Shown here piece after piece: positions 1-64,000 of a DNA stretch of 64,000 nt. The DNA is from Macrostomum lignano (taxonomy: Eukaryota). The stretch lies in assembly GCA_002269645.1 (NCBI GenBank), contig NIVC01000326.1, forward strand, positions 496,001 through 560,000, in the 5' to 3' direction. Each line of letters opens with the position of its first letter. The first letter of the stretch is position 1. The notes below the pieces were generated by a model. The model was given only the letters and a program-made list of their open reading frames with translations, ran no database searches and was not told the origin of the DNA. The position numbers and the translations under genes are program-made.

Positions 1-221
1 GAGCGATAACCCTGCCCCGCTCAAACTATGCATTGCTCTTCATTTTGTCAACTAAACCAGTTGGCTTGCTTGACTATAAAATACACTGTCTTGAATAATT
101 TGCGGCAGAGAGAGATTCAGAGATGTGAGCCTCACACTCATAACAGGGCCCTCAGAGGCCAGTGTGTTCGAAAGTCTTTCTGACTTGTGAGCAGAAGATA
201 ACAGGAATAAAAACTGTTATA

Positions 222-1535
222 AAAACTTCCTAGTACAGTACCTGATATTTAACTGCAGGGGTTTACGGGGGATTCCCGCGAGTCTCGCCATAACGCCTCC
301 GCTTTCTCTATAAGAATTAGCATGCAGCAAAGCATTACAGAAAGGCGAAACTTTAGTCCCAGCTTTCCAAAGGATCTCAGCGAGCGATGGAGCACACGCA
401 AGAAGCTGCAGGCACTGCTCCGATGACCCTGGCTAATCAAGTCAACGCCGTGAAAGAGCAAATTGAGAAGCTGCTGAGCAGTGTGATGGACTACCGATCG
501 CAAGAGGGTGTCTGGCCTGGAGACCTCCAGCCCGAACGCTTCGACGCCTGCTGCCGCCTGCTCGAACTTCTGGCCTCGCCGAGCTGCATTGAAGGGCGAT
601 TCGTGAGGAAAATCAACTACCCCCACCTGAGACTGCGCCTGCAGAGTGGAGCCAATGCCCGGCAGAGCTCGCTGGCTTCGCCGGACTTCAGGTGGCCGGA
701 CACTGGGTCTCGACTTCGTCTGCAGCTGCGAGTGGCACCGGCGACAGAGGCTGGTGGTGAAGATGAAGCTGCCTTGGAAGTTGAGCTGCTTCTGTTGCAG
801 GTAAGCCGAGCCGATTAACCCAACTCGCGAGCAGGGGCAAAAGTTACGAGTTCTTGTACATGCAGACAGCGTCCTGCTGTAGTTTCATCTTAAGTCCCTT
901 TAAAATAAAATAATGCGATTGCATGTGAGATGCTTGTACAATCTCTGGAACCACAAGCAAACCACAGTGTACCATGGTGCAGCCATGAAGCATTCATTCA
1001 CCGATCACACAGAGCACCGTCCAGCAGAGGCCCCTAAGAGCCCGCCTGCAAGCCCGCCTGATTGATCTGCGAGATCCATCCTGTGGAGGCCTGACCGGCC
1101 AATCGGAGACGTTCAGCATCGATCAAACCTTGTCGGAGCTCGGCGACCACCATCAGCGAGCCTGCTGTGTCTTGCGCGACTGGCCAGCGAAACTGGGGCA
1201 TCTTCGCAACCGGCTGGATGCAGAGGGCGGCTGGCAGTTTGTGAAGAGCAGCTGCGCCTACCTAGAAGCGATTGTCACCGAGGTCCAGCAGTAACTATTT
1301 TCGATCTAAAGCCGTTTACCTACAGTAATTACTACTGGCTCTGGGTTCTTGGAGTGGCTTTTGGTGTGCCTTATTACTAAACATCGTTTTCTTATTCCGA
1401 GTGATTACCGCTGCAACTTGTGCGGAGTCAGTTGCTAAACTGCTTTAAATAACATCTCTATTGAGTCTCTTACACCAGCCGACTCAAATATGAATTTTTG
1501 AGCTCACGTTCATGTTGAGGCGAAATCTTATGATT
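222..1535. repeat. ~1.3-kb segmental duplication, copy 1 (copy 2 at ~19085-20343)
   Basis: Sequence from AAAACTTCCTAGTACAGTACCTGATATTT to ...GAGGCGAAATCT aligns by eye with 19085-20343, with scattered substitutions and small indels. Confidence 0.9.
387..1294 (+). CDS. MATH/TRAF-domain-only protein, two exons (387-800, ~1028-1294); paralog of 19250-20132
   Basis: Exon 1 has EGRFVRKI and SLASPDF (TRAF-C 'DGxLIWKI' and 'SLFSPPF' equivalents) and ends at a CAG|GTAAGC donor at 800/801. After acceptor ...CCAGCAG| exon 2 reads RPLRARLQARLIDL...WQFVKSSCAYLEAIVTEVQQ*, matching the MATH C-terminal strands. Confidence 0.7.
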
Positions 1536-2270
1536 TTGATGAGACGAGACAGAGGTCCGCACAGTTAAATAAACGCTTTAAATGAATATTTTATTTTAAC
1601 TTTTATAACTTGTAGATTTGTTTTAGGGTAAGAAAAGGCTTGGCCACTGCGCGGCCTTGAGCGCCAATATATATTTAGAAATCGATATTTGCGTGGGGTG
1701 GAGTTGCGCCTGATAAACAAGAAGCGTGCAAGCTGATTGGCTGCAGAGCGCCGGGGGCAGGCATTGTACACTTGAGGGTCAGAGAGTTAAACGGTGTACG
1801 GCCAACATCCTTCCCCAAGCGGATAAAAGTTAGGAGATAAGAGCAAATGGGAAGCTAAGTAAACATTTCGAAGTGGGAATCAGAGTGGAATGGATGTGAG
1901 TGAATAGTATGAAAATATACGGATGTGAGAGCGAATATTCATTAGGGCATAAACACAAATATGAGCATGGATGATAGTTGAAGCATTAGTTACGATCAAA
2001 TGAGCATTGCTTATGAAAATAGACACGAGCATTAGTTTCGAATATAAAAACGAGCATTAGTTTCGAATATAAATACAACCATTAGTTTCGAATATAAATA
2101 CGAGCATCATTTGCGAATATTTGGCCTTTGAAGCAAAAGCTAAAAGCTATGCAGCTGAAGATTAAAAAATAAAACGAGACCGGCAGGGACACCCCTTTAC
2201 CAAAAATGGGGAGCGCGCAGTTTGCTTGTAAAATTTAAAAGATCAGTCAGTTTCTCGCAAGGTCAGTCAA

Positions 2271-4967
2271 TTAGCTCAGTGGTTTAAACTCATTGGTCGG
2301 CTTTACACGCACGTGGGTGAGCCGCAGCGCGACTGACTCGGGTGACTTCGACCTGCCTTCGGTCGGTGGCGGCGTGGGCGGCGGTGGCGGGAAGTCGGCC
2401 GTCGGCAGGCGCTTGAGGTCCGTGATGTGGCGCATGCAGGACTCGTGTGCTCTGCGCAGGATGAGGGAGTCGCCTTTAACCTCCTCGACGACCCACGGCT
2501 CTGGCTCGAAGGGTGTCTGCATTTTGGAGGCAGGGCGCCGCCTGCGCAGCACCGAGTCGCCTGCCATGACGTTGTGGCTGGCGGCTCTTCGGTGCTCATC
2601 TGCATGGCGCGCCATCCGTTGTTTGGCGGCGCTGTCGCGAGCCCTGACCGCGGCCAAAGTGCTGGGCACTCGGCTGCGCTGCCGCATGCTGGGGATGCAG
2701 TCTTGCACCTGTCGCTGGAACATCAGCTCCGCAGGGGTCGCTCCAGTGCTGCTGTGCGGCGTGTTGCGGTAGGCCTCCAGCCAGTCTTCGAGTGCGGCCC
2801 GCCAATCGGATTTCTCGATGCTTGCGATGCGGATGATCTTGTTAATCGAGCGGTTGATGCGTTCGGTGACTCCATTAGCTGCCGGGTGGTACGGAGTGAT
2901 GGAGCGGTGCTGCACGCCGTTGCTGCGGAGGAAGTCGTGGAAGGCTTGCGAGCTGAACGGAGGCCCGTTGTCTGAGACGAGCTGCGCTGGTCTGCCGAAC
3001 GTGGAGAATAGCTTCCGGAGCTGCTTGGTGACCGCCTCGGCTGTCATGGACGACATGCTGATCACTATCGGATAGCGGGAGAAATGGTCAACTATGACGA
3101 GTAGATGCTTGTTTTGCACTGGCCCGGTGAAGTCGATGCCCAGGGTGTGCCAGGCATGCGGTGGCAGTGGTGTGGCTTGCAACGGCGCTGCTGGAACTTC
3201 GGCCTGATGACTCGCAGCTTGACACGGGAGGCAGACGTTGCACATCCGCTGCTCCTGTCCTGCCATACCGGGCCACCAGACCTTCGCCGATAACCTCGCC
3301 TGCGTCTTCTTTGCTCCCTGGTGTCCTTGGTGAGCGAGCCGCAGCACCGTCAGCTGCAGCGCTTCGGGGACGACGATGCGCTGGCCTCTCAGTAGGATTC
3401 CGTCTGCTGCGGAGAGCTCCTGCTTGACTGCGTGCAGCGACCGCAGGGTAGCCTCTCGGAGATCCCACTTGCCGCCTCGGAGTGCTGAGATGGCTGCTTG
3501 GAGGGCTCCGTCTCTCGCTGTTGCATCCTTAAGCTGTTGCAGCGCCAGTCCCTTTGGGGTCGAATCCTCGGCAATGCTGTTGATGTAGTGGTTGTCCCTG
3601 GTTGCTCCGGCGCTGGAGACCGCTGATGCTGGGAAGATTTGCCGGCTTAGGACGTCACTGGGATTGGTCGAGCCTGGCCTGTACATTGTCTCGAACACCA
3701 GGTCCTGGATGCTCAGTGCAATCCTCTCGATTCTTGGTGGCGGATGCGACCCTGGCTTAAATAGGTGCACCAGCGGCTTGTGGTCAGTGACGACCCGGAA
3801 ACCGGACGAACCACTGAGGTAATGGCGGAAGCGCAGGCAACCGAATTTGACGGCGAGGGTTTCTCTTTCCGTCTGAGAATAGCGCGTCCCCACCGCTGAC
3901 AGTGCGCGGCTTGCGTAGGCGATCGGTCGCTGGCTGCTGTTGGCTGAGGATCGCTCCGAGTCCCGTCGGGCTGGCATCCACGATCACTTCTGTGGGTCTG
4001 CGCTTGTCAAAGAATGCCAGTGTGCTGCTCGCGGAGATCGAGTTCTTGATGGCGCTGAAAGCAGTCTCCTCAGCCGCTCCCCAGGACCACGGCGCATCCT
4101 TTCTGGTCAGATCTCGCATGGGCTTGGCAATGTCTGACAGGGCTGGGATAAAGCGACTGACAAAAGCCACAAGGTCGAGAAAGGACATCACTTCGGACGC
4201 GTTTTCGGTGCTCTGAATGCTTTCACAGCGCTCACCTTCTCGTCTGTCGGTTGGATGCCCTTCTCGGAGAGGCGCATAGCGAGAAACTAGGCCTCCTTGA
4301 CGGCGAACTTGCACTTTGCAGGATTTAAGGTGATGTTGTGCTCTTCTAGCCTTTGCAAGGTTGCCACTAGCCGCTGGTTGTGCTCAATGGTGGAGCTTGC
4401 ATAGATGATAATGTCGTCATGTACCCAGCGGACTCCTGGTCATGACTCGTTGTAGAATCTCAGACGCTGACGTAAAGCTCATGCACAGGCGCGTCAGTCT
4501 CATGAGACCCTTCGGCGTCGAAAATGTCAGCAGTCTTCTCGAACGCGGATCTGGTGGAACGCCTTGTTGATGTCCAACTCGGTGAAGTAGCGCGCACCGG
4601 CCATTTCATCAGTGACCTCTTCAAAAGTTGGTATGGGCTGTTTCTCAGGCACTACGAACTTGTTCACATCTCGCAGATCTTGGGTAATGCGCACTTGGCC
4701 AGGCTGCGACTTCGGGACAAAAACTATTCGTGCCACCCATTCGGACGGTCCGGTCACTTTCTCGATTATTCCAGCCTGCAGTTGATCGTCGAGCTCGCGC
4801 TGCGCAGCCTCCCGCAGATGCACGGGGATGCGACTTGGCGGATGGCAGACCGGCACGGCTCCGTCTTGCAGGTGGATGCCGACTTCAACGTCCTTGACGT
4901 ACCCAATACCCACAAATCGCTGCCTGAAGGTCTTGATAATGTTGCTGAGGCGCTCGTGCTGTGGCAT
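2271..4967 (-). pseudogene. Gypsy Pol (RT-RNase H-integrase) split into several frames
   Basis: RT start 4527-4967 (PSEWVARIVFVPK, FTELDINKAFHQI); VRWVHDD in a shifted frame near 4430; RNase H VDASPTGLGAILSQ and TDHKPL; integrase HQGHQG...C..C, GIDFTG, SDNGPPF, NGVTER. There are stops and frameshifts between the pieces. Confidence 0.88.
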
Positions 4968-4999
4968 TGCCTGATCGTCTGCCTCCGTCGCTGCGGCCG

Positions 5000-6205
5000 C
5001 TAATGCAGCGCTGAGTGGCTCATGGAACTCACCAGAGTCTGACAGACGCTGGGATTGCTTGGTCCGATGCGTAGGATTCCCAGCTCCTCGCTGGTTTCGC
5101 GGCCCACGATCGTCGTGCCCGTCTCCTTGACGATGATGTAGCTAATGCTGGCACTGACGTCATAAACGGCGGTCCGGAGGGTCGCTTTGCCAAGAGTGGT
5201 GAGGGGTTCACTGGAGCCAAACGGAAAGACCCGCTGCTTTGACTCACGAAGGTCGTCTGCCGTGCCTCCGATGGCCTGGAATGTTTTTGAGTCCATTAGA
5301 TTGCAGCTGGCGCCGCTGTCGATTAGCAGGTCTGTGGCGTGGCCGTTGATGTCTGCTTTAACGAGCGCCAGTCGCTTACGCTGTGGCGTCAGGCAGAACA
5401 CCTCGCAGCTGCTGTCACTGTCTCGCTTTTGCTGATCACTCGGCTGCTCCTCGGCAATGGCATGCACCTTTCTGGGGCTCGCGGGTTTGGACAAGCACGC
5501 TTTTGCCAGGTGGCCGACCTTGTTGCAGTTCCGACACGTCTTTCCTCTTGCCGCCTCGCACGTTCGGTGGCCCGACTCTCCACAGCGGATGCACTTTGTT
5601 CTGGTTCGCTCTGGTCGGTCTGGCTTCTCGATACGCCGCATTACGTTCACAGACTCGCTCTTCCGCGCTTCGATGACTGCAGATTGAAGGTCGGCCGCCT
5701 CGAATGCCCTGGCTTGCTGCAGCGCTTCTTTGAGCTGGATATTGGGTGTCTGCAGCAACCTGCGCCGGAGCTGGTCTGCCTGGCAGCCGGCGACAATTTG
5801 GTCTCGGATGATGAGATCCCACTGAGTCTCGAATTCACATCCTTCTGCAGCCTTGAACAGCCGTTGCACCCAGGCCTTGATGGCTTCGCCGGGCTGCTGC
5901 GTGCAGTGCCGGAATTCATATCGCACGAATACCGGGTTGTGCCTGCTCTTGAAGTACTCTTTGAGGGCGTCCAGGAGCTCTTCGAGGGTCTTGCCTGGCC
6001 TCGTGAGTTCTGCGTACGCTTCAGCCACCTGTTTGCCGCCGACGTAAAGTAGAATCTCTCGTTGTTGACTTGCATCTGTTATGCCGCTTGCAGTCACAAA
6101 GCACTTGAATCGGTTGGCGTATTCTGCCCACCGTGCTGAGAGGTTGTGTGGCTCTTTCTGAGTATCGAAAGGCTCAGGCGGGGGCAGTTGTAGAGGCACA
6201 GACAT
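5000..6205 (-). CDS. Gypsy Gag + aspartic protease
   Basis: Likely ATG at 6205 (MSVPLQLPPPEPFD). Two Cys/His knuckles (CIRCGESGHRTC, CRNCNKVGHLAKAC) and protease motif LLIDSGAS. Confidence 0.88.
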   Translation of the reverse strand: MSVPLQLPPPEPFDTQKEPHNLSARWAEYANRFKCFVTASGITDASQQREILLYVGGKQVAEAYAELTRPGKTLEELLDALKEYFKSRHNPVFVRYEFRHCTQQPGEAIKAWVQRLFKAAEGCEFETQWDLIIRDQIVAGCQADQLRRRLLQTPNIQLKEALQQARAFEAADLQSAVIEARKSESVNVMRRIEKPDRPERTRTKCIRCGESGHRTCEAARGKTCRNCNKVGHLAKACLSKPASPRKVHAIAEEQPSDQQKRDSDSSCEVFCLTPQRKRLALVKADINGHATDLLIDSGASCNLMDSKTFQAIGGTADDLRESKQRVFPFGSSEPLTTLGKATLRTAVYDVSASISYIIVKETGTTIVGRETSEELGILRIGPSNPSVCQTLVSSMSHSALH

Positions 6206-6422
6206 TCTTGCTAGCGATGCCAATGTAGATTTGTTTTGGGGTATGAAAAGGCTTGGCCACTGCGCGGCCTTGAGCGCCAATATATATATTTAGAAATCGA
6301 TATTTGCGTGGGGTGGAGTTGCGCCTGATAAACAAGAAGCGTGCAAGCTGATTGGCTGCAGAGCGCCGGGGGCAGGCATTGTACACTTGAGGGTCAGAGA
6401 GTTAAACGGTGTACGGCCAACA

Positions 6423-8883
6423 GGTAGTAGCGGCAACTAAAGTTAATGAGCTCAGACTGCGAGGCAAACATGCGGGAGGCGGCATCAGCAAAAATCTGCA
6501 TGCGACCAGGAAGGTGAAAGGCCTCCAAACTGATGCTGTTCCTGATGCACAGCAGAGCCACAGTCTGGTACACCTGCAGGAACCGCGGGTCACGACAGCT
6601 CAGCCAATTGATCATGCCAGCCGCAGCGGTGCTGTCGGTGTAGATGACAATCTTGCAGTTCTTTAGCTGAGAGCGACGGTGCATGATGATCAGCAAAGGT
6701 GCCAGAGCCTCCTTGAAGTTGATATGAACATCCTTGAACACACCACCGCAGTCCAGCTCCCAGTCGATGACACTCCAGAAACTCTCGGCACCCCAGATGA
6801 CTGCGGCTGCGCCCGACCGGCTGCTGTCAGTTTCCATGGCAAATTCCTCATCAAAGCGCGGCCACAAAGCCACCGGGGGGAGCCAAGCCAGGGCTCTGAG
6901 CCACCAGGACACGTTGGCGCGGGTCTCATCGGTCACCCAAAGCTTGCAGTCAACAGCAGTTGTCAGCCAGTCGAAGAGCGGACGTAGGAAGACTCTGACA
7001 TGAGGGACAATCTGACAGAACCAGCCAAGCTTGCCAATCAGCTTCTGAGCAGAGCGCATGTGCACCCGAGTCTCCGAGCAGGTTTGAGTCAGCAGCTTTG
7101 TCGTCTTGAGAGCTTTCTCCTCGGGCAGCGACTTGGTGCCGGTAGCGGTATTGATGCGCACGCCAAGGAAGTCGATGCATTGCGTAGGTCTGACAACCTT
7201 GTCCCAGTTGATGGCAAAGCCGAGGCGCTGCAAGATGTCCAGCAGGCAATTGAAAGCAGCGAAAGCCTCGAACTCGGATTTCCCAGCGACTGCCCAGTCA
7301 TCCAGGTAGTTCACCGTGGCAGAAAAACCAAGCCGGTGCATGTGCCGGGTAACGGCGGCTGAAAGACGGTGAAAAACTTCGCAAGCAGCTTTGGCGCCGA
7401 AGGGAGGCCTGGTGTCGCAGAGCAGACTGTCCTGGCTGTCTGAGTCAAACCGCCAGGCGAGGCCGACGAGCCGGTAGTCAGCAGGCCTGATTGGCACGGA
7501 CCTGTAGGCGCTTTTGAGATCAATTTTGGCCATGTAGTGTCCCGGACGGAGATGACGAACCAGCTGCTGGACAGTGCAGTACTTGATGTGCTTCTGTTGG
7601 TCGTAGAAGTCGTTGACAGACTGGCCGGTCGGATAGGACAGGTCATGGATCAGGCGGACCCGCCCGTTGGACTTGGGAAGGGCACCGATGGGGTTGATTT
7701 TGATCGGGCCGCTCCACCGGATGTACCTCCCAAGGCGCAGCTCCTTCTCGACCTGGGCTTCCACAGCAGAGCGGTGCAGCAGGGCGGAGGCGTGGTTCTT
7801 GGACGAAGTCAAAGGTGGCTGGCCAGCATTGGTGAGAGCGAAACCGTTGACGACGCCTTGCATCAGAAAGTCGCGGTCTGGGTCGTCGCTGAGCAGAGAA
7901 CTCCAGGCGTCAGGCTGCAGGTCAGACGAGATGGGCAGCGAAGAATTAAAAGCAGAAAAATCGGAATTAAAAGCAGAGCAGTCAGCTGGATAAAATGGCA
8001 TCAGTTTTTTGCATTCGCACCGGTGCTTGTGGTACAACTGAGGGGGCTCCTCACCCCACGCCATACTCGTCTCCGCCACCAACCTCCAGTAGTCCTCGTC
8101 AAACTCCCAGATTACGGACTCCGGGTAGTCAGCAGCCAGCAGCTCTCCAATCTTGCGATTGTAGTCAAGGTAGCCAAGGACGTCAGTCAGGAAACCATCA
8201 GTGCTTCCAGCAGCCGCCGGGAGTTTTTCCTTGATCAGCTTTTGCAAGATGATCGAGTTGGCCGCGATCCACTGACCAGCAGAGATACTAGACAGCTTCG
8301 GCCCCTGCTTTCTGAATGTGAGCGAGCCATTCTCCATAGTGGCGATCAACTGCTCCTGACTGGCTGAGCCGGGTCCTCTGGCTAGCTTGATATGGTCTCT
8401 GACCAGATGCAACTTGCGAGTCGGAGCCTGGCAATTAGCGGCCTGAAGCTGAGCCGCCTCCCTCATCCCAAATTCAAAAACCTCGGGCAACTGCAGACTG
8501 GCATGTGCGTTATGCTCACCTGATGATGATGCTGGCTGGGGCTGAGCCGTCAAGCGCTGCTGAGTGTGAAGCTGTTGCTGAAGATCACGACGACGGCCTT
8601 CCAGGACTTGCAGTTCGAGCAGCTCCACCTCCTGTCGCAGCGCAGCCAGCCGGTCACTCCACGCCCCCAGAAGCGCCTCGCCCGCGCTGCCGAAGCCGTC
8701 CTCGGCGTCCGGAGCAGAAGAAGTCATCTCGGAGTTGTTGAAGTCTTCGTCAGCTTGCTCTAAACCGAGTGCAGTAGACAAGCGCTTGGCAAGCTGTTGT
8801 TTGCGGCCCGTAGTAGGCAGGCCTCCGTTTCGCAGCTCAGCCTTGAGTTGGCGCACGTTTAGTCGCTTTGGGCTGGCACTCAT
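6423..8883 (-). mobile_element. DIRS/Ngaro-type (tyrosine-recombinase class) retroelement: SAP-like + Gag + RT + RNase H in one ORF, truncated at the Gypsy LTR
   Basis: ORF 6394-8940, likely ATG 8883. RT motifs MAKIDLKSAYRSVP, PPFG, NYLDDW. RNase H motifs TDSS, HINFKEALA, YTDS, HLPGRMQIFADAASR. Gag-type YLDYNRKI...WEFDEDY...WG. No protease or DDE integrase. The last codons are contributed by the LTR. Confidence 0.85.
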
Positions 8884-9055
8884 GGCGGTGGCTGAGCAAA
8901 AAAAAGAGAAATGGCGGCCCCCAACTTGCGAAACACACAAAACTCAACTCAAGCCACTCTATTTCAACAACTCTAGTCTGACTGTCGCTTCAAAATTGAT
9001 TGGTCATCACACCAGTCAGGTTATTAACTATTTCATTATTTTCCATCACATGAGC

Positions 9056-10914
9056 CAGGGGTCGGAAACTCCGGCCCGCAAAGCCTCTTCATCCGACCCT
9101 CGCGGTCCTTTGAAACTGCTTGCACAATAGCAATCCGGCCCGCTCGATGTTTGTCTCTTCTCAGCGCTCTTCTCTCTTCTCTCCCCTCTTCTTCTCTCCT
9201 CTCTCCTCTCCTCTCTCCTCCTTGCTCCTTTATTCCCTCGCCTCTCCCTTCTCCTATCTGCCTTCTTTCATTTTTATTCCCTCTCATCTCCTCTTTCCTC
9301 CGGACCGCAGTCATGCTCAAGGTTCTCTATCTGGCCCTTGGGGTAGAAAAGTTTGCCGACCCCTGCTCAAGGTTCTCTATCTGGCCCTTGTGGTAAAACA
9401 GTTTGCCGACCCCTGCTCAAGGTTCTCTATCTGGCCCTTGGGGTAAAACAGTTTGCCGACCCCTGCTCAAGGTTCTCTATCTGGCCCTTGGGGTAAAAAA
9501 GTTTGCCGACCCCTGCTCAAGGTTCTCTATCTGGCCCTTGGGGTAGAAAAGTTTGCCGACCCCTGCTCAAGGTTCTTTATCTGGCCCTTGGGGTAAAACA
9601 GTTTGCCGACCCCTGCTCAAGGTTCTCTATCTGGCCCTTGGGGTAAAAAAGTTTGCCGACCCCTGCTCAAGGTTCTTTATCTGGCCCTTGGGGTAAAACA
9701 GTTTGCCGACCCCTGCTCAAGGTTCTTTATCTGGCCCTTGGGTAAAACAGTTTGCCGACCCCTGCTCAAGGTTCTTTATCTGGCCCTTGGGGTAAAACAG
9801 TTTGCCGACCCCTGATCAAGGTTCTCTATCTGGCCCTTGGGGTAAAACAGTTTGCCGACCCCTGCTCAAGGTTCTCTATCTGGCCCTTGGGGTAAAACAG
9901 TTTGCCGACCCCTGCTCAAGGTTCTCTATCTGGCCCTTGGGGTAAAACAGTTTGCCGACCCCTGCTCAAGGTTCTTTATCTGGCCCTTGGGGTAAAACAG
10001 TTTGCCGACCCCTGATCAAGGTTCTCTATCTGGCCCTTGGGGTAAAACAGTTTGCCGACCCCTGCTCAAGGTTCTCTATCTGGCCCTTGGGGTAAAACAG
10101 TTTGCCGACCCCTGCTCAAGGTTCTTTATCTGGCCCTTGGGGTAAAACAGTTTGCCGACCCCTGCTCAAGGTTCTTTATCTGGCCCTTGGGGTAAAACAG
10201 TTTGCCGACCCCTGCTCAAGGTTCTCTATCTGGCCCTTGGGGTAAAACAGTTTGCCGACCCCTGCTCAAGGTTCTCTATCTGGCCCTTGGGGTAAAACAG
10301 TTTGCCGACCCCTGCTCAAGGTTCTTTATCTGGCCCTTGGGGTAAAACAGTTTGCCGACCCCTGATCAAGGTTCTCTATCTGGCCCTTGGGGTAAAACAG
10401 TTTGCCGACCCCTGCTCAAGGTTCTCTATCTGGCCCTTGGGGTAGAAAAGTTTGCCGACCCCTGCTCAAGGTTCTCTATCTGGCCCTTGGGGTAAAACAG
10501 TTTGCCGACCCCTGCTCAAGGTTCTTTATCTGGCCCTTGGGGTAAAACAGTTTGCCGACCCCTGCTCAAGGTTCTCTATCTGGCCCTTGGGGTAAAACAG
10601 TTTGCCGACCCCTGCTCAAGGTTCTCTATCTGGCCCTTGGGGTAAAACAGTTTGCCGACCCCTGCTCAAGGTTCTTTATCTGGCCCTTGGGGTAAAACAG
10701 TTTGCCGACCCCTGATCAAGGTTCTCTATCTGGCCCTTGGGGTAAAACAGTTTGCCGACCCCTGCTCAAGGTTCTCTATCTGGCCCTTGGGGTAAAACAG
10801 TTTGCCGACCCCTGCTCAAGGTTCTTTATCTGGCCCTTGGGGTAAAACAGTTTGCCGACCCCTGCTCAAGGTTCTCTATCTGGCCCTTGGGGTAAAACAG
10901 TTTGCCGACCCCTT
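9056..10914. mobile_element. hAT-type MITE whose terminal 50 bp are tandemly amplified
   Basis: Left TIR CAGGGGTCGG-AAACT at 9056. Right TIR AGTTTGCCGACCCCTG occurs in every array unit. The flanking 8-mers ACATGAGC (9048-9055) and GCATAAGC (10915-10922) match at 6/8, consistent with a decayed TSD. Confidence 0.72.
9316..10914. repeat. 50-bp tandem array, ~32 copies
   Basis: Unit CTCAAGGTTCTCTATCTGGCCCTTGGGGTAAAACAGTTTGCCGACCCCTG; period 50 is visible directly and there are no spacers. Confidence 0.97.
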
Positions 10915-11759
10915 GCATAAGCGAAATGAGCAAGCGTGAAAAAACAGGGCCCGTTGGTTGCCGCAGGATCCCCCGGTAAACAAGGTGCAAGAAAATCCTG
11001 CTCTTTGCGACCCTCGGCATCGTGACAATCGAAATAACAGGAAAAAGGACGATCGGAAAAGTGTAGGTGCTAGGTTTTTTGTTAGCTCGCGCCCGTTATA
11101 TCAATAAGAGCGCAGGCCTTTGTACTCTGATACAGACTGTTCACTGGTGTTGAATTCAAAGCAAAAAATGGTTTTCTCAAACCTGCTGAAAATGTACGAA
11201 TCTGGGCTCAGCTGGAGAATGTGCGCACAGTGTTGCTCGCGCAACAAATTGTAAAACTTGCGTCACCCTCCTCTAAACCCCAGCCCAGTCATTCTCCTCA
11301 GTATCAGTCAGTTGATTGCAGTGTGAACGCTTGCGATCACTCGTAAAAGTCAGTTGATGGCGTGAAAAAACTGACGCGATTTTTCAGTCAGTTCCAACAC
11401 CCCCACACCTCAACCCCCGCCAGTGTACAGAAGCATGTACAGCGGCACCGCCCGGCGCGTCTAACGAGAGTAAGTCAGAGAGTAACGATTGCATTATCGT
11501 AAAGAATTTTGTCAAGCAGTTCCAAATATTGTAAGCTTTAATTAGTCACCAAAGTGGAGTTCAGATTGCAACCAATGAAATTTTATCTACTCTTTGATTT
11601 GTTGATGACTGACTTCGTCCCCCACTTTTGAGCACATGCATCTTTTCCTTGCATATTTTTATCTATTTCACGAATTCCTATTTCGAATCATTTAGCCGAT
11701 TTCAATTCTTCAATTAAACTCAAATGGATAAAACATTTATCGAAACATTGTTATAATGA

Positions 11760-13378
11760 GAGCAATGGACCAAGCCGTCCATTGGAGTCGTCCAGCAGCC
11801 CGCCAATGTCCAGCATCCCGCCAACGTCCAGCAGCCCGCCAACGTCCAGCAGCCCGCCAACGTCCAGCAGCCCGCCAACGTCCAGCAGCCCGCCAATGTC
11901 CAGCATCCCGCCAATGTCCAGCAGCCCGCCAACGTCCAGCAGCCCGCCAACGTCCAGCAGACCGCCAACGTCCAGCAGCCCGCCAACGTCCAGCAGCCCG
12001 CCAATGTCCAGCATCCCGCCAACGTCCAGCAGCCCGCCAACGTCCAGCAGCCCGCCAATGTCCAGCAGCGCGCCAACGTCCAGCAGCCCGCCAACGTCCA
12101 GCAGCCCGCCAACGTCCAGCAGCCCGCCAACGTCCAGCAGCCCGCCAACGTCCAGCAGCCCGCCAACGTCCAGCAGCCCGCCAACGTCCAGCAGCCCGCC
12201 AATGTCCAGCATCCCGCCAACGTCCAGCAGCCCCCCAACGTCCAGCAGCCCGCCAACGTCCAGCAGCCCGCCAACGTCCAGCAGCCCGCCAACGTCCAGC
12301 AGCCCGCCAACGTCCAGCAGCCCGCCAACGTCCAGCAGCCCGCCAACGTCCATCAGCCCGCCAACGTCCAGCAGCGCGCCAACGTCCAGCAGCCCGCCAA
12401 CGTCCAGCAGCCCGCCAACGTCCAGCAGCCCGCCAACGTCCAGCAGCCCGCCAACGTCCAGCAGCCCGCCAACGTCCAGCAGCCCGCCAACGTCCAGCAG
12501 CCCGCCAATGTCCAGCATCCCGCCAACGTCCAGCAGCCCGCCAACGTCCAGCAGCCCGCCAACGTCCAGCAGCCCGCCAACGTCCAGCAGCCCGCCAACG
12601 TCCAGCAGCCCGCCAACGTCCATCAGCCCGCCAACGTCCAGCATCCCGCCAACGTCCAGCAGCCCGCCAACGTCCAGCAGCGCGCCAACGTCCAGCAGCC
12701 CGCCAACGTCCAGCAGCCCGCCAACGTCCAGCAGCCCGCCAACGTCCAGCAGTTGAAGAAAATGCGGGCCGGGCAAGAGTACATCTGCCCGTTTGGCAAC
12801 TGCTTGCCCATCAGAATGTCTCGGTTTAGCGAGCATTTTAAAGGGGCTCATTCGCCTGTGCTGGAAAGCGCAAAGGAAAAGCTGGCAGCAGCTGCACAGC
12901 TACCGGCAGATGCCTTGCAAAGAAAAGCTGCACGCGCACTGCTGGCCCGATGCCGGAGACGGCGCGACAATGTGAAGTCTGCGGAGAGTGGAGAAGCACC
13001 CTGACGCAGTCCGAGCCGAAAAGTAACAAAAACTGGTCGACGCCACGGCCACAGTGCCGGCCAGAGCAGCGGTGGTCGAGCACTCTTCGGCCACAATTGA
13101 TGTAGAAGCACTTTGTGGCTTCCTGGCCAGCTCTCTCGGCGGACGGAAGGAGCCGCGGCTACGGTCCGAGAGATCCGCTGCTATTTGAAACGGCTGATGC
13201 AGCGTCTCAACATCCGAGTTTCACACAGCTGATCAGCGAGGATCTGCGCGACAAAATCAGCGCGTACTTGGATAAGTAATTTGTCCTGGTCAATGCTGAA
13301 GCAAGCGAGCGAGCAAATTAAAGCTGTCTTTGAGATGAAGGATGCTGTGCTGGCAGAAGCGCAGTCATCCAAGGACAG
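11760..13378 (+). pseudogene. Possible frameshifted coding exon: (QQPANV)n + C2H2-like fingers + helical region, ending at a splice donor
   Basis: The QQPANV frame runs without a stop into YICPFGNCLPIRMSRFSEHFKGAH. Successive -1 shifts give RQCEVCGEWRSTLTQ, ALCGFLASSLGGRKEP and AVFEMKDAVLAEAQSSKD, then AG|GTGAGA at 13378/13379. Confidence 0.4.
11790..12752 (+). repeat. 18-bp minisatellite, ~53 copies, open in all three + frames
   Basis: Unit GTCCAGCAGCCCGCCAAC; frames read QQPANV, RPAARQ and TSSSPP. Confidence 0.96.
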
Positions 13379-13470
13379 GTGAGATTGATTTTTTTCCAAT
13401 GCTTTTTATGTTGAGGTATAAAACTAGAGAATTTTCTGCAATGTTGAGTTCATTGGGGCTAATAGACTTA

Positions 13471-14590
13471 AAAAGGGCACTGGCGTTCAAAATGGCACTG
13501 GGATTATTATGGCACTGGGATTCAAAATGGCACTGATATTATTATGGCACTGGGATTCAAAATGGCACTGGGTTTATTATGGCACTGGGATTCAAAATGG
13601 CACTGGGATTATTATGGCACTGGGATTCAAAATGGCACTGGGATTATTATGGCACTGGGATTCAAAATGGCACTGGGATTATTATGGCACTGGGATTCAA
13701 AATGGCACTGAGATTCAAAATGGCACTGAGATTCAAAATGGCACTGAGATTCAAAATGGCACTGAGATTATTATGGCACTGGGATTCAAAATGGCACTGG
13801 GATTCAAAATGGCACTGGGATTCAAAATGGCACTGAGATTAAAAAGGGCACTGGGATTCAGAATGGCACTGAGATTATTATGGCACTGGGATTCAAAATG
13901 GCACTGAGATTATTATGGCAGCTGGGATTCAAAATGGCACTGAGATTATTATGGCAGCTGGGATTCAAAATGGCACTGAGATTAAAAAGGGCACTGGGAT
14001 TCAAAATGGCACTGGGATTCAAAATGGCACTGGGATTCAAAATGGCACTGAGAATATTATGGCACTGGGATTCAAAATGGCACTGGGATTCAAAATGGCA
14101 CTGAGAATATTATGGCACTGGGATTCAAAATGGCACTGGGATCATTATGGCAGCTGGGATTCAAAATGGCACTGAGATTATTATGGCACTGGGATTCAAA
14201 CTGGCACTGAGATTATTATGGCACTGGGATTCAAAATGGCACTGAGATTATTATGGCACTGGGATTCAAACTGGCACTGAGATTATTATGGCACTGGGAT
14301 TCAAACTGGCACTGAGATTATTATGACACTGGGATTCAAAATGGCACTGAGATTATTATGGCACTGGGATTCAAACTGGCACTGAGATTATTATGGCACT
14401 GGGATTCAAAATGGCACTGAGATTATTATGGCACTGGGATTCAAACTGGCACTGAGATTATTATGGCACTGGGATTCAAAATGGCACTGAGATTATTATG
14501 GCACTGGGATTCAAAATGGCACTGAGATTATTATGGCAGCTGGGATTCAAAATGGCACTGAGATTATTATGGCACTGGGATTCAAAATGG
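13471..14590. repeat. Modular 17/18-bp minisatellite
   Basis: Interspersed units GGCACTGGGATTCAAAAT and GGCACTG(G/A)GATTATTAT. Confidence 0.95.
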
Positions 14591-15466
14591 TATTGCAAAT
14601 TTTATTAGCTCAGAAGCTACAGAATTCTTGAGACAGCTCAGAAAGTTACCTCTAAACACGAGTAAATATGCCTGTGGCGGCCAGTATGTATGCGACCGCA
14701 AGCACCAGTGCAGCCGCACTGGAAACCCCCAACCTCTGTCTAGCTGAGGTGGGTGGCTGCGTCAAGCTAGCCGGCTCGCTAAGCCGGGGGTGTTGGCGTA
14801 GCCTATCACGCCACGCCACCTTTTCGCCAACCTGTATATGCAGTTTACACGTACAACTGTATTACAACTTAGGAAACGTCAAAATTCCTACGCTCGTAAT
14901 ACCGAATTCCTATTGTTAGCAAATTAAGAGCGTATCACTCCTGTCGAATTCCGAATCGAGTGGCAAATGCAGAAGTACATGCAGAAATGCAGAAGTACAC
15001 AGTACATGTATGATGCACTTCCCGACAACGAATGACGCAGACAGACTGCCCGCTACTCTCAGCATCTCTAACTAGCGCTGCCAATATATAGAATCAAATG
15101 GAGTGCTTTGAAATGATACATTAGTCATATGAATTTTCTTTTAGTTTTTTTAGCTAGTTTGCGTCTTATTGTTTGGTAGACGTTTTAATCTTTAACAATT
15201 TCTGGGAATTTTATTTTACTTTTTTCGTTTGGATGTGTAAAAAGATAAATTAACATTTCTACTTGCAGTAGGCTAGAAAGAATTTTTACTGCGTCATAGT
15301 TGCGCGTATCTGTTTTGGATATATTTTTTGAGGTGTCATAATTGCAATTTCCTTCCTCGGTTATCTCCTTCAATTGGAGCGTCATTTCTCTGGTTAGCGT
15401 CATTTCTCTGGTTAGCGTCATTTGCCCCTACAACAGGGTCGGCAAACTCCGCCCGCGGGCCATCCA

Positions 15467-16194
15467 GCAGGTCTACTTTTTCCTTTAGCTGCTTCTTCGA
15501 CTGGTTATGAGCCATGGTGTTGCTGAATTGCTGGTTGCTGATTTCTGCTGACCCGGGAATGGTCTCGGGTTTGTATGTATAGCCAGCCAGGTGCAGGCAG
15601 AGGTGCATCCGCGGTTAGCCCACGAAAACAGAAGTTGGGCGCCAGAAACTGGCGGCAATGTACGCGCTGCGGCACCTCCATGGGATTCCCAGTTCTAGAT
15701 AATAATAGACCAGCCAAGTGTCACAGTTTGGTACCCGGTTGAAAGTACTTTATTAATAATGCTCTAAAAATAGACGCAGACTTATCCACTCCGTTTTCAT
15801 GGAAAATCCCTAGAGTAATTAGTAACTGAATTTATTAGTAATTTAAAAAATCTGTTAAAGTACGAGCGTACTATCCAGTTAACATTACTAAAGCAAATTT
15901 ACCTTGAAAATGGGGCTGTATATTGATTTATTTATAGAGCACAAACTTAACAGAAGAAAAGAAAAGGCAGGCACTCTTTGATAAAATTTAAGTTCTTCCT
16001 ACCTAACGAGACATGGCTGTCTGCTGAAAGATACCCAGGATAAACAAACTGGCGTTTCAAGCCAAAATAGAAGAAAATGTCAAAATATTTTCATTGAAAG
16101 CAAAAGTATCAGAAAAAAGGTGATTAAAAATTCATAAAATTAGTAAGAAAAATCTGGATATTGCTGCTGGTTGAGCTCAGAAACAGCTGCTCTA
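15467..16194. repeat. ~728-bp near-identical duplicate of 17398-18126 (5' end and upstream region of the MATH-only gene)
   Basis: Identical text from AGGTCTACTTTTT to AAACAGCTGCTCTA, with only about two differences seen. Confidence 0.93.
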
Positions 16195-16215
16195 ATAGCG
16201 TCATTGCCCCTACAA

Positions 16216-16450
16216 TAGGGTCGCCAAACTCCGGCCCACGGGCCATCCAGCCCTCGGGTCCTTTGAAACTTCACAATAGCAATCCGACACCCTCATGGTT
16301 TGTGTCTATTCTCAGTTCTCCTCTCTCCCCTCTCCTCTCTTTTCTCTCCTCTCGCCTCTCCTCTCCTCTCCTCCCTTTTTCTCCTCTCATCTCTCTTCTG
16401 TCATCTTTCTCCTCTCCTCTTATCTCTCTTTTCCCAACTCCCTCCTCCCA
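16216..16450. mobile_element. Truncated hAT-MITE left arm (related to 9056; a shorter stub lies at ~15433-15466)
   Basis: AGGGTCGCCAAACTCCGGCCC...GGTCCTTTGAAACT...CACAATAGCAATCCG followed by a CT-rich tract, as at 9056-9300. No right TIR found. Confidence 0.7.
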
Positions 16451-16849
16451 TTTTCATATTTTCTCACAATTATTTAAAAATTAAAACAAAGACTCGAGAA
16501 CAAAAAAGTGACAGGTAAATTGAGTAACTTTGAGGTCTCAACTCGAAACGAGATTCGGAATAATCCGAGCAGCAGCAATTCAAATACAAAATATTTCAGA
16601 ATAAGTAAAGCATGAAAATGAAATTGAATAAACAGCTGCTTCTACTGCTAGAGTGCGCACAAAAGCCGCACACAGAGTTCTGGGCCATAAAAATCCTTCT
16701 GCCAGCATTCTACTGAAGGTTGTTGCTTTCAATTTTTATACGCGCCCCAAACCTCTGCATTTCATGCGCATGGCGAGTTAGTCTCATAAAACTACAGTGC
16801 AGCTGTGGTCACTGTCAGGTCAGCACGAGTTTTAACAAAACTGCACCGC

Positions 16850-17446
16850 TCACTGCATCGCCTTCGTGTGCACGTGCAGGTAGGCGGCCTCCCCGACGGT
16901 TGCGGCGTCCAGCCAGTCCTCCGGCAGCTGCAGCTCGCAGCAGCGCCGCCTCTCATCGCCGTCGGACTCACTCGGCCGGTCGACATCGGGTCGAAAATTC
17001 ACGACGCCGAAGGCGCGCCCGTTAGGTTGGAATTTGCCACCGACAAACTCGGCCGACACTTGCCGGACAATCGGCCACGTCAGCAGGTCGTCCAGCTGTC
17101 CGGGAACAGTCAGCACTGCAGCTGCGGCCGCGCCCTGCTCGATCTTCAGCTTCAGGATGAAGCTGTACGGGTTGCCAGCCTCAATTGGGCTGTAAAAGTG
17201 GTTCGACAGCTGCGCGACTGTCTGTTGGTAGCTCAGCTGCCGCCACTGATCGGGCTGGAAGATTTTCAGGCAGGTGTCTCCAGTGTCGCAGGGGGCCTCC
17301 AGCACCTTCTGGAGCGCGTGGTGCGCCGTCTCCGCGGTCTTCTGGTGCTCGATCTGGAGCGCGGGATTGTTGGTGGCCATCAGAGCGGCCCGCAGATGCA
17401 GGTCTACTTTTTCTTTTAGCTGCTTCTTCGACTGGTTATGAGCCAT
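16850..17446 (-). CDS. Divergent MATH/TRAF-domain-only protein (intronless)
   Basis: Likely start MAHNQS (ATG 17446). LSNHFYSP...YSFILKLKI...GQLDDLLTWP...AAYLHVH match the TRAF-C 'SxxFY / GYKFxLRL / GExDxLLxWP' pattern. Confidence 0.72.
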   Translation of the reverse strand: MAHNQSKKQLKEKVDLHLRAALMATNNPALQIEHQKTAETAHHALQKVLEAPCDTGDTCLKIFQPDQWRQLSYQQTVAQLSNHFYSPIEAGNPYSFILKLKIEQGAAAAAVLTVPGQLDDLLTWPIVRQVSAEFVGGKFQPNGRAFGVVNFRPDVDRPSESDGDERRRCCELQLPEDWLDAATVGEAAYLHVHTKAMQ

Positions 17447-18205
17447 GGTGTTGCTGAATTGCTGGTTGCTGATTTCTGCTGACCCGGGAATGGTCTCGGG
17501 TTTGTATGTATAGCCAGCCAGGTGCAGGCAGAGGTGCATCCGCGGTTAGCCCACGAAAACAGAAGTTGGGCGCCAGAAACTGGCGGCAATGTACGCGCTG
17601 CGGCACCTCCATGGGATTCCCAGTTCTAGATAATAATAGACCAGCCAAGTGTCACAGTTTGGTACCCGGTTGAAAGTACTTTATTAATAATGCTCTAAAA
17701 ATAGACGCAGACTTATCCACTCCGTTTTCATGGAAAATCCCTAGAGTAATTAGTAACTGAATTTATTAGTAATTTAAAAAATCTGTTAAAGTACGAGCGT
17801 ACTATCCAGTTAACATTACTAAAGCAAATTTACCTTGAAAATGGGGCTGTATATTGATTTATTTATAGAGCACAAACTTAACAGAAGAAAAGAAAAGGCA
17901 GGCACTCTTTGATAAAATTTAAGTTCTTCCTACCTAACGAGACATGGCTGTCTGCTGAAAGATACCCAGGATAAACAAACTGGCGTTTCAAGCCAAAATA
18001 GAAGAAAATGTCAAAATATTTTCATTGAAAGCAAAAGTATCAGAAAAAAAGGTGATTAAAAATTCATAAAATTAGTAAGAAAAATCTGGATATTGCTGCT
18101 GGTTGAGCTCAGAAACAGCTGCTCTACACATAAAAACCAAAGCTGTTCAAAGCATTTCACTGATGCCTTTCTCAACGGGAATGGGTTTACAATCTTAGGA
18201 GCACC

Positions 18206-18841
18206 TCAGAATGATGCAGTCAGGTGGGCGGTCAGGTAGGCCGCATTGTTAACTGTGGCCTCCCTGAGCCAGTTCTCAGGTAGCTGCATCTGGCAGCAGA
18301 GTGGCTCCTCTTCATCGGCAGCTGCTCCAGTAGTCAAAGTCGGACGGTGGACATTGCGGAGAAACGGCGCTCTACCGAAGCTGCATCTCTCCGAGCCGAA
18401 CTCGGCCGAAACTGGTCCGGCCATCGGCCACGTCAGCAGGTCATCGAACTCACCGACAGCTGCCAGCACGGCAGCCGTGGCCGAGCCATCCTCGAGCTGC
18501 AGCCTCAGTTGAAACTTGTACCCATAGCGGGGTTCATTGGGGCTGTCAAAATAGAAATGGTTGGAGAGCAGCTGGATGCGATGCCTTGAGCTCAGCCTGG
18601 CCCAACGCTCAGGCTCAACGATTTTGAGCACAGTCATCCCAGTGTCGCAAGGTTCGCAGAGCAAAAGCTGGAGACGGTTGCTCTCACGTATTGCCTCTTG
18701 CAGCATGGCATCGTCCGTTGAAGTCTCCTGAGCAGTCAGGGCTTGCAAAATCGACTGCTTGCACTGATCGATGGCTGCCACATCCTGCTGAGCATCCGGT
18801 CCGTGCGACATTGATGGCGGCAAACCAGTGAAGAGCTTCAA
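18206..18841 (-). CDS. Divergent MATH/TRAF-domain-only protein, tandem paralog of 16850-17446
   Basis: PCDTG..LKI, LLSNHFYF, YGYKFQLRLQL, GEFDDLLTWP and CCQMQLPENWL are shared with the neighbour. Confidence 0.75.
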   Translation of the reverse strand: MKLFTGLPPSMSHGPDAQQDVAAIDQCKQSILQALTAQETSTDDAMLQEAIRESNRLQLLLCEPCDTGMTVLKIVEPERWARLSSRHRIQLLSNHFYFDSPNEPRYGYKFQLRLQLEDGSATAAVLAAVGEFDDLLTWPMAGPVSAEFGSERCSFGRAPFLRNVHRPTLTTGAAADEEEPLCCQMQLPENWLREATVNNAAYLTAHLTASF

Positions 18842-19249
18842 TATGTCTCAGTTTAGTAGCTAATGGAGACATTTTTCGGCAAGGTAAAAGTTCCCTTTGT
18901 TTTGTAGTCAAGACAATGGCGGTGCCATGGGCAAGGCCTCGATTGTAAAAAAAGCCATGGAATTCCCTCGCCATTTGCAGCAAGTGTACTCCAGCTCTAG
19001 TATAGCGTAGCCGTTCACAGCTAAACTGCCTGGGGCAGGGAGCAGGCGGGGATAAAAATAGAACAGCTGTGCAGCAATGACGACAAAACTTCCTAGTACA
19101 GTACCTGATATTTAACTGCAGGGGTTTCACGGGGGATTCCCGCGAGTCTCGCCATAACGCCTCCGCTTTCTCTATAAGAATAAGCATGCAGCTAAGCATT
19201 ACAGAAAGGCGAAACTTTAGTCCCAGCTTTCCAAGGATCTCAGCGAGCG

Positions 19250-20132
19250 ATGGAGCACACGCAAGAAGCTGCAGGCACTGCTCCGATGACCCTGGCCAAT
19301 CAAGTCAACGCCGTGAAAGAGCAAATTGAGCAGCTGCTGAGCAGTGTGATGGACTACCGATCGCAAGAGGGTGTCTGGCCAGGAGACCTCCAGCCCGAAC
19401 GCTTCGACGCCTGCTGCCGCCTGCTCGAACTTCTGGCCTCGCCGAGCTGCATTGAAGGGCGATTCGTGTGGAAAATCAACTACCCCCACCCGAGACTGCG
19501 CCTGCAGAGCGGAGCCAGTGCCCGGCAGAGTTCGCTGGCTTCGCCGGACTTCAAGTGGCCGGACGCTAGGTCTCGACTTCGTCTGCAGCTGCGAGCGGCC
19601 CCGGCGACAGAGGCTGGTGGTGAAGATGAAGCTGCCTTGGAAGTTGAGCTGCTTCTGTTGCAGGTAAGCCGAGCCGATTAACCCAACTCGCGAGCAGGGA
19701 CAAAAGTTACGAGTTCTTGTACATGCAGATAGCGTCCTGCTGTAGTTCAGCTTAAGCGCCTTAAAACTAAAATAATGCGATTGCATGCGAGATGCTTTTG
19801 CATCCTCTGGAACCACAAGCAAACCATAGTGTACCGTGGTGCAGCCATGAAGCATTCATTCACCGATTACGCAGAGCACCGTCCAGAGGCCCCTAAGAGC
19901 CCGCCTGCAAGCCCGCCTGATTGATCTGCGAGATCCATCCTGTGGAGGCCTGACCGGCCAATCGGAGACGTTCATCATCGACCAAAGCTCGTCGGAGCGA
20001 ACCTGCTGCGTCCTGCGCGACTGGCCAGCGAAGCTGCGGCATCTTCGCGACCAGCTGGATGATGAGGGAAGCTGGCAGTTTGTGAAGAGCAGCTGCGCCT
20101 ACTTAGAGGCCATTGTCACTGAGGTCCTGTAA
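19250..20132 (+). CDS. MATH/TRAF-domain-only protein, two exons (19250-19663, 19887-20132)
   Basis: EGRFVWKI and SLASPDF; donor CAG|GTAAGC at 19663/19664; acceptor GTCCAG| at 19886; exon 2 ends WQFVKSSCAYLEAIVTEVL*. Confidence 0.75.
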
Positions 20133-20552
20133 CCAAAACCGTTTAAATCCAGTAATTACTGCTGGCTTTTGGTTCCTGGTGTGCCTTAACACAAAACTGC
20201 TTTTTGTTATTCCGCTTAATTACCGCTGCAACTTGCGCGGCGTCATTAGCTAAACTGCCTTAAAACATATCTATTAAGTCTCTTACACCAGCTGACTCAA
20301 ATAATAATTTTTGAGTTCACGTTTATTTTGAGGCAAAATCTAAATCATTTTTAAGAAAAAGAAAAGCTTAAATTTAAATACACCGTTAGAAGGAATTTTT
20401 TTAATTAACTGTCCAAGTTTGTGACGAATACATTATGCATGAATTCATTAAAAAGTTAATTACAATTACAAACGTCATGCCTTCAATTCAACAATTAAAA
20501 TCAATGCAAATCCCATTATCAAAGAGCTGCATCATGCAGAAGTCTATCATCA

Positions 20553-23500
20553 TCACCTGCGACGGGACCGCCGACATGCCTCTTTGGTCCGCGGCTCCAC
20601 CTCTACGTCCAAGTAGACGCAGTCGTTTCTCACAAAATTCTCCATCAAAGTGTCCATTTTAACAAAGTGCATGACGGTCGCATTCCTTGCCAGATCGGGC
20701 GCAGCCGCAGGGCGCTCGGCAGTCAGGTCTGTCTCAGCCACAGCATCCCCCAAGCGGGACTGTCGATGAAACAGACGGAAAGTGACTTTGGCAACAAGCG
20801 GCCATTCAAGCGTGTCGTCGTATTCGCCTCGGTTGAGCACCAACTGGGCCGTCACGTGACCCTCGCCTGGCTCGGCCTGCCCGTTTAGAAGCAGCCGAGC
20901 GCAGAAAAAGTAGCCGCAGTGCTTGGACATGAACGGCGGCGAGAACAAGCAGGCGGACGCGTCTTTCTTCAGCTTCTCAAGTCTAGCGGCCACGTCGTCA
21001 ATCTTCCACGTGATGCAACCGTCCAAGGAGGTCTGATGCTGCGCATTAAAAGGCCACACAGACCTATCCTTAGTGCAGTCACCGGATTCTTGAAGAGCTA
21101 CCGTCTGCATCAGCTTCATCAGACGCCAAACTTCAGCAGGCGTAGTTGAAACTGCGGTCGCTAGGACCCCGGAACATCGCTCAGCAGCCTCCATCTGTCT
21201 CAACTTGTCGTCCATATTTGTCAGCATTGTTTTGAATCCTTGAAGACCTCCGAAAGATTTGATGAAGTCTTCCAGACTCATTGTAGACAGTGCCCAAGTC
21301 GCTATGTTTGGCTGCAGCCCTTTGAACTTGCTGAAAATATTCATGGCTCTGCGCTCCAAATCCTTCATCTCCTTGGATACGGCCTCTCCTTACACGGTGA
21401 CCGCGGACGCTCCATCACCTGCGGCACCTGCACCAGCTGCACCAGCTGCAGCCGCACCTGGAAAGCCACTGGCAGGGCTGTGCTGAGCTGATGCGCTGGA
21501 GACCTGCAGTTTGGCGTCGATGAGCTGAAGGTGCCTGTCGGCTGCTTCGCTGCAGTGAGCCGCCATCTCTGTGGCCGGAGCGACAAAGTCGCAGCCAAGA
21601 TGAGCAAATCTGCACGGCGTCGGCTTCTGAGGGCACTGGGACAGGTGGCTGAGAAATGTTTGCCGTTTGAAATTTCCCTCACGGCAGTGCGGACACGGAG
21701 CTCTGAACTCCCGACAGCAGGACGCCGATTGCAGGTTCTTGTGCTCGGAGTCCATCGCGCCAGCAACTACCTGTGGGTTATCAATAATTAAATTTAAGTT
21801 TCATTGATTGGGCTTTACGAAGTTATTTTTGCGATGCCTGCGATACATGTAAAAATTTAAGGAAGCAAAGGTATATTTCACTATACTGTCTACTGCAGAA
21901 GTAGTATAAAGTGTTATTAATGAAAGATTTCTCTATAATTCCAGTACGCAAGTCCAGTAATTTAGAGTTTGACAATCTCATGCCCCAAGGCCAAAGCTTC
22001 ATGCACCCAGGGGACTCGTGCTTGTGTAAACGTGGGTGCACTTGACTTACTTGACTTAGCTGCAGGGCTGTCCCGAAGGGGACACAGCGGGAAGGCGCGG
22101 GCGCCCATTCCGCTAGTCCCTGAACGGCCGACGCGTCGCTATGGACGGAGGGTTGGCGCCGCCCAGGGAGGTCCCCCAGTGTCGCCAGCAGCTATGGTGC
22201 TCTCTGGAAAGGAGAGTTCAGCCCTGCGGGTGGCCCGAAGGTAGCGCATGAGCTGATTAAAGTTTTCGGGTTTGCACGCTTCAGTAATAGATGTGTGTGG
22301 CCCGAGGTAAGTGAGTCTGGCCCGCGTGAAGGCGGGACAGATGCTGACGAAATGCTCAGCGGTTTCGTCACCTGAGTTGCAGAAGCTACAGGTGGCGTTG
22401 GTGGCGTTGCCCTGCAGGTACTGGTGCCTGGAGAAGCAGCCGTGACCAGAGAGGGTCATGGTGGCAGCCCGGATGTCTCTGCGCGAGAGGCGCAAGAGGA
22501 GCTTCCGGAGCTGGTGAGAGGGCTGAGGGACAGCGCCTCTGGATTGCCTGCAGTTCGTGCGGTTCGCCCAAGTCGAGCGGTGCTGAGTCCTGATCCACGC
22601 TTTGATGCGCGAGTCGATGACACAGCCAGGAATCGGGACAAGAGGTTCGGGGCCGAGAGAGGAGCCGGAGGCACCAACTTTTGCAAGGGTGTCAGCCAAC
22701 TCATTTCCTCGGATCCCCACATGCCCCGGAACCCACTTAAGGGTAATTTTGTTGGCGGAACCCAACATGTTGAGGAGTTTGATACAGTCGAGGACTGTAG
22801 CAGAGTTGGTGCTGCAGCCACTGATGGCGTGCAAGGCAGCTTGGCTGTCCGAATGGAAAATGATGTTCTTACCAGTAACGCCAGTGGCGAGAAGCTCTGC
22901 AGTGCAGGAGCTGATGGCCAGAACTTCATTTTGGAAAACACTGGAGTTGACCCCAGTGTATTGAGCGTGGGTAGCGATGACCCTCCCGTTCAGAAAGATT
23001 CCAACACCAAAGCCGGTGTTGGCTGACTGCTTAGAACCATCGGTGTAGCAATGAAGCTCACCAGGGTTCCATTGGTCATTGATGTTATCGCGCGAGTCGA
23101 TAGCTACGGAGTAGCGCTGTCTCAGGTTGAGCGTTGAGGCAATGCCATCGGTGAAGACGCGATTGGCCTGACACTCGTTGAGAAAGTTGAGGCACAGATC
23201 GCTATGCGGGACAAGGTTCCGCTTAGCAGGTGCTCTCATGTAAATGAATTTGACGCCGGCATCAATTAGACGCCGCGTCGTTCTAGCCGCCTCACCCCTG
23301 ATGAAGAGGTCAAGAGGCGGAAGATTAAGGAAGGCCCCCATGCCAGCAAAGGGCGTGGACCTGGTGGCGTTGCAGATGAGCCTACACGCTCTGCCTTGGA
23401 TCGTGTTGAGCAGGTCTGCATGGCTTTTGACCTGGGTAGCGCTAACCCAGACAACAGAGGCGTACGTAATGGCAGGTCTAACTACGGAAGTATAGATCCA

Positions 23501-25636
23501 CCAAAGCCGCTTTGGGGATAGACCCCAAGAAGTGCCAAGTGCTCGTCGGAGCTGGGCCAGGATGGCTGAGGCACGCTTGGCTTTTGCTTTCACGTGGGAG
23601 GACCAGTTGAGCCGGTGGTCAAGTATGACCCCGAGACATCTGGTCTGGTGCGCGAAGGCAATATCTCTGCCGTAGAGCTGCAGAGGACGTATGTTCCAGC
23701 GTAGTCTGCTGGTAAACATAATGGCAACGGTTTTGGGCTCAGAGAGTTCCAGACCATTGTCATTGGCCCAGGATTCTGCTTTGCGGATAAAGCTCTGCAT
23801 CAGATCCCTGAGCGTGCTGGGAGACGGTCCTGCCACAATGGCCGTGACGTCATCAGCATACCCGACTTTGAAGACGGGGTCGGGTCGGGAGTCACTCAAA
23901 AGAGCGTCCATGACCAGGTTCCAGAGCGTCGGGGTGAGGACTCCGCCTTGGGGTCCACCCTTACAGACTCTGGTGGAGGCAGTTTGCCCAAGAAGTTGGG
24001 CAGTGACCGTACGGTTGGAGATCATGTACATGATCCACCGTATGAGGGTAGCATGAGCTTTGCGATTTTGAAGGGCCCTCTGAAACGCTTCAAAGATAAC
24101 GTTGTCGAAGGCGCCAACAATGTCAAGAAAGAGAGCCAGAGCGTAACCGTCACCCAGTACCGCCCTTTCAATCTTCTCGACAATCGCATGCAAGGCGCTG
24201 TCAGTCGACCTCCCGGTACGGAAGGCGTGCTGATTATTGCTGAGGGGCATCGCTGTCAGCTCGCAGGACAGCAGCCGCCAGAGAATAAGCCTCTCAGTGA
24301 GCTTAAGCATTGCTGACGTTAAGCTAATAGGCCGGAAGGCCTTGACGCTTTGGTAGTCACCCTTCCCAGGTTTGGGAATAAAGACTACCCGAGCTTCAGT
24401 CCAGCATTTGGGAACGTATCCCAGCTGGATAGAGGCCCGCATAAGATTGCGGGTGAGTCTCAGGAACGAGGGTATCTTGGCTGCTTCACGAAGGAGAACA
24501 GGGTAGATACCATCAGGTCCAGGAGATTTGAAGGGTTTGAAGGTTCTGACCGCACGAGCGATTAGGTCTTCAGTGACAATGCCCGCCGCTAGGGTGGCTC
24601 CATCCATCGAATGGTTGGGCTCCGGTCTAGCAGTAGGTACCCTCGGGAAGAAAGTGCTGAGCATATGCTGAAGCACTTCTTCAGGGTCTTTAGTAAGAGA
24701 GCCATCATCTTTTTTGATCATGGCTAATTTGGACATTTTGTCCATTGTAAGGGCCTTGACAAGCCTAGAAGTAGGTCTGTCTTGATCCAATTCATTGCAG
24801 AATTGGCGCCACTTACATTCCTTGGCCTTGCGCACTTCAGATTTGAAATTGCGGGAGGCTTGCCGGAAAAGCTCCATGTCCTCCGGGTTTCCGGTCTTCA
24901 TGGCACGGCGATGAAGGCTTTTGGCCACACCCTCCGCGGCTTTCCGTCTCTAGTAACGCGCCCCACCTGAACATTGTGCTGTGGAGGGTTTCTAGTGCTA
25001 TAATTTGCTTGTGCTACCTACATTGAACAAACAGAAACAGATGTCTAACTGCTGATTACTATAAATCAGTTTAAAAAATTATAAACTGTAACGGGAAATT
25101 GTCACCAGCAAAAGTACGCACTTCTGGTACGTAACTGTACTTAACTTGGTACGACACTCATCACAGTTGACCAGCCTCCGTCTGCAAGCGCTCCTCTTGT
25201 GCTCATCCAACTCTCTCTTCAGCGTTGCCTCACCGCACATTTCGCACTTCACCTTCTCAAATTCGCAATCTGCCAGGTGAGCGTCGGCCTGTCGCCATGG
25301 AAACTCAGCCGGACAACCGTCGGCCTTATTCGGACAGAACACCTTCAGCTTAGTGAGCTCTCGCCGAGATGCGATGTCGGGAAAGCAGGACGACTGGCAG
25401 ATGTTGATCTCCTCATCAGGGTCCTTGCAGGCGTCGCTCTTGCCCGGACACGGCACCTTGTCGGTTGCTGGCAGGCTGTCCACACAGGACTGGCACAGGC
25501 GGCAGCCGTGCGGTGTCTGGAATGAGTTGGTCACCGGCCTGGAGCAGCTGCTGCAGCGCAGGTGGCTTGGCAGACTGCGCTCGTCTACCAGGCTGGCTGC
25601 GAGGGCGCGCGTGGAGAGCACAATGCCAGCGGACAT
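20553..25636 (-). pseudogene. TRAF family gene copy A (RING-ZnF-coiled coil-MATH); exons 25636-25145 and 21770-20553; apparently disabled
   Basis: RING CSSC...HGCRLCQSC; TRAF zinc fingers CPNKADGC...HLADC, CEMC...HKRSAC, CPHC...HLSQC; MATH DGCITWKI, LFSPPF, GEYDDTLEWP, FVRND. In-frame TAA at 21390-21392. The donor reads AAG|TTAAGT where copy B has AAG|GTAAAG. Confidence 0.88.
22041..24960 (-). mobile_element. 5'-truncated non-LTR retrotransposon with RT + RNase H (LOA/R1-group-like) inside the TRAF-A intron
   Basis: ORF 22139-24928: PGPDG, RPISL, QHAFRTGRST, FLDIVGAFD, PQGGVLTPTLWN, GYADD; RNase H YTDGSK, SDSQAAL, WVPGH.GI.GNELAD; C-terminal CSFC...ETAEH. 3' tail (TAAGTCAAG)x2 at 22041-22058. 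No endonuclease domain present. Confidence 0.92.
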
Positions 25637-26386
25637 AATTCTGTAAATCCCTAAGATTAAACTTATATAAAATTGCTGCTGGCCTTATCCTGATCACAGA
25701 CAGTACAACATGTGGATAATAAATTAATCTAGTTTAGCAGGTACTACCTTGTAGGTCAACTGTGTCTAAATTAAGAGCGGCGAACACTAGAACTTTACAA
25801 CAAGCGCGTACTTTTTCTTTCTACTCGTATTTCCAGCTCATACCGTACGGTATAAAGAACTCTAAAGTAAATTCTATGCATTCACGGCGCACACACTGGC
25901 ATGGCATACCATTGTACACTGCTACGTACATGTACCATGTACGGTGGGATATATGCAGTAGCAAAGCAAGCAGCATTTTCATGGGTCAGCAGGAATGCAC
26001 TTCAGACGCCAATATACTTCAGTAGCGTCTAGGCTAAAAGGAACTACCTTGTAACTAACTGGAAACCTCCAGTAAGTAAATTAGATTGTTATCAGTGCTT
26101 AACACTCTGCAGTGGCCTGGACTGTTTTAATCTGCAAAAGCTGGAATATCCGACACTACACAAACGACAAGTACATAAAGCTATAGTAAAAGCCTAAGCT
26201 CAAGTTCAACATTCGGGACGCCAGAATCCGCGCAACTCGTTAAATACATTTTTACCAGCAAATACTCATTTTAACGCGAAACAGTCGCTTTGTCTGCATT
26301 GCGCCTATATAATAGACAACTTTGTTTAACTATTTCCAGAAGTGTGGTTGATTTAAAATTGGGTTTTGTTTAGTTCTTCTCGCCCT

Positions 26387-26755
26387 CAGTAGCGTAGCTA
26401 GGGGGGGGGGATACGGGGATATATTCCCCCATTTTGCCGATTTATAGGAAACCAAAATGAGGATTTTTCGAAAAAAGGCAAAATAAAGCGGCTTAGATTT
26501 AGCAAAATTGCCAAAAATTGGCGTATTTCACTCGTAAATTATTATTAAATTGTTTCTAAGTTCCTAAAATGCCGTCGTCAGAACAGACGTCTGCCGGCTT
26601 TACTCTGATTTTAACAAAGTAAAGTCTTTTAAGCCTAATAAGCATGATTTTGGTACTTTTTGAAAGCATATTTGAAGCAAAAATTGCAAAAAAACTTTTT
26701 TTATTAGTCTAAAATTTTGTCCCTCAAAGTTATCCCCCCTTTTCAAAATCCACTG
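26387..26755. mobile_element. hAT-type MITE with perfect 8-bp TSD
   Basis: CTCGCCCT at both 26379-26386 and 26756-26763. The element begins CAGTAGCGTAGCTAGGGGG and ends CCCCCTTTTCAAAATCCACTG. Confidence 0.85.
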
Positions 26756-28093
26756 CTCGCCCTTCTGCCGCGCGCTCTGAGTGGTTAGTGCTCACATAGA
26801 CTTGGCATCACCATTAGCAATAGTCTTAGATTGTACTTATCTGCTTGGCATTAGTACTACTACTACTATCTTTAATACTAAGATTATTATCATTATTATT
26901 GCTAGATTGCATTAACGCTCAGCACGCGCATCATAGTCTATATTAAATAAAAGATCCGAACTTTGTCGCAGAAAAAAGTGACGCTATTTATTACTTATTA
27001 CAATGACAACACAATTGTCAAGGAAATATATATTTTATTATTATTATCGAGTATATGGATAGCGATGGGAGTGCAAGACAACTCGTGCATACTTGATTAA
27101 CTATATTGTCCGACTTGCAAAAAATGACAAGTGCGGATGGTTGCAACTTGTGAATTAATTAATAATAGCACAGATGCACTAATAGGCCAAGACCTTTAGC
27201 TTATTACGTCAATGGCTGGGTTTTGGTGCACACTGTAGTTTATTCAAAAGGGCGTATGTAATAATGTATTGTAGCATCCGGTATCCTACAGAAATTCTAA
27301 TACAATCAAATGGATCATGCGGATAGCAAGTAAAAACAGTCTTCAAGACCACATAATACACTTGTAGACTTCAATCATAGTCCATGCGTCAGAAATGTGC
27401 GTTACGGTGCGCAACGCGAGTTAAACGACTTTGTGACTCGTGCACGACAGAACAGTATGGCAGATCTATGAAACGAAGCTATGAAAACTACGTAACATAG
27501 GTACCTCTTCTAAGTCCGATAAAATCGAGTTTAAGTTCCCATTCTCTATACGCGCCTTTTCATTGGCCGATGAGAGGCATACTTTAGACAAGAATAAATT
27601 GTTTTCAATATGGACAGCAGGAGATACTACAAAGGTTGACCTAAAAAGGATGCGGTTTAACTTTCTGTAGCCGAAACTGTTCTTTCACCAATGTAGCTTA
27701 CAAACTAGGTATGTTCTAGATCTAATCAATGAGTACCGAGCATGCTGTATTTCTGGTTTCAACTGCAGCTGGCAAAGTTGACATTCTAACTTATGCCCTC
27801 GACACTCTTTGGTTCGAATCATAGATGTTCTATCAAGTTTTAAAATTACAGAATCATTTTCTGTTTTATTTTCCACACCGCGCCTCCACCATGGAGAACG
27901 ATTAGAAAACGATAAAAAATTCCTTGAACCGCTAATTAAGATAAATTTGAAGCTTAAAAACAATCGTTACAATTATTATTGACAGGCTGAACATTCAAAA
28001 AGTGCATGCAGCTTTTCATATACCAATCAAAGAATACCGAGCTAAAATACAGAGCCAATACAGCTATGAAACATACGATTTGTGCTGAGCATA

Positions 28094-28565
28094 CGAGGGC
28101 TGTCCTAAAAGCAGTGTTACTTTTCATTATATCTATCGGTCAGATGATCCAAATCATGAGTCATCCATTTTTCACAAATTTATAGCGGCAACTCCCTTCT
28201 TCATAGTAACTTTAAAACACTTACAGTATGTACTCGTAAATAAATGACTTTTGGCGCAGCAAATGGATGGAACAAAAAGCAATGAAGCTGAAGCCCAGTG
28301 GGAAATATTCTGCTGCTTTGAAAGTTTCATGCTTCTCCTAATAGATATCTCTTTGTCTCTGTCACGGCAGCCTAACAAAGAAGTCTCTGATGGTTAAGTT
28401 CCTGTTACATTTTTGTTCATAACTTTTGTTTCCATTGTCTGTTTTTAATGATGTTAATTTAATAGTTCGTATGAAGAATAGAGCTGCCGCTATAAAATTG
28501 TGAAAATTTATTTAGATCATCATAATGAGAGATGTAATGAAAATTAACACCACTGTTGGGACTCG
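28094..28565. mobile_element. Decayed Tc1/mariner-type fold-back MITE
   Basis: TA|CGAG...CTCG|TA ends. Long imperfect inverted repeats, e.g. TTTTCACAAATTTATAGCGGCAACTC (~28170) versus GAGCTGCCGCTATAAAATTGTGAAAA (~28482). Confidence 0.6.
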
Positions 28566-28951
28566 TAAATTAATATTGGTATCATAGTGCCATATATATT
28601 TGAACATATACGTTCGAAGCCACTGAATTTACACAGAATGCCGAATGCCGATCAGTTTTCACGAAGATGAATTAAGATTCGAACGCGCTACCATTGTTTC
28701 AAGAAATTATGGTCAGTAGTATCAAGGTACCAAGGGCAGTTATTTATTTTAGTTGCAGACTTGTTTATAGTCGAAAAGTAGGAGTTTGAGGATTTGGGAT
28801 TTAAGCTTCAGCATTGTTAGCAATATTGGCTCTCTATGCTAGCTCGGTACGCTTTGACGCCAACAGACAGATAATCAGTGTATTTCTATTTCTGATTACG
28901 GATCAAGAGAAAGCAAGCGACAAAGTCAAGAGAAATTTTAAAATTCAAATT

Positions 28952-31253
28952 TTATCTTCGACGACCCCGCCGATTTGCTTCGCTCGGCCTCGGCTCAACT
29001 TCGGTCTCAATGTAGATCGAATCGTTTCGCACAAATTTCTCTTCAAGGATGTCAATTCTAACAAATCTTGTAACTGACGCATTTATTGACAGATCGCTTG
29101 CTGCTGGCGGTTTCTGTGCCGACAGAGTCGCCTTAGCAACAACATCGTCCGATCGAGTTCGAGGATGCAGCAGACGAAAGGTGACGTCGGCAACAAGCGG
29201 CCAGTCCTGCACATCCTCGTACTCGCTCTGGATCAGCACCAACTGAATGGTCACGTGACTGCCCTCGGCACCCTCCTGCCCGTTCAGAAAAAGGCGAACG
29301 CGGAACATGTAGCCGTAGCGTTTAGACATGAACGGCGGCGAGAACAAAGAGACTGGGGAGCCGCTCTTTGCCTCCCTGCGTCTGGCCGCGAAGCCAAGCA
29401 CCTTCCACGTTAAACAGCCATCAAATGAGGTTTGTTCCAGGGTTTCAAAGCGAAGCTCGATTGCCCGCATCTGCTCCATCAGCCGGGAGACATCAGCAGA
29501 TGAGGCCGAAGCTGCAGCTGCAGATGCTGCTGAGGCGCCAGTGGTTCCTGCTCCAGATCGCTCAGCAGCCTCCATCTGTCTCAACTTGTCGTCCATATTT
29601 TTCAGCATTGTTTTGAATCCTTGAAGACCTCCGAAAGATTTGATGAAGTCTTCCAGACTCATTGTAGACAGTGCCCAAGTCGCTATGTTTGGCTGCAGCC
29701 CTTTGAACTTGCTGAAAATATTCATGGCTCTGCGCTCCAAATCCTTCATCTCCTTGGACACCGCCTCTCCTGACCCGGTGACCGCGGACGCTCCATCAAC
29801 TGCGGCACCTGCACCACCTGCAGCCGCACCTGGAAAGCCACTAGCAGTGCTGTGCTGAGCGGATGCGCTGGAGACCCGCAGTTTGGCATCGATAAGCTGA
29901 AGGTGCCTGTCGGCTGCCTCGCTGCAGTGAGCCGCCATCTCTGTGGCCGGAGCGACAAAGTCGCAGCCAAGATGAGCAAATCTGCACGGCGTCGGCTTCT
30001 GAGGGCACTGGGACAGGTGGCTGAGAAATGCCTGCCGGTTGAAATTTCCCTCCGGCAGTGCGGACACGGATCTCTGAACTCCCGACAGCAGGACATCGAT
30101 TGCAGGTTCTTGTGCTCGGAGTCCATCGCGCCAGCAACTACCTGGGGAGGTTGTTCAAGTTTTCTGTAATAGATAAACTAAGCAATAATTTTACTTGATA
30201 ACTAATAACTTTTTCTACTCAGTAGTAAAGGAAGGATATTTTGCGTCAAAAACGTTTTTCTTTCAATATTTGTTTGTTAAGAGCGAGAATTGAAAAGTTA
30301 AAAGTGGTTCCATTTAACGACGTAAAAGAAAGTTCGCGTTCAAAACAGTAAAATTCTGAAGTAAAATATTAAATTGGCCTGACCGAGTCGACAAATTCCA
30401 CCCAAGTCTCGATCTCCCGCTTTGGTGCGACATACTTTCGTACGAATGCCTTTCGCTGGATTGGATCTTCATTGGATTTTGATGGAACAGGCATCTCAAG
30501 CTAAATATGCCTTGCAGCTAACTATGCATCACATCAAGCTTTTCGGTTACATAAGGAGGGAAGGAAATAATGAATAGGAGCAGAGGACAGGCATTTCCAC
30601 TCTCTTATCCAGTTTAATGTACGATAGGCTAAAAATAGATCCGGCTTGTTCAACCAATCGCGTCTAAGTCCGTGCAACCATAGCTTTAGACATTTATCAC
30701 CCAACCTCAATAGTCGCCTTAGTTAAAATTCACAAAAATTGAGCTTAGTCTAGGGCTTTACCTTGATTTTACAGTCATCGCAGTTGACCAGCCTCCGTCT
30801 GCACGCGCTACTCTTGTGCTCATCCAACTCTCTCTTAAGCGTTGCCTCACCGCACATTTCGCACTTCACCTTCTCAAATTCGCAATCTGCCAGGTGAGCG
30901 TCGGCCTGTCGCCATGGAAACTCAGCCCGACAACCTTCAGACTTATTCGGACAGAACACCTTCAGCTTAGTGAGCTCTCGTCGAGATGCGATGTCGGGAA
31001 AGCAGGACGACTGGCAGATGTCGATCTCCTCATCAGGGTCCTTGCATGCGTCGCTCTTGCCCGGACACCGCACCTTGTCGGTTGCTGGCAGGCTGTCCAC
31101 ACAGGACTGGCACAGGCGGCAGCCGTGCGGTGTCTGGAAGGAGTTGGTCACCGGCCTGGAGCAGCTGCTGCAGCGCAGGTGGCCCGGCAGACTGCGCTCA
31201 TCTACCAGACTGGCTGCGAGGGCACGCGTAGAGAGCACAATTCCAGCAGACAT
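28952..31253 (-). pseudogene. TRAF family gene copy B; exons 31253-30762 and 30141-28952; one 1-bp frameshift near 30053
   Basis: Same RING/ZnF as copy A with canonical GT-AG sites. MATH DGCLTWKV, SLFSPPF, GYMFRVRLFLNG, WPL, FVRNDSIYI. Reads CACTGCCGGAGGG where copy A has CACTGCCGTGAGGG. Could be intact if this is a sequencing error. Confidence 0.85.
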
Positions 31254-32367
31254 AATTCTAAAGAGAGAAACAGCACCGAGACGGCCACCGCTTCTCTATA
31301 ACTCCGCCATACAAGGTACTACCGTGTAATATTCCAGGCAGACCATGAACGGCTTTTTATAGCTCGAAGTGTACTTTTGTTAACTGAAAAGAAATTTACA
31401 CGCCATGTAAGATACAGCGAGTTCACAGCACAGCATCTTCTGATACTTCAAGTATTTAAAGAAAATAACAGATATTGAAATTACATACTCGTATAACAGG
31501 ATTAAAACTAAGCTAAGGGAATCAATACTGCTGCCAGTGGATCTATTTTTAGATTGCAGGAGTCCGGCAAGAAAGAGCTTAGCTGTACAGTAAGAACAAC
31601 CGGAATTGCCGTGGGAAAGCCGTACACAAACGAGTTAAATAGATGTGCCTTTATCTATGCTAGCCTCTGCCTCACTGTACAATGTCAAAATAAACACCAC
31701 TGCAACAGAGAAGGTACTTCCCCGCTCAATATTTTTCACACTAGCTCATAAAGACTCAACAAGGAACAAAAAAATTCACGACAGATAAGTCGATAAGCTC
31801 AAAATTTATCAAGGAAACTCCAGTTATAACTACAGAACTCTAGTGGGCCTCCTTGCGTTAAACTGTCTCCATTTAATATCGGAAAGGAAACTAATAGAAA
31901 TCCTGATAGGAAATCACGAAGTAATAAGATTTTATTATGCCTACAGGGTTTAAAATGGACTCGAAAAAAATTATTAAAAATTGCCAAAGCCACGGTTATC
32001 TGACAAGAACTCTCCGCAATGCACTGCTGCTTAGTTACATATATTTATATTAACAGAATGTGTTTGAACAGCAAATTTAACAACTAGCAGTTGCAATGAA
32101 TCATACGGAGGCTTAGCAACACAGCTAGATTATTCATTTAAACAAAATCTTTGCATAAGTTGAAGGCACAGACGTGTAACCCTTTCTGTCGGGCAGAAAC
32201 CAACAGTTCCGTTGAATAAGGAACTATAAAATTAAGCACGTGGAACTTTTATTTTGCATATGTGCGACATATGCATACTGGCAGCCAGCTAAGAAATACT
32301 AAGGAATACTCGTACAATGCTATGGAATAAACTCACCAACACCATTGATTCAATATGGAACAAGGCA

Positions 32368-33010
32368 AATCTCAGGGCTGTTTACAGACGAATCTCAGGC
32401 TGTTTAGAGACGAATCTCAGGCTGTTTAGAGACGAATCTTATTGCTGTTTAAAGACGAATCTCAGGGCTGTTTAAAGACGAATCTCAGGGCTGTTTAAAG
32501 ACGAATCTCAGGGCTGTTTAAAGACGAATCTCAGGGCTGTTTAAAGACGAATCTCAGGGCGGTTTAAAGACGAATCTCAGGGCGGTTTAAAGACGAATCT
32601 CAGGGCGGTTTAAAGACGAATCTCAGGGCTGTTTAAAGACGAATCTCAGGGCTGTTTACAGAAGATTTTAAGAGCTGTTCACAGACGAATCTCAGGGCTG
32701 TTTAAAGACGAATCTCAGGGCTGTTTACAGAAGATTTTAAGAGATGTTCACAGACGAATCTCAGGGCTGTTTAAAGACGAATCTCAGGGCTGTTTAAAGA
32801 CGAATCTCAGGGCTGTTTAAAGACGAATCTCAGGGCTGTTTAAAGACGAATCTCAGGGCTGTTTACAGACGAATCTCAGGGCTGTTTACAGACGAATTTC
32901 CGGGCTGTTTAAAGACGAATCTCAGGGCTGTTTATAGACGAATATCAGGGCTGTTTACAGACGAATCTCAGGGCTGTTTAAAGACGAATCTGGGGGCTGT
33001 TTACAGACGA
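32368..33010. repeat. ~23-bp minisatellite downstream of COG2
   Basis: Unit GACGAATCTCAGGGCTGTTTAAA. Confidence 0.95.
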
Positions 33011-33088
33011 TTTTAGCGCTATTTAAAGGCAGTATTAATTTGTAGGGCTGAATATATAATCAGCTCTCTGAAGCCGCACAGATCACAA

Positions 33089-36000
33089 TCATCGCACATC
33101 AGCGGAAGCAGACCTGAAAGCCGCAGACCGGGCCTCCCCAGTCAGTTGGGTCAGCGCCTCCATGGACTGTCGCAGCTCTGCTTCGGGTTCAGCTTCCACT
33201 CCAGCCAGCCACTGGCCGCACTGCCCGGCAACAAACTGAGCGTCAATGTGCAGCTGCTCGCGAATTTTATCATCGTCGCTGGCTGCCGAGGCCCTGCCGC
33301 CGGCGCCGCCAGCGCCTTTGGCTCTTGCCAGCTGGCGGAGGCTGTCCTCCATCCGCCTGACGGAGTCCAGCAGGTCGGCCAGGCCGGCCCGGTAGCGGGG
33401 CAGCACCTCACGGGACCAGGCGGTCACCCAGGCGGCCAACTTCGCCTTGGCAACAGACTCCGCGTTGGCAGACAGGAATTCCGACACTGGCTGCACCTGA
33501 GGGGAAGATGTTTGCGACGGGGTCAGGTGACCTCCAGGGCTGGTGTTTGGGCCAGGGGTCAGGTGACCTCCAGGGCTGGTGTTTGGGCCAGGGGTCAGGT
33601 GACCTCCAGGGCTGGTGTTTGGGCCAGGGGTCAGGTGACCTCCAGGGCTGGTGTTTGGGCCAGGGGTCAGGTGACCTCCAGGGCTGGTGTTTGGGCCAGG
33701 GGTCAGGTGACCTCCAGGGCTGGTGTTTGGGCCAGGGGTCAGGTGACCTCCAGGGCTGGTGTTTGGGCCAGGGGTCAGGTGACCTCCAGGGCTGGTGTTT
33801 GGGCCAGGGGTCAGGTGACCTCTAGGGCAGGTTTTTAAGCCAGGGGTCAGGTGACCTCTAGGGCAGGTTTTTAAGCCAGGGGTCAGGTGACCTCTAGGGC
33901 TCGTTTTTGGGACTGGGGTCAGGTGACCTCTAGGGCTCGTTTTTAAGACTGGGGTCAGGTGACCTCCAGGACTGGTGTTTCGGACAGTGGTCAGGTGACC
34001 TATAGGGCTGGAGTTTGCGACGGGGTCAGGTGACCTCCAGGACTGGTGTTTGGGATGGAATCAGGTGACCTCCAGAGCTGTTTGGGATGGGGTCAGGTGA
34101 CCATGAAGGCTACAGGTGTTCGTTACAGGGGTCAAGTGACCTCCAATCTAACAACTTAAACAAGAAAAATCGGTTTACTTTCAGTTAAAGATAAATAAAT
34201 TTAACTTCGAGCGTAATACCATTTTTAAAATATAATTTTTATCGAGCAGTGAAGCAATGTACATTGCCAGCGATCAGTTTGTGATTCAGAAAGCAAGCAA
34301 ATATTACGAGGTACCAGATACTCGCTATTGTGCTCAGTACTGAAAATGAGTACCAACAGACAGCACGGGGAACTCCCGCATTTCTAGGAAATGCAAAACC
34401 GAAGGTACTGCTTAGTAAATCTATTTTATAGATATTTTACAGCCATGGAACCTATTGGCAATCTATTTTTAGCCACCACAAACGTCATTGCAGCATATAA
34501 GCTCAGTGTTGCATTGCAGTCAATCGAAAGGGCTTAGATAAATAATTCATTGATTGGATTAGTAACCCATGAGGTATATACAAATTAGCATTCCCATAGC
34601 CAACGATTAGAAACACATAGACTAGATTAGCAATCCACAGACTAGATTAGCAACCCAGACTAGATTAGCAACCCACGGACTAGATTAGCAACCCACAGAC
34701 TAGATTAGCAATCCACAGACTATATGAGCAACCCACAGACTAGATTAGCAATCCAAGACTAGATTACTCGTAGCAATTCAAGACTAGATTAGCAATCCAT
34801 ACCCACCATATTCAGCGCGTAGGGAGACGGCTGCGTCGGCAGCTCCCTGTTGGTCTTCCGGTACGCTCTCGGCACTTCGTTCAGCCGGCCGATGGCTTCC
34901 AGCGAACGCGCCACCAGCGAGGCGCAGACCTGCTCGTCCAGCAGGCCGCAGATGGCGTCCCACCGGGCCAGACAGTCAGTCAGGGCAGTCAGGAACAGCT
35001 GGTCACGCTCAGCCGATTTGATTCCAGCATCCCCAGCCTCATCAGCATCGCCGGCATCAGCCAGAGGCAGGTCGGCAAACTTTGGCTGCACAGCGTCGCT
35101 GAACAGACGCAGAATTTCGGCCTTGGCGGCGGCCAGGTCCGCGGCCAGCAGCAGCGCCCGCCTGACGCCCTCCTCCCCTGTGCCGATGTCGGCCGCCAGG
35201 CCTTCAAAATGCGCGCCGCACCGGCAGATGATGAGCAGCGTCAGCTTCCAGAATCTGCCAGTCAGCGACGGCAGGTGCACCTCCGGGCACCAGACCCGCG
35301 ATAGGGCGGCGAGGGCGGCAGAGGTCGCTTTAAGGCGGCAGGCGGAGCCGCCGGGAGGGGCCGGGGACAGGCCGCAGGCGGACAGCTCCTGGTCCAGGCT
35401 GCTAGTCACCTGGTGGATGGCGAAGGAGATTGATGGGTATGGCCAGGTCAGGGTTGTTATTGATGAAGCTGCTTCACAGAGTTTGCACTTAATACCAATT
35501 TATCCTTTATCCAACAATCCCAGAGTGTCAGTTGCTGGGCCAGCCTCCCAGAGTGTCAGTTGCTGGGCCAGCCTCCCAGATCTTCAGTTGCTGGGCCAGC
35601 CTCCCAGAATGTCAGTTGCTGGGCCAGCATCCTGGATCCTCAGTTGCTGGGCCAGCATCCTGGATCCTCAGTTGCTGGGCCAGATCCCAGATCCTCAGTT
35701 GCTGGGCCAGCCTCGCAGATCCTGTTGCTGGGCCAGCATCCTGGATCCTCAGTTGCTGGGCCAGCATCCTGGATCCTCAGTTGCTGGGCCAGCCTCCCAG
35801 ATCTTCAGTTGCTGGGCCAGCCTCCCAGAATGTCAGTTGCTGGGCCAGCATCCTGGATCCTCAGTTGCTGGGCCAGCATCCTGGATCTTCAGTTGCTGGG
35901 CCAGCCTCCCAGATCCTCAGTTGCTGGGCCAGCCTCCCAGATCTTCAGTTGCTGGGCCAGCCTCCCATATCCTCAGTTGCTGGGCCAGCCTCCCAGATCC

Positions 36001-39000
36001 CCAGTTGCTGGGCCCAGCCTCCCAGATCCCCAGTTGCTGGGCCCAGCCTCCCAGATCCTCAGTTGCTGGGCCCAGCCTCCCAGATCCTCAGTTGCTGGGC
36101 CAGCCTCCCAGATCCTCAGTTGCTGGGCCAGCCTCCCAGATCCTCAGTTGCTGGGCCAGCATCCCAGTTCCCAGATCTTCAGTTGCTGAGCCCAAGATCT
36201 CAGACTCCAGTTTGCCAATGCTAACATGTAAATGAGTTCATAAGTATCATAAGAGCTTTTTTACCCACAATCGTCATTGTCGAGAATTTTGCAAGCAGAA
36301 ATTAATTGAATTAACTGCAGCTCATTCTCCGTTAACTACCTGTTAATATTAAAAGTTCACAGATTAAGCTTGGGTCCAATAAAGAACAAGCAAATGATCT
36401 GGATTTATATAGACTAAATCAAGTTTACTGACATGAAAAGATAAAGAGCAAGGCCGCGAAAGACAGCAAAAGTTTTGAATAACTTCAAAGTTATTTTTAG
36501 AAAACAGATTTGGCTGATAAAAATGTGCGCAATAAAAACAGCAATAAAGTGAAGTAAATATAATCTTGACGAAGTTCTACGCTTGCAATGTACAGCTATA
36601 GGGGTTCATGAAAAGCATTACTAAGCAAAACAGAGGTGAGCATGATTAAGCTGTTTTTACTGCCAAGTGTAGAATTCTAATGCAATTAAAAGGGGGGGGG
36701 GGCGGGTGAAGGGTTTTGCAATAGAGAGCCTTGTTCGGAACATGATGAAAGGAAGTTAGAGGGTGAATATAACTGTGCAGATGGGGATGCAGATGCAGAA
36801 AGCAGATGGAGGAGGGTAGACAGCAGATGGAGGAGGGTAGACAGCAGATGGAGGAGGGTAGACAGCAGATGGAGGAGGGTAGACAGCAGATGGAGGAGGG
36901 TAGTCAGCAGATGGAGGAGGGTAGACAGCAGATGGAGGAGGGTAGACAGCAGATGGAGGAGGGTAGACAGCAGATGGAGGAGGGTAGACAGCAGATGGAG
37001 GGTAGTCAGCAGATGGAGGGTAGTCAGCAGATGGAGGAGGGTAGACAGCAAATGGAGGAGGGTAGACAGCAGATGGAGGAGGGTAGACAGCAGATGGAGG
37101 AGGGTAGACAGCAGATGGAGGGTAGTCAGCAGATGGAGGGTAGTCAGCAGATGGAGGAGGGTAGACAGCAAATGGAGGAGGGTAGACAGCAGATGGAGGA
37201 GGGTAGACAGCAAATGGAGGAGGGTAGACAGCAGATGGAGGAGGGTAGTCAGCAGATGGAGGAGGGTAGACAGCAGATGGAGGAGGGTAGTCAGCAGATG
37301 GAGGGCAGACAGCAGATCGAGGAGGGTAGTCAGCAGATGGAGGGTATTCAGCAGATGGAGGAGGGTAGAGGGCAGAGGGCGGATAGAGAGAGGGTATACA
37401 TAGTAGAGGGCGGGTGGAGGAGGTTAGAGGGCACATTGAGAAGGATACAGGGCGGGTAAGGGGGTAGAGGGTGGATGAAGAGGGTAGAGCACACAGAGGC
37501 AGACAAGGTAGAGAGCGGACCAAGCCGGAAGCCCCGCCACTAGCAGACGGGTCTCACCTCGTGCAGGCGGATCTGGAAGTACACGGCCAGGTTGAACTTT
37601 CTCTTGAGCTCCCAGTAGGCTGGCAGGCTGCTGAGGCGGGGCAGCAGGGCCTGGAACTGCGGCAGGAACTCCAGCACGGTAAGGCTGTAGCGCTGGTGAA
37701 AGCGGTCCGGGTTGCCCGGGTTGAACAGCATTGGCAGCTCGTCGATCAGGTGACGGGCGAGCTCGGGGAACACGGCGCCGCCAAGGAAGTCGAAGTGGCG
37801 CGTCAGACCGGCGGGGTCCAGCAGGCTGGCCCAGGCGTCGCGCTGCTCGCGGGCGAAGTCCAGCACGGAGGCGAAGGCGGCCGACAGCTGCTGCTGCTGC
37901 TGGAGCGTGTCCTGCAGGGCGAGGGTGTTTTGGGTCACGTGGGTCAGCTTGGGTCATGCTGGAGTCACACTGGGTCAGCGTGGGTCTTGCTGGGTCAACT
38001 TAGGCATTGCTGGGTCATGCTGGGCCAGCTTGGGCATTTCTGGGACACGCCGGGTCAGCTTGGGTCATGCTGGGCAGCTTGGGCATTTCTGGGACACGCC
38101 GGGTCAGCTTGGGTCTTGCTGGGCCAGCTTGGGTCATGCTGGGTCAGCTTGGGTCATGCTGGGTTAGCTTGGGCATTTCTGGGACACGCCGGGTCAGCTT
38201 GGGTCATGCTGGGCCAGCTTGGATCATGCTGGGTCAGCTTGGGTCATGCTGGGTCAGCTAAAACTCCAACCTGCACGAGCACGGAGCGCAGGAAGCGCCG
38301 CACGGTCAGCTCCCTGTAGATCTCCAGCGCCTGGTCCGGCCGGCCCAGCCCGGCGAAGGCCGTCAACGCCACCCGAATGGCCGGCTTATCGTTGCTTAGC
38401 AACGCGTTAGTCAACGCGTCGGCCAGACGACGTTCGAGCAGCTCGCCGAGGCGGCTGGCGCGCGGCCGGAGCCCGTCGATGGTCTGGTTGGAACCGCGCC
38501 ATCGCGCGCACAGATGGCTGAGGCGGGCGTAGGCGCGGCCGCAGCGCTCCAGGCTGACGGGCAGCTGCTGGCCGGGCGGGCTGGAGGCCGCGGACGGCGC
38601 CTCGCCCAGCCAGAGCTCCAGCTTGGCCACGAGGCCGAGGCAGGCGGCAACCGCTCGCTGGGCCGCCTCTTTCTGGGCAGCCTGGGAGCGGCTCCTCAGC
38701 TGCTCGCCTGCGTCAGCCAGCGCGTCATCGATCTGGGCGAGGATTTCCGTCACCTTGGGGAGAATGGGAGTGTGGGATTGGTGGGAGTTGAGAATTGGAT
38801 GTGTCTGCCTGAGAACTGGATGTGTCTGCTGAGAACTGGATGTGTCTGCTGAGAACTGGATGTGTCTGCCTGAGAACTGGATGTGTCTGTCTGAGAACTG
38901 GATGTGTCTGTCTGAGAACTGGATGTGTCTGCCTGAGAACTGGATGTGTCTGCCTGAGAACTGGATGTGTCTGCCTGAGAACTGGATGTGTCTGCCTGAG

Positions 39001-41186
39001 AACTGGATGTGTCTGCTGAGAACTGGATGTGTCTGCTGAGAACTGGATGTGTCTGCCTGAGAACTGGATGTGTCTGTCTGAGAACTGGATGTGTCTGCCT
39101 GAGAACTGGATGTGTCTGCCTGAGAACTGGATGTGTCTGCCTGAGAACTGGATGTGTCTGCCTGAGAACTGGATGTGTCTGCCTGAGAACTGGATGTGCC
39201 TGCCTGAGAACTGGATGTGTCTGCCTGAGAACTGGATGTGTCTGCCTGGAGAACTGGATGTGTCTGCCTGAGAACTGGATGTGTCTGCCTGAGAACTGGA
39301 TGTGTCTGCCTGAGAACTGGATGTGTCTGCCTGGAGAACTGGATGTGTCTGCCTGAGAACTGGATGTGTCTGTCTGAGAACTGGATGTGTCTGCCTGAGA
39401 ACTGGATGTGCCTGCCTGAGAACTGGATGTGTCTGCCTGAGAACTGGATGTGTCTGCCTGGAGAACTGGATGTGTCTGCCTGAGAACTGGAACTGCAAGT
39501 GTAAAGTGCCTGAGAAGTGCAAAAAGGTTTGAGCATTAAGCTTTCCAGCATTAGTTTGCGAACTAAAAGTATTCTTAGAAAAAGCGCGTGAGCTCGCTTA
39601 GGCGTGTCCTCAGGCTATGGCTATTCACACGGGCTTATTAGGATGCATATTAATCAAATAATAAAAGTTTGCTCTGACAGGCATAAAGCTGCTCAAAACG
39701 CTGTGCTTTTGGACCCCACGAGTAGTGCTTCAATGAATTTGAATACAACAGAAGATGGAAAGAGAAGCTTTGCGCGAGAACAGAAAGATGAGCCAAAAGT
39801 TTTACTGCACTAGTTGAGTCTGAGTTGGTATCACGACAGCCTTTGAGTGAGCTGGTATCATGAGATCTGCAGTCAGTGAGTGAGCTGGTATCATGAGATC
39901 TGCAGTCAGGGAGTGAGCTGGCATCATGAGATCTGCAGTCAGTGAGTGAGCTGGCATCATGAGATCTGCAGTCAGTGAGTGAGCTGGCATCATGAGATCT
40001 GCAGTCAGTGAGTGAGCTGGCATCATGAGATCTGCAGTCAGTGAGTGAGCTGGCATCATGAGATCTGCAGTCAGTGAGTGAGCTGGCATCATGAGATCTG
40101 CAGTCAGTGAGTGAGCTGGCATCATGAGATCTGCAGTCAGTGAGTGAGCTGGTATCATGAGATCTGCAGTCAGGGAGTGAGCTGGCATCATGAGATCTGC
40201 AGTCAGTGAGTGAGCTGGCATCATGAGATCTGCAGTCAGTGAGTGAGCTGGCATCATGAGATCTGCAGTCAGTGATAAGGCAGTAAGTTCAAATAAACAG
40301 AAAAATGGCATGAATAGTTTATCATGCGAATTAAAAGCTCAGGAGCCTTAGAACTAAAAAATTCTGAGTCTTGCTCGACAGAGCACAGAGCTGAGGCTGC
40401 AGCCAGAATCTTGGATGCTGATGAATAAACACACGCCCTTCTGTACCACACGACAATAGATGAAGCGCATGCTAAAAAATAACGCTATTATTAAAAATAT
40501 CTCATACGCAATTTTAAGCACCTACTGAAATGGAAAAACTAGCCGAGTACTTGGCTACTCACTTATTGCTGTCTCAGTGCCTTATTTCACTTTGTAAAGC
40601 TACTTGGCGCAGTGCACAGAGTAAAGCTTGTTAGGTAGTCTGAATAAATCAGTCAGTCAGTCAGTCAGTCAGTCAGTCAGTCAGTCAGTCAGTCAGTCAG
40701 TCATTCACTCAGAAAATTCCAAAAACGTGCAGAATCGAACCCGAGACCCCCACTGACCTGCTCTCTCAGCTGCATGACAGGCGTGTGGATGGCGCTGAGC
40801 GCCTTGTCCAGGCCAGCCAGGTTGGTGGACAAGCTGACAAAGTCCGCATAGTCCTGATTGATGAGCTCGATCAGCGAGTTCGTGAGCACCCGATGGTAAG
40901 CCACCAGATCGTCGCGCAGCTTCTCTAGCGGCGCCCGGCGCTTGTGCTCGAGAATGAAGGCGTCGAGGTCAAAGTCGGGCCGGTAGAAAACCGCCGGATC
41001 GAACACGAAGCTCTGGCCGCGCGCAGCCGACTGCGGGTCCGCAGCCAGCGAGTCGCCGGCCGTGTCGAACAGAAACTGCCGCTGCTGCTGCTTGCCGCCG
41101 CCGCCGCCGCCGCCGCCCGGAGACGTCGCTTCAGAGTCCGCGGTGGCCGCGGGCGACTTTGGCGAACTTGCTGCCGTTGAAGACGC
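33089..41186 (-). CDS. COG2: Conserved oligomeric Golgi complex subunit 2; exons 41186-40758, 38753-38271, 37911-37558, 35409-34807, 33496-33089; start exon not located
   Basis: LEKLRDDL...ELINQDYADFVSLSTNLAGLDKAL; FNPGNPDRFHQRY...FNLAVYFQIR; EVPRAYRKTNRELP; SVRRMEDSL...SDDDKIREQL. All internal junctions listed are GT-AG and phase 0. Confidence 0.93.
33520..34140. repeat. 36-bp minisatellite, COG2 last intron
   Basis: Unit GGGGTCAGGTGACCTCCAGGGCTGGTGTTTGGGCCA, decaying rightwards. Confidence 0.95.
34618..34798. repeat. ~20-bp minisatellite next to a COG2 donor
   Basis: Unit AGACTAGATTAGCAACCCAC. Confidence 0.9.
35520..36190. repeat. ~28-bp minisatellite, COG2 intron
   Basis: Unit CCTCAGTTGCTGGGCCAGCCTCCCAGAT. 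Confidence 0.94.
36795..37370. repeat. 21/18-bp purine-rich minisatellite, COG2 intron
   Basis: Unit CAGCAGATGGAGGAGGGTAGA. Confidence 0.94.
37925..38260. repeat. ~20-bp minisatellite filling almost a whole COG2 intron
   Basis: Unit GCTGGGTCAGCTTGGGTCAT between exon boundaries 37911 and 38271. Confidence 0.92.
38790..39490. repeat. 21-bp minisatellite, COG2 intron
   Basis: Unit GAGAACTGGATGTGTCTGCCT. Confidence 0.95.
39843..40275. repeat. 33-bp minisatellite, COG2 intron
   Basis: Unit GTGAGTGAGCTGGCATCATGAGATCTGCAGTCA. Confidence 0.95.
40649..40703. repeat. (TCAG)n microsatellite
   Basis: About 14 perfect tetramers. Confidence 0.95.
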
Positions 41187-41204
41187 CTGAAAGTAGACAT
41201 GGGA

Positions 41205-42140
41205 CAGATTTGCACGGCTATTAGACTGATTTTTATGGGAAATTAGAGAGCAATTGGACTCATTTGCACGGGAAATTAGACTGATTTGCACGGCAATTAG
41301 AGACTGATTTGCACGGCAATTAGAGACTGATTTGCACAGCAATTAGACTCATTTGCACGGACAATTAGAGACTCATTTTCACGGCAATTAGACTCATTTT
41401 CACGGGCAATTAGACTCATTTGCACGGACAATAAGAGACTCATTTGCACGGACAATAAGAGACTCATTTGCACGGACAATTAGAGACTCATTTGCACGGA
41501 CAATTAGAGACTCATTTGCACGGACAATTAGAGACTCATTTGCACGGACAATTAGAGACTCATTTGCACGGACAATTAGAGACTCATTTGCACGGACAAT
41601 TAGAGACTCATTTGCACGGATAATTAGAGACTCATTTGCACGGACAATTAGAGACTCATTTGCACGGATAATTAGAGACTCATTTGCACGGCTATTAGAC
41701 TCATTTGCACGGCTATTAGAGACTGATTTGCACGGCTATTAGAGACTGATTTGCACAGCAATTAGAGACTCATTTGCACGGACAATTAGAGACTCATTTT
41801 CACGGCAATTAGACTCATTTGCACGGACAATTAGAGACTCATTTGCACGGACAATTAGAGACTCATTTGCACGGACAATTAGAGACTCATTTGCACGGAC
41901 AATTAGAGACTCATTTGCACGGCTATTAGAGACTCATTTGCACGGCTATTAGACTCATTTGCACGGCTATTAGACTCATTTGCACGGCTATTAGAGACTC
42001 ATTTCCTCGGGCAATTAGACTCATTTGCACGGGCAATTAGACTCATTTGCACGGACAATTAGACTCATTTGCACGGGCAATTAGCGACTGATTTGCACGG
42101 GACACTAGACTCATTCCCACGGCTATTAGACTCATTTGCA
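41205..42140. repeat. ~24-bp minisatellite upstream of the first located COG2 exon
   Basis: Unit TTGCACGGACAATTAGAGACTCAT. Confidence 0.95.
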
Positions 42141-42615
42141 CGGGCAGCTAGAGACAAAGCACGAGAAAAAATGTTTAGTAAATAATCCAGTTCATTCCAA
42201 AGCCAGCAGCACCGCAGATTGCAGTGTATTTGTGATTAGTGCCAGGTACTTGCACAATGCACATGGCGATAAGTCTTGGGTCTTGAAGTATTCGATAAAA
42301 AACGGGACCAGTCTGACCTCAGGCCTCACCAAACAAAGTTAGCTATTCTTATCAGAATCTCTGCGTTAAAATGGATTGACAATTTCACAATAAAGTTATT
42401 CGTACATGCGCGCTGCACTACTCAGAATTAAAACGATAGTAGTAGCACGTAAAGAATTTCTTCACAAAAAAACGAAACAAGGAGACAAAATTTTGAAGAG
42501 AATTGAACCAATCCAGGAACACATCATTTGAAAATGGCAAATACAAAAATGCAGCACAAAAGAGGAAGCAGAATGGCATTCAAGGAGCCCTTCAAAAAAA
42601 GCCAAGGACTGCGGA

Positions 42616-46441
<3,826 letters not shown>

Positions 46442-49400
46442 CTAGCCATGTTTACAAACAGTTACACAAGTTAATCTAACATTTTATAGATTATTTATAT
46501 GTTATCCTGAAATAATTTGCATATAACTGTTTTATAATATCAAAGTCTGTTACTCTTACAAAGCAGATGATTAGCCAACTATAATTATGTATAACCACAC
46601 CCAAAATTATTTTCTAATCCTGATCTTCTGATGACGATAAATTGGAAGCATCTTCTTGTGGACTCTCTAGATACAGTTTTCTTAATTAAACCATAGGTTC
46701 TATCAAATATGAGCTTCCTAAAGACAATGAACTCAGGGACTTTATTGAGTTTATAAACAATCCTAGCTGAAGTGATGACAATCTTTTAGATGTATTGCTA
46801 AATAAATATGTTGCTATCACTATTGATACTAGGCCCTAGTACCATAGCCAGTAAAGGAGCATTGTCTGAATTGGATGATGTAGAACTGAAATTTCTGCCA
46901 AAGACAAGCAGGGATCAAATTATTTAGCACAAAAAAATTTATGAACAACATCAGAATCACTTGGTCTAAGCTATCATACATTAGCTATGCCTAGTGTAGA
47001 ACAATTGAATGAGTATCTGCAACTATTGATATAACTTTTGTCTAAAGAAACTAGACAATGAGCTACACTTAGCAATGAGCTGGGTTTATATCCAAGTAGG
47101 CCTATAGCATTATTTTCATTATGCCATCAAGTGGGAACTAAACCTTGTTACCTAGTTCTAAGTTTTCAATAGCCAATAGAATGTTATGTTTAAGTCCACA
47201 AGTTTCATTCTATGGGAAGATCTATCAAGCATTTTCCTAGACAAAGTAAATTCCTATTTAGGTATACCTATTTATATTATATATAATACAACACACTAAT
47301 AACCAGGGGACATTATAGATTTAGAAAGATAGAAAGTATAGACTCAAGCCTAAAGGGAGACTTAAACTAAAGGAAGAGAATTGCAACACTATTATAGATT
47401 TTGAATTAGAAAAAAAGTATGCCAAACAACTTTTTGTATATAGCATATTATAGGCCTCAAATTTTTATATATAATGAAAACAGTGACTTGACATTTTGTC
47501 AAAAAACTTTTTGCCAAAAGCCTTTAACTAACAAAACTAAAACTAAAGCAAAATGTCAAAACTAAAAGGGTAAAACTAGAAAGGCACTAGAAGGTACAAT
47601 TGAAATTGTCATATTCAAAAATTAAAAATCATTATAATAATGACGATGTGACCAAATCTGTAAGGCTTTAATATTTCAATATGACAACTTTGACAAAAAG
47701 CAATTAAGGGCATTCTCATTTAATTCATGTAATTTATTTACCAATTGTATATGTATTGCAACTGACTATAATTTTATTATTTATTATAAATAGTGCTTCC
47801 ATTTCAAATATGTACTTTAATTAGCAAAATATAGATGCTATAATTTAGTCAAATACGAGTCAACTTATTAATATGTTAAATAATTAAGCCTAGTTTCTTG
47901 GAAAGGAAATTGAATTTAACAAAAAAATATTTTCAGATCCTATGGTAGGGCAAGCTACCACTTGAGCTATTGGCAGTTGACATTATTTTTTTTGATGATA
48001 TCTTTTCTTTTGCATGTATGGCCTTTTTGGTAGTCTTCCCTGCCTTCCTATTGGCCCATCCTTTGCCCCTTCTGTTGGCCCAACCATTGGCCCTCTCTTT
48101 TTTATCCTTTGGTTTGCCTGGGGTTTTGTCCAGTTTTTTTGTTATCTCATCTGTTGCCGCATCCTTTGTCTCATCTTCTGCCCTCCTATCTGTTGTATTT
48201 TTGCTGGTATATACTATTTATATAGCCTGGTTTAGACCACACCATTTTTTATTTCTCTTCCTTTCTCCCATATTCTCTCTCTTGCTATTCATTGTCCAGT
48301 GTTTAGTTAGTTTATTGTTTGTTTTGGTAATATATACTTTTGACCTTGTTAGCTTGCTTCTTATTTATTAACCATAGGCCCTACTTGCCCAGCATCTCAG
48401 CTTAGTTAGAATTCTCTTGTCTGTAGCTTGTATTTTGTTATTATTTTTTAAGTAGTTTTAGTGACAACCAATAAAACATATAATCAATTCTATTTGATTT
48501 ATTCACCAAACTAGGAATATTCCTAAAATTCTAAGAGGATATTTCTGCTATGAGATGAGCTAAGATCCTTGCATAACCAATGCAACACAATATGAAAATT
48601 TAATGAATGCAGCCTTATCCAATACAAAGACAATAAAAATTTTGATAACTTAGGTGTTTTCTTTGTAACCTATATAGGCCTAGGCTTTATGACAATTTCA
48701 AATAAGACTCCAGCCAAGCAAGCTAAATTCTAAAAGGCTTAGCCTTATAATGCCATAGCCTAGTTTAACTAGAAAATTATCAAGGGAAAATGTAGATTTG
48801 GGAAATGAAAACCAAAAAAAGAAAGCAAGCCTATATTTTTTATAAAAGTGCACTTGGTCCTAATTTTTATTTTTTAAGTCCTTTTTTTTAAGGGATGACT
48901 ATACAATATATACAAATATTTATTCATTAAATAATTAATATTATAAAGTAGGCCCCTAATACTTAGCCTTGTCTATTGCCATTTACTAATGGCAATGGCT
49001 ACAATTATGCCAATAGGCCTATCATACAAAAATGACAATTCTAGGTCTACTTATTTTGTGTAGATCATATAACATTCAAAGACTACCCAAGCAGAGAGGG
49101 ATAGAAAACTAGGCCCTATATTTCTTAGAAAATGTTAAAGAGCCTGGTTTTACCAAAAATATACTAATTACAGCAATTTTATGCTAGGCCTAGGCCTAAC
49201 GTTATAGTTGCTAGATAAATAAAATGTTACTATCACTGTTGATATACCTAAGCGAAGGCTAGTACTATAGGCATAGCCAGTGAAGAAACATTGTCAAAAT
49301 TGGATGATGTAGAACTGCAATTGCTGCCAAAGAAGTGACAGATAAACACTTCTTATCATTTTTAGCATAAAAATTGATATTGCTTTCTTCAATAGAAGGC

Positions 49401-50360
49401 AGATCCAATGTTGATATTTTGATATGCTGTGCCTTTCTTACACTACAGCTCTTAGTTCTATTGATATTTTGTAAAGCTTTTTGTTGAGAAAATTAAGATT
49501 CTATCAAGTTTCTAGTTCTATGTTAATATTTTATTCTATGTACAGAATGTACTAGGCGGCCCCTAATGTACTGGATTCCCTGCTGCTGTACCTAAAAATC
49601 ATAAAATTAAAAATGCATGTCACAGCTCGACTCGTCGACTAATTGGTTTTATGAATATATCTTTGTTGTAGGTGTCCTAGTCGCTTAGTCGGTCGAGATA
49701 AGCAATAAAATTTCACTGCTGCTAACCAAACGTAACAAATTTTGCAACTTCAGCGGATTATAGGCTACTGTTTCCAATCCTACCTAATGCCACCCACCCA
49801 CACCGCACCAATTGTAGAAGGGGTAAAATTAAATAATGTGTCTCACCGTTGCTACCAATTGTAACGGGGTGAAAGTTAGTATCTGTGTCGTTACTGAGAT
49901 GGGAATTCCACAGGGTCTGTGGTCTCTAACTCGCTGCTAAGGAGTTGTGGCAGGCGGGACGGGATGCCACAATTAAACTCTGATATTTATTACTTTTGTA
50001 ATAGTGCTCAATTTGCGTGCGCGTGCACTTCTAGTGTTTTCGGATGTTTTCTCCGTATTTCTTTCTGTGTCACCCCACCCCTGCGTATAGCCTTTTCTAG
50101 AAATTTCTTTTTGTTTCTGATTGGCTGAAAACGCGTGAATAACGAGCCCCAACCAATAGAGTGCTTAGTACCTACCCTATCGACGAAATCCGATTGGTTA
50201 GGATTTTCTAAGCTGCGTTTTTCTAAGCTGCATCGCGGTCAGTCTATTTAATCAAGCAAGCTGGAACGCAAATAAATCAAGTTTTTCTCTGACTAAAGAA
50301 GTCCCGGCAGTTAAAACTCAAGAATACGCGGCTACATTGGCGACCACGCCAGTTTTCCAC

Positions 50361-51485
50361 ATGTGGAATAACGACGACTACCTGGAACTACGTGGACGTC
50401 TCGTCGGACGACGGCGCAACGCAGGCGACGAGGCAGCTTCCGTTTCTACAGAGTCTACGAACGCGTCCAACCCCTTCGTGTCGATGACCACAGTCAGCGA
50501 AGCCACAAATCCCTTCCTCGTTGCCAACGACCTTCAGAGGGCACACTCGGCGGAAGTCTCAACCAACCCGTTCCTTGAAGACATCGACCAAGCGTCAGGG
50601 CAGGCCTCAGCAATGCAGCAGTACGCCTATCCTCCAGCTCACGGATACGCAGCGCTGCCAGACTACAATCCAGTACCGGCTCTTCCGCCAGTACCTAAGC
50701 CCGCACCGTACAACGGTCGGGAGGATTTCGACGACTTTCTCATCAGGATCAGCGCCTATATTAGCCGGTTCCCAGGCCTTCGAGACGCCGACAAGATCAA
50801 CACCCTGACTGCGTTCCTCGGACCGGCCTTTGCAACGTACACCACCTGGCTGGCGATCCAGTGTGCCTACGTCGGACTGCCACCGGGGACAACCCTGGAC
50901 CAGCTACCTGGTGTCCGCTATGAGGGCCTCGTTGAACACCTCCGGTCTCGTCACGGCGGGGCCAAGAGTGCAGCGCTACTTCGCCGCGAGTTCCGTGCTC
51001 GGCAGCGTCGACCAGAGGAGAGCTTCGAAACGTACCTGACGGAGCTTCAACGGCTAGCTGCAAGGGCATACCCGGACCCAAGAGCTCAGGCTTACGTCCA
51101 ACAGACAGTTAGCGAGCAGTTCATGCATGGTCTCAATGACGGCTACGTCACCGAGCGACTACTGAATCAACCAACACCACCAAGCACTGTGGAGCAGGTT
51201 CTACGAATAGCCCAGCAGCTTCGAGAAACCCGGGCCTACATGGATGCTGGCCGTGGCGAAATCCAGCCCCAGCAACCGAGACCACCACAGAGCCAACTTT
51301 CAGCGCCACCGAAACCACTAATGCCTCAGCAGCCTGCCTCATCTGGCGGTCGAGGACAGCAACGACAGCAATCACCGGCTAGTTCCAACTGTTTCGGCTG
51401 CGGTCAGCCGGGCCACATCCGACGCAATTGCCCAAACGCCGAGGGGGCTGGTTCACGAGGCCAGCACCGGCCCTCTCAGCACTAA
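50361..51485 (+). CDS. Gypsy Gag
   Basis: PYNGREDF, FRARQRRPEESFETYLTEL, EQFMHGL and CCHC knuckle CFGCGQPGHIRRNC. Confidence 0.88.
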   Translation: MWNNDDYLELRGRLVGRRRNAGDEAASVSTESTNASNPFVSMTTVSEATNPFLVANDLQRAHSAEVSTNPFLEDIDQASGQASAMQQYAYPPAHGYAALPDYNPVPALPPVPKPAPYNGREDFDDFLIRISAYISRFPGLRDADKINTLTAFLGPAFATYTTWLAIQCAYVGLPPGTTLDQLPGVRYEGLVEHLRSRHGGAKSAALLRREFRARQRRPEESFETYLTELQRLAARAYPDPRAQAYVQQTVSEQFMHGLNDGYVTERLLNQPTPPSTVEQVLRIAQQLRETRAYMDAGRGEIQPQQPRPPQSQLSAPPKPLMPQQPASSGGRGQQRQQSPASSNCFGCGQPGHIRRNCPNAEGAGSRGQHRPSQH

Positions 51486-52861
51486 CGCATTCGGCCTCAA
51501 CACCACGCCTCAGCAGCTGCCAGCCTGGCCAGGTGCGCTTCGTCACAGCCCGCATCCTTAGACGACGGCGCCACTGTCTGATCGACACCGGGGCAGAGGT
51601 TTCCTGCATCAGCGATGACATATGCAAGAAAGCTAGGCGGCGGCTGCAGCCCAGCAGCATCATCATAAGAGGCGTGGATGGCAACCTACAGTCTGTGCTG
51701 GGTGAGACTACTTTGGCAGTGACTCTGGGAACCGTACAAGTCCATCATCGTTTCGTCGTACTCGAGAAGCTTCACCCGACGTCCGTCATCCTGGGCTGTG
51801 ACTTCCTCAGTGAACACGACGCCTCGGTCCATCTCCAAGCCGGTTGCATCACTTTCAACAGCCTAGGTGTGTCGATTCCAGCTCGAAAAAGTAAAGAGGC
51901 AGCACAGACCTGCAAGCTCGTATCAGCGGCCTCCGTGCAGCTGCAGCCAGGGGAGCGCTGGATAATCCCCGTTAAGCCAGCACAGTCGGCCTCGTGGACG
52001 CGATCGGAGTGTCCAGGAGTCGTCACCGGCACAAGATCACAGGGGCTCCTTGTGGGTCGTTGCGTTGCCAAGCTGGTCGAGAGAGGCATGGGCCTAGCAG
52101 TCATCAACGTCGACGACCACACGGTCAACATCAGCGACGGCGACATTGTTGGCATCTTCTCCCCGTTAGGAAGTCAGCCATTCGTTCAGCAATCGGGTGC
52201 CGCTGGCAGCACGGCGGCGACGGCCGCTGGCAGCACGGCGGCGACGGCCGCTGGCAGCACGGCGGCGACGGCCGCTGGCAGCACGGCGGCGACGGCCGCT
52301 GGCAGCACGGCGGCGACGGCCGCTGGCAGCACGGCGGCGACGGCCGCTGGCAGCACGGCGGCGACGGCCGCTGGCAGCACGGCGGCGACGGCCGCTGGCA
52401 GCACGGCGGCGACGGCCGCTGGCAGCACGGCGGCGACGGCCGCTGGCAGCACGGCGGCGACGACCGCTGGCAGCACGGCGGCGACGGCCGCTGGCAGCAC
52501 GGCGGCGACGGCCGCTGGCAGCACGGCGGCGACGGCCGCTGGCAGCACGGCGGCGACGGTCGCGGGCAGCACGGCTACATCAACAACAGCTTTAGCGACA
52601 GAGTTACCTCGCACCGACTGGTTGAACGACGTGCACATCGAAAGCTCCATCTCCGTCGAAGAGCAACAGTCGGTCAAGGATCTGCTGTTAGAGTTCAGCA
52701 CCGTTTTTGCATCCCCTGGCAACGCTGGTCGAACTGCAGTCCTGCAGCATCGCATCGACACCGGCGGGGCAAGGCCGATCCGGCAGGGTTTGCGGCGTGC
52801 AGCGCGTCCAGTCATCGACAAGCAGGCCGAATTGATCGACGACATGCTGACCAAGGAGTAA
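51428..52861 (+). CDS. Gypsy protease region with (AAGSTAAT)~16 insert; -1 frame relative to Gag
   Basis: CLIDTGAEVSCI, VILGCDFL, HRIDTGGARPIRQ. It ends LTKE* where the RT frame continues QGVIRPSSSPW. Confidence 0.85.
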   Translation: MPKRRGGWFTRPAPALSALTHSASTPRLSSCQPGQVRFVTARILRRRRHCLIDTGAEVSCISDDICKKARRRLQPSSIIIRGVDGNLQSVLGETTLAVTLGTVQVHHRFVVLEKLHPTSVILGCDFLSEHDASVHLQAGCITFNSLGVSIPARKSKEAAQTCKLVSAASVQLQPGERWIIPVKPAQSASWTRSECPGVVTGTRSQGLLVGRCVAKLVERGMGLAVINVDDHTVNISDGDIVGIFSPLGSQPFVQQSGAAGSTAATAAGSTAATAAGSTAATAAGSTAATAAGSTAATAAGSTAATAAGSTAATAAGSTAATAAGSTAATAAGSTAATAAGSTAATTAGSTAATAAGSTAATAAGSTAATAAGSTAATVAGSTATSTTALATELPRTDWLNDVHIESSISVEEQQSVKDLLLEFSTVFASPGNAGRTAVLQHRIDTGGARPIRQGLRRAARPVIDKQAELIDDMLTKE

Positions 52862-55710
52862 TCCGGCCGTCTTCATCGCCTTGGGCTTCGCCAATCGTGC
52901 TTGTGCGTAAGAAGGACGGGACAGCGCGCTTTTGCTTAGACTATCGACTGCTCAATGAGGTCACCAAGCCGGACGCTTTTCCAATTCCGAGGATCGACGA
53001 CACACTCGATGCGCTGCAAGGCAACGCCTACTTTTCGGCACTCGATCTGGAAAGTGGCTACTGGCAGGTTGAGGTCGAGGAGCGTGACAAAGAAAAAACT
53101 GCCTTCATCTGCCATCAAGGCCTCTTCGAGTTCAACGTCATGCCGTTTGGTCTGCGCAATGCCCCGGCAACCTTTCAACGCCTCATGCAGCTGGTGCTCC
53201 AAGGCCTGACCTGGCAAGCGTGCCTGGTCTTCATCGACGACGTTATCGTCATGGGCCGGACTATCGAGGAGCACAACTATCGGCTGCGGGCGGTATTCGA
53301 GCGGCTGCGGGACGCGAACCTACGCTTGAAGCCATCTAAATGCCATTTCGCCAACACCACGATGATCGTCTTGGGCCATCGAGTTTCCAAGTCGGGTATC
53401 ACCGTCGACGAGTCAAAGACTGCTGCGATCCGAGACTGGCCTACACCCCGAACTTCCAAGGAGGTCAAGAGCTTCCTAGGTCTCGCAGCCTACTATAGAC
53501 GGTTCATTCGGGATTATTCAAAGATCGCCGAGCCGCTACGACGCCTGACGGTTCCGACAGAAAGGTTTCAGTGGACGCCCAAGGCCCAAGAAGCATTCGA
53601 CCAACTGAAGGCAGCACTGACCTCTGCTCCGATTCTCGCCTTCCCGGATACTAGTGCGACCAGCTCGGAGTTCATTCTGGACACTGACGCCAGCGACTGC
53701 GCCATTGGTGCGGTACTCTCTCAACTGCAGGCGGGCGAAGAACGAGTCATCGCGTACTCCAGCAGAGCACTAACAAAAGCCGAGCGCAACTACTGTGTAA
53801 CGAGGCGGGAGCTGCTGTCCGTCGTTGAGCATGTCAGGAAGTTCCGGAATTACCTGCTGCCTCGGAAGTTCACCGTGCGGGTCGATCATCAGTCTCTAAC
53901 GCACCTGCTGACATTCAAGGAGCCCGAAGGTCAACTCGCGCGGTGGCTGCAGACGCTAGACGAGTTCGACTTCAGAGTACTCTATCGGCCGGGCCGTCAA
54001 CACAACAACGCCGATGCGCTGTCCCGTCAGCAGCAGCGCTGTACCAACCAGTGTCGGGTGTGTCGACCAACAAATGAGACCACCAGCAGGACGACATCCT
54101 CGGTTGCCTGCCAGACCGACGCCAACAGTGATGCCGCCGCTGCCGCCCAGATCAACGCAGCGACCATCAAGCTAGTGTCGACGGCTACCGACGAAGCTGT
54201 TCAGACCGACAATGTGCATGTCTGCGTCGGCACCGTGCCATCAAGGCGCAAGCAAATCCATCAGCCCCGGTCGGACGACAGCGAAGAAAGCAGCAGCAGC
54301 GAGGACGACACCAACGAAGATGAATCCGCAGCGCCAGCGGCAGACAACAGGCCACCGACGCTACGTATGCTTCAGCTGCAGGATCCGGTTATCAGTCCGG
54401 TGTTCCGACTGCTGGCCGACGGCAAGACTAGGTTTACCGACCGACAACGCGACCGAGTACCGCCGGAGAGCCTGGTGCTGGCGCAGAAGGTGCATGACTT
54501 GTGTTTCGTGAACGGTACACTGCACAGGCTGGTCAACACAAAGCCAGTACCCGTCATTCCCCGCTGCCGACAACGCGAATTTGTCGACGAGATTCACAAC
54601 GTCGGCCACCTGGGCGAAGTCAAGACGCTGGCCAGCCTAAAGACGCGTTGCTACTGGCCAAAAATGTCGGAGAGCGTCCGGTTGGCCGTTCGGTCATGCC
54701 AGGTTTGCCAGCGGGCAAAGACTCCGGTTATCAAGCGGGCGCCGCTACAGTCCATCACTGCAGGGTTTCCAATGCAGCGTGTCGGGTTCGACATTGTCAA
54801 GGTCGGCGCTTCCAGAAACGGCAACGATCGGATCCTGACCATCGTCGACTACTTCAGCAAGTGGACGGAGCTGGTGCCGATTCCGGACGAGAAGGCGACG
54901 ACAATTGCCAAGGCCCTCTTCAACAACTGGATCTCCAGGTGGGGTGCTCCGCATATTCTCCACTCCGACCGCGGCAAGAGCATCGATGGCCGTATCATTC
55001 GCAGTCTCTGTACACTACTGGAGGTCGACAAGACTCGAACATCGGGCTATCATCCTCAATGTGACGGTCTCGTGGAGAGATTTCATCGGACACTCCATCA
55101 GATGTTGCGCTGCCACCTTCAAACTGTCGATCCGCTGGACTGGGAGGACGCCCTGCCGTACTGTCTCCTAGCCTATCGAAGCAGCATCAGCGCGACGACC
55201 GGATTTTCCCCACATTTCCTGATGACGGGCCGGGAGGTGGTTCTGCCATTGGACGTTGTCTATCGGTCCCCAGAGCCTCCATCCGTCGTCGGCCAGTACG
55301 CAGTAGAGACCATTCAACGACTGCAGGACGCCTTTGACGCTGTGCGGAGGTCAACTGGCGCGGCTCAACGACGGAAGAAGCGGTACTACGATCTGAAAGC
55401 CCAGAAGCGCAAGTTTCGCACCGGCGACCTAGTGTGGCTGTTCGTTCCGCCTGCTGTGCTGTCCAGGACCAACTGTCTGCCTCCGAAGCATCAATCACCG
55501 TGGACAGGCCCATTTAAAGTCATGCGCAAGACATCACCTGTCAACTACTTGGTGCGGCCGATCAATTACACGGACGGGGAGATCAAGGGGCGCGTCGTGC
55601 ATGTCAACAAGTTGAAGCGAGCGTGTCTGCAACGGACCCAGTCTGCTCAGCGTGCTGATCAGGACGCCAGTAGTGACGATGAAGGGCAACTTGTTGACGC
55701 TGAGGACTGA
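52852..55710 (+). CDS. Gypsy Pol: RT-RNase H-integrase
   Basis: SPWASPIVLVRKKDG, LDLESGYWQV, MPFGLRNAPATFQR, FIDDV; LDTDASD, VDHQSL, NADALSR; HNVGH...C..C, GFDIV, HSDRG, DGLVER; GPF near the C-terminus. Confidence 0.93.
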   Translation, partial: QGVIRPSSSPWASPIVLVRKKDGTARFCLDYRLLNEVTKPDAFPIPRIDDTLDALQGNAYFSALDLESGYWQVEVEERDKEKTAFICHQGLFEFNVMPFGLRNAPATFQRLMQLVLQGLTWQACLVFIDDVIVMGRTIEEHNYRLRAVFERLRDANLRLKPSKCHFANTTMIVLGHRVSKSGITVDESKTAAIRDWPTPRTSKEVKSFLGLAAYYRRFIRDYSKIAEPLRRLTVPTERFQWTPKAQEAFDQLKAALTSAPILAFPDTSATSSEFILDTDASDCAIGAVLSQLQAGEERVIAYSSRALTKAERNYCVTRRELLSVVEHVRKFRNYLLPRKFTVRVDHQSLTHLLTFKEPEGQLARWLQTLDEFDFRVLYRPGRQHNNADALSRQQQRCTNQCRVCRPTNETTSRTTSSVACQTDANSDAAAAAQINAATIKLVSTATDEAVQTDNVHVCVGTVPSRRKQIHQPRSDDSEESSSSEDDTNEDESAAPAADNRPPTLRMLQLQDPVISPVFRLLADGKTRFTDRQRDRVPPESLVLAQKVHDLCFVNGTLHRLVNTKPVPVIPRCRQREFVDEIHNVGHLGEVKTLASLKTRCYWPKMSESVRLAVRSCQVCQRAKTPVIKRAPLQSITAGFPMQRVGFDIVKVGASRNGNDRILTIVDYFSKWTELVPIPDEKATTIAKALFNNWISRWGAPHILHSDRGKSIDGRIIRSLCTLLEVDKTRTSGYHPQCDGLVERFHRTLHQMLRCHLQTVDPLDWEDALPYCLLAYRSSISATTGFSPHFLMTGREVVLPLDVVYRSPEPPSVVGQYAVETIQRLQDAFDAVRRSTGAAQRRKKRYYDLKAQKRKFRTGDLVWLFVPPAVLSRTNCLPPKHQSPWTGPFKVMRKTSPVNYLVRPINYTDGEIKGRVVHVNKLKRACLQRTQSAQRADQDASSDDEGQLVDAED

Positions 55711-56501
55711 CTAACGCAGATTGAGGACTGACTGACTGGTATTAGCCAACAATTTTGCTTTATAGGTCGTAGGTCTAGGACTTTTTAATAGCGTCAATCT
55801 ATTAGCTTAGCAATCCTGATTTAGATTTAATTGTCGAAAACCGGTTATCTCGAATTGTTCTATTAGCTATCAGCTGGTTCTGTTCTTCCCTATTGGAGTA
55901 GCTTTCATCTGTCGTTTCCACCCCTTGGGTTTAATGAGGGCATTAAACTGTTGAAAGGGGAGCTTTTGTAATAGTGCTCAATTTGCGTGCGCGTGCACTT
56001 CTAGTGTTTTCGGATGTTTTCTCCGTATTTCTTTCTGCGTCACCCCACCCCTGCGTATAGCCTTTTCTAGAAATTTCTTTTTGTTTCTGATTGGCTGAAA
56101 ACGCGTGAATAACGAGCCCCAACCAATAGAGTGCTTAGTACCTACCCTATCGACGAAATCCGATTGGTTAGGATTTTCTAAGCTGCGTTTTTCTAAGCTG
56201 CATCGCGGTCAGTCTATTTAATCAAGCAAGCTGGAACGCAAATAAATCAAGTTTTTCTCTGACTAAAGAAGTCCCGGCAGTTAAAACTCAAGAATACGCG
56301 GCTACACTTTTATAAACTCATCATAAATAATTGCATACAAATCCCCACTTTTTTCCATTTGCTGTCATTGTTCGTTTCCCACGTCTATCGCCTGTTCAAT
56401 CCCCCTTCCTTTCCATGGTCTGATTTTGTCCCTTCCCTGTTTTTCGCTGTCCCTCGTTTGAATTTTTGTTTATCCGCGCGTTGACTTAGAGGCTTTTCAA
56501 T

Positions 56502-56763
56502 GGGCCTTTTCATATTACCAATTCCAGAATCAGAATCGGTTCGGATCTTCCAAGAAAAACAGCAGTATAACTATTTAATTCTATTGAATGTTTGACTGCC
56601 TTAACAACCTCACTTAGCACAATTTTTCACTTTCTTCTTGGCGAATGTCATTCAATAATAAAAACTTTATAGCACGTATCTCCCTCTAGTTATGGAAACA
56701 AAAAGTTATACTTCACAAATTGGTTCTGGTTCTGAAACCAGAACAAGCAATATGAAAAGGCCC
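56502..56763. mobile_element. MITE with perfect 15-bp TIRs (PIF/Harbinger-like)
   Basis: GGGCCTTTTCATATT ... AATATGAAAAGGCCC; no clean TSD. Confidence 0.7.
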
Positions 56764-57104
56764 TTAGTGTTTTTGAGCCGTGTCCATCCCGTGAATTTGC
56801 TGCCCAATGCTCTGCCCAACGCGTGTCTCCATCGTTTGTATGTTTTTTAAACCGCTGTCCCGAGCCCTGCCTTTCCTCATACGGCTCGCTCTCTCTCTCT
56901 CCCTTGCCGTTCCGTTTACCTTTCCTCCTTTAGCAAATTGTTCGTTTAATAACCGAGTCGATCTATTTAGTTCATTGACTAGTTTATCGCTCTCCTAATT
57001 CAGCACCCCAGTGCCGCTCGCGAAGTCATCTTTGTTGTTTTATTTTATTCAGCGATTAGCCTGAGTAGACGGCATGAGGGGGCTTCTGGGACAAAATTTT
57101 TCAC

Positions 57105-57800
57105 CTCCTCCATAATCCACCTAAATCCATCCATATTATCCCTGACAGAATCAGAAAAAAAGGGGGGTCGCACTCGCTAACAAAACGTCCTCCATAATCC
57201 ACCTAAATCCATCCATATTATCCCTGACAGAATCAGAAAAAAAGGGGGGTCGCACTCGCTAACAAAACGTCCTCCATAATCCACCTAAATCCATCCATAT
57301 TATCCCTGACAGAATCATAAAAAAAGGGGGTTCGCACTCGCTAACAAAACGTCCTCCATAATCCACCTAAATCCATCCATATTATCCCTGACAGAATCAG
57401 AAAAAAAGGGGGGTCGCACTCGCTAACAAAACGTCCTCCATAATCCCATTAAATCCATCCATATTATCCCTGACAGAATCAGAAAAAAGGGGGGTCGCAC
57501 CTGCTCACAAAACATCGTCCATAATCCCATTAAATCCATCCATATTATCCCCGACAGAATAAAAAAAAAGGGGGTCGCACTCGCTCACAAAACATCCTCC
57601 ATAATCCTATTAAATCCCTCCATATTATCCTTGACAGAATAAGAAAAAAAGGGGGGTCGCACCCGCTCACAAAACGTCCTCCATAATCCCATTAAATCTA
57701 TCTATATTATCCCCGACAGAATCTTGAAAAAGGGGAGGGGTTGCACTTGATCCGAAAACTTTAATCCCATTAAATCCATCCATATTATGACTGACAGAAT
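57105..57800. repeat. ~82-bp tandem repeat, ~8 copies (putative Polinton terminal region)
   Basis: Unit CCTCCATAATCCACCTAAATCCATCCATATTATCCCTGACAGAATCAGAAAAAAAGGGGGGTCGCACTCGCTAACAAAACGT, decaying rightwards. Confidence 0.93.
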
Positions 57801-58011
57801 ATGGGAATATGGGTCCACTGACACCTGTTATGCTCACTGACACTGACATAATCCACTGACATCCACCCATAGCATCTTCGAAACAATCAGAAAAAAATAT
57901 GCATTCTTCTCCCCACATTCAATTCGCAACATGAAACCAGATCCCTAAAACTTTAAACCCCCTAACCCAGGGTCCTTACCCTTTGAAAAAAAAATTAAAT
58001 TTTCTCTAAAA

Positions 58012-58266
58012 ATGTTTCCAGTTGTCTCTCCAGGTTCTTATTACAAAGCGCACGAGCCTAATTACAAGAGTAAGTACCGATGCAAACTAGAATGCAGCGA
58101 GTACATGAGAAAATATTGGCCCGACGTTGATATCAATGTCCCTAATATTAATCTAGCTCTCCAAAGACACTGGTTTCATAAGTATGGAGTAACCTACGTA
58201 AAAGATTACGACAGCTACTGTGACGTAGCGAGTTCGAGATGTAGTCAGCGATTAATTAATTATTAG
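58012..58266 (+). CDS. Small hypothetical ORF (84 aa) within the putative Polinton
   Basis: ATG after an A-rich leader; Tyr/Cys-rich; no recognised motif. Confidence 0.3.
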   Translation: MFPVVSPGSYYKAHEPNYKSKYRCKLECSEYMRKYWPDVDINVPNINLALQRHWFHKYGVTYVKDYDSYCDVASSRCSQRLINY

Positions 58267-58654
58267 TTGTTTATTTATTAGTTATTTATTTATTGGTTAG
58301 CTAGTTCAGTTATTAGTAGTGTTGACACGCATGGTACGAGACAAAATGCCGAGTTGAGGAGAGTACAAAAAACGAGCGCGAGGTAACAATTTAAATTGTC
58401 AAGATGTCTATCAAAAAAGTAATAACAACTTGGACTGAAATAAATAAAACTTCAAGTACATTTTTTTTCTAAATAAATTACATTGAATTAATAGCTGGGA
58501 AACCTGCAAATTAATCAACTACAATAATTTGAAGTAATAAAAACTCAGATAGAAACTAAAAATTTAAGATGCTAACGACATCGTCACAGCTACTATAACT
58601 TTGCAGAAATAATTAGGCAATTGCGTTAGGCGTGTGAAAGTACTAACATTTAAA

Positions 58655-59040
58655 AATGGCCCCACTGGTAGCCATTCTAAGCGTTCTCATTGGTTGATAA
58701 GATTATACTAAAGAGAGAGTGGAAATGACTTGTTACTAAAAATAACTCAAGACAGATATTGCGATCGTGTCAATTTAAAATTGGCTGGCCCCACTGGTAG
58801 CCATTCTAAGCGTTCTCATTGGTTGATAAGATTATACTAAAGAGAGAGTGGAAATGACTTGTTACTAAAAATAACTCAAGACTGCTAATACGGTCGTATT
58901 TAAAATTGGCTGGCCCCACTGGTAGCCATTCTAAGCGTTCTCATTGGTTGATAAGATTATACTAAAGAGAGAGTGGAAATGACTTGTTACTAAAAATAAC
59001 TCAAGACTGATATTGCGATCGTCTCAATTTAAAATTGGCT
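58655..59040. repeat. ~125-130-bp tandem repeat, 3 copies
   Basis: CCCCACTGGTAGCCATTCTAAGCGTTCTCATTGGTTGATAAG... recurs at ~58660, ~58789 and ~58913. Confidence 0.92.
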
Positions 59041-59059
59041 AAGTCATAACCCGTAACCG

Positions 59060-59698
59060 TCACTGTCTCCACATCGCCGCATCCGCCTGGTAGCGAACCT
59101 CGTCCCGAATGAGCTTCATATTTTCCAGAACGAAGCTAACTGGTACGGCGCAGCGTTGTAAGGCCGGAAATTCTGTCAATAAGTCGTACACTCTCAACTT
59201 CTTGTCCAAAGTCTGCCTCGATACTTGTAGATTAAGCCGTCGAATTATATTCCGAACCGACTTTAGTGTACGTTTGAGCCGGTGAATGATGGAGCCGATG
59301 TAAAATGACACAATTAATGTGCGCTTATCATAAAAATTCTCATGCTGAAATAATTCCACCAGCATGTTCTGTACAGTGGGTAGAACAGTGGGTAGATGAC
59401 GAAAGTTCAACGCGTGCATACTTTCCTCGATAACTGATAGCTCCCTTGTTGGCGCTTGAACTTCGACTCCATACGAAGCACGAAGGCGCTGGAAAACAGC
59501 AGCTACTCGTGCTTCGTAGGTGGAAATATCGCGTTGGGTTTGTCCTTCCATGCGAGCCAAATCGTGCTGTATTTCCTCTTCTTTGAAATTTTCAAACAAT
59601 TGTTGGAGTCCATCTCTCTGCTCTAAAGGTGTTAAATTAATCAAATCGTTCACAAATGCGTTAAGTCGAGCGGTTCTAACTGTAATTCTTTCAGCCAT
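59060..59698 (-). CDS. Hypothetical 212-aa helical protein of the putative Polinton
   Basis: Intact ATG-to-stop ORF with non-repetitive, protein-like composition; no assignable domain. Confidence 0.65.
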   Translation of the reverse strand: MAERITVRTARLNAFVNDLINLTPLEQRDGLQQLFENFKEEEIQHDLARMEGQTQRDISTYEARVAAVFQRLRASYGVEVQAPTRELSVIEESMHALNFRHLPTVLPTVQNMLVELFQHENFYDKRTLIVSFYIGSIIHRLKRTLKSVRNIIRRLNLQVSRQTLDKKLRVYDLLTEFPALQRCAVPVSFVLENMKLIRDEVRYQADAAMWRQ

Positions 59699-60364
59699 TG
59701 CGTTTTCTAATAGGAATTGAGTGAAGAGGGCTGGCTGGCTTCCGCCTTTACTTAAAAACCGTCATGTAGGGTTTGAGGTGGTAGTGGTTGCTGCGCCGCG
59801 CCAATATTTTGGCAATTGGAAAGGAAAGCCGTCTCCACACTAGGTAGTCTTTCGTGCTATGAACTGACTGGTTGATTGGGGTTGCCAAAGCGGAAAGGAA
59901 AGCATGCGTGGAAGTTGTACATTCGCAAAATCGATTAAAAGGCTACGCTCCTTAAGCAAATAGCAGTCGATCAACCACATAACCTCTCTCTGCTTCTCAA
60001 CTTTTCAAATGCAGCTGTTGCGTTCGGCCAGGGCTGAGAATAATAGTTAAACCCTTCCCGACTCAAACGCCTCTCTCTACCCCCCCATATCTTCATACCG
60101 TAGAGACCAACTAGGCGGGCCACATTCCGAGGCCAAATCGGCGGGCCGAGGCCAACTAGGCGGGCCAACTGGCCTCACAATTAGGCAAATAATCAATATC
60201 AATCAAACATACACAGTCCATGCATGCTAATGGCGGCGAAGCGGTTGACTTTTTATTTTCTGCTCTTAGCTCTCTGGAGAATGAGAATCTCTCTTGTGCG
60301 CAACTCTTTAGGGAATAAAAAACTGTACTTACTCAAATCCACACTTGCTGATGCCCTTCCCGAT

Positions 60365-60865
60365 TCAAGCGCCCCTTTCTACCCCCAGCTCTTTCAGCAG
60401 TCTTCCTAGTACCTTGTGAGGTGCGCACAAAATAAACCCGGCTCCCGTGCGTTCGCCCTCTCTCCCCGTGCACTCGCCCTCTCTCCCCAAACACCCGCCC
60501 TCGGCGTACACCCCCAACCCCAGTTTTGTCTTACTAAAAATAACAGCTTTAACTAGCTTCCGAGCGATCGACTCACGAAATCCGCTTGAAGCCCCTATAT
60601 TGTCTAGTCTCTTAAGCATTTCTTTGTCCCAACGATTCTTCTCCTCAGGAAAATCTCTATATTTAACGTCATGCCACATGCAGACAGAGTCTAGCTCATT
60701 CACAGGCTCATGCCCAGGATTTGGGTTGTTGTTTCCATCCAGCTGTATTTCAAGTGGATTCAAAGGCCCGCAATATTTATAGCCGGGAAGTGTCCAGCCT
60801 TTGTTTGGATGAGGAAGCTTTTCTATCAGTCCATGTGAATCTAACTTACCACCAGAGCGCTGCAT
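60365..60865 (-). CDS. Parvovirus-type phospholipase A2 domain protein (PLA2X-like)
   Basis: TLPGYKYCGP (Ca-binding loop) ... NELDSVCMWHDVKY (catalytic HD) ... DKEML; likely ATG 60865 (MQRSGG). Confidence 0.88.
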   Translation of the reverse strand: MQRSGGKLDSHGLIEKLPHPNKGWTLPGYKYCGPLNPLEIQLDGNNNPNPGHEPVNELDSVCMWHDVKYRDFPEEKNRWDKEMLKRLDNIGASSGFRESIARKLVKAVIFSKTKLGLGVYAEGGCLGREGECTGREGERTGAGFILCAPHKVLGRLLKELGVERGA

Positions 60866-60895
60866 TATTTTATTTAAAATTTTCTTTTTAAATAA

Positions 60896-61933
60896 ATGAC
60901 AGATCAGAAACTTAAAAAACTCTACTACAGCGACAAAGGATTCTTTGTAGGCAAAAATGCCGTTAGTAAACTCATGGAGCTGAGTAAGGAACCAAAAGCT
61001 ACAGTAGAAAAATGGCTCTCTAAGCAGGCTGTCTTTCAAGTCTATTTCCCACCAGTAAAATTTGAAAGGCCCCATTTCAGTATTTATAAACCTAATGAAG
61101 CGCACCAAGCAGATCTTTTGTTTCTCCCCAATGACTCAGGCTACAAGTATGCTCTTACAATTATTGACATTGCTTCCAGATATAAGGAAGCTCGCCCACT
61201 CAAGACGAAGAAGTCAGAGGTTGTTGCCAGCGCACTGCAAGATATTTATAAAAACTCTCCGCTCACATACCCCCAAATCTTTATGACCGACCCGGGTAAG
61301 GAATTCATGGGTGTAGTGAAATCCCTTATGGAAAAGAAAAACACAGAGATTCGCTATGGCAGAACAAACTTGCACAGAGACCAGGCTTTTGTGGAAAGAT
61401 TCAATCTAACTCTAGCCAAGAGACTATTCACTAAGCAGACAGCGCAAGAACTCAAACTGAGTGCGGGGCAGTACTATACCAAGTGGACAGAAAGACTCCC
61501 CACTGTTATAGAGCAACTGAACAATGAAGTCACACGCATGACTGGATTGAAACCATCCCATGCAATTAAACAAGACACTGTCGAACTTAAGGCATCTCAT
61601 AGAACAGACAACAACACGACAACCCCACACAACACACACAACACAAAACACACCTCGAACTACCCTAAGCTTCCAGGAGTTGAATCACCATACATACTGA
61701 CAAACTCTGAGTTTCTACGCTTTTTATATCTACCTGGAGAGCTAGAGAAGGACACCAAAAGAAGAGCTACAGATCCATACTTCAGCCTTGATGTGCATAA
61801 AATAGACAGACATTTTACCTCCGACTCCGGTGACTATTACTTTTTATCTCAAGCCTTTAACCCTAAATCCCCCACGCGGTCATTCACTAGAGCTGAACTC
61901 CTAGTGATACCAGCTGACACAGAAATTAATTAA
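60896..61933 (+). CDS. Retroviral-like (rve/DDE) integrase, Polinton/adintovirus type
   Basis: HQADLLFLP, LTIIDIASRY, MTDPGKEF, AFVERFNLTL, NNEVTRMTGLKP, RRATDPYFS. Confidence 0.92.
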   Translation: MTDQKLKKLYYSDKGFFVGKNAVSKLMELSKEPKATVEKWLSKQAVFQVYFPPVKFERPHFSIYKPNEAHQADLLFLPNDSGYKYALTIIDIASRYKEARPLKTKKSEVVASALQDIYKNSPLTYPQIFMTDPGKEFMGVVKSLMEKKNTEIRYGRTNLHRDQAFVERFNLTLAKRLFTKQTAQELKLSAGQYYTKWTERLPTVIEQLNNEVTRMTGLKPSHAIKQDTVELKASHRTDNNTTTPHNTHNTKHTSNYPKLPGVESPYILTNSEFLRFLYLPGELEKDTKRRATDPYFSLDVHKIDRHFTSDSGDYYFLSQAFNPKSPTRSFTRAELLVIPADTEIN

Positions 61934-61949
61934 AATATTAAAATAAAAA

Positions 61950-62394
61950 ATGACAAAGATTGAAACTAGAACCATCAATAAACTCAATAAATCATTGAAT
62001 CAAAGAAACCAGGTATTATATCAATTAAAGGTGTCAAAGTAAAAATCGATCCCACGCAGCAAATAGTTCAGTGTAATGAACAAAGACACAGCATCACAGA
62101 TGAAAAGTCAGGAGGAATCCTACCATTAGCAGCTCTTATTCCGATCATTGCAGGCGCTGTAAGTGCCGCAGGTGGTGTAGCTGGAGGTGTAGCAACTGCT
62201 GTTAAAGCTGGGAATGATAGAGCCCACCAGCTGGAATTGCAAAAGATTGCAAGAGACAAAGGTATAACAATTAAGGCAGGAGAGGGCTGCCCGATCGTGA
62301 TGATTGTGAGAATGAAAATTCTATAAGCAAGTCTGACATTGTCAAAGCCATCATGACACTGCACAATGCTGGGTTTACAATAATGCGGATGTGA
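61950..62394 (+). pseudogene. Adenovirus pX-like small virion protein with two apparent 1-bp frameshifts
   Basis: Middle frame KSGGILPLAALIPIIAGAVSAAGGVAGGVATAV. Restoring one base near 61991 and one near 62292 gives a single ~148-aa ORF ending IVKAIMTLHNAGFTIMRM*. Confidence 0.6.
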
Positions 62395-62517
62395 TGAGGT
62401 TTAAAACCCCACTTTATCCAGCTTCATAAACCTAATACTACTTATAGGATGTAGAAACAGTTCAACTTTTCTATCAGGGTGGTCACCCTCAAAATTTTTT
62501 TTATATTTTCGAGAAAA

Positions 62518-64000
62518 ATGCCAAAAGCTAATCCAGCAAGAGATTTAGTCAACAAATATTTTTCAAAAGGCGTCTCATTTCAAGACAAAAGTAATTCACT
62601 AAGAGAAGCATGCAAACAAAAGTTCAACACCGACCCTGGTCACCTGGGAAGCTATGAAAAACAGTTGGAAATCATCAATCAATTAGAATCAAACCAGTAT
62701 GCGCCTATAAAAAATTCTGCAAAGGAACACCAAGAGAGGAGTCGCAACTTAGTTAACAAATATGAAACTCTCACTGGTGAAAAAGCAAAGTACCCACAAA
62801 ATAAGCAGGAACAAGAGAAATTAGAGCAATTAATCCATTTAAAAGAGTCGGAGCTTGCCACTGAAGAGATTAATTTTGCACAGACGAAGTTTACAGAACA
62901 TTACATAGAGTACACAATCCCAATTAACGGCACCAACGGTACCACCGCAAACATCTACGACTATAAAGACAGCATCCAATCAGTTGTTGATCACACACTC
63001 AAAACACGCAAGACCTTTAAACTACAGATATCATTCAAGATTGCGTTTTATATGCCTGCAAAACCCACTGAGCATCTCGAGTATTACATGACAACAAAGG
63101 CAAAGCCATTCACCCCAACAGACACACTGGATCCTTTCCTTCAAGATGTCAATAAGAAAATTGAAGCGTTTACATCCAGAGGTTCCGGATGGGTCGTGGG
63201 AGGGATTCAAAGAGCGACTGTCAGGTCATGAAATATGACCCACTTAAAGCCTCCTCTTATATAGAGCTCCCGCATAAGCTAGCCGGTAAAAAAGCTTGCA
63301 TAAATGTTAAAAATAAAGACAATTGCTGTGCTCTATGGGCAGTTCTTTCTGCACTTTTTAGTGTCCCTCACCACCCCGAAAGAACCTCAAATTATCAAAA
63401 TTATTTAACTACTATCTCATTGAATGCGAAAAGAAGGGAATCAGGTTTGACAAAGGAGGCTTGGCATCTCTCAGATCCCAAAGCTAGAAGAAGTGTTTAA
63501 TAACAAAATTAGAATCACAGTCTTTGAGTGGAGTGAAAAACTGAGAAAGTTCAACCGGTCAGATGTAGCAAAGACGTTTTAGATCCGAGGGGAAAAGGCG
63601 GACTGAAGTGGATCTTCTAGTGATTGGTAATTTACTAGAGGAGGCTCACTATGTTTGGATTAAAGATCTTTCAAGACTCATTCACAAGCAGTTGAATAAT
63701 CATCACGAGGCTGTTGCCATCTGCCGCTTGTGCCTTAAGCATTACAGTGGACCTGAACGCTTTGAAAAACTAGCAGAGCATGAATTATCATGCGAGGATC
63801 ACCCGACAAACTGCTCTCTTCCTTCAGCTGAAGAGAAGTATCTCCGGTTTAAGAACTATCACAAGATGGAGAAGCTCCCATTTGTTGTATATGCTGATTT
63901 CGAATGCTCAATCGTGCCAGAAACTCAAAAACAAACTCCAAACTCAACTCAAACAAACTCAACTCAAAAACAAACTCAAACTCAAAAACATATCCCCAAT
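62518..64000 (+). pseudogene. Protein-primed B-family DNA polymerase N-terminal part (frameshifted, runs off the window)
   Basis: FTSRGSGW, YDPLKASSYIELP...KKACINVKNKDNCCALWAVLSAL, HYVWIKDLSRL, CRLCL, LRFKNYHK...PFVVYADFEC (Exo I). Several frame changes occur between 63200 and 63610. Confidence 0.85.

Follow-up and report, generated by a model that had tools for sequence, protein, structure and literature searches.

Gene content of the cluster and its genome copies

The analysed DNA (the window, 64,000 nucleotides) belongs to contig NIVC01000326.1 of the Macrostomum lignano assembly Mlig_3_7, to which it was 100% identical over window positions 9241-30132. It contains two full-length TRAF genes, designated TRAF-A and TRAF-B, two single-exon ORFs (16850 and 18206, named after their first positions), two copies of an orphan two-exon gene (387 and 19250), retroelements and the debris of duplications. 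The original prediction had placed six MATH-containing loci in 31 kb; four of them (TRAF-A, TRAF-B, 16850 and 18206) could be established firmly, and 387 and 19250 are doubtful members. The presence of a TRAF/MATH cluster in which RING-less members lie beside full-length TRAFs was borne out by Pfam, PDB profile and hhalign matches.

The whole cluster is present three times in the assembly. The closest sister copy, on contig L004, was 99.1% identical to the window over 14.3 kb. Contigs L001 and L002 are syntenic with the window and aligned to it in blocks whose identity is mostly ~90-98% and in a few cases near 85%. In the most diverged copy both full-length TRAFs are intact, the intact TRAF-A lying on L002. 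The flanking DNA of the window and L002 showed 8.8% substitution divergence and 19.6 indels per kb, 34 of the 40 indels not being a multiple of 3. The number of cluster copies matches the three subgenomes described for M. lignano (PMC10733133).

The positions 1611..6422 (minus strand) are occupied by a Ty3/gypsy-type LTR retrotransposon with a degraded gag-pol region, matching the Pfam families rve, Integrase_H2C2, RT_RNaseH, RVT_1, zf-CCHC and Asp_protease and bounded by LTRs (1611-1807 and 6224-6422) that are 98% identical. At 1610/1611 this element adjoins the end of the duplicate of the 387 gene. A second retroelement ORF of 848 aa (6394..8940, minus strand) matched RVT_1 and SAP. The third, a non-LTR retrotransposon ORF of 929 aa with reverse transcriptase and RNase H (22139..24928, minus strand; Pfam RVT_1 E=9e-28, RNase_H E=6e-11), lies within the TRAF-A intron. 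Self-BLAST and tblastn also revealed a 729-bp duplicate of 17398-18126, 99.7% identical, at 15467..16194 (minus strand), which includes codons 1-47 of the extended 16850 ORF together with the DNA upstream of it and, as judged by synteny, is absent from the diverged contig L002; it is evidently a recent partial-gene duplication fragment. Further duplication debris is present in the paralogous contig, where a third TRAF exon 1 survives in truncated form.

Full-length TRAF genes and their lesions

TRAF-A (20553..25636, minus strand; exon 1 25636-25145, exon 2 21770-20553) and TRAF-B (28952..31253, minus strand; exon 1 31253-30762, intron 30761-30142, exon 2 30141-28952) are two-exon genes encoding a putative RING, TRAF zinc fingers, a coiled coil and a MATH domain. 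Their C-terminal MATH domains matched PF21355 and PF22486 with 70 and 63 bits, both above the cutoff (Pfam MATH E ~2e-19), and the zinc-finger family zf-TRAF (PF02176) scored 30-32 bits (cutoff 27) in the TRAF-A exon-2 ORF and in the intact orthologue P0001. The N-termini aligned to the RING-zinc finger crystal chains of TRAF6, TRAF5 and TRAF2 (E=1.8e-16; TRAF6 5vo0, 3hcs), and the UniRef name of the intact copy is 'TRAF4'. The likeness to TRAF6 comprises the N-terminal halves with the RING and zinc fingers, but zinc ligands 3 and 4 of the flatworm RING are swapped (H-x-C vs C-x-H, PHGC vs PCGH), none of the Pfam RING models matched the full-length TRAFs at E<=10, and the E3 activity is putative.

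The two genes are very unequally diverged along their length: dS between TRAF-A and TRAF-B was 0-0.14 in exon 1, in the zinc fingers and where the coiled coil begins, and 1.0-1.24 in MATH, where dN/dS was 0.27-0.34. Gene conversion has probably homogenised the 5' two-thirds of both genes, with the MATH domains kept distinct under purifying selection.

Both RING-bearing copies had been predicted to be disabled. For TRAF-A this proved correct, since the gene carries an in-frame TAA at 21392-21390, a splice donor changed from GT to TT at 25144-25143 and a LINE of ~3 kb in the intron (22026-25008). The TAA and the TT donor are common to L004 at the sites checked, and L004 aligns unbroken across the LINE. 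In the L002 orthologue the ORFs of both exons are open, the donor is GT and the LINE site is empty, so none of the three lesions is present. With three lesions that two contigs share and the third lacks, TRAF-A is truly dead, and its locus deserves a pseudogene flag.

The lesion of TRAF-B is only a 1-nt deletion in a G run (GGG to GG, at 30053-30052) that shifts the frame, and its disablement is doubtful. GenBank annotates the C-terminal 328 aa only (P0007). The TRAF-B ORF shares 99% identity with M. lignano BOX15_Mlig005413g2, and P0001 is an intact 560-aa orthologue, also 99% identical. An intact 560-aa M. lignano protein with window-type residues, P0008 (UniRef A0A1I8HIC9), was found as well, and the same frameshift is carried by P0002, an M. 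lignano model with L1-type residues; we take both of them to be models from the older ML2 assembly. The one-base deletion is carried by one copy or another depending on the assembly, and it may have arisen very recently or reflect a mistake in assembly.

The latter explanation could be extended to the lesions of both genes, which would then be artefacts of PacBio assembly of three near-identical copies, TRAF-A and TRAF-B being really intact. The kind of lesion found in TRAF-B, its distribution between P0008 and P0002 and the low dN/dS of this gene (0.12, in comparison to ~0.5 for TRAF-A between the window and L002) speak for such an explanation, as does the literature figure of 93% of reads mapping to multiple places. 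It has to contend, however, with three independent lesions of different kinds in TRAF-A, common to two distinct contigs between which 87 other sites differ, and with the Pilon polishing of the Mlig_3_7 assembly. That both TRAFs are intact is hence a possibility to be taken seriously, although we consider it the less probable one.

TRAF-domain-only ORFs and the orphan two-exon gene

ORF 16850 (16850..17446, minus strand) is a single exon of 198 aa starting from MAHNQ, the listed ORF reaching 17539, and in its product a divergent MATH domain follows a short helical stretch at the N-terminus. Its tandem paralogue, ORF 18206 (18206..18811, minus strand; single exon, 201 aa from MSHGPD), lies head-to-head with the 19250 gene, ~440 bp apart, and the two ORF products show 42% identity. 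In Pfam, 18206 reached 24.8 bits with TRAF-mep_MATH, below the 27.4 cutoff (13.8 bits for its L002 copy), and 16850 gave no MATH match. A four-sequence profile of both ORFs (A6) recovered TRAF1 and TRAF2 from the PDB with E=5.6e-5, 14 of its 16 matches being TRAFs, and the alignment took in the end of the TRAF1 coiled coil. By hhalign the profile matched the local TRAF-C domain (91%, P=1e-6). The AlphaFold2 model of 18206, built on a two-sequence alignment with a pLDDT of 39, has predicted helices followed by ~8 strands, and with this low-confidence model the best 11 Foldseek matches in the PDB were all TRAF domains (TM 0.44-0.55). The architecture found is a TRAF-N coiled coil with TRAF-C and no RING, and on these profile matches 16850 and 18206 are regarded as RING-less TRAF-domain homologues despite missing the Pfam cutoff. 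Of the checks proposed earlier, the profile comparison supported a TRAF domain in these two ORFs and gave weak results for 387 and 19250. The AlphaFold2 models of 18206 and 387 are both of low confidence (pLDDT 37-39), which leaves the evidence on the fold weak.

The two ORFs were also considered as recent truncated copies of TRAF-A or TRAF-B. This origin was rejected because they scored only 11-17 bits against those genes and 26 bits against human TRAF1; further evidence against it is that tblastn detected no RING or zinc-finger similarity anywhere in the vicinity of the two ORFs, each of which has only ~440-760 bp of upstream DNA. Neither ORF appears in the RNA-seq-based GenBank annotation, and searches of public protein databases with 18206 alone, with the four-sequence profile and by exact look-up of 18206 gave no match. 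The intact TRAF-A of L002 is unannotated in GenBank too, so the lack of annotation is weak evidence against expression. The chief gain from the locus is for annotation, with two conserved ~200-aa TRAF-domain-only ORFs that are missing from all public protein sets.

The reading frames of both are intact in each of the three genome copies. The L002 copy of 16850 has an in-frame 33-nt deletion that removes 11 codons near the last strands. Between 16850 and 18206 dS was ~1.07 and dN/dS 0.52 (Fisher p=4e-4), and all indels were in-frame. Against the L002 copies dN/dS was 1.16 for 16850 and 0.94 for 18206 (in total 35 non-synonymous and 11 synonymous changes), a value that relaxed constraint since the split of the copies would produce. 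Over the same comparison the substitution divergence of the two ORFs was 2.5% and 5.4% vs 8.8% in the flanking DNA, and each contained one in-frame indel where ~11 were expected (Poisson p ~1e-4).

These figures bear on the question of whether 16850 and 18206 are non-functional relics, once genes, which now drift neutrally and have simply not had the time to lose their open frames. The recent dN/dS values, the 11-codon deletion, the sub-threshold or absent Pfam scores and the lack of any annotation or database protein would all fit such relics, but the last point counts for little, as explained above. The dead TRAF-A is likewise devoid of frameshift indels vs L002, which makes indel depletion a weak discriminator over this time span. 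Against neutral drift stand the open frames in all three copies, the divergence and indel numbers lower than in the flanks and the long-term dN/dS of 0.52, and we consider it unlikely. Even less credit is given to the idea that 16850 and 18206, and perhaps 387 and 19250, are Macrostomum-restricted, fast-evolving RING-less TRAF decoys kept in all subgenomes by diversifying selection driven by microbes or viruses, in which case the recent dN/dS ~1 would be a mixture of positive and purifying selection and not decay.

The original prediction of four RING-less genes with clean frames held for 16850 and 18206. At 387 and 19250 it had been based on exon 1 read into the intron: the ORFs 387..818 and 19250..19681 were rejected as complete 143-aa genes, because each continues into a GTAAG intron whose removal is borne out by the annotated protein. 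Copy 1 of the orphan gene (387..1294, plus strand) consists of exon 1 387-800, the GTAAG intron 801-1012 and exon 2 1013-1294 and encodes 231 aa. Copy 2 (19250..20132, plus strand; exon 1 19250-19663, exon 2 19875-20132; 223 aa) corresponds to Mlig023964.g2 of the RNA-based annotation, its spliced product being identical to GenBank PAA85470.1 (P0006) and PAA59073.1 (P0005). The 387 and 19250 genes are 92% identical with all indels in-frame, and dN/dS of the orphan gene against its paralogues was 0.29-0.40.

A search of 1.84 billion representative proteins with the 19250 protein returned a single match, the M. lignano protein P0004. The 387/19250 family had no match in Pfam or the PDB and no TRAF match by Foldseek, the last of these results carrying little information because the query was the low-confidence 387 model (pLDDT 37, from a two-sequence alignment). 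Against the local TRAF-C HMM its members aligned collinearly with 5-10 bits (p ~1e-3 to 1e-4 vs local shuffles; the 387 gene alone 5.3 bits, p ~1e-3), and hhalign to local TRAF-C was weak (P=0.039). Only 1-3 bits were obtained against profile A6 (p ~0.01-0.05), and hhalign between the 387 and 16850/18206 families was not significant. The alignments weakly suggest that the product contains a very divergent MATH-like domain, and the 'hypothetical protein' family of Mlig023964 and Mlig002318 may accordingly be a very divergent MATH relative. No paper was found that mentions Mlig023964, Mlig002318 or Mlig005413.

Origin of the cluster and comparison with known systems

The tandem duplications in the cluster are old (dS ~1) and predate the subgenome split. 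The third copy keeps both TRAFs, hence gene 'death' at this locus represents loss of redundant copies after polyploidy and not family turnover. Of the birth-and-death process originally proposed, the dead TRAF-A and the duplication debris were confirmed; the age of the duplications and the state of the third copy do not support it. We estimate at roughly 70% the probability that the window is one of three paralogous TRAF-cluster copies in a neopolyploid flatworm, and that the pattern seen results from old tandem duplication, gene conversion and redundant-copy loss after genome triplication.

According to this explanation, old tandem duplications would have produced an ancestral cluster of two full-length TRAFs, two single-exon TRAF-domain-only genes and the orphan two-exon gene. 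The single-exon genes would encode only a short coiled-coil stalk and a very divergent TRAF-C/MATH domain, and the orphan gene possibly an even more divergent MATH derivative. Through gene conversion the 5' two-thirds of the full-length TRAFs would exchange sequence, MATH staying distinct. After triplication the copies would have become redundant, and TRAF-A would have died in the window copy and its 99% sister through the nonsense codon, the loss of the donor and the intron LINE. On their domain architecture, the RING-less 16850 and 18206 proteins may act in a TRAF1-like manner, joining TRAF trimers or occupying receptor tails without E3 ligase activity, and could in this way modulate or dampen TRAF signalling.

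The original proposal was instead that the cluster is an adaptive array, specific to the lineage, of immune adaptors or decoys with birth-and-death turnover, new members being generated by transposon-mediated rearrangement. The clustering of RING-less TRAF-domain genes beside TRAFs, three retroelements within 31 kb, the junction at 1610/1611 and the partial duplicate at 15467-16194 are in line with this proposal, and the recent dN/dS ~1 could mask diversifying selection. The age of the duplications and the confinement of losses to redundant copies argue against it, as does the finding that the adjacent TRAFs are not the closest matches of the MATH-only genes. A role of transposons in making new members was not supported, since none of the duplication junctions was seen to carry transposon sequence or a target-site signature and the LTR element merely adjoins the 387 copy. 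An adaptive immune array therefore appears improbable.

With the triplication history preferred, the TRAF locus provides a local example, in a neopolyploid flatworm, of gene conversion that probably evens the RING/zinc-finger part of tandem TRAFs and leaves MATH distinct, and a clear local case of redundant-copy loss after genome triplication. As one more instance of the lineage-specific TRAF/MATH expansions previously described in flatworms, the locus is unremarkable and does not constitute a new kind of system. Schmidtea mediterranea has 99 transcripts with 121 MATH domains (PMC6109357), and many TRAF-like proteins of free-living flatworms are devoid of RING and zinc fingers (PMC7586133). 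The Macrostomum cluster shares with these free-living flatworm expansions the lineage-specific multiplication of TRAF-type MATH, full-length members standing beside MATH-only ones. It differs from the planarian expansions in that cluster structure, pseudogene and gene conversion are seen directly in the genome, and in that its MATH-only members, which lack annotation, have diverged much further and fall short of the Pfam cutoff.

Vertebrate TRAF1 (5e1t, 5h10), the best PDB match of 16850 and 18206, likewise combines a coiled-coil stalk with TRAF-C and has no RING, but its coiled coil is long and it retains a single zinc finger, whereas the flatworm proteins are of ~200 aa and not orthologous to it. 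The MATH-only and MATH-BTB arrays of nematodes and plants also consist of tandem, fast-evolving MATH domains with pseudogenes alongside. Within the MATH superfamily these array domains fall in the BTB/CUL3 adaptor branch, and the flatworm domains resemble the TRAF-C branch instead.

TRAF-domain-only reading frames

The ORFs at 16850-17446 and 18206-18811, both on the minus strand, are single-exon tandem paralogues with 42% identity and encode approximately 198 and 201 aa, respectively, from conserved methionines. In Pfam the 18206 ORF gave a TRAF-mep_MATH match of 24.8 bits, under the 27.4 cutoff, and the scan of 16850 returned no match. A profile made from the four available sequences of this family detected the TRAF domain of TRAF1 in the PDB (E=5.6e-5), 14 of its 16 matches being TRAFs, and hhalign comparison with the aligned local TRAF-C domains gave a probability of 91% (P=1e-6). 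The AlphaFold model was poor (pLDDT 39); nonetheless, the best 11 Foldseek matches in the PDB were all TRAF domains. No RING or zinc-finger similarity was found near the two ORFs, and the upstream space is too short for further exons. The ORFs were accepted as encoding RING-less proteins with a coiled-coil stalk and a TRAF-C domain, which bears out, for this pair, the original prediction of RING-less TRAF-domain genes beside the TRAFs. A recent origin of the pair from the adjacent TRAFs was rejected, as the profile scores those at 11-17 bits and human TRAF1 at 26 bits.

The TRAF cluster is present three times in the Mlig_3_7 assembly: in the window, on NIVC01002298.1 (L004) and on the paralogous contig NIVC01001081.1 (loci L001 and L002, in short L1 and L2). 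L004 is 99.1% identical to window positions 11789-26054 across 14.3 kb (87 differing positions), and NIVC01001081.1 is syntenic with the window from 8732 to 40415 in blocks of mostly ~90-98% identity, a few being near 85%. The locus of the annotated protein PAA85470.1 (L003) is 100% identical to window 9241-30132, and the 371-aa TRAF ORF at 28955-30067 shares 99% identity with Macrostomum lignano BOX15_Mlig005413g2; this places the window at ~496-560 kb on contig NIVC01000326.1 of Mlig_3_7 (GCA_002269645.1). Approximately 70-85% of the DV1 genome consists of three paralogous subgenome copies, and the three copies of the cluster match this triplication (PMC10733133). The assembly was built from PacBio reads with Canu and polished with Pilon, and its GenBank annotation is based on transcript models from RNA-seq, less those that overlapped repeats (PMC5730564).

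Both TRAF-domain-only ORFs are open in 3/3 genome copies and are considered real, fast-evolving genes (probability about 0.7). Between the paralogues dS is ~1.07, dN/dS is 0.52 (Fisher p=4e-4) and all indels are in-frame, which argues against the alternative that they are recently relaxed relics, as do the open frames. The window and L2 differ by one in-frame indel per ORF and by 2.5% or 5.4% substitutions (16850 and 18206). In the surrounding sequence (2 kb, flanking and intergenic) substitutions amount to 8.8%, and of the 40 indels 34 are not a multiple of three. Approximately 11 indels per ORF were expected (Poisson p ~1e-4), but the power of this test is limited since the dead TRAF-A is likewise free of frameshift indels. 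Recent relaxation is favoured by the window-L2 dN/dS values of 1.16 and 0.94, based on 35 non-synonymous and 11 synonymous changes; these values are exactly neutral and exceed the long-term value (binomial p=0.026). The loss of 11 codons from the L2 copy of 16850 points the same way. The ORFs are also absent from the RNA-based annotation and from all public protein sets searched, an absence that weighs little because the intact TRAF-A of L2 is unannotated too. Overall, relics are judged unlikely, and real genes under rapid evolution are the preferred reading.

The full-length genes TRAF-A and TRAF-B

Each of the full-length TRAF genes comprises two exons on the minus strand (TRAF-A, 25636-25145 and 21770-20553; TRAF-B, 31253-30762 and 30141-28952), and the exon junction ...DDCKIK/VVAGAMDSEH... 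was confirmed by an intact 560-aa orthologue (P0001). Pfam assigned MATH (~70 bits) and zf-TRAF domains to these proteins and none of its RING models matched; the N-terminal 170 residues align with TRAF6 RING-zinc-finger crystal chains (E=1.8e-16). The RING-like motif (approximately 31168-31120 in TRAF-B and 25551-25503 in TRAF-A) reads ...TPHGCRLCQSC... in place of ...TPCGHRFCKAC... in TRAF6, with Cys and His exchanged at the third and fourth ligand positions.

In the window copy TRAF-A is a genuine pseudogene and certainly dead. Its three lesions are an in-frame TAA at 21392-21390 (TCA in TRAF-B), a splice donor changed from AAG/GTAAG to AAG/TTAAG at 25144-25143, and a 2.98-kb insertion in the intron (22026-25008), which contains a non-LTR retrotransposon (LINE) ORF of 929 aa with RT and RNase H. 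At the sites checked, L004 has the same TAA and TT donor, and its alignment is unbroken across the LINE; in the L002 orthologue the exon ORFs are open, the donor is GT and the LINE is absent. The dN/dS of TRAF-A between the window and L2 (~0.5) fits relaxed constraint along one branch.

The sole lesion of TRAF-B is one G missing from a GGG run at 30053-30052, and the GenBank annotation covers only the 328-aa ORF 3' of the frameshift (P0007). Two M. lignano UniRef proteins, which we take to derive from the older ML2 assembly, bear on this lesion: P0008 is intact (560 aa) with window-specific residues, and P0002 bears residues of the L1 type and is translated through this same frameshift. The deletion thus falls on different copies in different gene-model sets. 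The dN/dS of TRAF-B against L1 is 0.12. The odds are near even between a real, very recent frameshift and an error of consensus building or polishing, the three copies being nearly identical. Of the expectation that both RING-bearing genes are disabled, the part concerning TRAF-A stands and that concerning TRAF-B is doubtful.

The two genes diverge very unevenly along their length. Across exon 1, the zinc fingers and the next 64 codons (start of the coiled coil) dS is 0-0.14, and in the MATH domain it rises to 1.0-1.24 (dN/dS 0.27-0.34), with a sharp gene-conversion boundary near window positions 21176 and 29557. In the L2 contig, too, TRAF-A exon 1 is nearly the same as that of TRAF-B (dS 0.014). 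The high MATH dS beside the low 5' dS indicates that the duplication is old. Gene conversion keeps the 5' two-thirds alike, and the peptide-binding domains stay distinct.

The two-exon orphan gene and neighbouring elements

The 143-aa ORFs at 387 and 19250 on the plus strand had been taken as intact MATH-only genes, but each ends in VSRAD* by reading through a GTAAG donor and the genuine gene has two exons. Splicing of 387-800 to 1013-1294 yields 231 aa, and of 19250-19663 to 19875-20132 yields 223 aa, an exact match to PAA85470.1 and PAA59073.1 in GenBank. On the L2 contig a third copy (PAA72546.1) adjoins the intact TRAFs. The copies differ by three indels inside the coding sequence, all in-frame, and a fourth (14 nt) at the end of exon 2, with dN/dS of 0.29-0.40. 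When 1.84 billion representative proteins were searched exhaustively with a profile, the single match was P0004 from M. lignano. The GenBank identity, in-frame indels, dN/dS and single match together indicate a real, transcribed, lineage-restricted gene.

Its MATH identity found no Pfam, PDB or Foldseek support. The gene scored 1-3 bits with the 16850/18206 profile (p ~0.01-0.05), and hhalign gave P=0.039. With the local TRAF-C HMM it reached 5-10 bits (p 1e-3 to 1e-4 relative to local shuffles that preserve composition), in a collinear match that begins at the GxxxWKI strand and extends to the FVKxxCAYLE strand. The chances that the gene is a very divergent MATH derivative are put at one in two; of the six MATH loci proposed, four are firm, and those at 387 and 19250 are doubtful. 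The 19250 gene and the 18206 ORF lie head-to-head approximately 440 bp apart (18811-19250), an arrangement that suggests a possible shared bidirectional promoter; the 387 copy retains only 165 bp of this upstream region.

The duplicate carrying the 387 copy (222-1610) stops exactly at the start of a degraded Ty3/gypsy element (1611-6422, LTRs 98% identical), which is followed by an RT and SAP element ORF (6394-8940). The proposal that transposon-mediated rearrangement makes new members was not upheld: no duplication junction in the cluster range shows such a mechanism. A 729-bp copy (99.7% identical) of the 16850 gene 5' end occupies 15467-16194; L2 lacks it. The paralogous contig has an extra, third TRAF exon 1 (L001 16144-16600 = L002 20399-19948) with a 3-nt deletion, cut off by a CT-rich low-complexity repeat of a type also present at window 9090-9252 and 16244-16399. 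Both are ordinary duplication debris.

Three satellite arrays (9314-10913, 11789-12752 and 13464-14590; units of ~50, 18 and 35 bp) separate the retroelements from the 16850 gene and yield long spurious ORFs on both strands. The region 32362-40415, in synteny with COG2 on the paralogous contig, is dense with tandem-repeat arrays at 32362-33028, 33509-34145, 35517-36194, 36797-37386 and 38789-39491. On the minus strand follow the COG2 N-terminal exon (40701-41342) and a DIM1-type rRNA adenine dimethylase exon (43438-44085; PF00398, E=1e-33); the 360-bp element at 43294-43655 shares 96.7% identity with a segment within the paralogous TRAF cluster (L002 4413-4771). Another Ty3/gypsy-type gag-pol element (50337-55710, plus strand) looks largely intact, lies in a strongly GC-rich region and includes within its ORF a tandem array coding an AAGSTAAT repeat. 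In the AT-rich block at ~56-64 kb, a parvovirus-VP1-type phospholipase A2-like ORF (60365-61108, minus strand; PF08398, E=2e-13) overlaps an integrase-core (rve) ORF (60896-61933, plus strand); the pair may represent an endogenous viral element or one of Maverick/Polinton type.

The cluster in comparison with known systems

The proposed birth-and-death reading is partly supported. RING-less TRAF-domain genes do stand beside the TRAFs, but the birth is old, and the death amounts to redundant copies being lost following polyploidy. RING-less TRAF1 is an adaptor or negative regulator, and an immune adaptor or decoy function might be supposed for the RING-less genes described here. In the planarian Schmidtea mediterranea, large TRAF/MATH expansions have been reported, in which many members have neither RING nor zinc fingers and one MATH-only protein is 'TRAF-1-like' (PMC6109357, PMC7586133). 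The M. lignano locus is of the same kind in another flatworm lineage, and adds a partly unannotated set of TRAF/MATH members of an already known kind.
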